64,000 bases of DNA, taken from assembly GCA_977017645.1 (NCBI GenBank), contig OZ360237.1, positions 40,672,001 to 40,736,000 on the forward strand, given 5' to 3'. How positions within the stretch are numbered: position 1 is the first letter of the stretch; the number at the start of each line of letters is the position of its first letter. The notes beneath the pieces were generated by a model, which ran no database searches, was not told the DNA's origin, and saw nothing but the letters and a program-made list of their open reading frames with translations. Positions 1 to 64,000 of this stretch are shown piece by piece. The stretch comes from Torpedo marmorata. Lineage: Eukaryota. Position numbers and translations under genes: made by a program.

Positions 1-949
1 GGTAGGCAGCTTTGTAATCAATCCAAGTCAAATTGAGGTAAAAATTCCATATCTGTATTTTTATTGGAACGATTCTTTAAAATAAAGTTTGCAGAATAAG
101 CATTGGTCTTTGCGGAGGGTGTTTTTTGGAAGATGTGCCAGAAATCTTTGACGATGGACAAGAGTATAGCTGGCAGCAGCAAAAATTAGGTTGGTGGCTC
201 TCTTCCCTTCTGTCTGAATTCCCTGAGAGTGTGGAGACGGAGGCGAAGGAACAACGGCCATTGGTGAGGGTGGGAAAGGTTTGGGATTCAAGTGGTCTGA
301 AAATCCTTAGGCCAGTGGGGACAGGGGGTTGGCTCGGTGGCGGGAGGTGGGGTGAGAGCCCACTCGCTCGCCGAGGCTGGACTGCTGAGGGATTATTTCA
401 TGTGGCGCAGAAAGGCACTTTTCCAGCTTTCTGCTGCTGGCTTTTGCAATCAGCATTCCGACCCGTACCATATGTTTCTGTCTGCGCAGGGATTTAAAAG
501 AAACCGTGCTTTCTCTGTTGGTTAGAACCTTTACAGGCGGCATGTGGGCACTCTCAGTAATGTGAGGCCAAGGAGAAAGGAGATGATGACAAAAAGAGAA
601 ACTGCCCATCGTAGTCGAGAGAGCTTTCTGACATGCTCACCACCACCCTGCTCCTCCTCCTACTTCCTCCCCTACTGCTGCCCAGTATCTCCCTGTTAAT
701 TCATTTGAGGCATAATAATAAAGGACGGGAAAATTCAGAGCGTGATTGAGAGGGTTTTTGCTAAAGACGCTGGAGAATCTGAAACCAAGTAGCACTGTCT
801 CGGGATGAGGGGTCATTTAGACCTGAGAAATTATAAAACTCATTTGTTCTGGGAGGTCAGTACATTCAAGATTGTTACTGGAGGATCGAGGGAAGTGAGC
901 ATTGGACGAGAAAATGGAGTTGATGAACAAGATCAACCAGAGGGGCACT

Positions 950-1417
950 TGAACTAGAAGGGGTAGGTTTAAGTTGAGAGGGTAAAGATTTAAAAAGGAC
1001 CTGAGGGGCAAATTTCTCCACACAGAGGATACTGGGTAAATGGAACAAGCTGCCAGACGAAGTGTAGAGCTGGGTATAATTATGACATTTAAAAGTTCAA
1101 GTTCAAGTTTATCATCCGATTGTACAAGTACAACCTGATGAAACAGTGTTCTCAGGTCCTCAGTGCAACACACTGCAAGCACACATACAGACATAACACA
1201 CATACAGACAAACAATACATATGCACAGTACTTATATACAAATATTAGAATAAATAAATATTACTGTTCAATAAATAGGTGAGACAATGAAAATGTTTTG
1301 AGGGATATGTGCCAAGTGCAGGCAAATGGGACTAGTTTAGATAGGCAAGTTGGTCAGCATAAATGAGATGAGCTGAAGGGCCTTTTTTCACCCTCTGTAG
1401 CTCCATGACTCTATGAA
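950..1417 (+). mobile_element. CR1 LINE 3' fragment, split by an antisense Rex1-type tail
   Basis: Typical CR1 ORF2 C-terminal nucleotide pattern (aagttgagagg...ctgaggggcaa...tggaacaagctgccag), 3'UTR gctgaagggcct and (GACTCTAT)-like tail at about 1405-1417. Confidence 0.75.
1093..1276 (-). mobile_element. Rex1/Babar LINE 3'UTR and tail (subfamily C, CTTGA-type tail)
   Basis: Reverse complement matches 30480-30665 and 31519-31700; interrupts the CR1 fragment. Confidence 0.7.
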
Positions 1418-2254
1418 CACTGCTGCTTCTACTTATTATGTTATTAATCCCAAGGATTCTGGTCAGTGTGACCAAATCCTGATACAGAAACATGCTTAAC
1501 AGGGATGCTAAACATGTCAGTGACATTAAATAGTTTTAAAACATTAACTGTTCGGAGGCATGGCAGTGAATGGGTTAAGCTGCATGCTCATAACAGTTGT
1601 TGACAGATTGGCTTTAAAATACAAAATTGTTTCAAAAATGATCTCATTGACATAACCAGCTGTTGGTGAGATTCATGCACCAATTCATACACTGAAGGAC
1701 CAGTTGTCTAATATTTATGCAACATTCCTTGTTTTTATGTAAAAAAAATGGGCATTGTACTGTCTTCACTTGCAGTTCAATTGGCATTTGAGGACTGATG
1801 TAAATTGTTCGGACTTGGGATGAGGAAAAAATTAAAGTACCAGCCAATAGTTAAAAGAAGCATTGTGTTCTCGTTTGAGCATTGAGATTGTACAAAGTTC
1901 CACATTTAATTTCTCTCTTCTTGCTCACATTCACAATATAACATGGTGATTGTGTCAAACAGACCAAGCCATGAAGCAACTCAGTTCCTCGGTCAGATGA
2001 GGGAAGAATATTATTTCATCCCAGATGGCTAACTTTTCAGTGCCTCTCATAGTGAACCTACCCAAGACAGGAAAACCTCACCCTCTCAGTTTCACAGATA
2101 GACTTCCAGGTTCAGACTCATGCTTGCCTCTTCTTCTTGTACGAGAAATAGCTCCCATGTCTACTCTCATGCTGTGGGTCAGTAGGTGGACAGACATTTC
2201 CGAATCGGAAAGATGTACCAGAACACAGCATTCTGCAACGAATACTGGAACAAG

Positions 2255-2350
2255 AACAGAATGCTGGAAGAACTCAGCAGGTCAAGCGGCATCTGTGGAG
2301 TCAGAAGATGTGATTTGATGTTTCAGGTCGAGACCCTGCATCAAAATTGA
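2255..2350 (-). mobile_element. Penelope-like terminal repeat fragment with degenerate hammerhead motif
   Basis: tgctggaagaactcagcaggtca...gatgtttcaggtcgagaccctgcatca, homologous to the terminus of the GIY-YIG element at 26777-26890. Confidence 0.65.
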
Positions 2351-2493
2351 GAGGGGACAGGCCAGTAGGTTCGGGGGTGGGGGGGGGGGTGGGTGGTAGA
2401 CAATAGGAGACATCACACAGGGATGGGATGATGGGTCGATGGAATCAGGTGAGGGAAAGGATTGGGAGGAATGAATAATGAGAGAAGAATGGG

Positions 2494-2745
2494 AGACATG
2501 GTTAGTATAGTGGTTAGCACAACACTATTACAGCGGCAATGACCTGGGTTTGAATCCGCCGCTGTCTGTAAGGAGTTTGTACGTTCTCCCCTGTCTTCGT
2601 GGGTTTCCTCCGGGTGCTCCGGTTTCCTCCCACATTCCAAAGACGTCTGGAGTCAGTAGGTTAATTGGTCACCTGGGTGTATTTGAGTGGCTCGGACTCG
2701 TGGGCTGGAAGGGCCTGCTACCGTGCTGTATCTCTAAAATTAAAA
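2494..2745 (+). mobile_element. tRNA-derived V-SINE (HE1-like)
   Basis: A/B-box head, V-domain gtttcctccgggtgctccggtttcctcccac, CR1-like 3' end ggaagggcctg...gtgctgtatctctaaa; about 15 copies in the window. Confidence 0.85.
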
Positions 2746-2867
2746 GAAAAAACAAGCTGGACAGGCTCATGTGTATGGGAGGAGAACACTGCGGCTGAGA
2801 GTTACCTGAAATTGGAAAATCGAATGTTGTTGTGTTAGAGGTAGTGAGAAGTCAAACTGACATTTTG

Positions 2868-3135
2868 GATGCAAATGAAAGATTCTGTGGCAGTATTTAA
2901 GAAGAGAAGCTGAGAAGTTTGCCCTGGTTTCCTGGACTATACTAACCTCAAAATCAACATGGCCATAAACAATTTATCTGATCGATAGTATGGCGAGATC
3001 TTGCAGTGGCTACTTGACTACCGTGTCTCCAACCTTATCCCAGTAGTAACATTTGAATAGTACTTCATTTGTTAGTGTATTGGGATGTTCTCAAAAGAAT
3101 GTGAAACATGTTAATTGTAAAACAATGTCTTTTCC
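2868..3135 (+). mobile_element. Old Deu-domain SINE relic (SacSINE1/AmnSINE1-like)
   Basis: aaagattctgtggcagtattt..gaagag..ccctggtttcctgg.., gagatcttgc.., gtacttcatttg..; resembles the Deu-SINE body as recalled and other relics in the window. Confidence 0.55.
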
Positions 3136-3907
3136 TTTTCTTGGATTAAGATGAGCAAAGTGGGAAGTTTGCTCAAGCTTATTCAAGTCTATAAAATTGG
3201 GATTCACTTCGACGTTTGCAAAATCAATACCTTTCACAGGTGATCCTTTGTTTCAAAAGGCACATTCTAACTTGTTCTTTTGCCTGGCAAATAGTAAAAG
3301 GCCTGTAAATTAAAACAGGTTCATTTCATAGTAATGGCAACAGAATTTAAGTGGCAGCATTTGGGGCTAACTCCTTTTAAATATTCTGCCATTATTTAGA
3401 CAAATATCTCTTTCGATAACACATTAGTTACATTATGGGTATAAATGTGAAAATGGAGAGAGAGAAAATATGCAGCCTCAGTCAGATCCCAGCTATGATG
3501 AATTCATTTTCTCTGCACATTTCCAATAATCCCTATTGCAACTCAGATATACTTCTCAAACTTTATAGTTTGCCGGGGAGGAAGAAAGCATATTCCCTTA
3601 ACGCATTCTTAATTCTTAATGCATTCCATTTATGCCAAGCATCCTAAACCACTTTTTCAACATACAGACTGTGATCCCTTTGTATTCTTTTCACTGAAAG
3701 AGATGACTGATACAGAAAGGGAGGACATTGGAACGTACTTGCCAGTGACATCTAACATGTTCAGCAGTGATCACCAGGGACAAAATTGCTTTAGTTCACG
3801 GAATCCTTATGTTTGGGGCCCCTTCTCTGCTCATCCGGGAGAATGCTGGTGTGGCAATGCACTTCATTGGCATGATATATATGGCATTATGTATGGCACT
3901 TCATTGG

Positions 3908-4161
3908 GGGTGGCATGGTTAGCGTAACGGTTAGTGGAACATTATTACAGTGGGTTCGAATCCGGCGCTACATGTAAGGAGTTTATACGTTCTCCCCATG
4001 TATGCGTGGATTTTCTCTGGGTGCTCCGGTTTTCTCCCACCCTTCAAAGAAAAACATATGGGATTTTAGGTTGATTGGGGTATTTGGGCGGCACGGGTTC
4101 GTGGGCCGCAAGGGCCTGTTACTGCGCTGTAAATCTAAATTTAAATTTAAATTTAAATTTA
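3908..4161 (+). mobile_element. V-SINE
   Basis: Head, V-domain and (AAATTT)n tail at about 4137-4161. Confidence 0.85.
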
Positions 4162-4169
4162 TAGAACCA

Positions 4170-4402
4170 ATTATGTGGAGTGGGAACACTGCAGCCAATT
4201 TGCACCTAGCAAGCGCCCATGAACTCTGACATGATACCATGTGGCTAACCCGCTTTGGAAATATTGGGGAAAGGGAGTAGCTCTGACAGAGTGGCACTCC
4301 CTGCACAGATCAGGATTTCAATGCTCAAGTGTTTGTAGGTGCTTGAACCTACAAACCTTTGGCTCAGAGGTTAGAATGTTACGAACTGAGTCACAGTTGA
4401 TG
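4170..4402 (-). mobile_element. Old Deu-domain SINE relic
   Basis: gcagccaatttgcacctagcaag and tRNA-like head cttgaacctacaaacc...actgagtcacag in antisense. Confidence 0.5.
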
Positions 4403-4622
4403 CATTCTTCTAACAAAAGTCGACTTTGATGATCTGGATTAAGAAGGAGCAAACTTTTCAATTTCCAATTCTATCCAATAACCTCTGCAGCTACAGATAG
4501 GGATGGGTCAACAAGGAGATGATTGAGCTTGAGGATGATCCTCTTCCAATGGGCTGGCTTGTCTGTGCTCATTGACTTGGCTCACAAAAATCAAGGCTGC
4601 TTCAATAACACAGTGCCTGTGG

Positions 4623-4862
4623 AATTTAAATTTAGACATACAGCATGGTAACAGGCCCTTCTGGCCCTCGAGCCCATGCTGCCCAAGTACACCAATTAAA
4701 CTACAAACCCGTACGCGTCTGAAGGATGGGAGGAAATTCGAGCATCTGGGGAAACTCAATGCAGGTCACGGGGAGAATTCCTTACAGACAGCACTGGGTT
4801 TAAACCCGGGTCGCTGGTGCTGTACTAGCATTGCGCTAACCACTACACTAACTGTGCTGCCC
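4623..4862 (-). mobile_element. V-SINE
   Basis: Reverse complement of the family pattern, tail at about 4623-4635. Confidence 0.85.
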
Positions 4863-4889
4863 CTCAATCTTTTCCATCAAGTGATCAAT

Positions 4890-6130
4890 TTGTTTGTTTC
4901 AGGTGCCTTGCCGTTCGGCGTGGGCGATCATGTCTCTCCATCCATCACAGTCCCTGACCCTCCGAATTGTAATTATTGCCTTCCCCGTTTCTAACCACGA
5001 TGTTAATCCATCTATCATTTTCATTCTGTCTGCCTCTGCTTCTTTGTCCTTCCAGCTTTCCAGTTGTAACTAAATGTTCTTTTTTTAATATTTTATTTTA
5101 ATTTTCAAATATATTTAACAATTATACAGAACACAAAACACAAAAAAAAAACACTTCCCTACCCTTTCTATATAAACTCAATTAAGCAAAGAAAAAGAAA
5201 AAGAAAGAAGGAAAAAAAACGGGCAGTGCATCCAGTGAAACACATAGAGGCACGGTACTAACAGTGTTGTATCCTTTAAACAGGCCTTCTGGCTAACCAG
5301 AAATAATTAAAACTATAGTGGCATCAGTGAAGTGCCTATATATTCGAGGTAAGGCTGCCAAATTTTCAGAAAGGTGTTGTATCCTTTTCTAAGATTATAT
5401 GTGATCTTTTCAAGAGGAATACAACTGTTCATTTCCAAAGACCATCTATGAATGAGAAGAGGGGAATCAGATTTCCATGTCACTGTTATACATTTCCTGG
5501 CCACACATAAAGCAATTTCTATAAATTTAATTTGGAAATTAGTTAAAGATCTACTGACACTCGTGAAATTCCCCAGTAAGCAAAGCTCAGGATCTAATGG
5601 GAAAGTGACTCCTGTGATCTTAGTCAAGGTGTCACAGAGGTCGTACCAAAAGGGCCTCATCTTTGTACAAAGCCAGGTAGAGTGCAAGAAGGAGCCAACC
5701 TCTATACCACATCTGAAACACTTTTTTGATAATTCAGGTTTATATTTATGTAGATTCTGTGGGGTGAGGTACAGTTGATGGAGGAAATTATAGTGAACCA
5801 GTCTGTACCGGGCATTAATGGTAGCTAACAAATTTCCTTGACATAAATCTGACCAGAGCTGTTCATCAATTGTTATGTTCAAATCTGATTCCCATCTCGC
5901 TCTAGATTTGTGCAAACCTGGCTTTGGGCCCTCATTCAGCAGTAAGAAATACATTTTAGAAATAAATTTGCATACATTTCCCTCATGAAGCAGTTTCTCC
6001 ATAACTAAATGTTCTAATATATTTCTTCGCATGATATGTCCAAAGAATTTTGATTGCTGCTTTCTGATTCTTTTAAGTAATGTACGTTTTGTTTTTGTTC
6101 TCTGTAGAACTTTTTCGTTGGTTATCAATA
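4890..6130 (-). mobile_element. RTE-clade LINE 3' fragment, split by L1 (RTE parts 4890-5080 and 6002-6130)
   Basis: ITNEKVLQR..IRKQQSKFFGHIMRR..LEHLV continues after the L1 as TTGKLEGQRSRGRQ..WRDMIAHAERQGT*, a typical RTE C-terminus; (AAAC)n tail. Confidence 0.8.
5081..6001 (-). mobile_element. 5'-truncated L1-clade LINE (ORF2 C-terminus, 3'UTR, polyA)
   Basis: CFRC..HSTWLC cysteine-rich domain and LEKITY motif; T-run at 5081; 14-bp TSD taactaaatgttct at 5067-5080 and 6002-6015. Confidence 0.9.
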
Positions 6131-6384
6131 CCGTTCGGAAAAATAATTGGATAATGAAAACCCAATATACAGTGTACCGTATATCCAGTGTATATACAGT
6201 GTATATCCAAATATATTATGAATATTATGGTTATTATGCATATGGGCTTATTAAATAAAGAATATCAGGTGCCTTGTTGTAAATTCAAATCAGAATCATG
6301 ATCTGGTAATTAGTTTAATGAAAGTGGACGGAAATGGACCTTGCATAATGATTGGTGTTTTGTATATGTATCTCTACTTGAAAA

Positions 6385-6503
6385 CAGTTTTTTGCACTAC
6401 CTATAAGTAGAAATTCTGCCTCGCCCGCAGGAAAAAGAATCTCAGCGTTGTATGTGTTGTCATGTATGTACTCTGACAATAAATCTGAACTTTGAACTTT
6501 GAT
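6385..6503 (+). mobile_element. Rex1/Babar 3' tail (subfamily A)
   Basis: ttctgcctcgcccgcaggaaaaagaatctcag...tgacaataaatctgaactttgaac, matches tails at 19936, 40721, 46855 and 48443. Confidence 0.8.
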
Positions 6504-6819
6504 CACATTCGGACTTTAAATGAATAATACATACACCAATGCATGATAATCATCTCCATGCTTTTGGACACAATTGTTATGATGAGGTGCAGGGAGTTAG
6601 ATTTTGAAACAAGTCCAGATCTATAAATTCCACCTACAATGCATGAATTGGCAACATTCGATGACTGGCATGAGTGAAATTAGTACAATCCAATTCTCAC
6701 CAATTTTCAGTTAAAATTGCAAGTTTGTACAAAGTGATTCAAGCAATGAAGCCAAAGACAGAACTCGGATTTATTTTGGCAACTAGCATAAAATTGAAAA
6801 TACACTTTCTTTTTTTAGT

Positions 6820-7430
6820 ATTTATCCGCTCACAGTACGTGAGCATTTCAGGCGAGGTCACTGTTTATTTGCAATTGCTCCTGAACTGAGTGGTTTGCTG
6901 GCCGTTTCAGAGGGTAGGTAAGAATCAACAAACATTACTGTGGGTCTGGAGTCAAATATAGATGAGACCAGCAAAGAATGGTAAATTTGCCACCCTGAAG
7001 GACATCAGTGAACCTGATGGATTTTGACAACAAAACATTATTACTGGCAAAAATATTACAATTCTGGACTTGTTTAATTTTGTTTAATTCCCTAATTGAA
7101 GTGGTGGGTTTTAAAATCACATCTCTTGTTCTATACAACTATCTTCTGGATTCTAAAGGTAAAGAAAAGTAAAGGTTCCATTATTGTCACGTAATACTAC
7201 ATTTAGAATGTAACATACATGAAATTCTTTAACTTTATCTACCGTAAGGAAGACAGAGAGTCGCTACTTTGTCCAGCGCCCCTCACAGAAATGAGGCCCA
7301 AGCGAGGAACGAGCTTGCAACCCCTGGTTTACAAGACCAGTGCTCTAACCACTGAGCTATTGACTAATAGGCTACAGCACCATCATGGCATTCCAGTAAA
7401 TTTGACACAATACTATCCATGTGGTTTTTA
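6820..7430 (-). mobile_element. Old tRNA-type SINE relic hosting a younger SINE
   Basis: ctgaactgagtggtttgctggccgtttcagaggg...tgtgggtctggagtca...gaaggacatcagtgaacc; tail related to 39405-39460 and 50880-50940. Confidence 0.5.
7154..7365 (-). mobile_element. SINE with tRNA-Thr(UGU)-derived head (7294-7365) and Rex1-type tail
   Basis: Minus strand reads atagctcagtggttagagcactggtcTTGTaaaccaggggttgcaagctcgttcctcgcttgggcct (anticodon stem ctggt/accag, TGT), then a body shared with 39037-39131. Confidence 0.8.
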
Positions 7431-7638
7431 ATAGAAGGTAGAATATTGATGGCTGTTGATATAAAAACATAAGACATGGGAGCAGGAGATGACCATCTGG
7501 CCCGTCAAGCCTACTCCGTCATTCAATAAGATCATGGTAGATTTGGCCGTGGACTCAGCTCCACTTACTTACCTGTTCACCATAACCCTTAATTCCCCTG
7601 CTACTCAAAAATCTATCCATCTGTGTCTTAAGTACATT

Positions 7639-7880
7639 CACAATGCTGGAGAAACTCAGCAGGTCAAACCTGCTGAGTTTCTCCAGCATTGTGTTTTTAG
7701 TTCAATCATGGCATCTGCAGACTTTCATGTTTTACTCCTCTCTTAAGTCTGCAGATGCTGTGATGGTAGTGCAATACACAACAGAGCTGAAGAAACTCAA
7801 CAGGTTACGTACGCAGCATCTATAGGAAGTAAAGGGAGTAAAGTAAAGAAAACATTTTGGGCCTGAACCCTTCATCAAAG
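7639..7880. mobile_element. Cluster of three Penelope terminal fragments in alternating orientation
   Basis: Perfect 26-bp inverted repeat 7639-7664/7668-7693; second 14-bp inverted repeat 7711-7724/7745-7758; degenerate hammerhead at about 7850-7880. Confidence 0.75.
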
Positions 7881-8111
7881 TAGCCTCTACTGCTACCTTG
7901 AGTAGAGAATTCCACAGGATCACTACCCTCTGGGAGAAGGTTCCTCCTCATCTCTGCCTTAAATCTACTCCCCCGAATCTTAATCTGCCCCCTAGTTCTA
8001 ATGTCACCTGTCAGAGGAAACAACCTCCCTGCTTCTATTATGATCTATTCCTTTTATAACGTATGTTTCTTTAAGATCCTCTGCCTCCTTTTAAATTTCA
8101 CTGAATATAGT

Positions 8112-8335
8112 TGTGGTAAACCACTGTATATATGTTTATAGTCGTCTGGACACACCCCTTGCTGACTGTACCTATGGCTCCTCCCACAGACCCCTGAATA
8201 AAGGCCATTGTGCCACAGCTCCCTCCCCAGTCCAGGACAGACGACCAGCATGGACGTGCCTCCATTCCGATGTAAATAAAAGCCTATCAGTTTCTACATT
8301 TCTTCTAGTCTTTCGGAATTATTGATGGTGCATCA
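8112..8335 (+). repeat. Gypsy 5' LTR (224 bp)
   Basis: tgtggtaaacc...ggtgcatca; differs from the 3' LTR by 9 substitutions and one 3-bp indel (counted by eye, about 4%). Confidence 0.95.
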
Positions 8336-8336
8336 A

Positions 8337-8350
8337 TTTTATTTACATCG
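8337..8350 (+). promoter_or_regulatory. PBS-position tract complementary to the element's own LTR (no tRNA-type TGG)
   Basis: ttttatttacatcg is the exact reverse complement of cgatgtaaataaaa at 8268-8281. Confidence 0.75.
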
Positions 8351-8358
8351 TTTTGATA

Positions 8359-9340
8359 ATGGAGCAGATCCTGAAACCAGAAAAGCTGGAACTCGACCCA
8401 CAATCGCCCGAGGCATCCAACAGCTTCGAACACTGTCTGCGTTGTTTTGAAGTGTTCCTGCGGGCCTCCTCTGCAGTCGTTCGATCAGAGGATGAGAAAC
8501 TGCAGGTACTACATTCCCGGGTCGGGCCCGGTATATTCGATGATCAGAGACGTCGAATTGTACCAGAAAGCCATGGAAATACTGAGAAGCCAGTACCTGA
8601 AGAAGGTAAATGAGGTCTACGCTAGGCTACCCGAAAACAGTGACCCGGGGAATCGAGCGCCGAGTACCTACGGGCCCTGCGAGCTCTCGGGCAGGCCTGT
8701 GGCTGCAAGGCCGTGATGGCCGCGGTGAACATGGAGGACCTGATTAGAGACGCCTATGTCGCGGGTATCAGATCCAACTATATACGGCAATAACTGTTGG
8801 AGCAGGGCGAGCTCAACTTACAGAGGGCAGTTGACCAAGCAGGCACGCTAGAAGTGGCCCTCCAAAATATGGACGCTTACTCAGCCGACAACGCGGCCGC
8901 CTCGTGGTTACTGAGGGCATTACCATCTTGGGACACGGGAGAGCCGCAAGCCTGAGGAACACCGCCACCACCACGTCCTGCCAGCGACCCGACCATGACC
9001 GTTATACTCCGCTAGCAACCGAAGTGCTACTTCTGCGGCCTGGACAAGCATCCCAGAAAACGCTGCCTGGCGAAAGACGCAGCCTGCTCTAGCTGCGGAA
9101 AGAAGGGGCACTACACAAAAGTTTGTAAGTTCAAGCCGCACTCAAGACCCAGCAGCACCGCGTGCGAGCAAGGGGCGCCGCTATCTTGGACGCAGCCATC
9201 TTCCCAACCCAGCAGGGCTGTGTGTGGACCATGGGGGCCGCCATCTTGGACGCCGCCATCTTGGGACCAAACACCCGAACACCACACCGCTTCTACGAAG
9301 CCCGACAGCGACTCAATACTGGCCTCCATCACGCTGGATC
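8359..9340 (+). pseudogene. gag: Gypsy gag, frameshifted and with an internal stop
   Basis: ATG at 8359 (MEQILKPEKLELDP); two CX2CX4HX4C knuckles CYFCGLDKHPRKRC and CSSCGKKGHYTKVC at about 9025-9126; TAA at 8791. Confidence 0.85.
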
Positions 9341-12230
9341 AAGGGATTCCTCATCAACTGGCCAGATTGATGATGGACATCGAGGTGGACGGCCACAAGA
9401 CGAGCTGCCTATTCAATAGTGGGAGCACGGAGAGCTTCATCCACCCTGACACTGTGCAGCGTTGCCGCCTCGCGGTAAGGCCGGTAAGCCATAAAGTCTC
9501 CATGGCATCAAAGTCCCATACGGCGGATAGTCGTGGCTACTGTGTAGTGACTCTGACTGTGCTGGGCACAGAGTACAAACACTTTAAACTACTCATCGTG
9601 TCACAGCTCTGCACTGCCGTGTTACTGGGGCTGGACTTTCAATGCCACCTTAAAAGTGTGACGATGGAGAACGATGGGCCCCATCCCCCCCTTACTGGCT
9701 GTAATCCGCAGTTTTTAAACCGTCTACCGCGCTTCACCCACAAAAACTCCCCGGCCTCCCCTCCCACCGCGTCCAGCCAGCAACCCGCAGATTTCCCACC
9801 GCGCACGACCTGCGGCCTTTCTACCTTTACGATCACCCCTCCACCTCTGTTCGCTAACCTTACCCCTGACTGTAAACCCATTGCCACCAAAAGTAGGTGA
9901 TGCAGTGCCGGGGACAGGGCCTTTATCAGGTCGGAGGTGCAGCGGTTATTGAAGGAGGGGATCATTGAAGCCAGCACCAGCCCCTGGAGAGCCCAAGTGA
10001 TGGTGGTAAAGAATGGGGAGAAAAACAGAATGGTCATTGACTACAGTCAGACCATCAACAGATATACGCAGCTGGACGTGTACCCTCTCCCCCGCATAGC
10101 CGACATGGTGAACCAAATCGCCCTATACCAGGTATTCTCCACCATTGATTTAAAGTCAGCATACCACCAGCTCCCTATCCGCCCGGAGGACCGCCAATAC
10201 ACTGCCTTTGAGGCAGATGGCCACCTCTATCATTTTCTGAGGGTTCCCTTTGGCGTCACCAATGGGGTCTCGGTCTTCCAGCGGGAGATGGACCGAATGG
10301 TTGACCAGTACGGGCTGCAGGCTATATTCCCGTATCTGGACAACATCACCATTTGCGGCCATGACCTACAGGATCATGAAGCCAATCTCCAAAAATTTCT
10401 CCAGACCGCCAAATTCCTCAACCTTACATATAATAAGGATAAATGAGTCTTTGGCACAACCCGCCTTGCTATCCTCGGCTGCGTCGTAGAGGACGGAGTC
10501 ATTGGCTCCGATCCTGACCGCATGCGCCCCTGTTGGAACTCCCCCTCCCCCACAGCCTCAAAGCCCTGAAAAGGTGCCTGGGCTTTTTCTCGTACTATGC
10601 CAAGTGGGTCCCCAATTCTGCGGACAAAGCCCGCCCCCTCGTCAAATCCACCTCTTTCCCCTGACGTCAGAGGCCCATGCAGCCTTCAGCCGCATCAAGG
10701 CAGACATCGCCAAGGCCGTGATGCATGCTGTGGACAAATCCACCCCGTTCCAGGTGGAGAGTGATGCGTCCGACTTCGCCCTGGCCGCCACCCTCAACCA
10801 AGCGGGCAGACCCGTAGCTTTTTTTTCCCGCACCCTCCAGGGCCCCGAAATCCGAAAAGGAGGCCCAAGCCATTGTTGAGGCGGTACAGCACTGGAGACA
10901 CTACCTCGCCGGCAAACGATTCACCTTGCTGACTGACCAATGTTCAGTTGCTTTCATGTTCAACAATCAGCAGCAAAGCAAAATCAAAAATGACAAGATA
11001 CTAAGGTGGAGAATCGAACTTTCCACCTACAATTACGATATCTTGTACCGGCAGGGAAAACTCAATGAGCCCCCAGATGCCCTATCCCGCGGAACATGTG
11101 CCAGCGCATAAATTGACCGCTTACTAGCCCTCCACAGCGACCTCTGCTACCCCGGGGTCACCAGGTTCTTCCACTTCATCAAAGCCCGCAACCTACCTTA
11201 CTCCATCGAGGAGGCCAGCACCATGACCAGAAACTGCCAGATCTGTACGGAGTGCAAACCGCACTTCTATCAACCAGACAGAGCGCACCTGATAAAAGCC
11301 ACCCACCCCTTTGAACGCCTGAGCATCGATTTCAAGGGACCTCTCCCCTCCTCTGACAACAATGTGTACTTCCTCAACATCATTGATGAGTACTCACGTT
11401 TCCCGTTCGCCATCCCCTGCCTGGACATGACCACGGCCACAGTCATCAAGGCTCTGCGCAATCTCTTCATCCTTTTCGGGTACCCCTGCTATATTCATAG
11501 CGACCGGGGGTCCTCTTTCATGAGTGACGAGCTGCGTCAGTACCTGCTGGCCAGAGGCATTGCCACGAGCAGGACCACCAGTTACAACCCCCGAGGGAAC
11601 GGGCAGGTGGAAAGGGAGAATGCTATCGTCTGGAAGGCCACCCTCCTAGCCCTAAGGTCTAGAGGTCTTCCAGTCTCCCGCTGGCAAGATGTCCTCCCCG
11701 ATGCGCTCCACTCAATCAGATAGCTCCTATGTACCGCCACCAATGCCACTCCACATGAGAGAATGTTTTCCTTCCCTAAGAAGTCCGCTTCAGGGACCAC
11801 GCTGCCATCCTGGCTGACGTCCCCAGGGCCGGTCCTACTCCGGAAGCAGGTGAGGAGCCATAAACATGACCCACTGGTCGAAAGGGTCCATCTCCTCCAC
11901 GCCAACCCCCAGTATGCCTATGTGACGTACCCTGATGGGCGGGAGGACACGGTCTCCATTCAGGACCTGGCGCCCTCAGGAGTCCCTGACACCATTGCCG
12001 ACCACCCCGCGCCCTCTCCACCTACCGCTACCTTCGATGCACCGAGGCCATGGCAGGTGACCCCAGCCCCTGGGGATGGCATGCCAGATTCGTTGACACG
12101 CATCCACCAAGCCGGCGCCCACGACAACACACAGGTGGTCCAAACAGCACTGGATGCAACAGCTGCGCCGCAGCCGGTACTACGACAGTCGCAGCGGTAG
12201 ACCAGACCACCCGAAAGACTCAATTTCTGA
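9340..12230 (+). pseudogene. pol: Gypsy pol (protease, RT, RNase H, integrase), disrupted
   Basis: LFNSGSTESFI protease motif; IDLKSAYHQ, PFGVTNG and YLDN (RT); ESDASD..LTDQ (RNase H); H..C..C zinc finger, IDFKGP, HSDRG and NGQVER (integrase); premature stops at 9898, 10444, 11109, 11721 and 12198; natural end RPPERLNF* at 12230; no chromodomain seen. Confidence 0.92.
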
Positions 12231-12267
12231 GAACGTTTAATTCACTTCACCCTGCAGGACTCTTTTT

Positions 12268-12282
12268 AAAAAGGAGGGTGAA
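12268..12282 (+). promoter_or_regulatory. Polypurine tract
   Basis: aaaaaggagggtgaa immediately 5' of the 3' LTR. Confidence 0.85.
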
Positions 12283-12509
12283 TGTGGTAAACCACTGTAT
12301 ATATGTTTGTAGTCATCTGGACACACCCCTTGCTGACTGTACCTGTGGCTCCTCCCACAGACCCCTGAATAAAGGCCATTGTGCCACAACTCCCTCCTCC
12401 CCAGTCCAGGACAGACGACCAGCATGGATGTGCCTCCATTCCGATGTAAATAAAAGCCTATCAGTTTCTACATAACTTCTATTCTTTCGGAGTTATTGAT
12501 GGTGCATCA
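12283..12509 (+). repeat. Gypsy 3' LTR (227 bp)
   Basis: Direct repeat of 8112-8335. Confidence 0.95.
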
Positions 12510-12547
12510 ATAGTTACAGGCTACTTAATCTCTCCTCATAAGCTATG

Positions 12548-12705
12548 AGCTCAAGATTCCTTTATTGTCATGTACTAATACACAAAATTCATCAAATTTT
12601 GCCTAGCACACAAAGAGGTGCTACTAGCAAAGCCCAACACCCCCAACAATAAGAGAAAGAGAAGCAAAAGAGAGTCCCTTCAGAGACGCCACTGTGTCCT
12701 TGGGC
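12548..12705 (-). mobile_element. Older non-autonomous retroposon 3' end with TGACAATAAA-type tail
   Basis: Minus strand ends gaattttgtgtattagtacatgacaataaaggaatcttga; body loosely similar to the 7154-7290 SINE body. Confidence 0.45.
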
Positions 12706-12779
12706 ATTTCCGAAATCAACCTGGTGAAATTCCTCTGCAGCATCCCTAAATCCAGTCAATAATTTTTTAAATTAAAAAT

Positions 12780-12892
12780 TCCAGAGACGCACAGGGTTAG
12801 TAGGTTAATTGGTCACATGGGTGTATTTGGGCAGCGCGGGCTCGTGGGCAGAGAGGGCCTGTTACCGTGCTGTATCTCTAACTTAAAAATAA
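12780..12892 (+). mobile_element. V-SINE 3' half
   Basis: gttagtaggttaattggtcacatggg...gggcctgttaccgtgctgtatctctaa. Confidence 0.75.
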
Positions 12893-13110
12893 AGTTTATC
12901 TTTGTAATTTTGTGGATGTTTGCCTTAATCTTTAGTAAGTCTAATCCAAAGACTTTTAAAGTAGGATATTTTATGACAAAATGAATTTAGATTTAGCCAT
13001 TCAGTTTTGTTATACTGTTTATTTATGTTGGATTGAATTAAATATGGTAAGAGTACCATAGAATAGTAATGATAAAATATATGCTAAGAGAAAATAAGCA
13101 TTCAGATATT

Positions 13111-13763
13111 GTGAAACATGAAAGTCTGCAGACGCTGTGATTGTAGTAAAAACACAATAATGCTGGAGGAACTCAGCAGGTTTCGCAGCGTCCATAGGAG
13201 GTAAAGATATTCTGTATAACCAACGTTTCGGGCCTGAGCCCTTCTTCGAGGTATGAGTAAAAAGCAGGAAGGCGCCTGAATTAAAAGGCTGGGGAGAAGG
13301 GAAGAATGGGCAGGGGGAGGAGGACAGGCCAACAGACAAAATGTGATAATTGGACATGGATAGGAAGACAGGAGAGGAAAGGTGAGAATTGATCAGGGAA
13401 GGGTGTGTCTCTGTGAGTACAGAGCTGGAGGAAAGGAGTCAGAGAGAAAGGGGAAGAAAGAGACAGAGCTAGAGGAAAGGATAAGTAGGGATAGAGCAGG
13501 GTTCTTAATTTTTTTTCCATTCACAGACCACCTTAAGTAATCCCTTACTAACCACAGAGCACCTATGGCATAGGATGTCATCGGTGCTCTGTGGTTAGTA
13601 AAGGATTACTTAAGGTGGTATGTGAGTGAAAAAAAAGGTTGAGAACCACTGGGATAGGGGAAGGGGAGAGCCGATGGGGGTGGGCGGGGTCTAACGGGAA
13701 ACTGGAGAAGTCATTGTTAATGCCATCCGGTTGGAGGGTGCCCAGATGGAATATGAGGTGTTG
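13111..13763 (-). mobile_element. Penelope-like element 3' end (end of GIY-YIG ORF, UTR, terminus)
   Basis: QHLIFHLGTLQPDGINNDFSSF matches the C-terminus of ORF 27074..27520; hammerhead motif at about 13215-13255. Confidence 0.85.
13497..13651. mobile_element. hAT/Charlie-type palindromic MITE
   Basis: Termini CAGG-GTTCTTAA / TTGAGAACCACTG; nearly whole-length palindrome; 8-bp TSD ggatagag/ggataggg. Confidence 0.85.
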
Positions 13764-14163
13764 ATGCATTTCATAACTTTTGAATGTCTTTGGGAGGAAG
13801 GTTGTTGGGGTGTATAATTAATGCAGGATCAATATAGTATCATTGCAAAGAGACAATTCCTTTCTGCAGTGAGAATAGTTGCAGATGTTTATAGATATTT
13901 AACTTAGCCTTTGTTCATCTTTGTTTCACCTGTTCAGATATCACTCACAAATCTTGTGCAATTAAGAATACAATTTTTCTTTATCAATCATTTCTTTTAG
14001 TAAAGAAGTACAAAGAGATCACAGTGTTCACACACATACTGTACATCCACTGGCAAAATGTGCAACTGTGGTTGAGTTTTGAACCTACAAAAATATATAG
14101 AAAGTTGGAACTTGATTTTATTTGACATTTTAACCCATTCATGGGATAATTCTAAGAATTAGT

Positions 14164-15085
14164 GGGTGGCACGGTTAGCGTAGTAGTTAGCACAATGCTG
14201 TTACAGTGCCAGCGACCTGGGTTCAAATCCACCGCTGTCTGTAAGGAGTTTGTACGTTCTCCCCATGTGCCCGTGGGTTTCTTCCAGGAGCTCCAGTTTC
14301 CTCCCATGTTCCAAAGATGTTGTTGTTTGTGGAGGAAACGTGGCCTCCCTGCCTGTCTGGAATGTGTGCATTGCGGGTGGTCACGTGTCCTCCCCGTCTG
14401 AAACTTATTCAGAAGTCACATCACCTGTCAATCAAGGTTGGACTCCGGCCACCCATTAGTGCACACCTTGCCGTTGGCTCATTCACATCACCTAGGGTCA
14501 TTATTGACTAAAAGCACAGATTAGCACTGTATATAACACCAACGCACAGCACATTCTTTCTCTCTGCCTCGTGGTCCAAGCCCCGGACATCGCTCCATGC
14601 CAGGTCGCTGCTGTGGACATCGCTGGAAGTGTCGCGGGTAAGGTGTGCACTACACTGAAGCTGAGCCGTAGTATTGCGATAGATCAATACTTGCAGAGAG
14701 CTGCAACCCTGTTGGTCAGGGAACCGGGTGTGTGAGTAAGAGTCCCTGTTTGTAGTGTGTGAGCGGGTTGAGTATAGGTTTACCGTTGTCGGTCCAAACA
14801 AAGTCCGAGGTGAATGTCTATATCGTCGCTTAAGTGAAATAGTGATCGAGTACCGTTTAACGTTCTCCCCTGTTTGTTTCCCGTGTGTTAATAAAAGTTA
14901 CCTGTGATTGTAACACTTGTGTCCAGACTCATCTCTCTATGAACCCACCGAACCTGATTCTCTTCCCAACACGACAGATGTATGGGGTTGGTAGGTTAAT
15001 GGATCACATGGGTGTATTTAGGTGGCGTGAGCACGTGGACCAGAAGGGCCTGTTACGGTGCTGCATGTCTAAATTAAAATGTAAA
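14164..15085 (+). mobile_element. V-SINE split by a solo LTR
   Basis: 5' half ends ...ccaaagatgt (14320), 3' half resumes gatgtatggggttggtagg (14977). Confidence 0.85.
14321..14976 (+). mobile_element. Solo LTR (656 bp)
   Basis: TGTTGT...ACGACA termini, 5-bp TSD GATGT (14316-14320, 14977-14981), TATATAA at 14530, AATAAA at 14890. Confidence 0.88.
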
Positions 15086-15199
15086 ATACTTAGAGCTCAT
15101 TAAATACTTTTATAGTCTTGCCAGTAAATGTTATAATTGTGAGCAGCAGGAGCAGAAAACAAGAAATATTAACTACCATTTTGGAACAGATTGTTGAGT

Positions 15200-15700
15200 A
15201 AAGAATGTTAGCACACTACTGGGATGACCTCCTTTGAAGGAAAGCAGGTAGTTTATGTTGATTCAGAGTGGCTTATCATCTGATCTAACTTTGGCAATGT
15301 GACAACCCCTTGGACTACACTAAAATGTTGTCTGGGCTCAGTAGACAGTGCTCTTGGGTTGTAAGTTGTGGATTCAACCTCTATTTCAGGAACTGGAGCA
15401 CACTGTCACGGTTCACAGTTGTAAACCATAATAAAGCCCCATCTGCTCTCTCAAAGATCCCGTGGATACATTTCAAGGAAGATGAGTGGAGATATCCCGA
15501 GGTCTTGGTGAATATTTATCACCCAGAAATGTGGTATGTATTTATTATTTTATTGATTTGTGTGAGTTTCCAGTGAGAAAATTGGTTATCCTATTTCCTG
15601 CAATAAGTAATTGTAATTCTGAAATTCTTAATTGTTTGTGAAACAATTTGGTACCATCTGTGATCATCAAAAATGCTGTAGGAATAGGAATCCTTCTTTA
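15200..15700. mobile_element. Old Deu-domain SINE relics
   Basis: ccccatctgctctctcaaagatccc..gaggtcttggtgaatatttatc..aaattgg; homologous to 2868-3135 and 41085-41340. Confidence 0.5.
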
Positions 15701-15837
15701 CTTCGACCACAGGAAATCATATAACTTGTAAAGCTGTATTTAAACTGCTTTGACTGATTAAAATGCCAAATTCTGTGAATTCTGTCAATTCATCTAATGA
15801 ATTGATAATGGTTGCACAATGTTCAATTTTATTCATC

Positions 15838-16075
15838 TGGGCAACATGGTTAATGTCGCGGTTAGAGCAACGGTATTACAGCGCCAACGACTGGTGGTTC
15901 AAATCTGCCGTTGTCCGTAAGGAGTTTGTGCATTCTCTCTGTGTCTGTGTGGGTTTCCTCTGGGTCCTCCGGTTTCCTACCATGTTCCAAAGACTTATGA
16001 GGTTAGAAAGTTAATTATAATTGGGTGACATGTGCTCATGGGCACATGTCACCTTCTGTATCTCTAAAAAAAAAT
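15838..16075 (+). mobile_element. V-SINE (decayed)
   Basis: Head and V-domain gtgggtttcctctgggtcctccggtttcc. Confidence 0.8.
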
Positions 16076-16099
16076 GTTAAAAACTCCTCTCCAGTGAGG

Positions 16100-16460
16100 G
16101 AATACATGCCTAAATGCAGCAGGACATGGTCAACATTCAGGCACAGTAACAGTTGCACCGCAAAAATGTTGAGCAATGACCATCTCCAACAAGAGGAAGT
16201 CTAATCACCTGCCATTGGCGTTTGATGGCATTACCATTGGTAAGTTCCCCTTCCATCAACATCCTGGAGGTCACCATTGACCGAAAATAAATCTGCATAT
16301 CGTAGCTACAAGAGCTGCTCACAGGCTGGGTCTTCTGGACCAATCCAGGAACTCCCTCGCATGCTGCACTTCCATAAAGAAGATATTTGCCGCCACTTTA
16401 ATGGGGGCAAGTAGAGATAACCAATTAACGATCACTCCCACGGATGAATTGAAAACAAAA
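16100..16460 (+). mobile_element. Old CR1/L2-like LINE RT C-terminal relic
   Basis: Translates in part as AMTISNKRKSNHLPLAFDGITI...INILEVTIDRK, a typical post-RT segment. Confidence 0.55.
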
Positions 16461-17189
16461 TTAAATTCTGTGCTCAGGAGTATTTCCTTGTTGTCTGAAG
16501 ATGGGGTGCATTCCTTTTAAGAGGTCTTGGCTGCCAGCAAATGGCAGTAGTGAAAGCCCAACTTTGCAGCTCCACATCCCAATAGGGCATGCAGCCAATG
16601 ATGATAACAGCTCTGGGAATCGTTCCATACGGCCTCTGGGGCTTTGTAACCTAATGACATTGCTAAGCTATTTTCACTCAATGCATGTTTCGCTCAGTAT
16701 GATTAGTCAGTGATATGAAAAGGGGTTGCTGATTCATCGATAGGTTCACTTTGAGCTATTGGACGGCTCCTCATTTGTGACATTTGTGGTCCCTGTGATA
16801 GATCTTGTGGAGTGCTGCCATTATTTGCCTTTGAAAATGGTTTAACTAGTCTCCTGAAGCTACATAAATAAGTTTGATAGCTTTATGTTTTTGCTGTAAT
16901 CTCCTAATTGATTAATAAATAATGTAAATTGTCTATGAGGATATGTGATACTTGAAGAGAATAGACCAGTGAAATGATAGATATTAAGTTAAAAGCTTTG
17001 GTTTATATGTTCAATCATTTTTCACAAGTGCACAATTAGATGGTGGAGGTAACTCCTTGTGATTAATAACCATTACATTCATCAGTTGAGAAGTTAGCCC
17101 GATTTATGTTCTTCACATAAACCAAGGATCTAATTTCAATTTCTTTGTGTATTTGGATTTCAGGGAATCTTTGAATAGTGACAGTCTGT

Positions 17190-17485
17190 TTCCTCGAGTT
17201 GGAGAATCTAAGAGGAGAGGGCATAACTATCAGATGAGGGGGTTGTAATTTCGAAGGGAGGTGAGGGGACAGTTTTTTGCTCAGAGGGTGGTGGGTTAGG
17301 CTGCCAGACAAAGTGGTGGAGGCAGGTACATCAGCTTCATTTAGGATACACTTGGATAACAAAATGGATGGGAGAGGATTGGAGGCATATGGGCCAAATG
17401 CAGGAAATGGGTCTAAAGCAGGAGAGCACATTGTTCAGCACTGACAAGCTGGTTTCTGTGCTGGAAGACTCCATGTCTTTCATGA
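17190..17485 (+). mobile_element. CR1 3' fragment
   Basis: ggagaatctaagaggagagggcata...cagagggtggtg...gtggtggaggcaggtac...atatgggccaaatgcagg. Confidence 0.7.
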
Positions 17486-17594
17486 AGTGCTATGTGCTGA
17501 CTTGAATGTCTTGCTTTCCCTCAAATTACAACTTTTAATCAAGATTTCAGCACCAAAGAAAGACTTCCCTTATATAAGAACTTCTTCTGCATTG

Positions 17595-18523
17595 GAATTA
17601 TTAGTTACTAATGGAGGTGTAAATAAATTTATTTCTCAAATGTAAAGATTGTTACAGAGGAAAATGCCTAAATTAGGAATTCATAAATCAAGATTAAATT
17701 GGGAATCAGATTTGAATGTAACAATAGATGAAGAACATTGGAAAGAATTATGTAAACAAAGTATGACGAAGATTATTAACGTTAGATATAGATTAGTGCA
17801 ATATAATTTTTTTCATCAATTATATTTAACACCTAAAAAATTAAAGAAATTTAATCCGGCATTATCCGGTTTATGTTTTAGATGTAATAGAGAGGAAGGT
17901 TCTTTTGTACACTCTACATGGTTTTGTCCAAAGGTATATGATTTTTGGTTGAAAGTTAAAAAGTTTCTAGATAAAGTATTAAGAATTACACTCCCAATGG
18001 ATCCTATGATATTTTTGTTTGGAGATATTAAAAGAATTAGTGTTAAGATGAAATTAAATATGTATCAAATAGAATTTTTACGTATTGCTTTAGCTGTTTC
18101 TAAGAAATGCATTGCTTTTACATGGAAATCTGATGTAGATTTAGGGTTAGAAAGATGGCATGCAGAACTTCGTTCATGTATACCACTTGAAAAAATTACT
18201 TATAATTTACGTAATAAATATCATTTCTTTTTGAAAATATGGAGCCCATATATAAAAACTGTCGGTTTAAGGATTTGAAGATCTCCGGATATTGGATCTG
18301 ACTGGCGAACCTGTGTTCCACAATAAAATTAGTTTATAGTTGTTCTTTTTAGAGTGACATTCTCCTTACTTTATCTTTTTCTTTTTCTTTCTTTTCAGGA
18401 GGGTTAGGGAGGGGAGGGAGGGGGGTGGGTGAAAATGTACCACATGTAATTTGATAATTTTGCATTTTAAACTATGTAATGTGTAATTTTAAAAAATTTT
18501 TAAATAAAATATTTTAAAAAAAA
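17595..18523 (+). mobile_element. 5'-truncated L1-clade LINE
   Basis: ORF 17649..18278 with CFRC..HSTWFC; near-identical to 51410-52361; G-rich UTR, AATAAA and A-tail; no clear TSD. Confidence 0.9.
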
Positions 18524-18534
18524 CATAAGATTAA

Positions 18535-19232
18535 CAGAAAGATTTAGGAATAACGGTGCATCGTTCCCTGAAGGTGGAAACTCATGTGAATAGGGTGGTG
18601 AAGAAGGCTTTTAGTATGCTGGCCTTTATCAATCATTGCATAGAATATAGGAGTTGGGAAGTGATGTTGAGAATATAAGGCTTTGGTGCGGCCTAATTTA
18701 GAGTTCTGTGTGCAGTTCTGGTCGCCAAATTATAGGAAGGATATCAACAAAGTGGAGAGAGTGCAGAGAAGGTTTACCAGAATGTTACCTGGGTTTAAGA
18801 ATCTAGAGTACAAGGAGAGATTGAGCATATTAGGTCTTTATTCTTTGGAGCGTAGAAGGTTAAGAGGGGATTTGATAGAGGTATTTAAAATTATGAAAGG
18901 GATAGACAGAGTGGATGTGGATAGACTATTTCCATTAAGAGTAGGAGAGATTGAAACAAGAGGACATGAGCTAAGAGTTAAGGGGTAGAGGTTTAGAGGT
19001 AACATGAGGGGGAACTTCTTTACTCAGAGAGTGGTAGCGGTGTGGAATGAGCTTCCGGGAGAAGTAGTGGCGGCAGAGTCAATTTTATTATTTAAGGAAA
19101 AGTTGGACAAGTATATGGATGAGAAGGAAGTGGAGGGTTATGGGCAGGGTGCAGGTAGGTGGGACTAGATAGGAATGTTTGGTTCGGTGCGGACTGGAAG
19201 GGCCTAATGTAATTGTTATATGGTTATATAGT
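18535..19232 (+). mobile_element. CR1 3' fragment
   Basis: LVRPNLEFCVQFWSP..ERVQRRFTRMLPG..LERRRLRGDLIEVFKIM (ORF 18683..18988). Confidence 0.9.
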
Positions 19233-19369
19233 TAACTTCTGCAGCCTTCCGACCTTCCAAGATGGCTTGCTGTCAACACTTTGGGTTGATTGGCCACTGG
19301 AAGTTTCCCCTAGTCTGTAGTGAGGGGTAGAATCTGGGGTGGAGTTGATGGGAATGTCGGGAGAATATG

Positions 19370-19586
19370 CAGTAAAACTTCTGTTATCTGGAATTCAAGT
19401 AACAGGCAGCCTCAAGCAACCGGCAAAAAATTGTGGAAAATAAATAGGTAAAAAATATGGGTTGAAAATTGGTGTGCCTCACCATTAGTTCACCAATCAT
19501 GCCACACGCAATCTCAAGCAACCGGAAAATTAACTTATCCGGCATCTACCAATTCCCATAGGTGCCGGATGCCAGAGGTTTTACTG
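19370..19586. mobile_element. Tc1/mariner-pogo type MITE inside an old SINE
   Basis: TIRs cagtaaaacttctgttatctgg / ccggatgccagaggttttactg; TA on the right, TG on the left (mutated TA); internal ctcaagcaaccgg twice. Confidence 0.75.
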
Positions 19587-19699
19587 TAGTTGGATTACTA
19601 TAGACAGCCACTTTTATGGTTGATGCAGACTCAGTGGACAACAGGGCCTTGATCCAAGCGGTTTATCTCAATGACAGTACAGCTGATGTATAGTCATCA

Positions 19700-19785
19700 C
19701 TGTAATGCAATACACAAATGTGTTGGAGAAACTCAGTATCCATAGGAAGGAAAGGGTAACCAATGTTTCGGGCCTGAGAGCTTCC
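19700..19785 (-). mobile_element. Penelope terminal fragment
   Basis: tgttggagaaactcag..aaccaatgtttcgggcctgagagcttc. Confidence 0.6.
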
Positions 19786-19799
19786 TCTTCACTATGATT

Positions 19800-19933
19800 C
19801 ACCTGTTTCAAATAGGCGTCAATCATACCGGTGCCCAAGAAGAGTGTAGTAACCTGCCTTAACGACTATCGACCAGTAGCACTTACATCAACAGTGATGA
19901 AGTGTTTTGAAAGACTGGTGATGAAGCATATCA
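19800..19933 (+). mobile_element. Internal Rex1-A fragment
   Basis: [29 protein letters not shown]; inverted copy of about 24505-24640. Confidence 0.8.
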
Positions 19934-19935
19934 TA

Positions 19936-22900
19936 TTTCAGATTTCAGATTTATTGTCAGAGTACATACATGACGTCACATACAACCCTGAGATTCTTTT
20001 TCCTGCGGGCGCAGCAGAAATACCACTAATTGATAGTACAAAAGAAAACTGTACATAGCGTAAACATGTAAACAATCAAAAGAACTGCTAACAGGTAATG
20101 AATGAAACTGAAAATGGAACTGAATGTTCAATACAGAGAGAGCAAATAAAAATCAATAAAGTGCACGTGTAAGAGTCCTTAAATGAGTCTCTGATTTGAC
20201 TTTGTCGTTGAGGATTCTGATGGTAGAGGGGTAGCAGCAGTTCCTAAACCTGGTGGTGCGAGTCTTGTGGCACCTATACCTCTCTCCTGATGGCAGCAGC
20301 TAGAACAGAGCGTGCGCTGGGTGGTGTGGGTCTTTGATGATTGCTGCTGCCCTCCGACGGCAGCATTCCCTATAGATGTACTCAATAGTGGTGAGGGTTT
20401 TGCTGGTAATGTCCTGGGCTGTGTCCACTACCTTTTGGAGGGCTTTACGCTCAGGGGTTTGTTTTTTTAAAAAATTATTATTTTATTTAAATTTTTAAAT
20501 CACACAGTACACAAATCAAAATACGTAGTTTCCAAAATACAAGTGATATAAATTTCCTCCCCCACACCCTCCCACCCTTCCCTAACCCCCCCAACCCCAC
20601 TATTCTAAAAAAAAAAGAATAATAATTAAAAAAAAATGCATAGTAAAAAAAGAAAAAGAAAAATAGATTAATAGTGAGGAGAGAACCATCTAAAAACTAC
20701 TTTTATCCTGGAGGTTAAACTCGCCAATAGACCTGATTTCTAGAGATTTCAAATCCTTAAACCCATAGCTCTCATATATGGGCTCCAAATTTTTAAAAAA
20801 GAATGATATTTATTGCGTAAATTGTAAGTAATCTTCTCCAAAGGAATACACGAACGAAGTTCTGCATGCCACCTATCTAAACTTAAATCTAAATCTGATT
20901 TCCAAGTAATAGCAATACATTTTTTTGAGACAGCTAAAGCAATTCGCAAAAATTCTACCTGATACATATTCAATCTATACCTAATACTAAATTTTCTAAT
21001 ATCTCCAAATAGAAATAACATAGGGTCCATTGGAAACATAACGTTAAAAACTCTATCTAAAAAATCCTTAACTTTCAACCAAAAATCTTGAATTTTTGGA
21101 CATAACCATGTAGAATGAACAAAAGAACCTACTTCATTCTTACATCTAAAACACAAATCCGACAATGTTGGATTAAATTTCTTTAATTTTTTTGGTGTTA
21201 AATATAGTTGATGAAAAAAATTATATTGTACTAATCTATATCTAACATTAATAACTTTAGTCATACTTAATTTACATAAATCTTTCCAGTGATTTTCAGC
21301 TATATTAACATTTAAATCTAATTCCCAATTTAATCTTGATTTATGTAATCCTACTTTAGGCATTTTTCTCTGAAATAATTTATACATTTGAGAAATAAAC
21401 TTATTAACATTTGCTTTAGTTATTAATAATTCTAACTCATTATGTCTTGGAGCAATCAAATCTTCTCCTAATTTCTCAATCAAAAAAGCTTTAACTTGAT
21501 AATAAGCTAACCATGTATTATCTAATACATTAAATTTTTCCTTCAATCTTTGAAACGTAACAAATCTTCCAGCCTCAAAACAATCTTTAAAATTCTTAAT
21601 TCCTTTTTGAAACCATGCTTTCAATAACTGATTATTCATAGTAAATAATAAAAATGGATTTTGATATAATGGCATATTTAAAGAAATTAATCCTTTCCCA
21701 CCTATTTCTTTATCTACCTGTGTCCATATTTCCAACAAATGTTTAATAATCGGTGAATTTTTCTTTTTTACTAATAATAATTTAGAATTCCACTTATAAA
21801 TAATATCCTCTTTATAATTTTCTCCTATATTATTTAATTCTATATTAACCCAGGCAGAAGTTTTAGTTAAATCAAAAAATTCATTAACAAATTTTAATTG
21901 AGCTGCTTTATAATAATATTGAAAATTAGGAAGTTGCAATCCTCCCATCTCATAATTCCATGTTAACTTATCCATACTCACTCTTGCTAACTTCGCTTTC
22001 CATAAAAATTTCCTAATAATAAACTTTAAATCTTTTAAAACATTTTTGGAATTCCAAAAGGAATTGATTGAAAAAGATATTGAATTCTTGGAAAAATATT
22101 CATCTTAATTCAATTTACTCTCCCCATTAAAGTTATAGGCAAATCTTTCCAATTTTCCAAATCTTTCTTTATTTTCGTAAATAAAGGTACATAAATTAAT
22201 TTATATAAATTTTCTAATTTTGTATCCACTTTAACTCCCAAATATTTAATTCCTTCTTTAGCCCACTTAAATTCCGTAACTTCTCTACACCTAGTATAAT
22301 CACCTTGAGATAAAGCCATTATTTCACTTTTATCTGAATTAATTTTATACCCAGATATTTCACCATATTCTGTTAATATGATAGCTAATTGTTGAAGTGA
22401 TGTAATAGATTTCGTCATATATATTAGTACATCATCTGCAAACAAACTAATCTTATGTTCTTCCATACCTACTTTAATCCCTACTATATTAGGATCTGTC
22501 CTAATCAATTCAGCTAAAGGTTCTATTGCCAAAACAAATAAAGCTGGTGATAGAGGACATCCCTGTCTCATAGAACACGTTAAAGGAAATTTTGGTGATA
22601 TTTGTCCATTTGTAATTACTTTAGCTGTAGGTTCTCTATATATAGTTTTAATCCAATTTATAAAAATATTCCCAAAACCAAATTTCTCTAACACCTTAAA
22701 TAAAAAATTCCATTCTAATCTATCAAAAGCCTTTTCTGCATCCAACGTTACCACCAGTGGTAAATCCTGTTTCTTTTTATGTAAATTAATTAAACTTAAT
22801 AATCTAGCTATATTATCTTTTGAATATCTACTTTTAATAAAGCCAGCTTGATCTGGATGTATCAAATTTGGTAAATATTTAGCTATTCTATTAGCCAAAA

Positions 22901-25019
22901 TTTTTGCCATAATTTTATAATCTACATTTAATAAAGAAATAGGTCTATATGACTCAGTTTTTAATACATCTCTATCTTTCTTTGGTATAACTGTAATAAT
23001 AGCATTCAAAAACGTTTTTGGTAATAAATGGGTTTCCGTAATTTGATTCAATACCTCCATATATGGAGGTATTAATAAATCTTTAAATTCCTTATAAAAT
23101 TCTACTGGAAATCCATCATCACCAGGGGATTTACCACTTTTCAACGTCAATAAAACTTCATTAACTTCTCTCATCGTAAAAGGTAAATCCAAAGAATTTT
23201 TATTCTGAATATTTAATTTAGGTAAAGTAATTCTAGATAAAAATCTATTTATTTTCAAATCATCCTGATCAACCTGGGATCTATATAAATTCTGATAATA
23301 ATCTTTAAAAGATTCATTTATTTCTTGGGGTTTATAAGTTATTTCACCAGTATTTTTTTTCCTTATAGCATTTATAGTTTTAGAAACTTGTTCTTTTTTC
23401 AATTGCCATGCTAAAACCTTATGAGCTTTTTCCCCTAATTCATAATATCTTTGTTTCATTCTCTCAATTAACTTTTCCGTTTTATAAGTTTGTAATAAAT
23501 TATAATGTAACTTCCTCCTCATTAAACGGTTTCTCTTACGAATTGATTTATTTCTCTGTAAATCTTTTTCCATAATCTCAATCTCCTTCTCTAATTTTTC
23601 TGCTTCCTTCAAATAATCTTTCTTAATTTTTGCCGAATAGCTTATTATCAAACCTCTAAGATATACGCTCAGGGGTATTGGTGTTCCCATACCAGACCAT
23701 GATGCAGCCAGTCAGCATACGTTCCATCACACATCTGTAGAAATTTGCCAGGGTTTCTGGTGTCATACCAAAGCTCTGCAAGCTCCTGAGGAAGAAGAGG
23801 CACTGACGTGCTTTCTTCACGATGCCATTGGCGTGTTGGGTCCAGGAAAGATCCTCCGAGATAGTGACTCCCAAGAACCTAAATTCGCTCACCCTCTCCA
23901 CCCCTGATCCCCCAATGATCACTGGATTGTATTCCTCTGGCTTTCCTTTCCTGAAGTCAACAATCAGCTCCTTAGTTTTGGTGACATTGAGTGCAAGGTT
24001 GTTGTTGGTGCACCATTCAGCCAGGTTTACAATCTCCATCCTGTATGCTGACTCATCCCCTTCCTTTATACAACCCACTACCATGGTATCGTAGTCAAAT
24101 TTGTAGATGGTGTTATTGTCATACCGAGCTACACATTCGTAGGTGTAAAGTGAGTAGGGCAGGGGGCTAAGAACGCAGCCCTGTGGTGCTCCGATACTGA
24201 TGGAGATTGTGGAGGAGAAGTTCTTACCAATTTTCACTGATTGTGGTCTGGAGGTGAGGAAATCCATGATCCAATTACACAGTGGGGTATTAACTCCCAG
24301 GTCTTGGAGTTTGCTGATCAGTTTTGAGGGGATGATGGTGTTAAATGCCGAACTGTAGTTGATAAAGAGCATCCTGATGTATGCATCTTTGCTGTCCAGG
24401 TGTTCCAGGGCTTTGTGTAGGGCCAGTGAGATGGCATCCGCCGTAGGCCTGTTGCCGCCATAGGCGAACTGGAGTGGATCCATGTCACCGCTCAGACAGG
24501 AGCTGATACGCTTCATCACCAGCATTTCAAAACACTTCATCACTGTTGATGTAAGTGCTACTGGTCGATAGTCGTTAAGGCAGGTTACTGCACTCTTCTT
24601 GGGCACTGGTATGATGACGCCTGTTTGAAACAGGTGGGTACCACGCCCTGCTGGAGTGAGATATTGAAGATATCCGTGAATAACTTGGTAAGTTGATCAG
24701 CACAGATCTTTAATACTTGGCCAGGTACTCCATCCGGGCCGGATGCTTTCCTCGGATTCACTCTCCTGAAGGCAGCACGCACGTCATCCTCAGATATGGA
24801 CAGGGTGGGATCATCAGGGGACGTGGGGTTGCAGAGGGGTGGTTCTTTGCTGTTACTGTCATCAAATTGGGCGTAGAAGGTGTTGAGTTCCTCTGGGAGA
24901 GAAGCTTTGCCGTCAGCTACTTTACCGGATTTGGTTTTGTAACAGGTTATGGCATTCAGACCCTGCCACAGCTGTCGGGTGTCCCTTATTGTTTCCATTT
25001 TCATCCAGAATCTCCACTT
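19936..25019 (-). mobile_element. Rex1/Babar LINE (subfamily A), 5'-truncated, split by L1 (parts 19936-20458 and 23664-25019)
   Basis: [33 protein letters not shown], decayed FADD; (TCTGAA)n tail. Confidence 0.9.
20459..23663 (-). mobile_element. 5'-truncated L1-clade LINE, ORF2 RT and C-terminus (ORFs 22110..23690 and 20749..21981, interrupted between them)
   Basis: KSPGDDG, YRPISLLNVDYK, LDAEKAFD, RQGCPLSP, LFADD, KYLG; 13-bp TSD tacgctcaggggt at 20446-20458 and 23664-23676. Confidence 0.95.
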
Positions 25020-25590
25020 CTGTCCTGGAGCCTCCACATTGATGAAATCACAAAGAAAGCTTGCCAGTGGCTATACTTTGTGAGGTGTCTGAGGAGATTC
25101 GGTATGTCACCGAAGACTCTCGTAAACTTCTACAGGTGTACCGTGGAGAGCATTCTGGCTGGTTGCATCACTGCCTGGTATGGAGGCGCCAACTCTCAGG
25201 ACAAGAACAAACTCCAGAGGGTTGTTAACTTGGCCTGTGACATCACAGGCACCAGACTTCACTCCATCGAGGACATCTACACGAGACGGTGTCTTAAAAA
25301 AGCAGCCTCTGTCCTCAAAGACCCCCACCACCCAGGCCATGCCCTCTTCACTCTGCTACCATCGGGAAAAAGGTACAAGAGCCTAAAGACGAGCACTCAG
25401 CGGCACAAGGACAGCTTCTTCCCCGCTGCCATCAGATTCCTGAATAATCAATGAACACTGACTTACTTTTCGTGCACTATTATTTATATTTTTTTTACAG
25501 TAATGTTGTAAGATGGTAATAATATGAATGTTTGCAAAACACCGAATTTCATGATTTGTTCATGACAATAAATTCTGATTCTGATTCTGA
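25020..25590 (+). mobile_element. Rex1/Babar 3' fragment (subfamily B, (ATTCTG)n tail)
   Basis: LSWSLH..FYRCTVESILAGCITAWYG..LLPSGKRY..DSFFPAAIRFLN*; tgacaataaattctgattctg. Confidence 0.9.
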
Positions 25591-25695
25591 CCTTTCAAAA
25601 TGTACCGTGGTTGTAAGATAATTGGGGTATTTGGACAGCACGTGCTCGTGTTCCGGAAGTGCCTGTTACCGTGCTCTATGTATGTCTAAAAAATT
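25591..25695 (+). mobile_element. V-SINE 3' half
   Basis: aattggggtatttgg...cctgttaccgtgctctatgtatgtctaaaa. Confidence 0.65.
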
Positions 25696-26846
25696 CTTAT
25701 TAAACTCGAGGTGGAATGTGTTAACTCAATCCTCTATTATCTGAGGCAAATTCCACTTAACCTCAGTTTTTTTCTCCTTTTTTGTGAAAATAAATCAAGC
25801 CAGATATCTTCATTCCAAAGTTTAGCATAGGGCTGAAAGGTTTCAATGTAGTAAATGCTAGCAGAGGTGTCAGGAGAGTTCCCTAAGGATATGAGCTTTG
25901 GATTTAATGGTGGGCAATTGTGAGGCTCAGAATATCCAGCCTATTTAATACAACTGTGGCCTTTGGCAATGCAAATGGTCAGTTCCATTTGTTCAATCTT
26001 GCTGGCTGTTAGGGCTAAGCAGAATTGCTACAAAGGGTGGAGATGGTGTTAGCGCAAGCTCTTTTAACACACCTATATGAAATTCTTCTCTCCCCCATGT
26101 TAGCAAAGGTGTTAACGCATTTATTTTAAACATCTTTTCATAAAGTCAACTTGCTTCCGCTGGTGGTACATTAGGCATTGAGTCTTTAGAACAATTCCAT
26201 TTGGTTCAGCTCATTTGAGTTCTAAATACCCGCAGCCCTTCCTCATAAAAGATTGTTGATTGTTTGAAATATTTAGGAAATTGCTTAACCTTATGGGCAG
26301 GACTAAATTGAAAAGAATGCCTTGAAAACCTTAAGAAGAAAAAAAGAATTACAGCAAGCTATATTGTTGTCTACCTGATCTGAACAAGACATAGATTGGA
26401 TTTCTCAGCCCAAATTAACACATTGTGGAAAGCTTCAGTGGTTCTGCAGCCTGACAAATTATCTTTAGATGTATTTGCAGGAGTTGAAGTATAAACTTCA
26501 GCTTACACTTAAGAGTTGCAAGTGCAGCTCAGGCCATTGAGCAAACCAACCTCAACCTCAACATTTGCAGTAATTTTAATAACCAGCAAATATCCTCTTA
26601 AAACGCAATACAAGACTATTTTAAGAAGGCATAGAAATGTACACAGAAACACATGTTGTTGGTAATACCGAGAAGGATCAGCAGTTGCCAAAGGTTCAGG
26701 CTTCTATTCTCCCTTCAACTCCATTGACTCTGTCTATAACTCCTGCTGTCTCAGGAAAGCTGCCAATATATTAAAGTAAAAAAACAAAAATGCTGGAGAA
26801 ACTCAGCAGGTCAAACAGTGTCTTTTATGTAGCAAAGGTAGAAATA

Positions 26847-26887
26847 CATAACTGACGTTTCGGGCTTGAGCCCTTCATCAAAGTATG
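26847..26887 (-). ncRNA. Minimal type I hammerhead ribozyme motif in the Penelope terminus
   Basis: Minus strand catact-TTGATGA-a-gggc-tcaa-gccc-GAAA-cg-TC-agttatg: core, 4-bp helix II, bulged helix I, palindromic ACGU helix III; activity not shown. Confidence 0.65.
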
Positions 26888-27073
26888 AGAAAATGCCGGC
26901 AGGCGTCCAAACAAAAGAGTGAGGGGGGGTAGGGGGGGGTGGCAAAGGCAGGAGAAGATAGGTGGAGAAAGGAGGGAGGGGACAGCAGCAAAGAGGGGGA
27001 GGAGGGATGGCTGGGTGGGTGGAAAAACTGGAAGGACAGGTGAGGAGGGAGGGGAAGGAAAAGGCGAACAGGT

Positions 27074-27520
27074 TTAGTGGAAAGCAGAAAAGTCAATGTT
27101 AATGCCATCAGGCTGGAGAGTGCCCAGACGGAAAATGAGATGTTGTTCCTCCAATTTGCGTGTGGTCTGGGTGGGATAGTACATAACTCCATGGACAGGC
27201 ATGTGAGTGTGGGAGTGTGACTCGGAATTGAAATGGTTGGCTACTGGGAGGTCGCTGTTGTTGCGGACGGAGAGGAGGTGCTCAGTGAAGCGATCTCCCA
27301 ATCTACGACCGGACTCTCCGATGTAGAGAATGCCACAAAGGGAGCACCGGATGCAGTAAATAAGTTCTCTGGATGAACAAATGAAGTGTTGCTTCACTTG
27401 AAAGGCCTGTTTTGGGCCTGGGATCGTGGTGAGGGAGGAGGGGTGGGCGCAAGTGTTGCACCTCCTGTAGGCACAGGGGAAGGTGCCGGGGGTGCGATGG
27501 GTGGGGAGGGATGAGTGCAC
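27074..27520 (-). pseudogene. Penelope GIY-YIG endonuclease domain
   Basis: IY..YIG motif pair, conserved R and H residues; upstream frame broken by a stop at about 27605. Confidence 0.88.
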
Positions 27521-28163
27521 GAGAGAATCGCAGAGGGAGCGGTCCCTGCGGAAGGCCGAGAGGGGAGGAGAAGGAAAAATGTGTCTGCTGGTGGGATCCT
27601 GTAGTTAGTGCCGAAAATTCCGGCGGATAATGTGTTGGATGCGGAGGCTGGTGGGGTGGTAGGTGAGGATGAGGGGGATTCTATGTTTGTTGCGTCTGGG
27701 GGCAGAGGGGGCCAGGGCCCATGAGCGGGAAATGGAGGAGATGCGAGTGAGGGCTGAGTTGATGGTGGTGGAGGGGAAGCCACGTTTGTGGAAGAAGGCA
27801 GACATTTCAGAAGGCAACATATTAAAGGGTCCATCCAACCTCGGTCATGTTCTCTTCTCCACACTTGCGTGGGGTAGAAGAGACATATGCTTGAAAACAT
27901 GAACCTCCAGATTCAAAGACATTGTCTTTCCTAATGTTTCTAGACACGCATGGATTTCACACAGGCTAAAGATGATGCGTTTGCACATTATCTTTTACCG
28001 TACTCTTCTCTAAACCCTACACTATGTGACTTATTGTAAGACTAATCCCAACATTGTTGTTTAATTTATTTTGGTTTTTTTTTGTTTAATTAATATCGCA
28101 CTACCTGTTGTCTGAGTTGATATGTCTGGATAGCAGACAAAATGAAGCTTTTTACTGTATCTT

Positions 28164-28410
28164 GGTACGGTTAGCCTAGCAGTTAGTGCAACGCTATTAC
28201 AGCGCCAGTGACCGGGGTTAGAATCCAGCGCTGTCTGTAAGGAGTTTGTACGTTCTCCCCGTGTCCGCGAGGGTTTCCTCCAGGTGCTTTGGTTTCCTCC
28301 CACCCTCCAAAATGTACGGGTTAATTGGGGTATTTGGGTGGCACGAGTTCTTGGGCCAGAAGGGCCTGTTACCGTGCTGTAAATCTAAACTTAAATTTAA
28401 AATCTAAACA
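28164..28410 (+). mobile_element. V-SINE
   Basis: Head, V-domain and tail. Confidence 0.85.
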
Positions 28411-28667
28411 ATTCAGTTCAATTGAAGTGCAATTGACATGGCGTTATCTGTTCTAATCTGATTTCTGGGTTGAAGAAATCTAGTCTGGAACTGTAAAGAA
28501 AGAGGGGTTGCATGAGGAAAATGTAGACCAAGATCTCATGGAGTTTAGCTGAGTGATAAGGATCATGCATTTATTGTCATATACATTGTATAATTTACAT
28601 ATTCACTGAAATTCTTACTTGCTGCAGCCAAACAGGTATTTTGTAAGAAAATCACAATTGTATACAC

Positions 28668-28890
28668 ACAATGCTATTACAATGCCAATGGCTCGGGTTG
28701 AAATCTGGCGCTGTCTGCAAGGAGTTTGTATGTTACACACGTGTCTGCGTGGGTATCCTTCGGGTGCTCCGGTTTCCTCCCACCATTCAAAAGACGTACG
28801 GGGTTAGTAGGTTAGTTGGTCGCATGGGTGTATTTGGCCAGCACGGGCTCATGGGCCAGAAGGGCTGTATCTCCAAAATTAAAAAAATAA
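28668..28890 (+). mobile_element. V-SINE (5'-clipped)
   Basis: V-domain and 3' part. Confidence 0.8.
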
Positions 28891-29009
28891 TAAAATTACC
28901 GTGTAGAAATAAATAATGACAAAAAAGATAGATAGATAATAAATATTCCCGGTTACCATAGTGCAAGTAAACAAAAGTGGTGCTACAATAGTGAAAACAG
29001 ATGAAATAT

Positions 29010-30258
29010 GACATAATGGGTGCGGTAGATAGAAGGGAACGGGTTGATGTTGTATATTTGGATTTCCAGAAAGCGTTTGATAAGGTGCCACACAAGAGAC
29101 TTATCAGTAAGTTACAGGTGAATGGAGTCCAGGGAAGTATATTGGCATGGATTGAGGATTGGTTGTCTGACAGGAGGCAGAGAGTCGGGATAAATGGGTG
29201 TCTTTCTGATTGGCAGACAGTGGTAAGTGGGGTGCCACAGGGGTCGGTGCTGGGCCCACAACTGTTCATCATTTACATTGATGATTTGGAGGAGGGGGCA
29301 AAATGTGGTGTAGCCAAGTTTGCGGATGATACTAAATTGAGTGAAAGTGCAAATTGTACTGAGGATGTGGAGAGGCTGCAGAGGGATATATTTAAGTTAG
29401 GTGAGTAGGCAAAGGTCTGGCAGATGGAGTACAATGTTAGTAAGTGCGAGGTTATCCACTTTGGCAAGAAAAATAAAAGAGCAGAGTATTATTTAAATGG
29501 TGACAAACTGCAGCATGCTGTTGTGCAGAAGGACTTGGGAGTCCTTGTGCACGAATTGCAAAAAGTTGGGTTGCAGGTGCAGCAGCTTATTAAGAAGGCA
29601 AATGGAATGTTGGCCTTCATCGCTAGAGGAATTGAATTCAGGAGCAAGGAGGTAATGTTGCAACTGTACAAGGTACTGGTGAGACCGCACCTGGAGTACT
29701 GTGTGCAGTTCTGGTCTCCATATTTGAAGAAGGATATACTGGCCTTGGAGGCAGTCCAGAGGAGGTTTACGAGGTTGATCCCTGAGATGAAGGGGTTGAC
29801 TTGTGATGAAAGATTAAATTGTCTGGGATTATACTCGCTCGAGTTCAGAAGAATGAGAGGAGATCTTATAGAAACATATAGAATTATGAAGGGGATGGAT
29901 AGGATAGAGGTAGGAAGGTTTTTTTCAGGGGCGGGTGAGAGCAAAACTAGGGGACACAGCCTCAGGATTCGGGGGAGTAGATTTAGGACAGAGATGAGAA
30001 AAAACAGTTTTTCCCAGAGAGTAGTGAATTTGTGGAATTCTCTACCCAGGGAAGCAGTTGAGGCTGCTTCATTGAACATATTTAAGGTTCAGTTGGATAT
30101 ATTTTTACATAAAAAAGGAATTAGGGGATATGGGGGAAGGGCAGGTAGGTGGAGTTAGGTCATTGATCAGATCAGCCATGATCTTATTGAATGGCGGAGC
30201 AGGCTCGATGGGCCGGTTGGCCTACTCCTGTTCCTAATTTCTTATGTTCTTATGTTCT
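29010..30258 (+). mobile_element. 5'-truncated CR1 LINE with RT C-terminal half
   Basis: YLDFQKAFDKVPH, GVPQGSVLGP, KFADDTK; a single TGG>TAG stop at 29406 separates ORFs 29001..29408 and 29424..30158; (TTCTTATG)n tail. Confidence 0.95.
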
Positions 30259-30274
30259 TAACATTGAATGGAGA

Positions 30275-30665
30275 CTTCAGCACAGAAACATTCCTTTGGC
30301 TCAACTGCCTTGGGCCGAGTCTGTGCTATAAAAAACCCTCCTCCTGCACCTCTGCATCCTTCCATCCATCCTCTCAACCTGTCGGTTTGGTGCCTGTGCC
30401 AAACAGGTAGTTTTAATATTCTTCCCGCGGGCAGTGAAAATGCTGAACATCCTAAGGAAACGCTCACACTAATCATCTGAGATTTTCATATTTACTGAAC
30501 AATATTTATTTATTTATTTGTACAAATGAACACTTGTCCTGCATATGTATTGTCTGTCTATATGTGTGTTATGTCAGGTTGTGTGTCTGCATGAGGACCG
30601 GAGAACGCTGTTTCATCAGGTTGTACTTGTGCAATCAGGTGACAATAAACTTGACTTGAATTGAA
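30275..30665 (+). mobile_element. Rex1/Babar 3' end (subfamily C)
   Basis: cttcccgcgggcagtgaaaatgctgaac..; tail tgacaataaacttgacttga. Confidence 0.7.
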
Positions 30666-30994
30666 TAACACTGGGGAAAGCCTGAGAGCCCAAACTGAGT
30701 CTGAATTTTCACGACAAGAAATGAATGGAATTCACCTTCTTTTAATGAAGTATATAAGCGCTGCTTTTAGTGGTAACACAGCCAAGTCCCATGAGAAAAT
30801 TTGTCAAAAGCTACATTAAATGTCATGCTTTTGCATTTTGAACGCAGGATATGCTAGGATGGGCTTGCTGCCACCATTGTATAGCTGCACTGGCCACTGG
30901 GAGGTGAGTCAGAGCTTGAAAGAGTCCTCATGGCAAACACAGTACAGCAGGATAAAAGGCTGCCATGATGGTGAGGGAAGATGCAGGACAAGGG

Positions 30995-31400
30995 AGTCAA
31001 GCAACACAGAATTTGCTGGAGGAGTTTATCGAGCCGAGCAGCATCTCTGGGGGTGTGGGGTGAAGAATCGTCAACGTGGTGGTCCAGGACCCTTCATCGG
31101 GACTGAGGATGTGGAGGAGAGAGTGATCATATAATGCGAACAGGGAGTGAAGCAGGAAGGACTGGGGAAAGGAGGACCAGGGAGTGGCAAGGATGATAGA
31201 CTGAGGCAGTCGATGGGCAGATGCCAGATACAGGGAGAGAGAAGCAAAGGGGTAAGGTGGAAGAAGGTGAGTCGTAGAGGGTGGGGTGGGTGATAGGTGG
31301 CGACAAAGGCTGTCCGTGCTGGAATATGATAAGAGTAGGTGATGAGAGACCAGATAGAACTGATGGCGGTGGGGGAAGAGAGGAAATCCAAAGGGAGAAA
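30995..31400 (-). mobile_element. Old Penelope 3' end
   Basis: ttgctggaggagttt..gcagcatctctgg..ggacccttcatcgggact followed by a purine-rich UTR. Confidence 0.5.
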
Positions 31401-31518
31401 TGGAGGTGGAAGAAGAAGAAGGGAGTTAAAATGGCAGCAACGGGGAGGTCAGGGCGGCTATCTTCTCCATTGCGGTCCCCAAGTCTTCTTTCTGGCTGCG
31501 CACCTTCCATGTGGCAGT

Positions 31519-31826
31519 CAAATCAAGTCAAGTTTATTGTCATCTGATTGCACAAGTACAACCCAACGAAACATCGTTCTCTGCTCCTCGGTACAAAACA
31601 CGCAGACACACAACCCAACATAACACACATACTGACAATACATATGCAGGACAAGTATTCATTTATACAAATAAATAAATAAATAAATATTGCTTTGGAA
31701 ATATGAGAGTCTCGGATGGTTAGTGTGAGCAGTTCCTTTGGTCGTTCCGCATTCTCAATGTCTGTGGGATGAAGCTGTTTCTCAGCCTGGTAGTGGTGGC
31801 TCTGATACTCCTGTATCTCTTTCTCT
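31519..31826 (-). mobile_element. Rex1/Babar 3' end (subfamily C)
   Basis: caagtcaagtttattgtca tail; RKRYRSIRATTTRLRNSFIPQTLRMRN. Confidence 0.8.
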
Positions 31827-32199
31827 GGGTGTAGTCTGGGCTGACTGACCCCAGAGCCATGAGTAAAACCAAGCCAATGGTGTGTGGCAGGACGATGAAA
31901 GTGTCAGTGGTCGAAGTTGGTCGCTCACGGTTGGTTTGGGGCCATTGAAGGGAGGGACAACCAGTCCAGTCATTTTCCATTACCACTGACCACTGAGATG
32001 GGCATGTGGTCCGTGCCAATGTTCGAACACTTTCATTCATGCCTCAGCACCAATCCTTGCCCTTTGCACTTTGAGCTTTTCTGTGACTGATCCGCAAAAT
32101 TCATCAGTTGCCCCCAAAATCTCCAATTTCTCGCAGGGCAGTGTGACTCATGATGTCACAAAGTATGTGATTAACACTGACATAATCATCCACACTCAG

Positions 32200-32290
32200 C
32201 AACCACTGAGACGTCAGAAGGGACTCAGCTGGTCAGGTGGCAACTGTGGAGTAGAAATGTTTCGGGTCGGGACCCTTTATCGAGACCACC
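32200..32290 (-). mobile_element. Penelope terminal fragment (TCGATAA-core hammerhead variant)
   Basis: gggactcagctggtcagg..atgtttcgggtcgggaccctttatcgagac. Confidence 0.6.
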
Positions 32291-33296
32291 CTAAGGTGGG
32301 TGGTCAGTCTCCCAGTGGGCACAGTTGCACCTTGAAGTGATTGATTCTGTAATCTACCGTGGCTAAAGCCACTTTTATGCAGGATTTACGCATGGGAAAC
32401 ATATGCAAATGGCTCTGACATCCAGGCGAAGTTTTTCAACGTATAAATAAGCTTTTTTTGTGTCTTCAGTGTTAATTGTCTTTCAAACTAATCAACAGAT
32501 CCAAAAAGCCAACTCAATTAAAATGTGCATTGCCTTTATTATTGCAAAGATGCAAAGACACATTGAAGATGAGCAAAGCCCAGGGGTATTTACTTTGTCC
32601 TCAGTTAGGTCTCATAGTGGATGTATCTTTCAATTTGATTCAGCTATGAACTGCTTGGATGTTCATCAGGCAGAAGTGCATACGCAAGGCCACTGTTTAT
32701 AATTATAAAGCACTTAGTCTGATGAATATGATCAATAGGGTTACCTGCAATAGTATCCATAAACGTTGTGGTGACAAGAAGCTGATGTCTTTACCACTAA
32801 ATATTTCCTGGCATCATCCTCTCGCCCTCATCCCTGTCTGTACTTGAGCCAGTTTTTTTCAACTGGGGGCTTTTTTTTAAATCTCCCCACACACTGAGCA
32901 AGCTGCTCTTAAGCTTAATTCTCCTGACCCCTCAGTGCAGTCGGATATAGTCACCTAATCCTTTTGCTCTTCGATCCTATTTGTGGTTTGACTTTTTTCT
33001 TCCTTCCAGTTCCTTTTCTCTTCCTTTCTCATTCTTTCGGCGCCTCTCCAGGCTCCGCATTCCTCAGTCCTTCCTTGCATTAGCAGCACAGCACAAAGCT
33101 TTCCCAGTGTTAGGGGATTAGTCATTGAGGAGATTGCAGCAACAAGATGCATAACTTTGTGCACAGGAGTGTATGAGGCGCTGTGCTTGTGTGCCAAAGG
33201 GGAAATTGAGAGACACACACAAAAAACAACACCATGGGAAAGAAAAGAAAGGTTATGCTTAACAAGAGCTGAGATGGGAATGATGGAAGGAAATAT

Positions 33297-36200
33297 TTCA
33301 GAATCAGAATCAGAATTTATGGTCATAAACATGTCACAAAATGTGTTGTTTTGCAGCAGCGTTAACAGGTGAAAATATTGCTATAAATTACATTTTTAAA
33401 ATAAATAAAGTATCTGCCTATTTATCTATTTATTTATTTATCTATCTATCTATCTGTTTATGTATTTATTTATTTTTAAAATGTGAAATTAGTGCAAGAG
33501 AAGAGAAAGTAAGGTAGTGTCTCTGGTTCATTGTCCATTCAGAAATCTGATGGCAGAGGGGAAGAAGCTGCTTTTGTTCGTCTTCAGGCTCCTGTACCTC
33601 GTTCCTGATGGTAGCAGTGTGAAGAGGGCATGGCCTGGGTGGTGAGGGTCCTTGAGGATAGAGGCTGCTTTCTTTCTTTTTTAAATCTCTTTATTAATTC
33701 CATAAAATCATGGATATAACAGTTCATTCACTATATACGTTTACAGAAAAAAAGCAAAGAAAAGCATGATCACATGTTCCATTAATCCATCCATAACAGA
33801 GTATACATTACAGATATATATCAATTTCTTTTCTTTACAATTTAGTATTATAATGCCAATAGGTATAAAAAGAACCAAGCCACAAAAAAAAAGATAATAT
33901 AGTAATTTCATCATAATACATTTTTTTATAAAAGCTAAAGCAAACTAAACTAGCCTACCCCACCCCAGAATTGCACTGACCTGAAGAGATAATATAACTT
34001 CAAATAATGAGGAATCATAAACTCAGATAATAGTCCATAAAGGAACCCCAAATATTAGTAAATTTTAGGTTTAATTTAATATTTGAACATCTAATTTTTT
34101 CTAATGTTAAATAGGACATTAAACTTGATAGCCAATCTTCATATATCGGAGGATTACCATCCTTTCATTTTAGCAAGATCTGTCACCTTGCAACCAGAGA
34201 AGAAAAAGCAATCACATGTTTTTGATTATTAGTAAGATCATGATTACTAGGATCATTTATACCAAATTTTGCTATAAATGGATTTGGATCTAATTGAGCA
34301 GCTAAAACCAAAGAAAGAGTACAAAAAAATTTGTTCCAAAATCTAACTAACTTAGGGCACAACCAAAACATGTGAAATAATGTACCTTCATGAACATTAC
34401 ATCTATCACACAAAGATTATATAGTTGATAAAAATTTAGCCAGTAAAGATTTTGAGTAATGAGCTCTGTGAACTACTTTGAATTGAATTAAATTATGTCT
34501 TGCACATAATGAAGAGGTATGGATACGGCCGAAAATATTGGACCACACTGAAGGTGAAAAAACTTCTAAAAAATCTCTTTCCCAAGCCTCCTTCTTTTTA
34601 TCCACATGCTGTATCACATTTTCTTTTGAAAGGTTATAAAATACTGACAATGGTTTTGGTATATCAGGAGTGATAGTAAAAACCTTTTCTATGATTACTA
34701 ACTTTAAATCTAAAGGAAACTCCAATCTCAAGGAATTTATAAAATTCCTAACTTGAAAGTATCTAAAATAATTGTTTCTAGATAAGTTATACTTATTAAC
34801 CAACTGTTCAAAAGTAATAAAATTAGAATCTATAAACAAGTTTTTATATGAACATATACCGTGATCTTGCCAAATCTGGAACCCTCTATCCCCACTAGCT
34901 GGGGTAAAAAAGGTATTGAAATTTATTGTACTATCAAGCAAGAAATTAAGGAAATTATTTGCTTTTCTGAATTGGAACCATATTTTTAACGTTTGTTTAA
35001 CTATCTTGTTATTAGAATTTTGGAATATTTTAAGGGTGAAGGCATTCCTAATATGGATACTAACGAATGTTTACCTATAACCTTCATTTCTGATTTCATT
35101 CATTTAAATCTTTCTTGATAATTCTTAAAATGTATCCAAATATTAATAAATCTAGTGTTAGCACCCCAATAATTCCTGAAATTAGGTAAAGAAAAAACAC
35201 CCTGTGGTTTGTCATTTTGTAGTACTTCCTTTCTTACTCTTGGTCTTTTACCATTCCAAATAAAAGATGAAATTAAAGAGTCTATTTGATCAAAAAATGC
35301 TTTATGGAGAAATACTGGAAGTGCTTGGAATACATACAAAAAATTTTCATAAAATATTCATTTTCATAATGTTTATAGGGCCAATTAATGACATAATTAA
35401 CGGAGACCACCCTTTAGTTAAATGTTTAACTTTATTCAATAGAGGAAGAAAATTCTCTTTATATATGTGATCAAATTTCACTCTAATGTTAACCCCAAGA
35501 TATATTAAATATTTTTAAGTACCTTAAAAGGAACTTGAAATGGTAGTACATGAGGCGATTTTATCACCATTAATTCGCTTTTACCTAAATTCAATTTATA
35601 GCCCGATAAACTTCCAAATCTATCCAGTAATTGTAAAATCACTGGAACAGAATTTTTAGGATCTGAAACAAACAGCAGCAGATCATCTTCATATAATGAC
35701 ACTTTATTTTCCGTTCCCTCTCTTACAATACCTGTAATATTTTCTGATTGTTTAACTGCCAATGCTAACGGTTCCAAAGCAATGTCAAATAATAATGGGC
35801 TTAGTGGACATCCCTGTCTCGTCCCTCGGGATAATTTAAAAGGCAATGATTTCATTGAATTGGTAACAACCCTAGCCAGTGGTGAAGCATAGATTATCTT
35901 AATCCAATTAAAAATTTTGGTCCAAAATCAAATTTCCCCAAAACCGTAAACAGGTAATTCCACTCCACCCTATCAAAGGCCTTCTCAGCATTTAATGAAA
36001 TTACACTTTCAAAGCGAGTCTGCACTAGAGAATATACTATATTTAACAACCTCCTTATGTTGTACTGTATATATCTTCCTTTAATAAAACCTGTCTGATC
36101 TTCCGACATAATTAAAGGCATATTGGGCGATATGAGGCACATTCTAATGGGTCCTTATTCTTTTTTAAAATCAACGAAATAGAGGCTTCATAAAAAGTTG

Positions 36201-36883
36201 GAGGTATTTTTCCTTTATTGAATGCTTCAGCTAAAGTGGTATTTAAATAAGGAATTAATAAATCTGCAAAAGGCTGCTTTCTTAAGACACCGCCTCTTGT
36301 AGATGTCCTCGATGGAGTGGAGACTGATGCCTGTGATGGCGCTGGCCGAGTTCACAACTCTCTGTAGTCTTTTTCTGTCCTGTGCACCTCCTTACCAGAC
36401 AGTGATGCAACCACTCAGAATGCTCTCCATGGCACACCTGTAGAAATTTGCAAGAGCCTTTGATGACACACAAAATCTCCTCAAACTCCTCACGAAATAT
36501 AGCTGCTGGTGAGCCTTCTTCATGATTGCATCGGCATGGAGGCTCCAAGACAGATCCTCGGAGATGTTGACCCCAAGGAATTTGAAGTTCTTGACCCTCT
36601 CTACTACTGAGCCCTCGATGAGGACTGGGTCGTGTTCTCCTGACTTCCTCTTGAAGTCCACAAGCATCTCCTTGGTTTTGCTAATGTTGAGTGCAAGGTT
36701 GTTGTTGTGACACCACTCAACTAACTGATCTATCTCCCCCCTGTACAGTTCCTCAGTGCCATCTGTGATTATGCCGACGATCGTGGTGTCATGGGCAAAT
36801 TTGTAGATGGCATTGAAATTGTGCCTAGCCACACATTCATGAGTGTAGGGCGAGTAGAGCAGTGGGCTAAACACGCATCCTGA
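33297..36883 (-). mobile_element. Rex1/Babar (subfamily B), split by L1 (parts 33297-33674 and 36271-36883)
   Basis: (TCAGAA)n tail; GCVFSPLLYS, YKFAHDTT, FKFLGVNISEDLSW. Confidence 0.9.
33675..36270 (-). mobile_element. Older, fragmented L1-clade LINE (distinct subfamily)
   Basis: EDQTGFIKGR, AEKAFDRVEW, GTRQGCPLSP, CDRC..HMFWLC in several frames; 13-bp TSD aggctgctttctt at 33662-33674 and 36271-36283. Confidence 0.9.
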
Positions 36884-37399
36884 GACTAAAAAACAGAGAA
36901 AAAAGATGTAAAGATTATTTGTTGGCAATGGGCCTGGAAGGTAACTGATGCTGAAGTCTTCAAAATCGCTGAAGTTCAATATGGTGGGTATGAGGGTTGC
37001 AAACTGCATATTCTATCTGGTACAAAGTCTGCCATATTGGATTTAAGCACAGCTGTTTGTCCGATTATTTTCTCAGAATAAACCGTGTGGCCCAATCAAG
37101 TCCATTGTTAGTTTTGCTTTGGAAACTGTTCTTTTTTATGCCCTTGTCATACAATGGCTAAGCAAAGAAAAGGAAAAGTGACACAAAGTTGGACATGGCA
37201 CTAGCATCACTCCCCCTTCGCCCAATGACTACCTGTCTGGTGACTGCTTTATCTCGTCAGACTGATAGGCAATGGGAGAGGGTTGGGAAGGGAAGACTAC
37301 TCCTCCATGGACGGGAAAATGTAAGTCACGTCGCCACGCAATGCCCAAACCATGTCTCCCATTAATTGGCCACCCTTCAACACCAGCATGAGGAGGAAG

Positions 37400-37652
37400 A
37401 TTAAATTTTAAATGTAGACATACAACACAGCAACTGGCCCTTCCCGCTCAAGCGCCCATGCCGCCCTAATACACCCAATTAACCTACAGTCCCAGTGCGT
37501 TTTTGAAGGGTGGGAGGAAACCGGAACACCCAGAGGAAACCCATGCATACACGAGGAGAACGTATAAGCTCCTTACAGACAGTGACAAATTCAAGCCCAG
37601 GTCGCTGGCGCTGTAATAGTGCTGTGCTAACCGCTACGCTAACCGTGCCATC
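37400..37652 (-). mobile_element. V-SINE
   Basis: Reverse complement of the family pattern. Confidence 0.85.
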
Positions 37653-38774
37653 CTAAAGATGTGAACAAATTAAAAGAAAAACATTGAATTAAAAGTAATT
37701 AACCAAGCTCAGAATGACTAACACATGGTAGTGAATGTTGAAAAAGTGCACTCATAAAATGCAATGATAAAGAAAATGATCTTGTCTGGTACAAACCTCT
37801 TTTGGAACCTGCCTGATACCTTATAGACTCATGGTGTAATAGAGCCTTAGAACAGAACAGGCCCCTCAGCCCAGCATCCATGCTAATCAAGTTGGCGTTC
37901 TGGGCTACACTCATTTGTGTGGATGGGAGGGGTTTGGAAGGGGATGGGTATGAACATGAGCATGAATGAATATGAGAGTTTATTGTCATATACTTAACTA
38001 CAATGTACAGAGTCAGGTGGTTGTGAAGCTTGGACGATAACCTGAAAGGTGGTGGTGCTTGGGAGCTGCTGGCTGGACACCTTGGTAAGTAACTGCAGTA
38101 CATTTTGTAGATTGTTAGAAAGAGTGAATGTCCTTCACCAAGCTCGAGAAGTCACTGGTCCATGTCTTTCCAAACCCTTCATATCCATACATCTGTCCAA
38201 ATGTGAGATAATCAATCATTTGCTTGGCGCTATTAAATCCGTCTGATCTCACTGCCAAACCAGTGGTGACACAGTTCTTGATTGCTACAACATGAACCAA
38301 TAATATGAAAGTCAAATGTATTTTTACAGAAGTTAGCTTTGCAAGGATCTGTCATGACATCTGCACTGAACCAGTGACTTCTCCAGCTTGGTGAAGTAAA
38401 GGTTTTGAACTAGCAATAAAACAAAATGAGACATTAGATTTCCACAAAACATCTGAAGCCAATCGGCGCCCATGTAATCAGTTATGTTGCAACACGACAT
38501 TATTCAAGAACACATGGCAAATAAAAAACTCTGAAAAAGAGCGAAACATTGAGAAGCTTAAAGAAATGGGAGCAAATGTTAAATTGAGCTGTGATGTTCC
38601 AAAAAAAAACATAGTGCTGGTCTTTAAGTGAAGCAGAAATGAACCATTCTGAGGCTGCTGAATCAGTGCTATATTTTTTTAAATCTGTGTGATTGTTCAC
38701 AGATAGGAAGGCTAATTAAGGTAAAAGGGTGCTATATTCAATTAAGGTGAAACATGAAGGTTTACAGATGTTGT

Positions 38775-38875
38775 GTTTCAGGTGCCTACCGGCATTTTGC
38801 TCTTACCTTGAAGAAGGGATCAGCCCAAAACATCGGTAATATATCTTTACCTCCAGCATTTTTGTGTTTTTACTA
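38775..38875 (+). mobile_element. Internally deleted Penelope terminus with hammerhead-like motif
   Basis: ttacc-TTGAAGA-a-ggga-tca-gccc-aaaa-ca-tc-ggtaa then ctccagcatttttgtgttttta. Confidence 0.6.
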
Positions 38876-38924
38876 TATTCAATTGGCATCACTTTTGCCC
38901 CCTTAAACTCATGTTCATATGTGA

Positions 38925-39135
38925 CAGTACCAATAGCCTGGATATGACTGAGATTGTCTGATCTCAGAAGCTAAGCAGGTACAGGACTGGTCAGTACTTG
39001 GAGGGGAGACTGCCTAGGAACACCAGGTGCTGTAGGTTTCTGTGACCCTCTGTCTGCCTTACGGTAGACAAAAATTAAAGAATTTCATGTATGTTACATT
39101 CTAAATGTAGTATTACGTGACAATAATGGAATGGA
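38925..39135 (+). mobile_element. SINE with 5S rRNA-derived head (about 38925-39036) and Rex1-type tail
   Basis: gtctgatctcagaagctaagcagg (box A) ..tcagtacttggaggggagactgcctaggaacaccaggtgctgtagg (box C, 5S 3' end), then a tail shared with 7154-7290. Confidence 0.82.
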
Positions 39136-40192
39136 AATATAGAATCATAGGCTCGTAGAATCAAACAGCACAGAAATGGGGCCTTTGAGTCCAACTCGTG
39201 ATGCCAATCGACACTAATCCCATTTGCTACTCTAGTCCTGTGTCCCTCCACACCCTTCGTATCCGAGTGCCTGTCCTTTTATATATGTCCTTATAAATTG
39301 CCATTCTTTCATCGCTGCTGGGTCTAAATTCTGTAATTTTCACCCAAAAGCATTGAGGGAGTGTCTTCACTGGAAAGTCTGATGCAGTTCAAAAAGGATA
39401 GTTCAACACCACCTTCTCAAGGGCAACTGGGACAATAAATGCTGCCTATTCCAATGATCCACATGTCTCATAAATTAATAAATACATAATCTTTTGTACA
39501 GTTAAGCCATAAAATGATATGAAGGCATATCATTTGTTTTGCCTGCTTTATCCAAATGAAAATTCTGCTTTTGTAGACAGCAGTAGTGATAATGGGAACT
39601 GCAGATGACTCATTTCAGATGTTGGAGCTGAACCACTTGACTTTGGATGTCAGGTGTATCTCTCCTTGCAATACTCTGCAATCGTGAAGAAAGCACGTCA
39701 GCGCCTCTACTTCCTCAGGAGTTTGCGGAGGTTCGGTATGACACCAGAAACCCTGGCAAATTTCTACAGAGGTGTGGTGGAAAGTGCGCTGACCGGCTGC
39801 AACGCGGTCTAGTATGGGAACACCAATACCCCTGAGTGTAAAGCCCTCCAAAAGGTAGTGGACACAGCCCAGGACATCACAGGCAAAACCCTCCCCACTA
39901 TTGAGTACATCTACAGGGAACACTGCCGTCAGAGGGCAGCAGCAATCATCAAAGACCCACACCACCCAGCACACGCTCTGTTCTCGCTGCAGCCATCAGG
40001 AAAGAGGTAAAGGTGCCACAAGACTCGAACCACCAGGTTCAGGAACAGCTGCTACCCCTCCACCATCAGACCCCTCAACAACAAACTCAATCAGAGACTC
40101 ATTTAAGGACTCTTACTTTTGCAATTTATTGTTTTTTTTATTCTCTCTGTATTGCACAGACAGTTGTGTATAGTTTTTTTGCATTACCAATA

Positions 40193-40720
40193 CTGAGGAT
40201 CTGTCCTGGAGCCTCCACGTTGATGCAATCACAAAGAAGGCTCGCCAGCGGCTATACTTTGTGAGGTGTCTGAGGAGATTCGGTATGTCACCGAAGAATC
40301 TCGTAAACTTCTACAGGTGTACTGTGGAGAGCATTCTGGCTGGCTGCATCACTGCCTGGTATGGAGGCGCCAACTCTCCAGGCTTTGCAACTCCACTGAA
40401 TGCTTTTGCAGAGTTTTGCACCTGCTTTTCCAATAGTGCAACAAAGTATATTTTCTACAGCCTGTCTCTCTCTCTATGTGTTTCTCTCTCTGAGCACAGC
40501 CAGCCCTGGGCAAGTTAACTCTTTCAGTACCTGGTCTCAGTGTGTACTCAAAAGACTTCATCCTTCCTGCTGACCGTCCGCAGTCCAAATGGTCAGTCAT
40601 GGTCCATAACAATAGTAATGTTGTAAGATGGTTATAATATGAATGTTTGCACTATGACGCTGCTGCAAAACACCAAATTTCATGACTTGTTTATGACAAT
40701 AAATTCTGATTCTGATTCTG
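40193..40720 (+). mobile_element. Rex1-B 3' fragment with internal replacement
   Basis: 40193-40380 matches 25020-25198; 40612-40720 matches the B tail. Confidence 0.8.
40381..40611 (-). mobile_element. Possible partial LTR
   Basis: Foreign segment with a TGTTATGGACC terminus on the minus strand; other end apparently lost together with host sequence. Confidence 0.35.
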
Positions 40721-40872
40721 AAGTGGTAATTCTGCCTCGTCCGCAGGAAAAAGAATCTCAGGGTTGTATGTGATGTCATGTATGTACTTTGACAATAAAT
40801 CTGAAATCTGAAATTTGAAATCTGAAATCTGAAATCTCATGCCTGATTCATCATTCCAGGCTCATACTAGAG

Positions 40873-41075
40873 CAGCCATTCTCAATCTTTTTCAGCTATG
40901 GCCCTCCTAGGACACTGAGCAAAGTTTATGACCCCCTTCCCTCTGAAGCAGTGAAGTTTTCTTTTTTTCTGTACTTCTCGCCTACCAACTACATAAAAAA
41001 ACATTTTAAAAATATATGTTACGTGAGGTGAAAAGAAAGCAAGACTTTTACTTTAATGTGCTGTGGCCCCCGGAG
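40873..41075 (+). mobile_element. hAT/Charlie-type MITE, right end missing
   Basis: CAGCCATTCTCAA start after tactagag; homologous to 58985-59212. Confidence 0.7.
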
Positions 41076-41084
41076 GTAATGCCT

Positions 41085-41340
41085 CTGTACACTACTGAAA
41101 GAGCACCTCACTGCTGTTCGGATGAGATGTTGATCTGACTTCCCTCTCTGGTGGCTGGGACCGACCTCGTGTTGCTATTTTGAAAATGAGAAAAGATGTT
41201 CTGCCTTGTACACTAGCCATTGTTTACTGCTGTCAAAACTTTTTGTTGGTACACTGCAGTTTGTGGGATCTTGCTGAGCTGTTGCTTTCAGGCATTACAA
41301 CAGTGACCACTTCTGAAGCACGCAACTGCTTAGAAGTGAT
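41085..41340 (+). mobile_element. Old Deu-domain SINE relic
   Basis: ttcggatgagatgtt.., gtttgtgggatcttgctg.., cattacaacagtgaccactt. Confidence 0.55.
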
Positions 41341-41971
41341 TATGGAAAACAGCGATAGAGTATGGTGAAGCTATAAAGAGCAAGGGAGACTAAAATGCCA
41401 AGTGGCTACAGATTTAATTTTCGATGGTTATGAGTAATTGCTTTGACATTTAAATCTGCCTGTTTTGATTTCCCAATGAATTAAATCTGCAGCATTATGT
41501 TGAAATTTAATTTAATATAAAATGAAGCTGTAAATGTCGCAGTGTTACTCACAGAGCTGATAACAAACTATGGGTCTGAGACATTATGGTTAAAGGCTTT
41601 TCTTCCTTTTTAAGAAGATTTTGGGAATGAATGCAGACAGCACGAAGAACATTGATTACATCAGCACATGTTCAGTATCAGTGGTTAGTAAGTACATCAA
41701 ACTGAATTAGTCAGTCTAATTGCTTATAGAATTAATATGAGATGCTGTAATAGTGAAATAACATGCAGAGGTGCAGACCTAATATATGTTAAAACTGCTG
41801 GTCATGTTTCAGGAAGGTTAATTTTCTTTAAACGCAACAGAAAACACATTTGGCAAACATACTGTACAACTAATATATCCTCAGCCCAACAATCGTTATA
41901 GTGTTGTCTTCTTTGGGCTTTATTTTCCTTCTCCTTATAGTTCTTTCTCATGTATATCTCTATCATTTCAG

Positions 41972-42048
41972 GTCCGTTCAATGGGGAGAAGATGAGCCCA
42001 TTGATGTCGGCACATGGAGGCCTGCAACCAACATGCTTTCAGAATTAG
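41972..42048 (+). CDS. Candidate terminal coding exon of an unidentified host gene
   Basis: Pyrimidine tract and tttcAG acceptor at 41970-41971; frame reads (G)PFNGEKMSPLMSAHGGLQPTCFQN*; lies in a repeat-free island; no homolog recognised. Confidence 0.25.
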
Positions 42049-43737
42049 TCTCCTAGCAGCAGTCATTCACGTTATGTGGTCTTTCTTCCATGGGCAATGC
42101 CACCCCTGAAACTGACTTCAAGCATTTTTCATTGCCTGTTCTGCGTGAATAGCCACAGGCCTCTTGCCAATTGTCCCTGTCAAAGAAAGGCAGAGCAGAA
42201 GCCTTTCAACTTTGTCACAGTGTGCGACGGAGACTTCTATTGCATTGTTGTTTGGATGACGGTTAGCACTGTAAAGTGGGTCTGGAAGAGAATACACATT
42301 AAGAAGTGATTGAGGCTTTATTCAGTCTCCAGATGCTAGCATGTTTATTAATTTACAAAACTCATGTCATTGGCTATAAAGAAAAGATCAGGCCCATTGA
42401 AGATCAGTTCTGTTTGCTTAACAATATATTGGCAATTTCGCTTAAGTGCCCAACTTCCTGTGACTGGTACTGAATTCTCGAACATTTGTTGTGGTGATAT
42501 AGTTCGAGGATGTTGTGCAGAACATCTTGCAAAAGCTGGAAAATAATTCGGATTGCAGCAGAGTGGGAAAAAATATCATAAGATGGCTTCAGTTTGCTTT
42601 GATTCTCCTTTCATTTTTTGTGGCTTTCTCCTGGCCACGCAAAATGGAGACGGTATCAATCGTGAAAACAGTTTGCCCGAGGAAAGAGCATTGGATGGGA
42701 ACATTTATTTTAAGAAAAGAGGAAAAAAATGTTCATTTTCAGCGAAGCGGTTTTGCAGCGTTCTGTTCTGAGCTAATGGTTCCCACATCCTAACCACTCA
42801 CTTCCTTCTTCATGGCTGGTTTCAACATGGCTAGTGCAGCTTGCTGCTTATCTACTGTACAGACCAGTCACAATCGCACAACGCAGGGCTAGAATGTGAA
42901 AGTGTCAGAAACTACTCACTTCAGATCAAGACAGGTGGAGCTACATCAGCTGCTCCTGACAATAGATGACCAAGTTGGCTTGTAATGACAATAAGTGGGC
43001 TAAGTAGTTCCTTCTTTTAGTTGTCTATTTGCGTATCCTTATTTATTAATGGGCTACGCGTGTTGAGAATGAACTGCAAGTGACTCACTGACTGCCATAT
43101 TGTTCGGCTGTTGCACGAGCCAGTTTCCCCATGAAAAATGCATGGTTTCTGATCTACCCTTGCAAACTTGGCAGAGGCAAAATAGGCCACACCACTTCAA
43201 GAGCCATCTACGGCTGTATAACTACCCCCTGATCTGGTTCCACTGTTTCCATCTGTCCTTCCCTGCTCCCTTTCTCAACCCCCCCCCTCGCCTCCAGACG
43301 TCTCCTCCCTATCTTTCTCTCCACCTTCATTCATCCATTATCCTATCATCCTTTGGTCTCTCCCCGCCCTCCCTGTTTTAAAAAACTTGCTCTCTCCCCT
43401 TCCCACTTCAATCTCCACAAAAGGTTCCAAGCCAAAACTTTAACTGAGCAGTTCTCTACAGGGATGTGACTGACCCACTTCTCTGCGTTTAATAACAAGG
43501 AACACCTGAACTATTCTGTTCGCCCATCCCTGTAGCTCTTTGCACCACACTCCCCAAGCCTAACTCTCTGTCTTCTAACCCATGGCTGCTTCAAACTGAC
43601 TGACAAAAGGAAAAAGTGCACAGCATGTCAGGCAGACTGCATGGAGAGAGAAACAGAGTTGATGTTTCAGGCCGAAAACTTCCATCAGGCTTGGGAAAAG
43701 TTGGAAGTTCCATATTGGCGTAAAGGGGAAGAGTTGA

Positions 43738-44676
43738 GGAGGAATTAAAGAGTTGGCATATGAGGAATGTTTGTCAGCTCTTGGACTGTACTCGTTGGAG
43801 TACAGAAGGATGAGAGGGGACCTCATAGAGACATTTCAAATGCTGAAAGGCCTGGACAGAGTAGATGTGGCAAGGTTGTTTCCCATAGTAGGGGAGTCTA
43901 GGACAAAAGGGCACAACTTCAGAATAAGAGGGCGTCAATTTAAAACAGAAATGCGAAAAAATTTCTTTAGACAGAGGGTCATGAGTCTGTGGAACTTGTT
44001 GCCAGGGGCTGCTGTGGAAGTGAGGTCATTGGATATACAGATGGTCCCCGACATACGTCTGAGTTCCATTCTGACCGACTGGTCGGATCTTGAAATGGAC
44101 GTAAGTCGGATGTATGTTACTCCGGGCCGACAAGTTCTTAAACTGGAGCCGTGGCATTTCGTCCACGGCCCAGCCCGCCCAGCACTGGAAAGACCTGTTG
44201 TCCACCATCACCGGCACCTGGCCTGCGCTTACCTCCCCCACTTCGAACACCGGGTCCGCCACCGCCTTCCTGTCCCGAAAATAGAACACATTCGGCGGCA
44301 GCGGAGTCTCAGCACCCTCCCGGCCCGTGGCCGCCACCATGTTGGTCCGTCAAAATAAACAGCCCCTGGATCCCCAGGACCTGACGCGTAATTTTTATAT
44401 TTACATTTTTTTTATTTAAAAAAAAATTTACACAGTATTTTTTTTTACTGTCGTATGTACGGATGGTCGTAAGTCGCATATGTCGTAAGTAGGGGACCAC
44501 CTGTATTTAAGGCAGAGATTGACAGGTATTTGATTAGCCAGGGCATCAAGGGTTACAGGGAGATTGCCGTGGAGTGGGACTGAGTGGGAGGATGGATCAG
44601 CTCCATGATTGGAATGGCAGAGCAGACTCGATGGACCAATGGGCCTACTTCTGCTCCTATGTCTTATGATCTTGTG
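43738..44676 (+). mobile_element. CR1 3' fragment, split by a MITE
   Basis: LGLYSLEYRRMRGDLIETF..GESRTKGH; resumes tttaaggcagagatt after 44505; tail tcttatgatcttgtg. Confidence 0.9.
44038..44503. mobile_element. Tigger/pogo-type MITE
   Basis: TIRs CAGATGGTCCCCGACATACG / CGTAAGTAGGGGACCACCTG; TA TSD at 44036-44037 and 44504-44505; repeated subterminal cgtaagt motif. Confidence 0.9.
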
Positions 44677-45412
44677 ACAATAGGGAAAGTGTGTGACACG
44701 GAGGACAGCAGGAGAGATTAAATCGGGAAGAGCTTAATGGAGCTGGGTGAGAGGAGGTGATAAAGTAGGTCTGGGGAGGCCAGAATAAGAGAAGATGAAT
44801 ACATATGTTAAACTACCAGCAAAGAGGGGAATAAAAGCTAAGTTGGAAACAAGTCTCCAAGTGCTAAATTTTAAGTAACTTAAACAACCCCAGCTGCAGT
44901 TATAACCAGCCAGTAGGTCCATTCACTGATGAGCAAACTGTTGGAGGCAGTACTGGTGTTTTACTGCATACTGCTGATTAGGGCCAGTCAGAGAGAAGAC
45001 TACCCGGAATTGAGTAAGGTCACATCCTCTTGTAGCAGGAGGTGATATTAACTGTTATTACCGCAATTGCTCAATGACTTTTGGCAAATCTCCCCATGGT
45101 AAATTGCTTGCCTGCAAAGAAATTTATCTCCCACAGCATCAGTCAGGAGTAAATGCCTGAATCATATCTGGGGCTTTTTAAGTATGTCCATAAAATAGGC
45201 ATGCAGATCGTGATGCATGAGTAACCTTGGTGTGTTTGACCAAATGTATGCAATGCAATGCATCAACTTCATGTTCTCTGGGCTTTGGAGTTATTCGAGC
45301 ACTGCGTTAACGTCATTAACTTGTTTAACGGCTTATTTTGTCAGCAGGGACCCTGATTTTGTGATTCGCTGGTACCAACTAAAGCAAGCATGAATATCGA
45401 AAGCCAGCCTTC

Positions 45413-45668
45413 TGCACGTTTAGCGTAGCGGTTAGCACAATGCTATTACAGCGCCAGCGACCCAGGTTCGAACCTGCCGCTGTCTGTAAGGAGTTTGTAC
45501 ATTCTCCCCGTATCTGCGTGGGTTTCCTCCAGGTGCTCCAGTGTCCTCCCATGTTTAAAAATGTACGGGGGTTGTAGGTTGATTGGGATATTTGAGTGGC
45601 AAGGGCTCATGGGCCAGAAGGGCCTGTTATTGTGCTGTATGTCTAAATTAAATTAAAATTAAATTAAA
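45413..45668 (+). mobile_element. V-SINE
   Basis: Head, V-domain and (AAATT)n tail. Confidence 0.85.
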
Positions 45669-45880
45669 AGGAGGTTGAATGAGGCTGCAGCAGATGTTTC
45701 TGTGGTGGTAATTATAACCAGCCCGAGGATCCACAGTATAACAAGGAGAGAACTGTGATGAGGTCTTCATACACTCTGTCAAAGTTTTGAGGGATTGGGT
45801 GGAAAGGAGAAATATTCTGGTTCTTGAGGATGTTCATGTGGAACTCCAAAAACGTGTATATGAGCGCACACACACACTCA

Positions 45881-46092
45881 NNNNNNNNNNNNNNNNNNNN
45901 NNNNNNNNNNNNNNNNNNNNNNNNNNNNNNNNNNNNNNNNNNNNNNNNNNNNNNNNNNNNNNNNNNNNNNNNNNNNNNNNNNNNNNNNNNNNNNNNNNNN
46001 NNNNNNNNNNNNNNNNNNNNNNNNNNNNNNNNNNNNNNNNNNNNNNNNNNNNNNNNNNNNNNNNNNNNNNNNNNNNNNNNNNNNNNNNNNNN
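45881..46092. other. Assembly gap (212 N) next to a (CA)n run
   Basis: N run; cacacacactca immediately upstream. Confidence 0.99.
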
Positions 46093-46344
46093 GTAGACGT
46101 CAACGCCAGCATTGACATCCTGGAGTTTGTATAGCAAAAAGTTCAAAAAGCGTTCTATGACTTCACACATGGACCCATAGACAATGAATGTAATGAAACA
46201 ACCCATACCTCCACCCCTCTTACCACCCCCCTGCCTAACTTGCCCCAGGGACCCTCACACAGGTAACTCAGCTACTTGCAACTAAACATTTACATGCTCC
46301 ACAATTCTAGTCACATACAGCACCACTACAGGACACTACAATTG

Positions 46345-47520
46345 GTAGTACAATGGATAATGAGGAAGGTCATCTAAGATGACAAAGGGATTTGAATCAA
46401 ATGAGCTAGTGAGCTGAGGAATGGCAGATGGTGTTTAATTTGGATAAGTACGAGGTGTTGCATTTTGATAAGTCAAGCCAGGTCAGGGGTTAGGGTTACA
46501 ACATTAAATGGTAGAGGATCTCTCTTCTGTAGAACAGTGAGACCTCGAGGTATAGGTACAGGTAGTCAGGGTAGTGAAGAAGGCATTTGGCATGCTTGCC
46601 TTCATCAGGCAGGGCAATGAGTGGAGAAGTTAGGACATCATGTTACAGGTGCATAAAACATCGGTAAGGCCATATTTGGAAAATTGTGTGCCGTTTTCCT
46701 TCCCTTGTTTTAGCAATGATGTTATTAAACTGAAAAGGGTGCAAACATGATTCATGAATATGTTACCAGCGCTAGGAGGGTTTAAGTTATAGGGAGAGGT
46801 GAGAGTGTTTGGGACAAATTTTATCCCTGGAGACGAGGATGCTGAGGGATGACCTTCAGATTTCAGATTTTCAGATTTCAGATTTATTGTCAGAGTACAT
46901 ACATGACATCACATACAACCCTGAGGTTGTATTTCCTGCGGGAAAGACAGAATTACCACTTATTGGTAGTGCAACAAAAATCTGTACACAACGTACACAT
47001 GTAAACAAATAAAGAAATGTAAACAAACTGACTGTACAATACAGATAGGAAAAAATAAATAAAGTGCAAAAGTAAGCATCCCTAAATGAGTCCCTGAATG
47101 AGTGTTTTGTTGAGGAGTCTGATGGTGGAGGGGTAGCAGCTGTTCCTGAACCTGGTGGTGCGAGTCTTGTGGCACCTATACCTCTTTCCTGATGGTAGCA
47201 GCGTAAACAGAGCGTGTGCTGTGGGGTGTGGATCCTTGATGATTGCTGCTGCTCTCCGATGGCAGCGTTCCCTGTAGATGTTCTCGTGGGGTGGGTTTTG
47301 CTTGTGATGTCCTGGGCTGTGTCCACCACATATTTGTAGAAATTTGCCAGGGTTTCCGATGTCATACCAAACCTCCGCAAACTCCTGAGGAAGTAGAGGC
47401 GCTGACGTGCTTTCTTCACGATGCCATTAGTGTGTTGGGTCTATCTTAAGGAGGTATGCAAAATCATGCGGAGTGTAGGTAAGATGAATAACCTCTGTTT
47501 TTAGGCCCAGGTAGGAGAAT
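46345..47520 (+). mobile_element. Decayed CR1 fragment, split by Rex1-A
   Basis: gaatggcagatgg..gaggtgttgcatttt..gtgaagaaggcatttggcatgcttgccttcat; resumes gaggtatgcaaaatcatg at about 47450. Confidence 0.75.
46855..47441 (-). mobile_element. Rex1-A 3' fragment
   Basis: KKARQRLYFLRSLRRFGMT; (TCAGATT)n tail. Confidence 0.9.
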
Positions 47521-48442
47521 TGATGAAATGATCAGCTGGTGTGTCTGTTAAAGACTGTTCCTGAGAACTCACTGGAAGAAACAGTTTCAACTAAGGACAG
47601 GGGCTGGTGATCAAAGTCAACCAAAGTTAAGCCCCAAGCCTTCTCAAGATCTGGAAAAGCTAAAACTCAAGAGCAGGGTATATAAATCAAAGTGAGGGAT
47701 ATAAAAAAAAAAATTCTAACAATATCACTGCAGAAGGCCAATGGAGCACCTCGTGTGTTAAATGCATGATCCGACAAATTAATAGTGCGATTAAAAAGGG
47801 AAAGTCACATATCCAACTCTCACAGTAATTCAGGAAAATAAAAATGTTAGAATGAATGCAGGTAACGTAAAAATATATTAAAATGTCAGTTGAGGGGATA
47901 AATGGAAAACCCAAGGAAATCAAGCAGCCAATACTAAATATAATTTTAGAATAAAATCTTTCAATGGTAAGAGGACAGCTGGAGAACAGCTGAAAATGAA
48001 AGAAAGATAAATTTCAGCTGAGTATAAGAATATAATAAATAAATCTTAGTTCATGAAAGTGTTCACAAAGACTTGAGCAATTTGATTTCTCTCCAAATCC
48101 AAGAAATATGGGAAGACACACAACCAACAACCCTGCTGGGATTTTATCTCTCAGTGCTGAATAAAACTATGTCTTCAAAAGAGTGGAGGGATGGAAAAAA
48201 AATCTGCCACATTGGCTGGTGTTTACAAAAAGGGAAGCCAGGTTTTCATGGAAGACATTACGGAAATTTGGAACTCACTGATCCAAACCTTGCTGACGCT
48301 GGTGAGATCAGGAAGAGATTGAATTCATATAAATCAAAGTTGAAATGAGTAGGGCAGTGTTAAGATAAGGTTCCAGAACCAAGGTTGGTGGACCCATCAT
48401 CCCCAAATAAACTCAACGTCAGGAGGAACTCAGCAGGTCAGG

Positions 48443-49335
48443 TTCAGATTTCAGATTTCAGATTTATTATCAGAGGACATACATGACATCACATACAACC
48501 CTGAGGTTGTATTTCCTGCGGGCAAGGCAGAATTACCACTTATTGGTAGTGCGAAAAAACTGTACACAACGTACACATGTAAACAAATAAAGAAATGTAA
48601 ACAAACTGACTGCAATACAGAGAGGAACAAAAACCAATAAAGTGCAAAAGTAAGAGTCCTTAAATGAGTCCCTGATTGAGTTTATTGTTGAGGAGTCTGA
48701 TGGTGAAGGGGTAGCAGCTATTCCTGAACTAGCGGTGCAAGTCTTGTGGCACCTGTATATACCTCTTTCCTGATGGTAGCAGCGAGAACATAGCGTGTGC
48801 TGGGTGGTGTGGATCCTTGATGATTGCTGCTGGTCTCTGATGGTAGATGTAGATGTTCTCGATGGTGGGGAGAGTTTGCCTGTGATTCCTGGGCTGTATC
48901 CACTACGTTCTATAGGGCTTTACGCTCAGGGGTATTAGTGTCCCCATACCAGACCATGATGCAGCCGGTCAGCACACTTTCCACCACACATCTGTAGAAA
49001 TTTGCCAGTGTTTCCGATTTCATACCAAACCTCTGCAAACTCCTGAGGAAGTAGAGGCGCTGACGTGCTTTTTCACAATGCCAATAGTGTGTTGGGTCCA
49101 GGAAAGATCCTCTGAGATAGTGACTCCCAATAACTTAAATTTGCTCATCCTCTCCACCTCTGATCCTCCAATGATCACTGAATCATACACCTCTGGTCTT
49201 CCCTTCCTGAAGTCAACAATCAGCTCCTTGGTTTTGGTAACAATGAGTGCGAGGCTGTTGTTGGTCCACCATTCAGCCAAGTTTTCTATCTCCCTCCTGT
49301 TTGATGACTCATCACCCCTTTTTATACAACTCACA
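48443..49335 (-). mobile_element. Rex1-A 3' fragment
   Basis: [22 protein letters not shown]; (TCAGATT)n tail. Confidence 0.9.
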
Positions 49336-49399
49336 GTTTGCAATCATGGGTAGAAATGGTCAGTCAACATGTAGTGTCGGGGTACTTTATCGAGACTAG

Positions 49400-49776
49400 C
49401 AGTGGTTTTCAAACTTTTTCTTTCCATTCACATACCACCTTAAGTTATTCCTATGCCATAGGTGCTCTGTGATTAGTAAGGGATTACTTAAGGTGGTATG
49501 TGAGTGGGGGAAAAAAAGGTTGAGAACCACTGCTCTGGACCCAATTGTTACTGAAATATTTTGCTTGAGAAAAATTGTCATTGGCCCATTTCCTTTGGAG
49601 TTATGAAACCGTGCACATAACGAGTCAATTAGGTACGATTAAAACAGTGGTTTTCAAACTTTTTCTTTCCACTCACATACCACCTTAAGTAATCCCTTAC
49701 TAATCACAGAGCACCTATGGCATAGGGATTACTTAAGGTGGTATGTGAGTGGAAAGAAAAAGTTTGAAAACCTCTG
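49400..49776. mobile_element. Composite hAT/Charlie-type MITE: two palindromic units (49400-49532, 49645-49776) around a 112-bp spacer
   Basis: CAGTGGTT(T/C)TCAA termini on each unit; the units are mutually inverted; same family as 13497-13651. Confidence 0.8.
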
Positions 49777-50149
49777 CGATATAGCATCCTGACCCAAAGC
49801 ATTGACTGCTGTGTGACCTGCTGAGTTCCTCCAGCAGCTCATTGTTTGCTCAAAATTCCAGCATCTTCAGTCTTTGTGTTTCTCAAACTCTGCATCAGGT
49901 TCGAAAGCCAACATCTCTTTATCTCCATCCAATTTTTCTATAAGACCATCGCAGAGTGTGGGGAAACAATATGAGCTTAAACTGAAGAGTGAAATGATAG
50001 GTAATGTGTACGAGGAAGGCAGGAAATGAGTAGGCAAGCAGATTTCATGTGACAGCAACAATGTTACATGTGGAAGTGTATTACTGAGGTATTGCTCCAT
50101 TGACTTGAAGATATATCCCCATTCATTCATCATCACTGGATCTTAGTTT

Positions 50150-50830
50150 TTATAGTCATAGAGTCACACAACGTGAAAACAAACCCTTTGGCCCAATTTG
50201 CCCACGCCAACCAAAATGTCCCACGCACACTTGTTTTCCACCTGCCTGCGTTTGGACCATATCCCTTTAAACCTATCCTATCCACGTATCCGTCCAATTT
50301 TTTTCTTTAATGTTGTAATAGTACCTGCCTCAACCATCTCCTTCAGCAGCCCATTCCATACACTAACCACCCTCTTTCAAAAAAAAAGTTACCCCTCAGG
50401 TTCCTGTTAAATCTCTCCCCCCTCACCTTAAAACTGTTACCCCTTTTACACAGAGATCCCAGTAAATTGGTGTGTCAACGACCCGTGTTTAAAGCCAGGT
50501 CGTGTCTAATCAGAGTGTCCACACTGAACCAAGAAAAGCCGGTTCAGTGCGACCTTTTACATAGGGACCCGGCATCCCGGTGCAAAAGGAGGTGGGACCT
50601 GCAGCATTGCAGCGTTGGCATCCTGGGAAGGCGGGTAAGCCTTTTACAGTGGAGCCGATGCGAAACGAGTTGGCTCTGATACTACCTACCTTGGCGGGTA
50701 AGTACCGGGATGAAAATGACCCCCCCATACCGTGTTCGTCACGTTCAAACAGGTAAGTGAAGCAGTAAAAAGGTGGTTAATTACCGTCTTTCAAGGGCAG
50801 TGTAAAAGGACCTTGTGATTCCCCACCTAA
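50150..50830 (-). mobile_element. CR1 3' end, split by a MITE
   Basis: atagtcatagagtca tail; gtacctgcctcaacca..cagcccattccatac..tctctcccccctcacctta. Confidence 0.75.
50440..50812. mobile_element. Harbinger/PIF-like MITE (tentative superfamily)
   Basis: Inverted termini ccttttacacag / cagtgtaaaagg(acc); flanks tta/ttg; internal ccttttaca repeats. Confidence 0.5.
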
Positions 50831-50983
50831 TACTATAGTGGCAGCTTCTTATCCAGTAGGTCTGCAGGAAGTCATCTCATCACCACTTTCTCAAAGAGTC
50901 ATTAGAGATGAGCAATAAATGATAGTCTTGCCAAAGATATCAAAATTCTGTAAATGGATTTAAAAACAAAAATTGGAGTGAAT

Positions 50984-52361
50984 CTTCCGCCTGGATTAGA
51001 ATAGAATTAAATAATATAGGAGAAGATTCCAAAGAAGAAGTTATTTATAAATGGAATTCTAAATTAATATCGACAAGAAGGAAAAACTCTCCTATCTTTA
51101 AACATTTGGTAGAAATATGGAACAGAGTGGATAAGGAAATAAGAGGAAAAGGATCGATTTCTCCAAAAATGCCTCTATATCAAAATGAACTTATTCCATT
51201 TACTGTTAATAATCAATTATTTAAAATTTGGTTTCAAAAAGGAATAAAGAAAATAAATGATTGTTTTGAAGCTGGTAAATTTATTACTTTTCAAAGAATG
51301 AAAGATAAATTTAATATATTGGATAATACACTTTTTGCTTATTATCAAATTAGAGCATTTTTGGTTGGGAAATTAGGATATAGCTTGACTTTACCAAGAC
51401 AGAATGAATTAGAATTATTAGTTACTAAGGGAGATGTAAATAAATTTATTTCTCAAATCTATAGATTGTTTCAGAGAAAAATTCCTAAAGTAGGAATTCA
51501 TAAGTCAAGATTAAAGTGGGAATTAGATTTGAATGTAACAATAAATGAAGATCATTGGAAAGAATTATGTAAACTAAGTATGATGAAGATTATTAATGTT
51601 AGATATAGATTAGTACAATATAATTTTTTTCATCAATTATATTTAACACCTAAAAAGTTAAAGAAATTTAATGCGACATTATCAGGTTTATGTTTTAGAT
51701 GTAATAGAGAGGAAGGTTCTTTTGTACATTCTACATGGTTTTGTCCAAAAGTTTATGATTTTTGGTTGAAAGTTAAAAAAAATTTAGACAAAGTATTAAA
51801 AATTACATTCCCAATGGACCCTATGATATTTCTGTTTGGAGATATTAAAAAAGTTAGCATTAAGATGAAATTAAATATGTATCAAATAGAATTTTTGCGA
51901 ATTGCTTTAGCTATTTCAAAGAAATGTATTGCTATTACTTGGAAATCTGATGTAGATTTAGGGTTAGAAAGATGGCATGCAGAACTTCGTTCATGTATAC
52001 TACTTGAAAAAATTACTTACAATTTACATAATAAATATCATTTCTTTTTGAAAATATGGAGCCCATATATGAAGGTTGTTGGTTTAAGGATTTGAAGATC
52101 TCTGGACATCTGATCTGACTGGCGAACCTAACCTCTATAATAAAATTAGTTTCTAAATGTATTTTTTAGATTGACATTCTCCTTATTCTATCTTTTTCTT
52201 TCTTTTTATTATTTTTATTTTAGTAGATTAGTAGGGATGGGAGGGTTAGGGAGGGGAGGGTGGGAGGGGGGGGTGAAAATGTATCACAAGTATTTTGATA
52301 ATTTTATATTTTACCTTATGTATTTTGTGATTTAAAATTTTAAATAAAATATTTTTTTTTT
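50984..52361 (+). mobile_element. 5'-truncated L1-clade LINE (ORF2 C-terminus, ORF 51106..52095)
   Basis: CFRC..HSTWFC; 14-bp TSD aaattggagtgaat at 50970-50983 and 52362-52375. Confidence 0.93.
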
Positions 52362-52404
52362 AAATTGGAGTGAATAATTGTCTGCCTGGCCTGTAAACCA
52401 TCCA

Positions 52405-52520
52405 AATTGTAAATACACAAAAGTGCTGGAGAAACTCAGTAGGTCCTGCACGGTCCATAGGAGGCAACGATATATAACCAAAGTTTCAGGCCTGAGCCCT
52501 TCGTCAAGGTATGAGCAAAA
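52405..52520 (-). mobile_element. Penelope terminal fragment with hammerhead motif
   Basis: Minus strand catacc-TTGACGA-a-gggc-tcag-gcct-GAAA-ct-tt-ggttata. Confidence 0.7.
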
Positions 52521-54339
52521 AAAAAGTTGTTTCACTGTTGTTTCAAACCATCCAATGTATTTTTTTTTATGATGTAATGAATCTACTCACTGTAAATTCT
52601 AAATGAACCTTTAAATATAATTTAATGAGGTGTGAGATAGAAATGAAAAATATCCAAGGAAGCTTGACCTAGACCCTCCATTCTGGAAATGCACGATTAA
52701 ACGATGCTTTGATCATTTAGATTCCCCATCAACTCTTCATGTGGCAATGTTTTGGTTTCCTTCTACAAAGTGAAGGAACAGCAGGTATAACTATTGCTTA
52801 AGTTACTGCGCTGTGTAACTATTTGTTTTCACTTGTCATAGGCTTATAACCATGAAACTTCAAGTAACGGTAGTTGGGGCAGGGTCATCATTTTTTTAAA
52901 CTGCTGGTCAGGCATTCTAGTTTCTTTTTTAAACGTTGAATTATGTGAAACATATGATGCAGAAACACACCCTGCTGATCATAAGTCACATTCATACTCT
53001 GAGATTCTCCTCTCAGCCCTCTCTGCTCTTGCCTTCTGTTTTCTCAATGATTTCTTCAATGACACCTCAACTAGTAGTGTCAGCAATCTCCATGTTCTAA
53101 CTACTTGGGCATATGAATATCTGCTGAATTCCTTTTTGGATTTATTAATGATCTACTCATACTAATGAGCCTGAATTTGGGTTCCTCGACCCTCCCCCTC
53201 ACCCCCCCCCCCCCACAGGTGGAGTTGTCTCCTCTGCTCCACCATGTCAGAACCTCTGCTCGATCTGTATATCCTCAAAAGAATAAAGTTTTAGTTCTCG
53301 TAAATCATCCTTGAACATCGCCTGATGCTTCCTTGTCTTCTGTGAAGGAAGAATGTATCAACAAATTTAGAAGATGTTTGTACATATATCGTGCTTTGAG
53401 ATAAACGCCCCCCCCCCCGCCCCCACCCCCGGGGAAGCTGATGTGGTTTGAAGTAATCTATGAAACGTTACGTTCATTTTGTGCACAGAGAGTTCCCACA
53501 AGCAGCAGAGAGTGTGGGAGACACTGCTTGTCATGTCTTGGTATTATAGCTTTAGGATCTGTGAAACAAGAACGCCAGCAACAACTTGCATCTCTACAGT
53601 AGAGTTAACATTGCAAAAAACTTCAAACGGTTTTAAAAATAAAAAGCTGCCATGGGGACAGGTAGATGAAAGAGGTAGGTTTTAAGGAGACGAGAGTGAA
53701 AGGGTTAGGGAGGAAATCCTGGAGCTTAGTGCTCGGTAGTTGCCATTGATGCTTTGGGTAATTATTGCTGAGACTGCATGCAGGTTGCTATATTCATCGT
53801 TCCATAAAAGCGTGCAATTTTTTGTGTAACAAACGTGAGCTAACCATCTGTGCAACAAGCGTAAGGATTCTACCTCGATCACCCAATATGCTCGGCAATC
53901 CCAAGCCCATTTCACGCGATCTAGGCACCTTTCATGCAGAGATAGATCACCCCCACTTCAAGGTAACTCAATCCACGAGCTAATAATCCCCTGTTATACC
54001 CCACTAAAGGGAAGGTGCAAAGGTAACAGGATCCATTTGCATAATTGTGAGCCTCCTGTATTCTGTGATGCAACCAGATCCAACGGATATTCCTCCAATA
54101 GTCTCAACCACTTCAACCATCAAATTCTTCACAATATGCAGAATATATTTAGACCTCCAGCATATTGCTCTTAAATGTTCAATCATTGACTGTTTGTAAC
54201 TGCTGCATATTGACTGTTTTTATGCTCAATTATCTTGAAATAAATACCTCTGCACATTTCACCATTGTTCTTGCAAAGTCTTCCAACTTTCCAACTCTTT
54301 GTTGCCTTCACTAAATCCAACCTTTGTTTAATTTCGAAG

Positions 54340-54592
54340 AGGCACAGGAGGCTGCAGATGCTGGAATCTGGAGTAAAACACTATCTGCTGGAGGAACTCA
54401 ACAGGTTGAACAGCATCAGTGGGAGAAAAAGAATGGTTAATGTTTCAGGCTGGAACCCTTCATCAGGACAGGAGATATCTCTTCTCTGCATTCTCAGTCC
54501 TGATGAGGGATTGTGTCCCAAGGCGTTGACAATTCTTTCTCTCTCACTGATGCTGCATGATCTGCTGAGTTCCTCCAGCAGTTTGCATTTTG
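54340..54592. mobile_element. Head-to-head pair of Penelope termini
   Basis: Arms about 54387-54469 and 54497-54581 are imperfect inverted repeats, each starting gtc-CTGATGA toward the outside. Confidence 0.75.
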
Positions 54593-54814
54593 CTATTCTT
54601 AACTTTAACTATTCTGCAGATTTGGCATTCATGAATGCAAGAAGGGATAAAGAAAAAGCTTTATTTCCTTCCATTGATCTTCATTTCATTTCCTTTTCCA
54701 CTCATTACATAACTTCAAAACATAGCTTCTATTTTATTAGGCCACACAAACTCTATGCCTCCTATACACCTTTGTGCTCTTGATGGATGTCACAAGATTA
54801 TTTTTGGGTGTTTT

Positions 54815-55575
54815 CTTAAGTTTAAGTTTACATGTCATATTACACTTGCTACAGTGAGCAGTGTGACAGGTCAACTCTAACATACATTCAGCCATATAAA
54901 GTAGAAGGGCAAGAGCACAATTATAGAGTCACCATGGAAAAAAGATCAATTAATACAAAGCAAGGGTAGAATGATGCACTGTTCTGTGATTAATTCAGGA
55001 GCTGATGATTGTGGGGAGCAAACTGACTTTAAGCCTGTTGATGCACGATTTCACACTCTTGAGCCTTCTCCCTAGTGGGAGGAGGGAGAGGAGACTGTAT
55101 GCAGGGTGTGATGGGTCCTTCGGTATGTTGGCTGCCTTTCCTAAGCAGCGGGAGATGTAAAAGATGGGGAGGGAAGTTCATTCTGAAACGCATTCACTAT
55201 CTTCTGCAGCTTCTTCCGATCGTGAGCAGAGCAGCTCCCATACCACGCTGTGATGCATCCAGCAAGTATGCTTTCAATCACGTACCCATAGTCAGGCCAC
55301 ATTTCCTAAGTCTTCTAAGCAAGTAGAGGCCTTGGGGTCCTTACTTGACCAGCTCATCAACATGGTTGGCCCAGGTCAGGCCATTGGAAATGTTTACACC
55401 CAAGAACTTGAAGCTGACTCTGCTCTCAATTTCAGTGCCATTGAGGTAGACAAGGGAGTAGTCTCTGTCTCTCTCCTGAAACCTCTAATCACTTTGTTTG
55501 TCTTATTGAGAGAGAGAGAGAGGTTGTTACCTTGGCACCATGCCACTAGACATTTAATCTCATTTCTGTATTCCT
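54815..55575 (-). mobile_element. Old Rex1 relic
   Basis: ttccgatcg..cagctcccataccacgctgtgatgcatcc, cccaagaacttgaagct, gagagagaggttgtt..caccatg. Confidence 0.6.
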
Positions 55576-55675
55576 GTACCTTTATTTACTGACAAATTTG
55601 TCTGGAGATTGACAGCTATGTTTTAGTTGGTGTTTGTTCAAAGTTTCTTTTTTACCCAGAGAAGATGTGCACAAG

Positions 55676-57760
55676 TGATCAATTCACCGTGGTGCACAGA
55701 CGTGACGGTCATGTCCCAGTCCTGCTCCCCCCGACCTGGAACATCTGGCGATCAAGTGTCGCCCATTCTACCTGCCGAGGGAGTTCACCGCCATCATCCT
55801 GGTCGCAGTGTACATTCCGCCCCAGGCTAACGTCAGGCTGGCACTGGAGGGACTGAGCACTGTGATAAACAGCCATGAGACAGCACATCCTGATGCCTTC
55901 CCGATCATTGTGGGAGACTTCAATCAGGCCAACCTGAAGAAGTCACTGACAAACTACCACCAACATGTCACATGCGAGACCAGAGGAACCAACACACTCG
56001 ACCACTGCTACACTACCATGAAGAACGCATACCGAGCCATACCACGACCGCACTTCGGCAAGTCTGGTCACCTGGCTGTACTTCTACTCCCGACGTACAA
56101 GTAGAGACTGAAGACCACAGCACCAGTGGTAAGGACGGCGAAAGTATGGTTGAGGGAGGTGGAGGACCATCTGCAGGACTGCATTGAATCGGTGGACTGG
56201 AACATATTCAAGAACTCATCAATAGACCTGAATGAATATGCAACTGGTGTCACCGACTTCATCAATACATGCGTGGATGAGTGTGTGCCCACGTGCAAAT
56301 ACCGGGTGTTCCCCAACCAGAAGCCCTGGATGAATCAGAGAATTTGCAACCTGCTGAGGGCAAGAACAAGGGCATTTAAGGCCGGGGATTGTGATCTTTA
56401 CAAGACGTCCAGGCACGACCTGCGGAAGGCCATCTCTGAAGCAAAGTGGCAATTCCGGAGGAAGCTAGAGACAGGGACAGATACACGCCAGCTATGGCAG
56501 GGAGTGCAGGCCATTACAGCATACAAAGCGAAGGCGAACACTATAGACGGCTGTGATGCTTCACTACCCGATGAGCTGAACACCTTCTATGCCCGCTTTG
56601 AGAAGAAGAACTAAACAGTGCCTACTAGAATCCCTGAAAAGGCGGAGGACCCTGTGATATCTGTCTCTGAGGGCGACGTCAGAACCTGTCGGCGTACCTG
56701 GCAGGGTACTAAAAATCAGCGCCAACCAACTAGCCGGAGTGTTCACGGACATTTTCAACCTCTCATTGTGGCAGTCAGAGGTTCCCACCTGCTCCAAAAG
56801 GGCATCAATCATCCCGATACCCAAGAAGAGTAGTGTGAGCTGCCTCAACGACTACCGCCCAGTAACACTAACTGCTACTGTGATGAAATGCTTTGAGAGG
56901 CTGGTCATGGCCAGAATTAACACGTACCGAAGCAAAGATCTGGACCCACTGCAATTTGCCTATCATCACAATCGCTCCACAGCAGATGCAATATCGCTGG
57001 CTCTCCACTCAGCTCTGGATCACCTCGAAAACAGCAATTCATACATATGGCTGCTCTTCATCGACTACAGCTCGGCTTTCAATACCATTATTCCCTCAGT
57101 GCTGGTCAAGAAGCTACAAACTCTAGGCCTCTGTACCCCCCTCTGCAACTGGATCCTTGACTTTCTCATCGGAAGACCACAGTCAGTACGAATTGGAAAC
57201 AACGTCTCCTCCTCACTGATTATTAACAGAGGTGCACCCCAAGGATGCGTGCTTAGCCCGCTGCTCTACTCATTATACACCCATGACTGTGTGGCCAGGC
57301 ACAATTCCAATGCCATCTACAAGTTTGCCGATGACACCACAGTTGTCGGCAGAATCACAAACGGCAATGAGGAAGCGTACAGGAGGGAGATAGATCAGCT
57401 CATTGAATGGTGTAATACCTTGCGCTCAACATCAGCAAAACCAAGGAAATGATTGTGGACTTCAGGAGGAAGTCAGGGGAACAAGACCCAGTCCTCATCG
57501 GGGGCTCAGTAGTGGAGAGGGTCAAGAACTTCAAATTCCTGGGTGTCAACATCTCCGAGGATTTGTCCTGAAACCTCCACATTGATGCAATCACAAAGAA
57601 GGCTCGCCAGCGGCTATAATTTGTGAGGTGTCTGAGGAGATTTGGTATGTCACCGAAGACTCTCGTAAACGTCTGTAAATAGGTGTACTGTGGAGAGCAT
57701 TCTGGCTGGTTGCATCACTGCTTGGTATGGAGGTGCCAACTCTCAGGACAAGAATAAACT
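55676..57760 (+). mobile_element. Long Rex1-B fragment: APE endonuclease C-terminal half and RT, disrupted, 3' end lost
   Basis: VYIPP, IVGDFN, TLDHCY, GKSGH (SDH-like), [36 protein letters not shown]. Confidence 0.92.
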
Positions 57761-57761
57761 C

Positions 57762-57912
57762 TTTGGATTGTGGGAGGAAACCGGAGCACCTGGAGGAAAC
57801 CCACATGGACACGGACAGAACGTACAAACTCCTTACAGACAGCGGCGGATTCAAAATGGGTCGCTGGCACTGTAATAGTGTTGCGCTAACTGCTACACTA
57901 TCTGTGCCGCCC
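57762..57912 (-). mobile_element. V-SINE 5' half
   Basis: gtgggaggaaaccggagcacc..ctccttacagacagcgg..gcgctaac. Confidence 0.8.
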
Positions 57913-58064
57913 TTATAAGGGTTACAAAGAATTACTACGTCTGCTTTCATTCATGTTATTGACCTTCACCTTCTAATGTTATGAAAGATGAAGATTGTTT
58001 TCACTGAATGATAAGGAAAAGGGACTGACCCTGATGATGACAAACCAGGTTCATGGCACATTCA

Positions 58065-58415
58065 GTTGTCAAGGTGGAGTGATAGCTGAGCTTCTGCCTC
58101 ACTGCTCCTGTGACCTGGTCCAAATCCTGACTTCCAGTGCTGTCTGTGTGGAGTTTCCACATTCTTCCTGTGAGTTTCCTTTGAATGCACATGTTTCCTC
58201 CCACTCGCCAAAGATGTGTGGGTCGGACGGTTAATTGGCAACAGTAAATTGCCCTCAGTTTGTTGAAGAATGGTAGAATGTGGAGGAAGTTAAAAACACC
58301 AGAAAGAAACAGGGGAAGAATAAAGTGGTGCTTGTTCAGGATTAGTGTAAATGGCTGCTGCTGCTGAAGACTCGATGGGCTGAAGAGTCTATTTCCATGC
58401 CTTATAACTTTAGAG
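58065..58415 (+). mobile_element. Older HE1-like V-SINE with CR1-type tail
   Basis: tgcctcac..gtgctgtctgtgtggagttt..gtttcctccca..taaattgccc..gactcgatgggctgaag. Confidence 0.65.
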
Positions 58416-58984
58416 ACTGTTCTGCTGAAAACTATCACTCTGTCTGCCACACAGCGATTGCCACCTTGTGTATGTTATACATATTTGAAGGATAGTTTAA
58501 TCATTAAATGTCCAGTCAGAGTCATACAGGATGTGATACATGACAGAACTATCTCTGCAATCTTGAATGGAAACAGGGTAAATGACTAATATAAGCAAAC
58601 ACCATACTGTTACCATGAATTTAAACTTAAACAGAATAAAATAAACATTAATGAATCCGATATGTGCAGCATTGCTGTTGAAAGCTCCCTAACTAACTTT
58701 CAAGCAGGATACAGAAATTGAAGTTTAGAGTTGGATTGAAGGTCATCTGTTCTATGCTTGGATCTTTGAATGTTTCTGTGCATGCAATAAGCTGCCTTCA
58801 AATATTATTGCTGCGACACCTGTCTGTCCGTCCTGGTATCCAGACAGAAAGGCATGGTCCTTGGAGGTGCAACCGATGTTGAGCTGGACAAAATCAGAAA
58901 GGGAAAAAGATGTTTTGACGTGAGGTCGATCGAGCCCGTTTAGATCTCCAAAGGCTATGCCCTTCTACTCCTTAGCCTCTAGAG

Positions 58985-59212
58985 CACCCATTCTCAACCT
59001 TCTTTTGGCTATGGCCCCCCTCTTAGGACTCTACTCAAATTTATGCGCCCCCTTTCCTGTGAAGCAGTCAAGTTTTGGTTTCTCCTACTGACTATATAAA
59101 AAAAACTTTTTTAAATATTTATGTGACGTGAGGTGAAAGGAAAGCAAGGCTTTTATTTAAATGTGCTGTGGCCCACGGGGGAGGGGCATCGGAACCCATT
59201 TGAGAATGGCTG
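58985..59212 (+). mobile_element. hAT/Charlie-type MITE
   Basis: TIRs cacccattctcaa / ttgagaatggctg; degenerate 8-bp TSD ctctagag/cactaaag. Confidence 0.8.
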
Positions 59213-60062
59213 CACTAAAGTAATTCTTCAGGATCCTTTTATGTAACTCACTTCCTTTGTAACTTGAATAGTCCAAGACATTTCTATGAAAAGTTCCATA
59301 TTGACGAACACTTCTGGGTTGTTTACAGATCACAACTTGATTCTGCCGTTAAAAAATGTCAATGATAAAACACATTAACGGTGTCAAAAGATGACTTTGT
59401 CTGATGATATGAGATGCATATTTTCCCTTCTGTGGGTTAGACTCTTAGTGTGAATGACTGAGGAAAATACCGAGGCCTTTGTGACATCCTGCATTATTGG
59501 TTACATCCTCATCGTCCCCTTAGATATCCGGGTCAGATCTGGAAATTCTTGGTGACTCAGAGCTTTAAAATGACCCTCTTCTTGATCCAATACCACAAGC
59601 TTTGGCTCCTCCTCCGTGAAGCCCCATTGTTCTAAATTGGTGCCACACTATCAGTGATGCTCTACAGTTTACAGGGCTGTTGCATCCCATCTTGTCGAAT
59701 ATGAGTGGGCCATGCCAAATCCCTGAGGAAAGGGAATGACATTGCAAATTTGGATCATTAAGGAATTTTGCTCCTTTATTAAAATCATTCGGATATGAAA
59801 TCATACAGTATAAGTTTCATGTGTTGCCAGCACATCAAAGCACATTCCTGGCAATAAAGTCACTGCTCAAACTTCCTATCTATCTTCAACAAACACAATA
59901 TTGATGTTTTTTGTTCCTTTAAAAATGGATGTATTTCTTAACTGTGTCTGTTACCAGGATATTGTAGATAAGGTCTGCTCTAATCGCTTTTTAATATTAA
60001 TGACTATAAGAAAATCAGTGTTTTATCATGAAAGGAGGAAGTTAACACTTTAGTTTTTAAAA

Positions 60063-60314
60063 AAATTAAATTTAGACATACAGCACGGTAACAGGCCCTT
60101 CCTGCCCATGAGCCTGGCCGCCCAATTGCACCCAATTGACCAACAACCCCCAGTACATTTCGAACGCTGGGAGGAAACCGGAGCACCCAGTGGAAACCCA
60201 CACAGATACGGGGAGAACATACAAACTCCTTACAGACAGCGTGGGAATCGAACCCCTGTCCCAATCGCTGGCGATGTAACAGCGTTGCGCTAACCGCTAC
60301 GATAACCATGCCGC
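60063..60314 (-). mobile_element. V-SINE
   Basis: Reverse complement of the family pattern. Confidence 0.85.
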
Positions 60315-60739
60315 TTTTATACTGCAGCTTGGAATATTAATTTATCTCTCCTTTTATATGTATCTCGCTCTCTGTTTCGTGGTCATTGTGGTCATTTGTT
60401 GGTGTGTCTTACATACCTGTGTGGCTGCAATGAGTAAGAATCTCAGAGAATCTGTACGTTGTACATGCCAGTAAACTCTCATTCCTTGTATCATTATCTT
60501 TGGTAAAAGTACCGTTTCGACAACCTTTCCAAAAACCTGCAGAAATCCTGAAGGATTGCTGCAGCTTTGTGAATCATGTGTCCTACGTATTTAAATAAAT
60601 GCCGATTATAAAACAAATATGTTGGCCAGCAGTCTCTCTAACCTAGTCCTTCTCTTTGTAGTTTCTAGCCTTTGTAATCTTCAAAGCACTTTTAACAATA
60701 TTTGACATTTTCCTTTTGGCAAAATGTGGTTCAGGATTG

Positions 60740-61185
60740 ACCTATGAAAGCAGGACTGACGTGACTGCATAGACTAGATTTGTACTCATTGGAATTCAGA
60801 AGAATGAGAGGGGATCTCATTGAGACATAAAATTCTGACAGGACTAGACACGTTAGACGCAGGAAGAATGTCCTGGATGTTGGGGAAGTCCAAAAAAAGG
60901 GATCACCTTCTAAGGATGAGGGATAAGCCACTGAGGACTGAGATGAGGAGAAACCTTTTCACTCAGAGGGTTGTTATCTTCTTGAACTCCCAACCGCAGA
61001 TAGTTGTTGAGGTCAGTTCATTAGATATATTCAAAAGGGAGTTGAATGTGGCCCCTACGGCTAAAGGGATCAAGGGGTGTGGAGAGAAAGCAGGAATTGG
61101 GTACTGAAGTCACATGATCAGCCATGATTGTACTGAATGATGCTACAGGCTGGAACCTGCACTTATTTTCTATGAATCTATGAAA
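60740..61185 (+). mobile_element. CR1 3' fragment
   Basis: tactcattggaattcagaagaatgagaggggatctcattga; RTEMRRNLFTQRVV. Confidence 0.8.
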
Positions 61186-61714
61186 ACAAATCAGATGCAT
61201 ATTAACGCATCTTAATCACTTACTTGATTGGCTGTAAAGTGGTTTGGCATATCTGAGGTTGTGAACCGCTTTTGACTTGTATCATTTTTATTATGCTGGC
61301 ATAATCTATATGTTTGCATTCTTAACATATTAGAATCAGTTAATTATCATCATATCCCTATATCTCTTTATTTTAGCAGGCACTTCATAAACAAATTCCT
61401 CAATCAGTGAGAAAAGAGTTAGATACCAGAGAGTATAGTGAGAAAGGTGGATATTAAGAAGACTTTTAATGCCTAGAGGAATTCCAGAGATTTCCAAACA
61501 AAGGACTCACCAGGGTTACACCATAAGACGAGAAGACATAGGAGCAGAATTAGGCCATTTGGCTCACTATTCCATCACGGCCGATTTACTATCCTTTTTG
61601 GTGGGAAAAAGCATATTTCAAATGTACCCTGGTGTTTGACAGGGAAAGGAGAATATAATGCCATTCAACCCAGGAGGCTGTATTCATGACAGGAAACCTC
61701 AGCTGAGTTGGCAG

Positions 61715-61922
61715 ATAGAGTCGTAGAGTCGTAAAATTTGGAAACAGGCCCTTCAGTCCAACTTGCCCATACCGACCAAAATGTCCAACCCAAATTACTC
61801 CCACTGTCTGCCTTTGGTCCATATCCCACTAAACCCATCCTATCCATGTATCTGTCCAATTTGTTCTTAAACATTGCAATAATACCTACCTCAACCACCT
61901 CCTCCGGCAGCCCATTCCATAG
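61715..61922 (-). mobile_element. CR1 3' end
   Basis: (TAGAGTCG)n tail, ggaaacaggcccttc, cctcaaccacctcctccggcagcccattcca. Confidence 0.75.
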
Positions 61923-63159
61923 ATAGGTACAGTAGTTTGATTTTGTCTTACTTACAGATCTTGAAAATCACGTATTCACAGTTAAGAAACCCCACATTTA
62001 CACCAGGTACCCATCTATAGAGTCCAAGCTCCTTATAGTTGGCACAATGGAATCAGGATTTAGTCTGATGGGTTGATGTTAGTCCAGAAACAGAATGCTC
62101 TGGATAAAAGGCCATTTACTTGAACAGGACTTTAATCCACAGAAATCTTCATTCTGGAAATTAACCTTGATTGATCCCAATGTACAAATGTTTAATACCC
62201 TCCAATCTTCTTCATGACTCTCAATTAACTGGAGCTTTTGTAGTCAGTAACATTGACATCACTCTGGGAATTTGGAACTCCCGAAATGGATGCAACTGAA
62301 TTCAAATACTCAAATCCCAATGATGGCGATCGACTGTGATCAGATCAATTAATGGAACTATTAAGGGACTGAATAGCCTACACTGGTATCTGTGGTCCAA
62401 AGTTATATCCTTCTTATTCACATAGATTACCAAGTCTATATTTTACTTAATTGTGATGATCCAGCTGGTTCAATCATGGGCAGTTTCTATGCCTTTGTCC
62501 CAGTCGCAACACTTTGTAAAAATATCAACACATTCTCACATTTGTGCAAGACAGTTCAATTTTCTACCCTGTGCTGATAATGGCATTGAACGTTTGCTGC
62601 CTTGGCCAGTGCTCTCTCCAATGCATTCCTTCACTCTGCATTATCTTGCCTTTGTAATCTCTGAAACAGTCTCAGCAATAATTGGGATATTTCATTTGGT
62701 AAAGTGTGGTTACAGGTATAATCTTTAACTTCTGATAGAGAATGATGCCAGAATCCCAATCAACCAGCCTTTGTGGAATTCAACACCCACGTGCAAGAAC
62801 ATTTTGGAACATGTTACCATTCAAAATCTATACAAGGATGAAAGGAAATATTTGGGCAATTTTAGTAAACAATCGAATCAGTGCCCCACCTATTTGGAGA
62901 TTAGGAACTGAGCCATCAGTTGACATAACATGAGTCTTGAAATAAATTGGTTCTTGTAAAATCAAGCATTTTTCATTCATTGTTAACTTTATTTTAAAAA
63001 ATGACCTTAAAAGTGGGATTGCTGGAGAATGGTCTGTGCCAATTGAAATTCTAACTGTGTCAGCGACATGTCTGTATTTTGGTATGAATTCCAAACTACA
63101 AAATTGTGTTTCAGCCTGTCACATTCAAGTGTTAAAGTTTAAATATTAAATTTAATATT

Positions 63160-63412
63160 GTAATTTAAATTTTTAATTTAAGCATACAGCACAGTAACAG
63201 GCCCTTCTGGCCTACGAGCCCGTGCCGCCAAAATACCCTTATTTACCTAATACTTCAGTACATTTTTGAACGGTGGGAGGAAACTGGAGCCCCTGGGAGA
63301 ACCCACGCAGACACGGGGAGGACGTACAAACTCCTGACAGACAGCGCCGGAATCGAACCCGGGTCACTGGCACTGTAATAGCATTGCGCTAACTGCTATG
63401 CTAACTGTGCCG
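63160..63412 (-). mobile_element. V-SINE
   Basis: Reverse complement of the family pattern. Confidence 0.85.
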
Positions 63413-63674
63413 AAATGTGGCAATTAAAGGGTTAAAAATTCAAATTCACCGTAGTTGGCAACTCCTCAATTTGCGAGAACTCTATTCTTAGTTTTGACTT
63501 GATTGGACAAACCTAAGGAGTCTGACTAACTCTCAAATAGGGAACAAGCTGGAATATGTTGGGAAATCTCAGCAGGCAGGTCAGCTAGCATCTGTAGGAA
63601 GAGAAACAGAGTTAATGATTCACATCTAAGATCTTTTGTCAGAACCAAAATGGTCCTCTGGAGCGAAATACCAC

Positions 63675-63874
63675 CACTGCAGATGGTGGAATCTTGAGCA
63701 CACAAGAAGCTGGAGGGACTCAACAGGTCAGGCAGCATCCATGGGGAGAAATGGTCAGTCAACATTTCGGATCGGGATCCTTTATCTCGATAAAGAGTTC
63801 CGGCCTGAAACATTTCTACGGACGGAGGCTGTTTGACCAGTTGAGTCTCTTCAGCTTCCCATGGTTTGTGTTCC
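63675..63874. mobile_element. Head-to-head pair of Penelope termini
   Basis: Centre cctttatc-tc-gataaag at about 63779-63795; arms gactcaacaggtca / tgaccagttgagtc. Confidence 0.7.
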
Positions 63875-64000
63875 AATGGCGGCGCTGCCGGAGCTGCTGT
63901 AGCGGCAGCGCTGCCGCTGGTGCGGACCCGCGGGGAGCGTGGGAGCGGAGATACAGCGCTCCCGCGGGGTCCAGCCACCCAGTCGAATGCCGTCGGTTCC
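63875..64000 (+). other. GC-rich structured segment, probably the 5' end of a repeat continuing past the window
   Basis: Abrupt start atggcggcg; two hairpins 63878-63915 and 63924-63972. Confidence 0.4.

Follow-up and report, generated by a model that had tools for sequence, protein, structure and literature searches.

Two sister SINE families with a 5S rRNA head and a tRNA-Thr head on one 3' unit

Introduction

As a rule, head exchange between short interspersed elements (SINEs) has been deduced from pairs that are old and diverged. RSg-1, a LINE whose tail is found under more than one kind of head, is of the Rex1 type. Several systems that resemble the one treated here are described in the parts of the papers drawn on below. 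In the coelacanth, CoeSINE4 (tRNA) and CoeSINE5 (5S) likewise bring two heads into one genome on a similar LINE-derived 3' part and, in those parts of the paper, have no conserved body domain; however, that 3' part consists of the 5' and 3' UTRs of an RTE element, whereas the present one corresponds to the 3' terminus of a headless element whose end is Rex1-like, the CoeSINE bodies are similar whereas those here are identical at 116 of 119 positions, and the printed CoeSINE sequences, compared by eye only, look unlike this family (PMC5786205). The springhare pair Ped-1 (5S) and Ped-2 (tRNA) and the moth pair HaSE3 (5S) and HaSE1 (tRNA) likewise have one partner LINE and a common 3' sequence, but the partners are Bov-B or other RTE elements, the hosts are different and HaSE1 has an extra central domain (PMC3747384, PMC5786205). 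In salmonid fish, OS-SINE1 (5S) and SlmI and HpaI (tRNA) also put both heads on one LINE tail, that of RSg-1, but the bodies of OS-SINE1 and HpaI are of the Deu and the CORE kind, respectively, whereas here the head is joined directly to the donor end (PMC3747384). Furthermore, both Bov-tA, which comes from Bov-A, and Kojima's model likewise make a SINE from a headless non-autonomous retroelement and a Pol III head (PMC5786205, PMC4494074); in the model, a non-autonomous LINE acquires its small-RNA head through a template switch (PMC5786205). In comparison with Bov-tA and Bov-A, only the last ~115 nt of the donor are kept here.

The pattern of two-headed sister SINEs is already published, and this family is a new and unusually clear example of it. 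An earlier note on this DNA had allowed that both forms might already be described; the pattern is indeed in print (CoeSINE4/5, Ped-1/2, HaSE1/3), but no description of the family itself was found in the openly accessible literature, outside Repbase, Dfam, SINEBase and subscription papers.

The two copies in the window

The window, that is, the whole stretch of 64,000 nucleotides that was analysed, contains a tRNA-headed and a 5S-headed copy with the following parts.

7154..7175, minus strand: short tandem 3' tail of 5-6-nt units (from the sequence)
7176..7288, minus strand: shared 3' unit with tRNA-form letters and three predicted hairpins (donor alignment, fold prediction)
7289..7293, minus strand: 5-nt junction, CA and three T (comparison with the variants of other copies)
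7294..7362, minus strand: tRNA-Thr(TGT)-derived head, tRNA nt 5-73 (Rfam, comparison with the true gene L187)
38924..39039, plus strand: 5S rRNA-derived head, 5S nt 5-120, with box A, IE and box C regions (Rfam, host 5S array on C25)
39040..39131, plus strand: shared 3' unit with 5S-form letters and a private 22-nt deletion after 39045 (sequence, copy comparison)
39132..39136, plus strand: the final five bases repeated once, where a tandem tail is usual (from the sequence)

An Rfam scan gave a tRNA match on the minus strand (7299-7362, 42.2 bits) and a 5S rRNA match on the plus strand (38920-39038, 41.7 bits), both above the gathering score. These matches confirm the two heads seen by the earlier note but shift their limits: the tRNA match begins at nt 5 (7362), nt 1-4 being lost (nt 1 would fall at 7366), and the 5S match begins at 5S nt 5, at 38924 and not at 38925. 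The body start tttctgtga, said to follow both heads, is shared as claimed, but its first TTT is the end of the 5S head, 5S nt 118-120 by gapless alignment, and homology to the donor element starts one triplet further on, past the TTT, at 7288 in the tRNA copy and 39040 in the 5S copy. The 57 identical terminal nucleotides and the loss of about 22 nt from the 5S copy, both pointed out before, are borne out. The longest stretch identical in both copies is 57 nt (7176-7232, minus; 39075-39131, plus), and the copies are 94% alike across 88 nt (E 1.5e-33). The 22-nt gap sits between two GA dinucleotides and occurs in no other copy compared: the other 29 loci keep the stretch, one without 2 nt at its start and one 5'-truncated inside it.

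The tRNA head of the window carries the family changes C48T and A58T and private changes at 6, 51, 54 and 67; ARAGORN calls no tRNA within the window and recognises one in 41 of 60 tRNA-headed copies elsewhere. Of the 116 nt of the 5S head, 92 match the host 5S gene. No target-site duplication is seen around either copy. The letters gccta ahead of the tRNA copy, which had been likened to a 5S 5' end, are flank and not a leader common to other tRNA copies, and as a 5S remnant they are rejected; this flank matches nothing else among the loci examined. Directly upstream of the same copy (7373-7382) lies a 10-nt match to the 5S 3' end, without other support.

Two families across the genome

Exact junctions of the shared unit number 17,842 genome-wide for the 5S head, on both strands, and 1,220 for the tRNA-Thr head, which bears out the proposal that two sister families, a SINE2 and a SINE3, share a single 3' unit; with these counts, the reading of either head as a one-off chimera fails. 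A 47-nt piece of the tail has 14,955 exact matches in the genome (control 0), and the first 30 of them in position order carry the 5S head in 25 cases and the tRNA head in one, four being unassigned or headless. As in SINE3, the 5S-headed elements are short, dispersed and near-identical in many copies of one structure, with a 5S rRNA-derived head that includes box A, IE and box C. As in SINE2, the tRNA-headed elements are a dispersed multi-copy family with diagnostic letters of its own and a tRNA-derived head with A and B boxes, position A58 lying within the B box. Both forms are about 2% from their own majority (median 1.7% for the 5S form), with no age difference between them (p 0.29). In the copies compared, body haplotypes are linked to head type, and these head-linked letters indicate separate master lineages. 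The head swap had been called recent: young as the copies are, the swap predates the burst in this genome, since both heads are also present in contigs or reads of three other organisms.

Small RNAs fused many times independently to LINEs, in the manner of U6/L1 chimeras, are not SINE families, and 5S and tRNA examples are described for L1 (PMC11838501). By the chimera-versus-SINE test, as applied in PMC4494074, this class is refuted here and deserves practically no credence: each head has one fixed junction in >19,000 copies altogether, the heads bear fixed changes against the host genes, body letters are head-linked, and headless LINE copies with this tail do not form a larger pool.

The further idea that the tail repeatedly captures Pol III RNAs did not hold up. 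A third head was found neither among the 30 position-ordered tail matches nor among the 20 junction variants inspected out of 340 matches with altered junction letters (16 with 5S, one with tRNA and three unassigned, of which L103 is by eye a deleted 5S head), and neither the 5S nor the tRNA-Thr head was found on another tail as a family. Apparent one-off captures do occur, each fused to another SINE: four are precursor tRNA-Thr that retain the genomic trailer, and one is a host-type 5S that retains its T-run. All four tRNA chimeras keep A58. As for insertion sites, 12 of 49 copies share at least 6 nt between their flanks (shuffled mean 3.1, maximum 10), several of these matches overlapping the tail repeat or resting on wrong start calls, and no target-site rule is claimed; L128 alone looks like a flush target-site duplication, of about 20 nt.

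The shared 3' unit and its donor

The shared 3' unit (~115 nt) is homologous along its whole length, at 81% identity, to the 3' end of a headless, GC-rich, non-coding retroelement of ~0.65-0.85 kb, with alignment scores of 140-147 against shuffled maxima of 38-42 (three donors). This donor, for which at least 1,067 and 648 pattern matches were counted genome-wide, is older than the SINE families. In two donor copies the longest frames, of 218 and 153 aa, are not shared. The SINE body is colinear with one continuous donor end, and, judged from the donor alignment, all that follows the junction aligns to it, so there is no room for a conserved Deu-, CORE- or V-type central domain.

While the bodies of both forms agree with each other at 116 of 119 positions, they agree with the donor majority at only 97 of 119 and 97 of 120. 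Against the donor, both have the same breakpoint, the same 4-nt deletion and about 20 shared changes, including loss of a T-run: at least four T in a row stand in 22 of 30 donor tails and in 1 of 58 SINE bodies of both forms, which are thus practically without internal Pol III terminators. Because both SINEs lost the T-run, which would stop Pol III, the Pol III-adapted unit probably arose once and the second head was swapped in later. The same shared features argue against two separate events in which the donor gained a 5S head and a tRNA head independently; we regard these as very improbable, even though this genome repeatedly gives rise to chimeras of Pol III RNAs and the 3' parts of CoeSINE4 and CoeSINE5 are similar, not near-identical, in the part of the source drawn on (PMC5786205).

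The tRNA-Thr head and its junction

The tRNA head equals the tRNA-Thr(TGT) gene at L187 and L193 save for A58T (77 of 77 copies) and C48T (73 of 77), so that it lies 1-3% from its gene with 1-2 fixed changes in 73; an old subfamily that keeps C48 has four copies among the loci examined. The head would act as an internal type 2 Pol III promoter. A58T alters a conserved B-box base and is expected to weaken the promoter; nothing on A58 loss in SINE heads was found in openly accessible papers. The changes of the tRNA head at 58, 48 and 8 all fall on tertiary-pair positions.

The 2-nt leader of gene L187 is present in 14 of 26 full-length tRNA copies (background 0.05, p 5e-12), and the junction variants CG (about 26 of 40 non-A matches) and TG (3) fit the start of the L187 trailer and point to CG as the ancestral junction. 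The head therefore bears leader and trailer letters of a precursor, without CCA. These junction variants and the gene-type leader point to a precursor tRNA as the source, and capture of a mature tRNA with a CCA remnant is rejected. In the donor L242, CAT stands just ahead of the homologous start, and the junction letters are also readable as donor-derived.

The letters of leader and trailer would both be kept, too, if the terminator of a tRNA-Thr gene had received a 5'-truncated SINE or donor copy, which was then read through from the gene promoter, and 5'-truncated bodies that start at or near the junction exist (L101, L102, L234). But a precursor RNA carries the same letters, the true isodecoder genes L187 and L193 are both without a SINE downstream, and truncation exactly at the head-body boundary beside a 4-nt target would be a rare coincidence, which makes this DNA-level origin improbable. 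It differs from the template switch favoured below in the joining step alone.

The 5S head and the order of the heads

The majority of 33 copies of the 5S head agrees with host 5S at 13 of 15 positions in box A, 5 of 6 in IE and 15 of 18 in box C, with conventional box limits, and at 32 of 45 in nt 5-49. Altogether 94 of 116 positions are identical, and this distance of 19% equals that of the body from the donor. The head would act as an internal type 1 Pol III promoter.

The explanation that we consider probable is that of two sister SINE families, the 5S-headed one first, whose head was later replaced by a precursor tRNA-Thr through a template switch of reverse transcriptase (RT). A 5S-headed SINE would have arisen once on the ~115-nt donor-derived 3' unit, and the precursor tRNA would then have replaced its head as RT switched templates where Pol III transcripts end in oligo-U. 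Each head would drive Pol III transcription internally (type 1 or type 2), and the hairpinned 3' unit would be recognised by a Rex1-type LINE protein, the RNA being copied into new sites. Fixation of A58T may reflect removal of the m1A58 block to reverse transcription, and the change may also loosen the tRNA fold, the would-be substrate of RNase P and Z. That the 5S head came first is itself given slightly better than an even chance, because it stands 19% from host 5S and the tRNA head only 1-3% from its gene.

The opposite order, in which a precursor tRNA joined the donor end and a diverged 5S-like head (from a variant 5S class or a lost SINE3) replaced it and won this lineage, is unlikely but has several observations on its side. 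Bodies of the tRNA type retain donor-like letters that are changed in the 5S form, such as a G in the A-run; this G, at L126:1536, accounts for 97-98% of the depth in X1 and X7, which are runs of other organisms, and four old-type copies of this genome have it too. At L126:1568, the letter of the 5S type makes up no more than 3.7% of the depth in X1 and 2.7% in X7, matching the residual A at 1536 (1.8%, 3.0%), so that the 5S form resembles a single derived haplotype throughout. In addition, tRNA copies with a stepping-stone haplotype exist here, and the junction of the tRNA form may keep three more donor letters. Moreover, the derived A of the 5S form also stands in the main tRNA subfamily of this genome, so that 5S first needs recombination or parallel change. 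On the other hand, tRNA first would have the tRNA head fix A58T alone while the body moved 19% from the donor, and no source of a pre-diverged 5S head was found: of 35 matches with other 3' letters, the 30 read are interrupted, deleted or duplicated copies of the 5S-headed SINE, and four host-type 5S variants are all unlike the SINE head. Ray 5S classes, too, differ at few coding sites in the part of the source drawn on (PMC3123226).

Rex1 as a possible partner LINE

Mobilisation may have been by Rex1, judging from a likeness at the level of motifs: RT frames with PF09004, which we take as the mark of Rex1, end in the same short motif and 5-6-nt repeats. The alignment with the Rex1-type tail of the window scores 29, within the shuffled range (mean 26.7, maximum 43). 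None of 30 donor-type tails has an RT of its own upstream and the top 30 PF09004 loci are from a family whose tail is different; no autonomous partner LINE was found among these loci. For a bipartite Rex1 donor, two endonuclease-upstream regions, and only two, were compared and neither matched.

Head dominance in other organisms

The 5S form prevails about 15:1 here and in organism B, and the tRNA form is apparently dominant, about 20:1, in organisms A and C, the figures for the other organisms coming from one placement of reads, on a tRNA-headed copy. In run X10 the tRNA part is without read cover and is not counted as absence, and A58T, seen in the copies of this genome, is not inferred for other organisms. 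A tentative picture, which we hold possible, is that of one body with two competing Pol III promoter types, in which the winner flips between related lineages and a near-perfect tRNA head is just beginning to escape tRNA modification and processing. If true, the lineages would amount to a natural experiment on the reasons for the success of a SINE head. In addition, type 1 (5S) promoters are suggested to be poorer drivers of SINEs than type 2 (tRNA) promoters in the part of the source drawn on (PMC8010984), and the flip in dominance, if true, would be a direct test of that suggestion.

Significance

Annotation of tRNAs will be misled by the ~1,200 near-perfect look-alikes of tRNA-Thr, which compare with about four true genes, and the young insertions are phylogenetic markers. 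The three sources remain in the genome: the 5S array, two tRNA genes and the donor element. With young, near-identical sisters, these surviving sources and one-off captures side by side, the birth of a SINE becomes readable almost base by base.

Two SINE Families with a Common Body

The window, which lies in a genome of 6.2 Gb whose repeats point to a cartilaginous fish, probably a ray, carries one SINE headed by tRNA-Thr(TGT) (7154-7365, minus strand; the tRNA form) and one headed by 5S rRNA (38925-39135, plus strand; the 5S form), and both heads have Rfam matches:

7299-7362, minus strand, tRNA
38920-39038, plus strand, 5S rRNA

An exact stretch of 57 nt, inside 88 nt of 94% identity, is common to the two copies, so that the earlier note, which described one body behind two Pol III heads, reported a real feature and saw it correctly. 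A 22-nt gap is private to the window's 5S copy, no target-site duplication was seen at either window copy, and the single masked stretch (45881-46092) is distant from both.

Genome-wide, a 47-nt piece of the tail has 14,955 exact matches (control, 0), and the exact 5S junction has 17,842 against 1,220 for the exact tRNA junction, about 15:1; on the note's own test of two head types, both are therefore multi-copy families. Of the first 30 tail matches by position, 25 score as 5S, one as tRNA and four as neither, and L084 retains a few 5S letters, as judged by eye. The note had also considered a tail that repeatedly captures Pol III RNAs, against which stands the result that no third head was found among the tail matches or the altered-junction copies examined. 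Furthermore, a tRNA head with T58 on another tail was not found among 9 matches (one copy with an indel, another inverted, a truncated chimera and six gene-type tRNA-like heads), and the search for a 5S head with other 3' letters gave 35 matches, 30 of which were examined and are broken or duplicated copies of the 5S-headed SINE.

Three body sites carry letters linked to head type, so the 5S and tRNA forms come from separate master copies. The median distance from its own majority is 1.7% for each form (29 bodies each, reduced from 30 and 35 by dropping copies with interrupted tails). Judged from sequence divergence, both forms are young, and no age difference between them was found.

Some copies are peculiar in structure. 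Ten near-identical 5S-headed copies spaced about 42-52 kb apart (L318-L327, G000:C45:16.2-16.6 Mb) reflect a single old insertion repeated within a large tandem array. At L010, L012, L039, L203, L343 and L349 the first 10-20 nt of the head are directly duplicated at the 5' end, and such short duplications are typical of template slippage ending reverse transcription. In a tRNA-headed copy at L192 (about 1440-1600) the T-arm and junction are inversely duplicated beside an AT repeat. Elsewhere in the window, degenerate gag-protease-RT-integrase frames with several stops (8375-12200) presumably represent a Ty3/Gypsy-like LTR retrotransposon, and strong hairpins with weak miRNA-model scores at 13536-13610 and 49390-49777, recurring as an inverted pair, are probably MITE-like DNA elements.

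Origin of the Body

A scan of loci for related 3' ends led to the donor, a GC-rich element without a head, non-coding and about 0.65-0.85 kb long, with at least 1,067 matches to one pattern and 648 for the subfamily with the closest tail. Over its final ~120 nt the donor runs colinear with the whole of the SINE body, and consequently the SINE consists of a head and a donor end, without a separate body. Three single donors share 98-101 of 118 positions with the SINE body (scores 140-147; shuffled maxima 38-42); by majority sequences, the donor agrees with the two SINE bodies at 97/119 and 97/120 positions, and these with each other at 116/119. Donor copies lie about 11% from their own majority, and the donor is therefore older than the SINEs. 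Donor-type elements (L053, L067, L033, L082, L383:2284-3131, and a 5' piece at window 63875-64000) fall into several subfamilies; their 5' start is fixed, and their 3' end is Rex1-like.

A run of at least four T occurs in 22 of 30 donor tails and in one of 58 SINE bodies. Because four T terminate Pol III transcription in vertebrates, the loss common to both forms is best read as one inherited adaptation. The predicted fold of the body has three hairpins (z -2.6 in one tRNA-form copy and -4.4 in one 5S-form copy), as would be expected of a 3' end recognized by a LINE protein.

The Two Heads

Two true genes, L187 and L193, were found for the matching tRNA-Thr(TGT), while ARAGORN called 41 of 60 tRNA SINE heads tRNA genes and about 1,200 SINE heads genome-wide are near-perfect tRNA-Thr(TGT). 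Relative to these genes, every one of the 77 ungapped copies has A58T and 73 have C48T (the set mixes position-ordered and selected loci), and T8C marks a subgroup of 13. In tRNA, positions 8, 48 and 58 take part in tertiary pairing, and the methylation that A58 normally carries either halts reverse transcriptases or leads them into error; C48 sits in a CpG, so C48T requires no selection. The acceptor stem has a predicted pairing of 0.96 in the gene, but the median over 26 full SINE RNAs is 0.05.

The junction CA was considered as a CCA remnant and rejected, since CG and TG variants fit the L187 trailer and the gene leader is kept. Of the 40 junctions that lack A, CG stands in about 26, matching the trailer start of L187, and TG in three; the 2-nt leader of L187 is found on 14 of 26 full-length tRNA copies (p 5e-12). 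The tRNA head thus derives either from the gene itself or from a precursor transcript. In the donor, too, CG or CA directly precedes the homologous start, which gives two possible sources for the junction letters.

In the host, the 5S genes lie in an array on C25. The 5S head aligns with them ungapped to nt 120 (94/116 identical), with higher identity in the promoter boxes (33/39) than in nt 5-49 (32/45), and the three T of the junction align with 5S nt 118-120.

Other Organisms and Order of the Heads

The element is present in 20 of 24 sequencing runs listed, with half or more of its words in 12; these represent 11 studies and at least 7 coded organisms, with shares of at least 0.38, one possibly being the source of the Torpedo marmorata assembly. 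In contigs of runs X1, X2 and X7, from three organisms, the tRNA junction is covered and 5S loose ends occur there in all. Depth just before relative to after the junction is about 0.94 in X1, 0.95 in X7 and 0.025 in X2 (contig depth, not copy number), and the 5S-type letter at position 1568 of locus L126 takes 3.7%, 2.7%, 54% and 89% of contig depth in X1, X7, X2 and X10, respectively. The two measures agree, within one data set and as contig depth rather than copy number, on a lead that head dominance may flip between organisms.

The 5S head is somewhat favored as the first: 5S head and body each lie 19% from their source, against 1-3% for the tRNA head. The opposite order, which is less likely, is consistent with donor-like letters retained in tRNA-type bodies, including the donor's G in four old-type tRNA copies (L131, L139, L280 and L347) where both main forms here have A, and with the same G in most of the depth of X1 and X7. 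At two body sites all four letter combinations occur among tRNA copies, so recombination or parallel change is needed under either order.

Proposed Mechanism and Mobilization

Primary transcripts of Pol III end in a short U-run, and three T join each head, 5S or tRNA, to the body. A reverse transcriptase that had copied the body would have its cDNA end on this run, from which it may have switched to the U-run at the end of a different Pol III transcript. One-off fusions were found at the following loci:

L188, L189, L190 and L194, about 1450-1800
L302, about 1405-1750
L301, partial

Four consist of a precursor tRNA-Thr that belongs to another isodecoder and still has its genomic trailer; all four keep A58, and two match gene L191 up to its T-run. 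One is a host-type 5S including the T-run. All five are joined to the 5' end of another tRNA SINE, which is abundant in the window and which we take to be HE1-like. Four one-offs in nine matches of one narrow search suggest that such captures may be common. Template switching is a published model (PMC5786205, PMC5499810).

Mobilization of both SINEs by Rex1 is likely but unproven. PF09004 RT frames in the window and other loci end in the SINEs' short motif and 5-6-nt repeats; likeness to Rex1-type tails past this motif is not significant, and no autonomous partner LINE was found, either upstream of 30 donor-type tails or among the 30 best PF09004 loci. Rays rank among the richest in Rex1 (PMC13343379).

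Known Counterparts and Significance

tRNA- and 5S-headed SINEs sharing one tail are described for CoeSINE4/5 and HaSE1/3 (PMC5786205) and for Ped-1/2 and OS-SINE1/SlmI/HpaI (PMC3747384). The head-pair pattern is already published, and the present family is a further example. No published account of this family was found in the literature searched; supplements of Rex1 or manta-genome papers may hold one, and repeat databases lay outside the search. Its value is clarity, the source sequences persisting in the genome and the sister SINEs being near-identical, and it offers two testable leads, the dominance flip and the early tRNA-escape changes in the head. Moreover, according to PMC5786205, the bipartite non-autonomous elements on record are confined to RTE, Ingi, Vingi and R2, and the donor-type element, if it is a Rex1-derived bipartite element, would be new.
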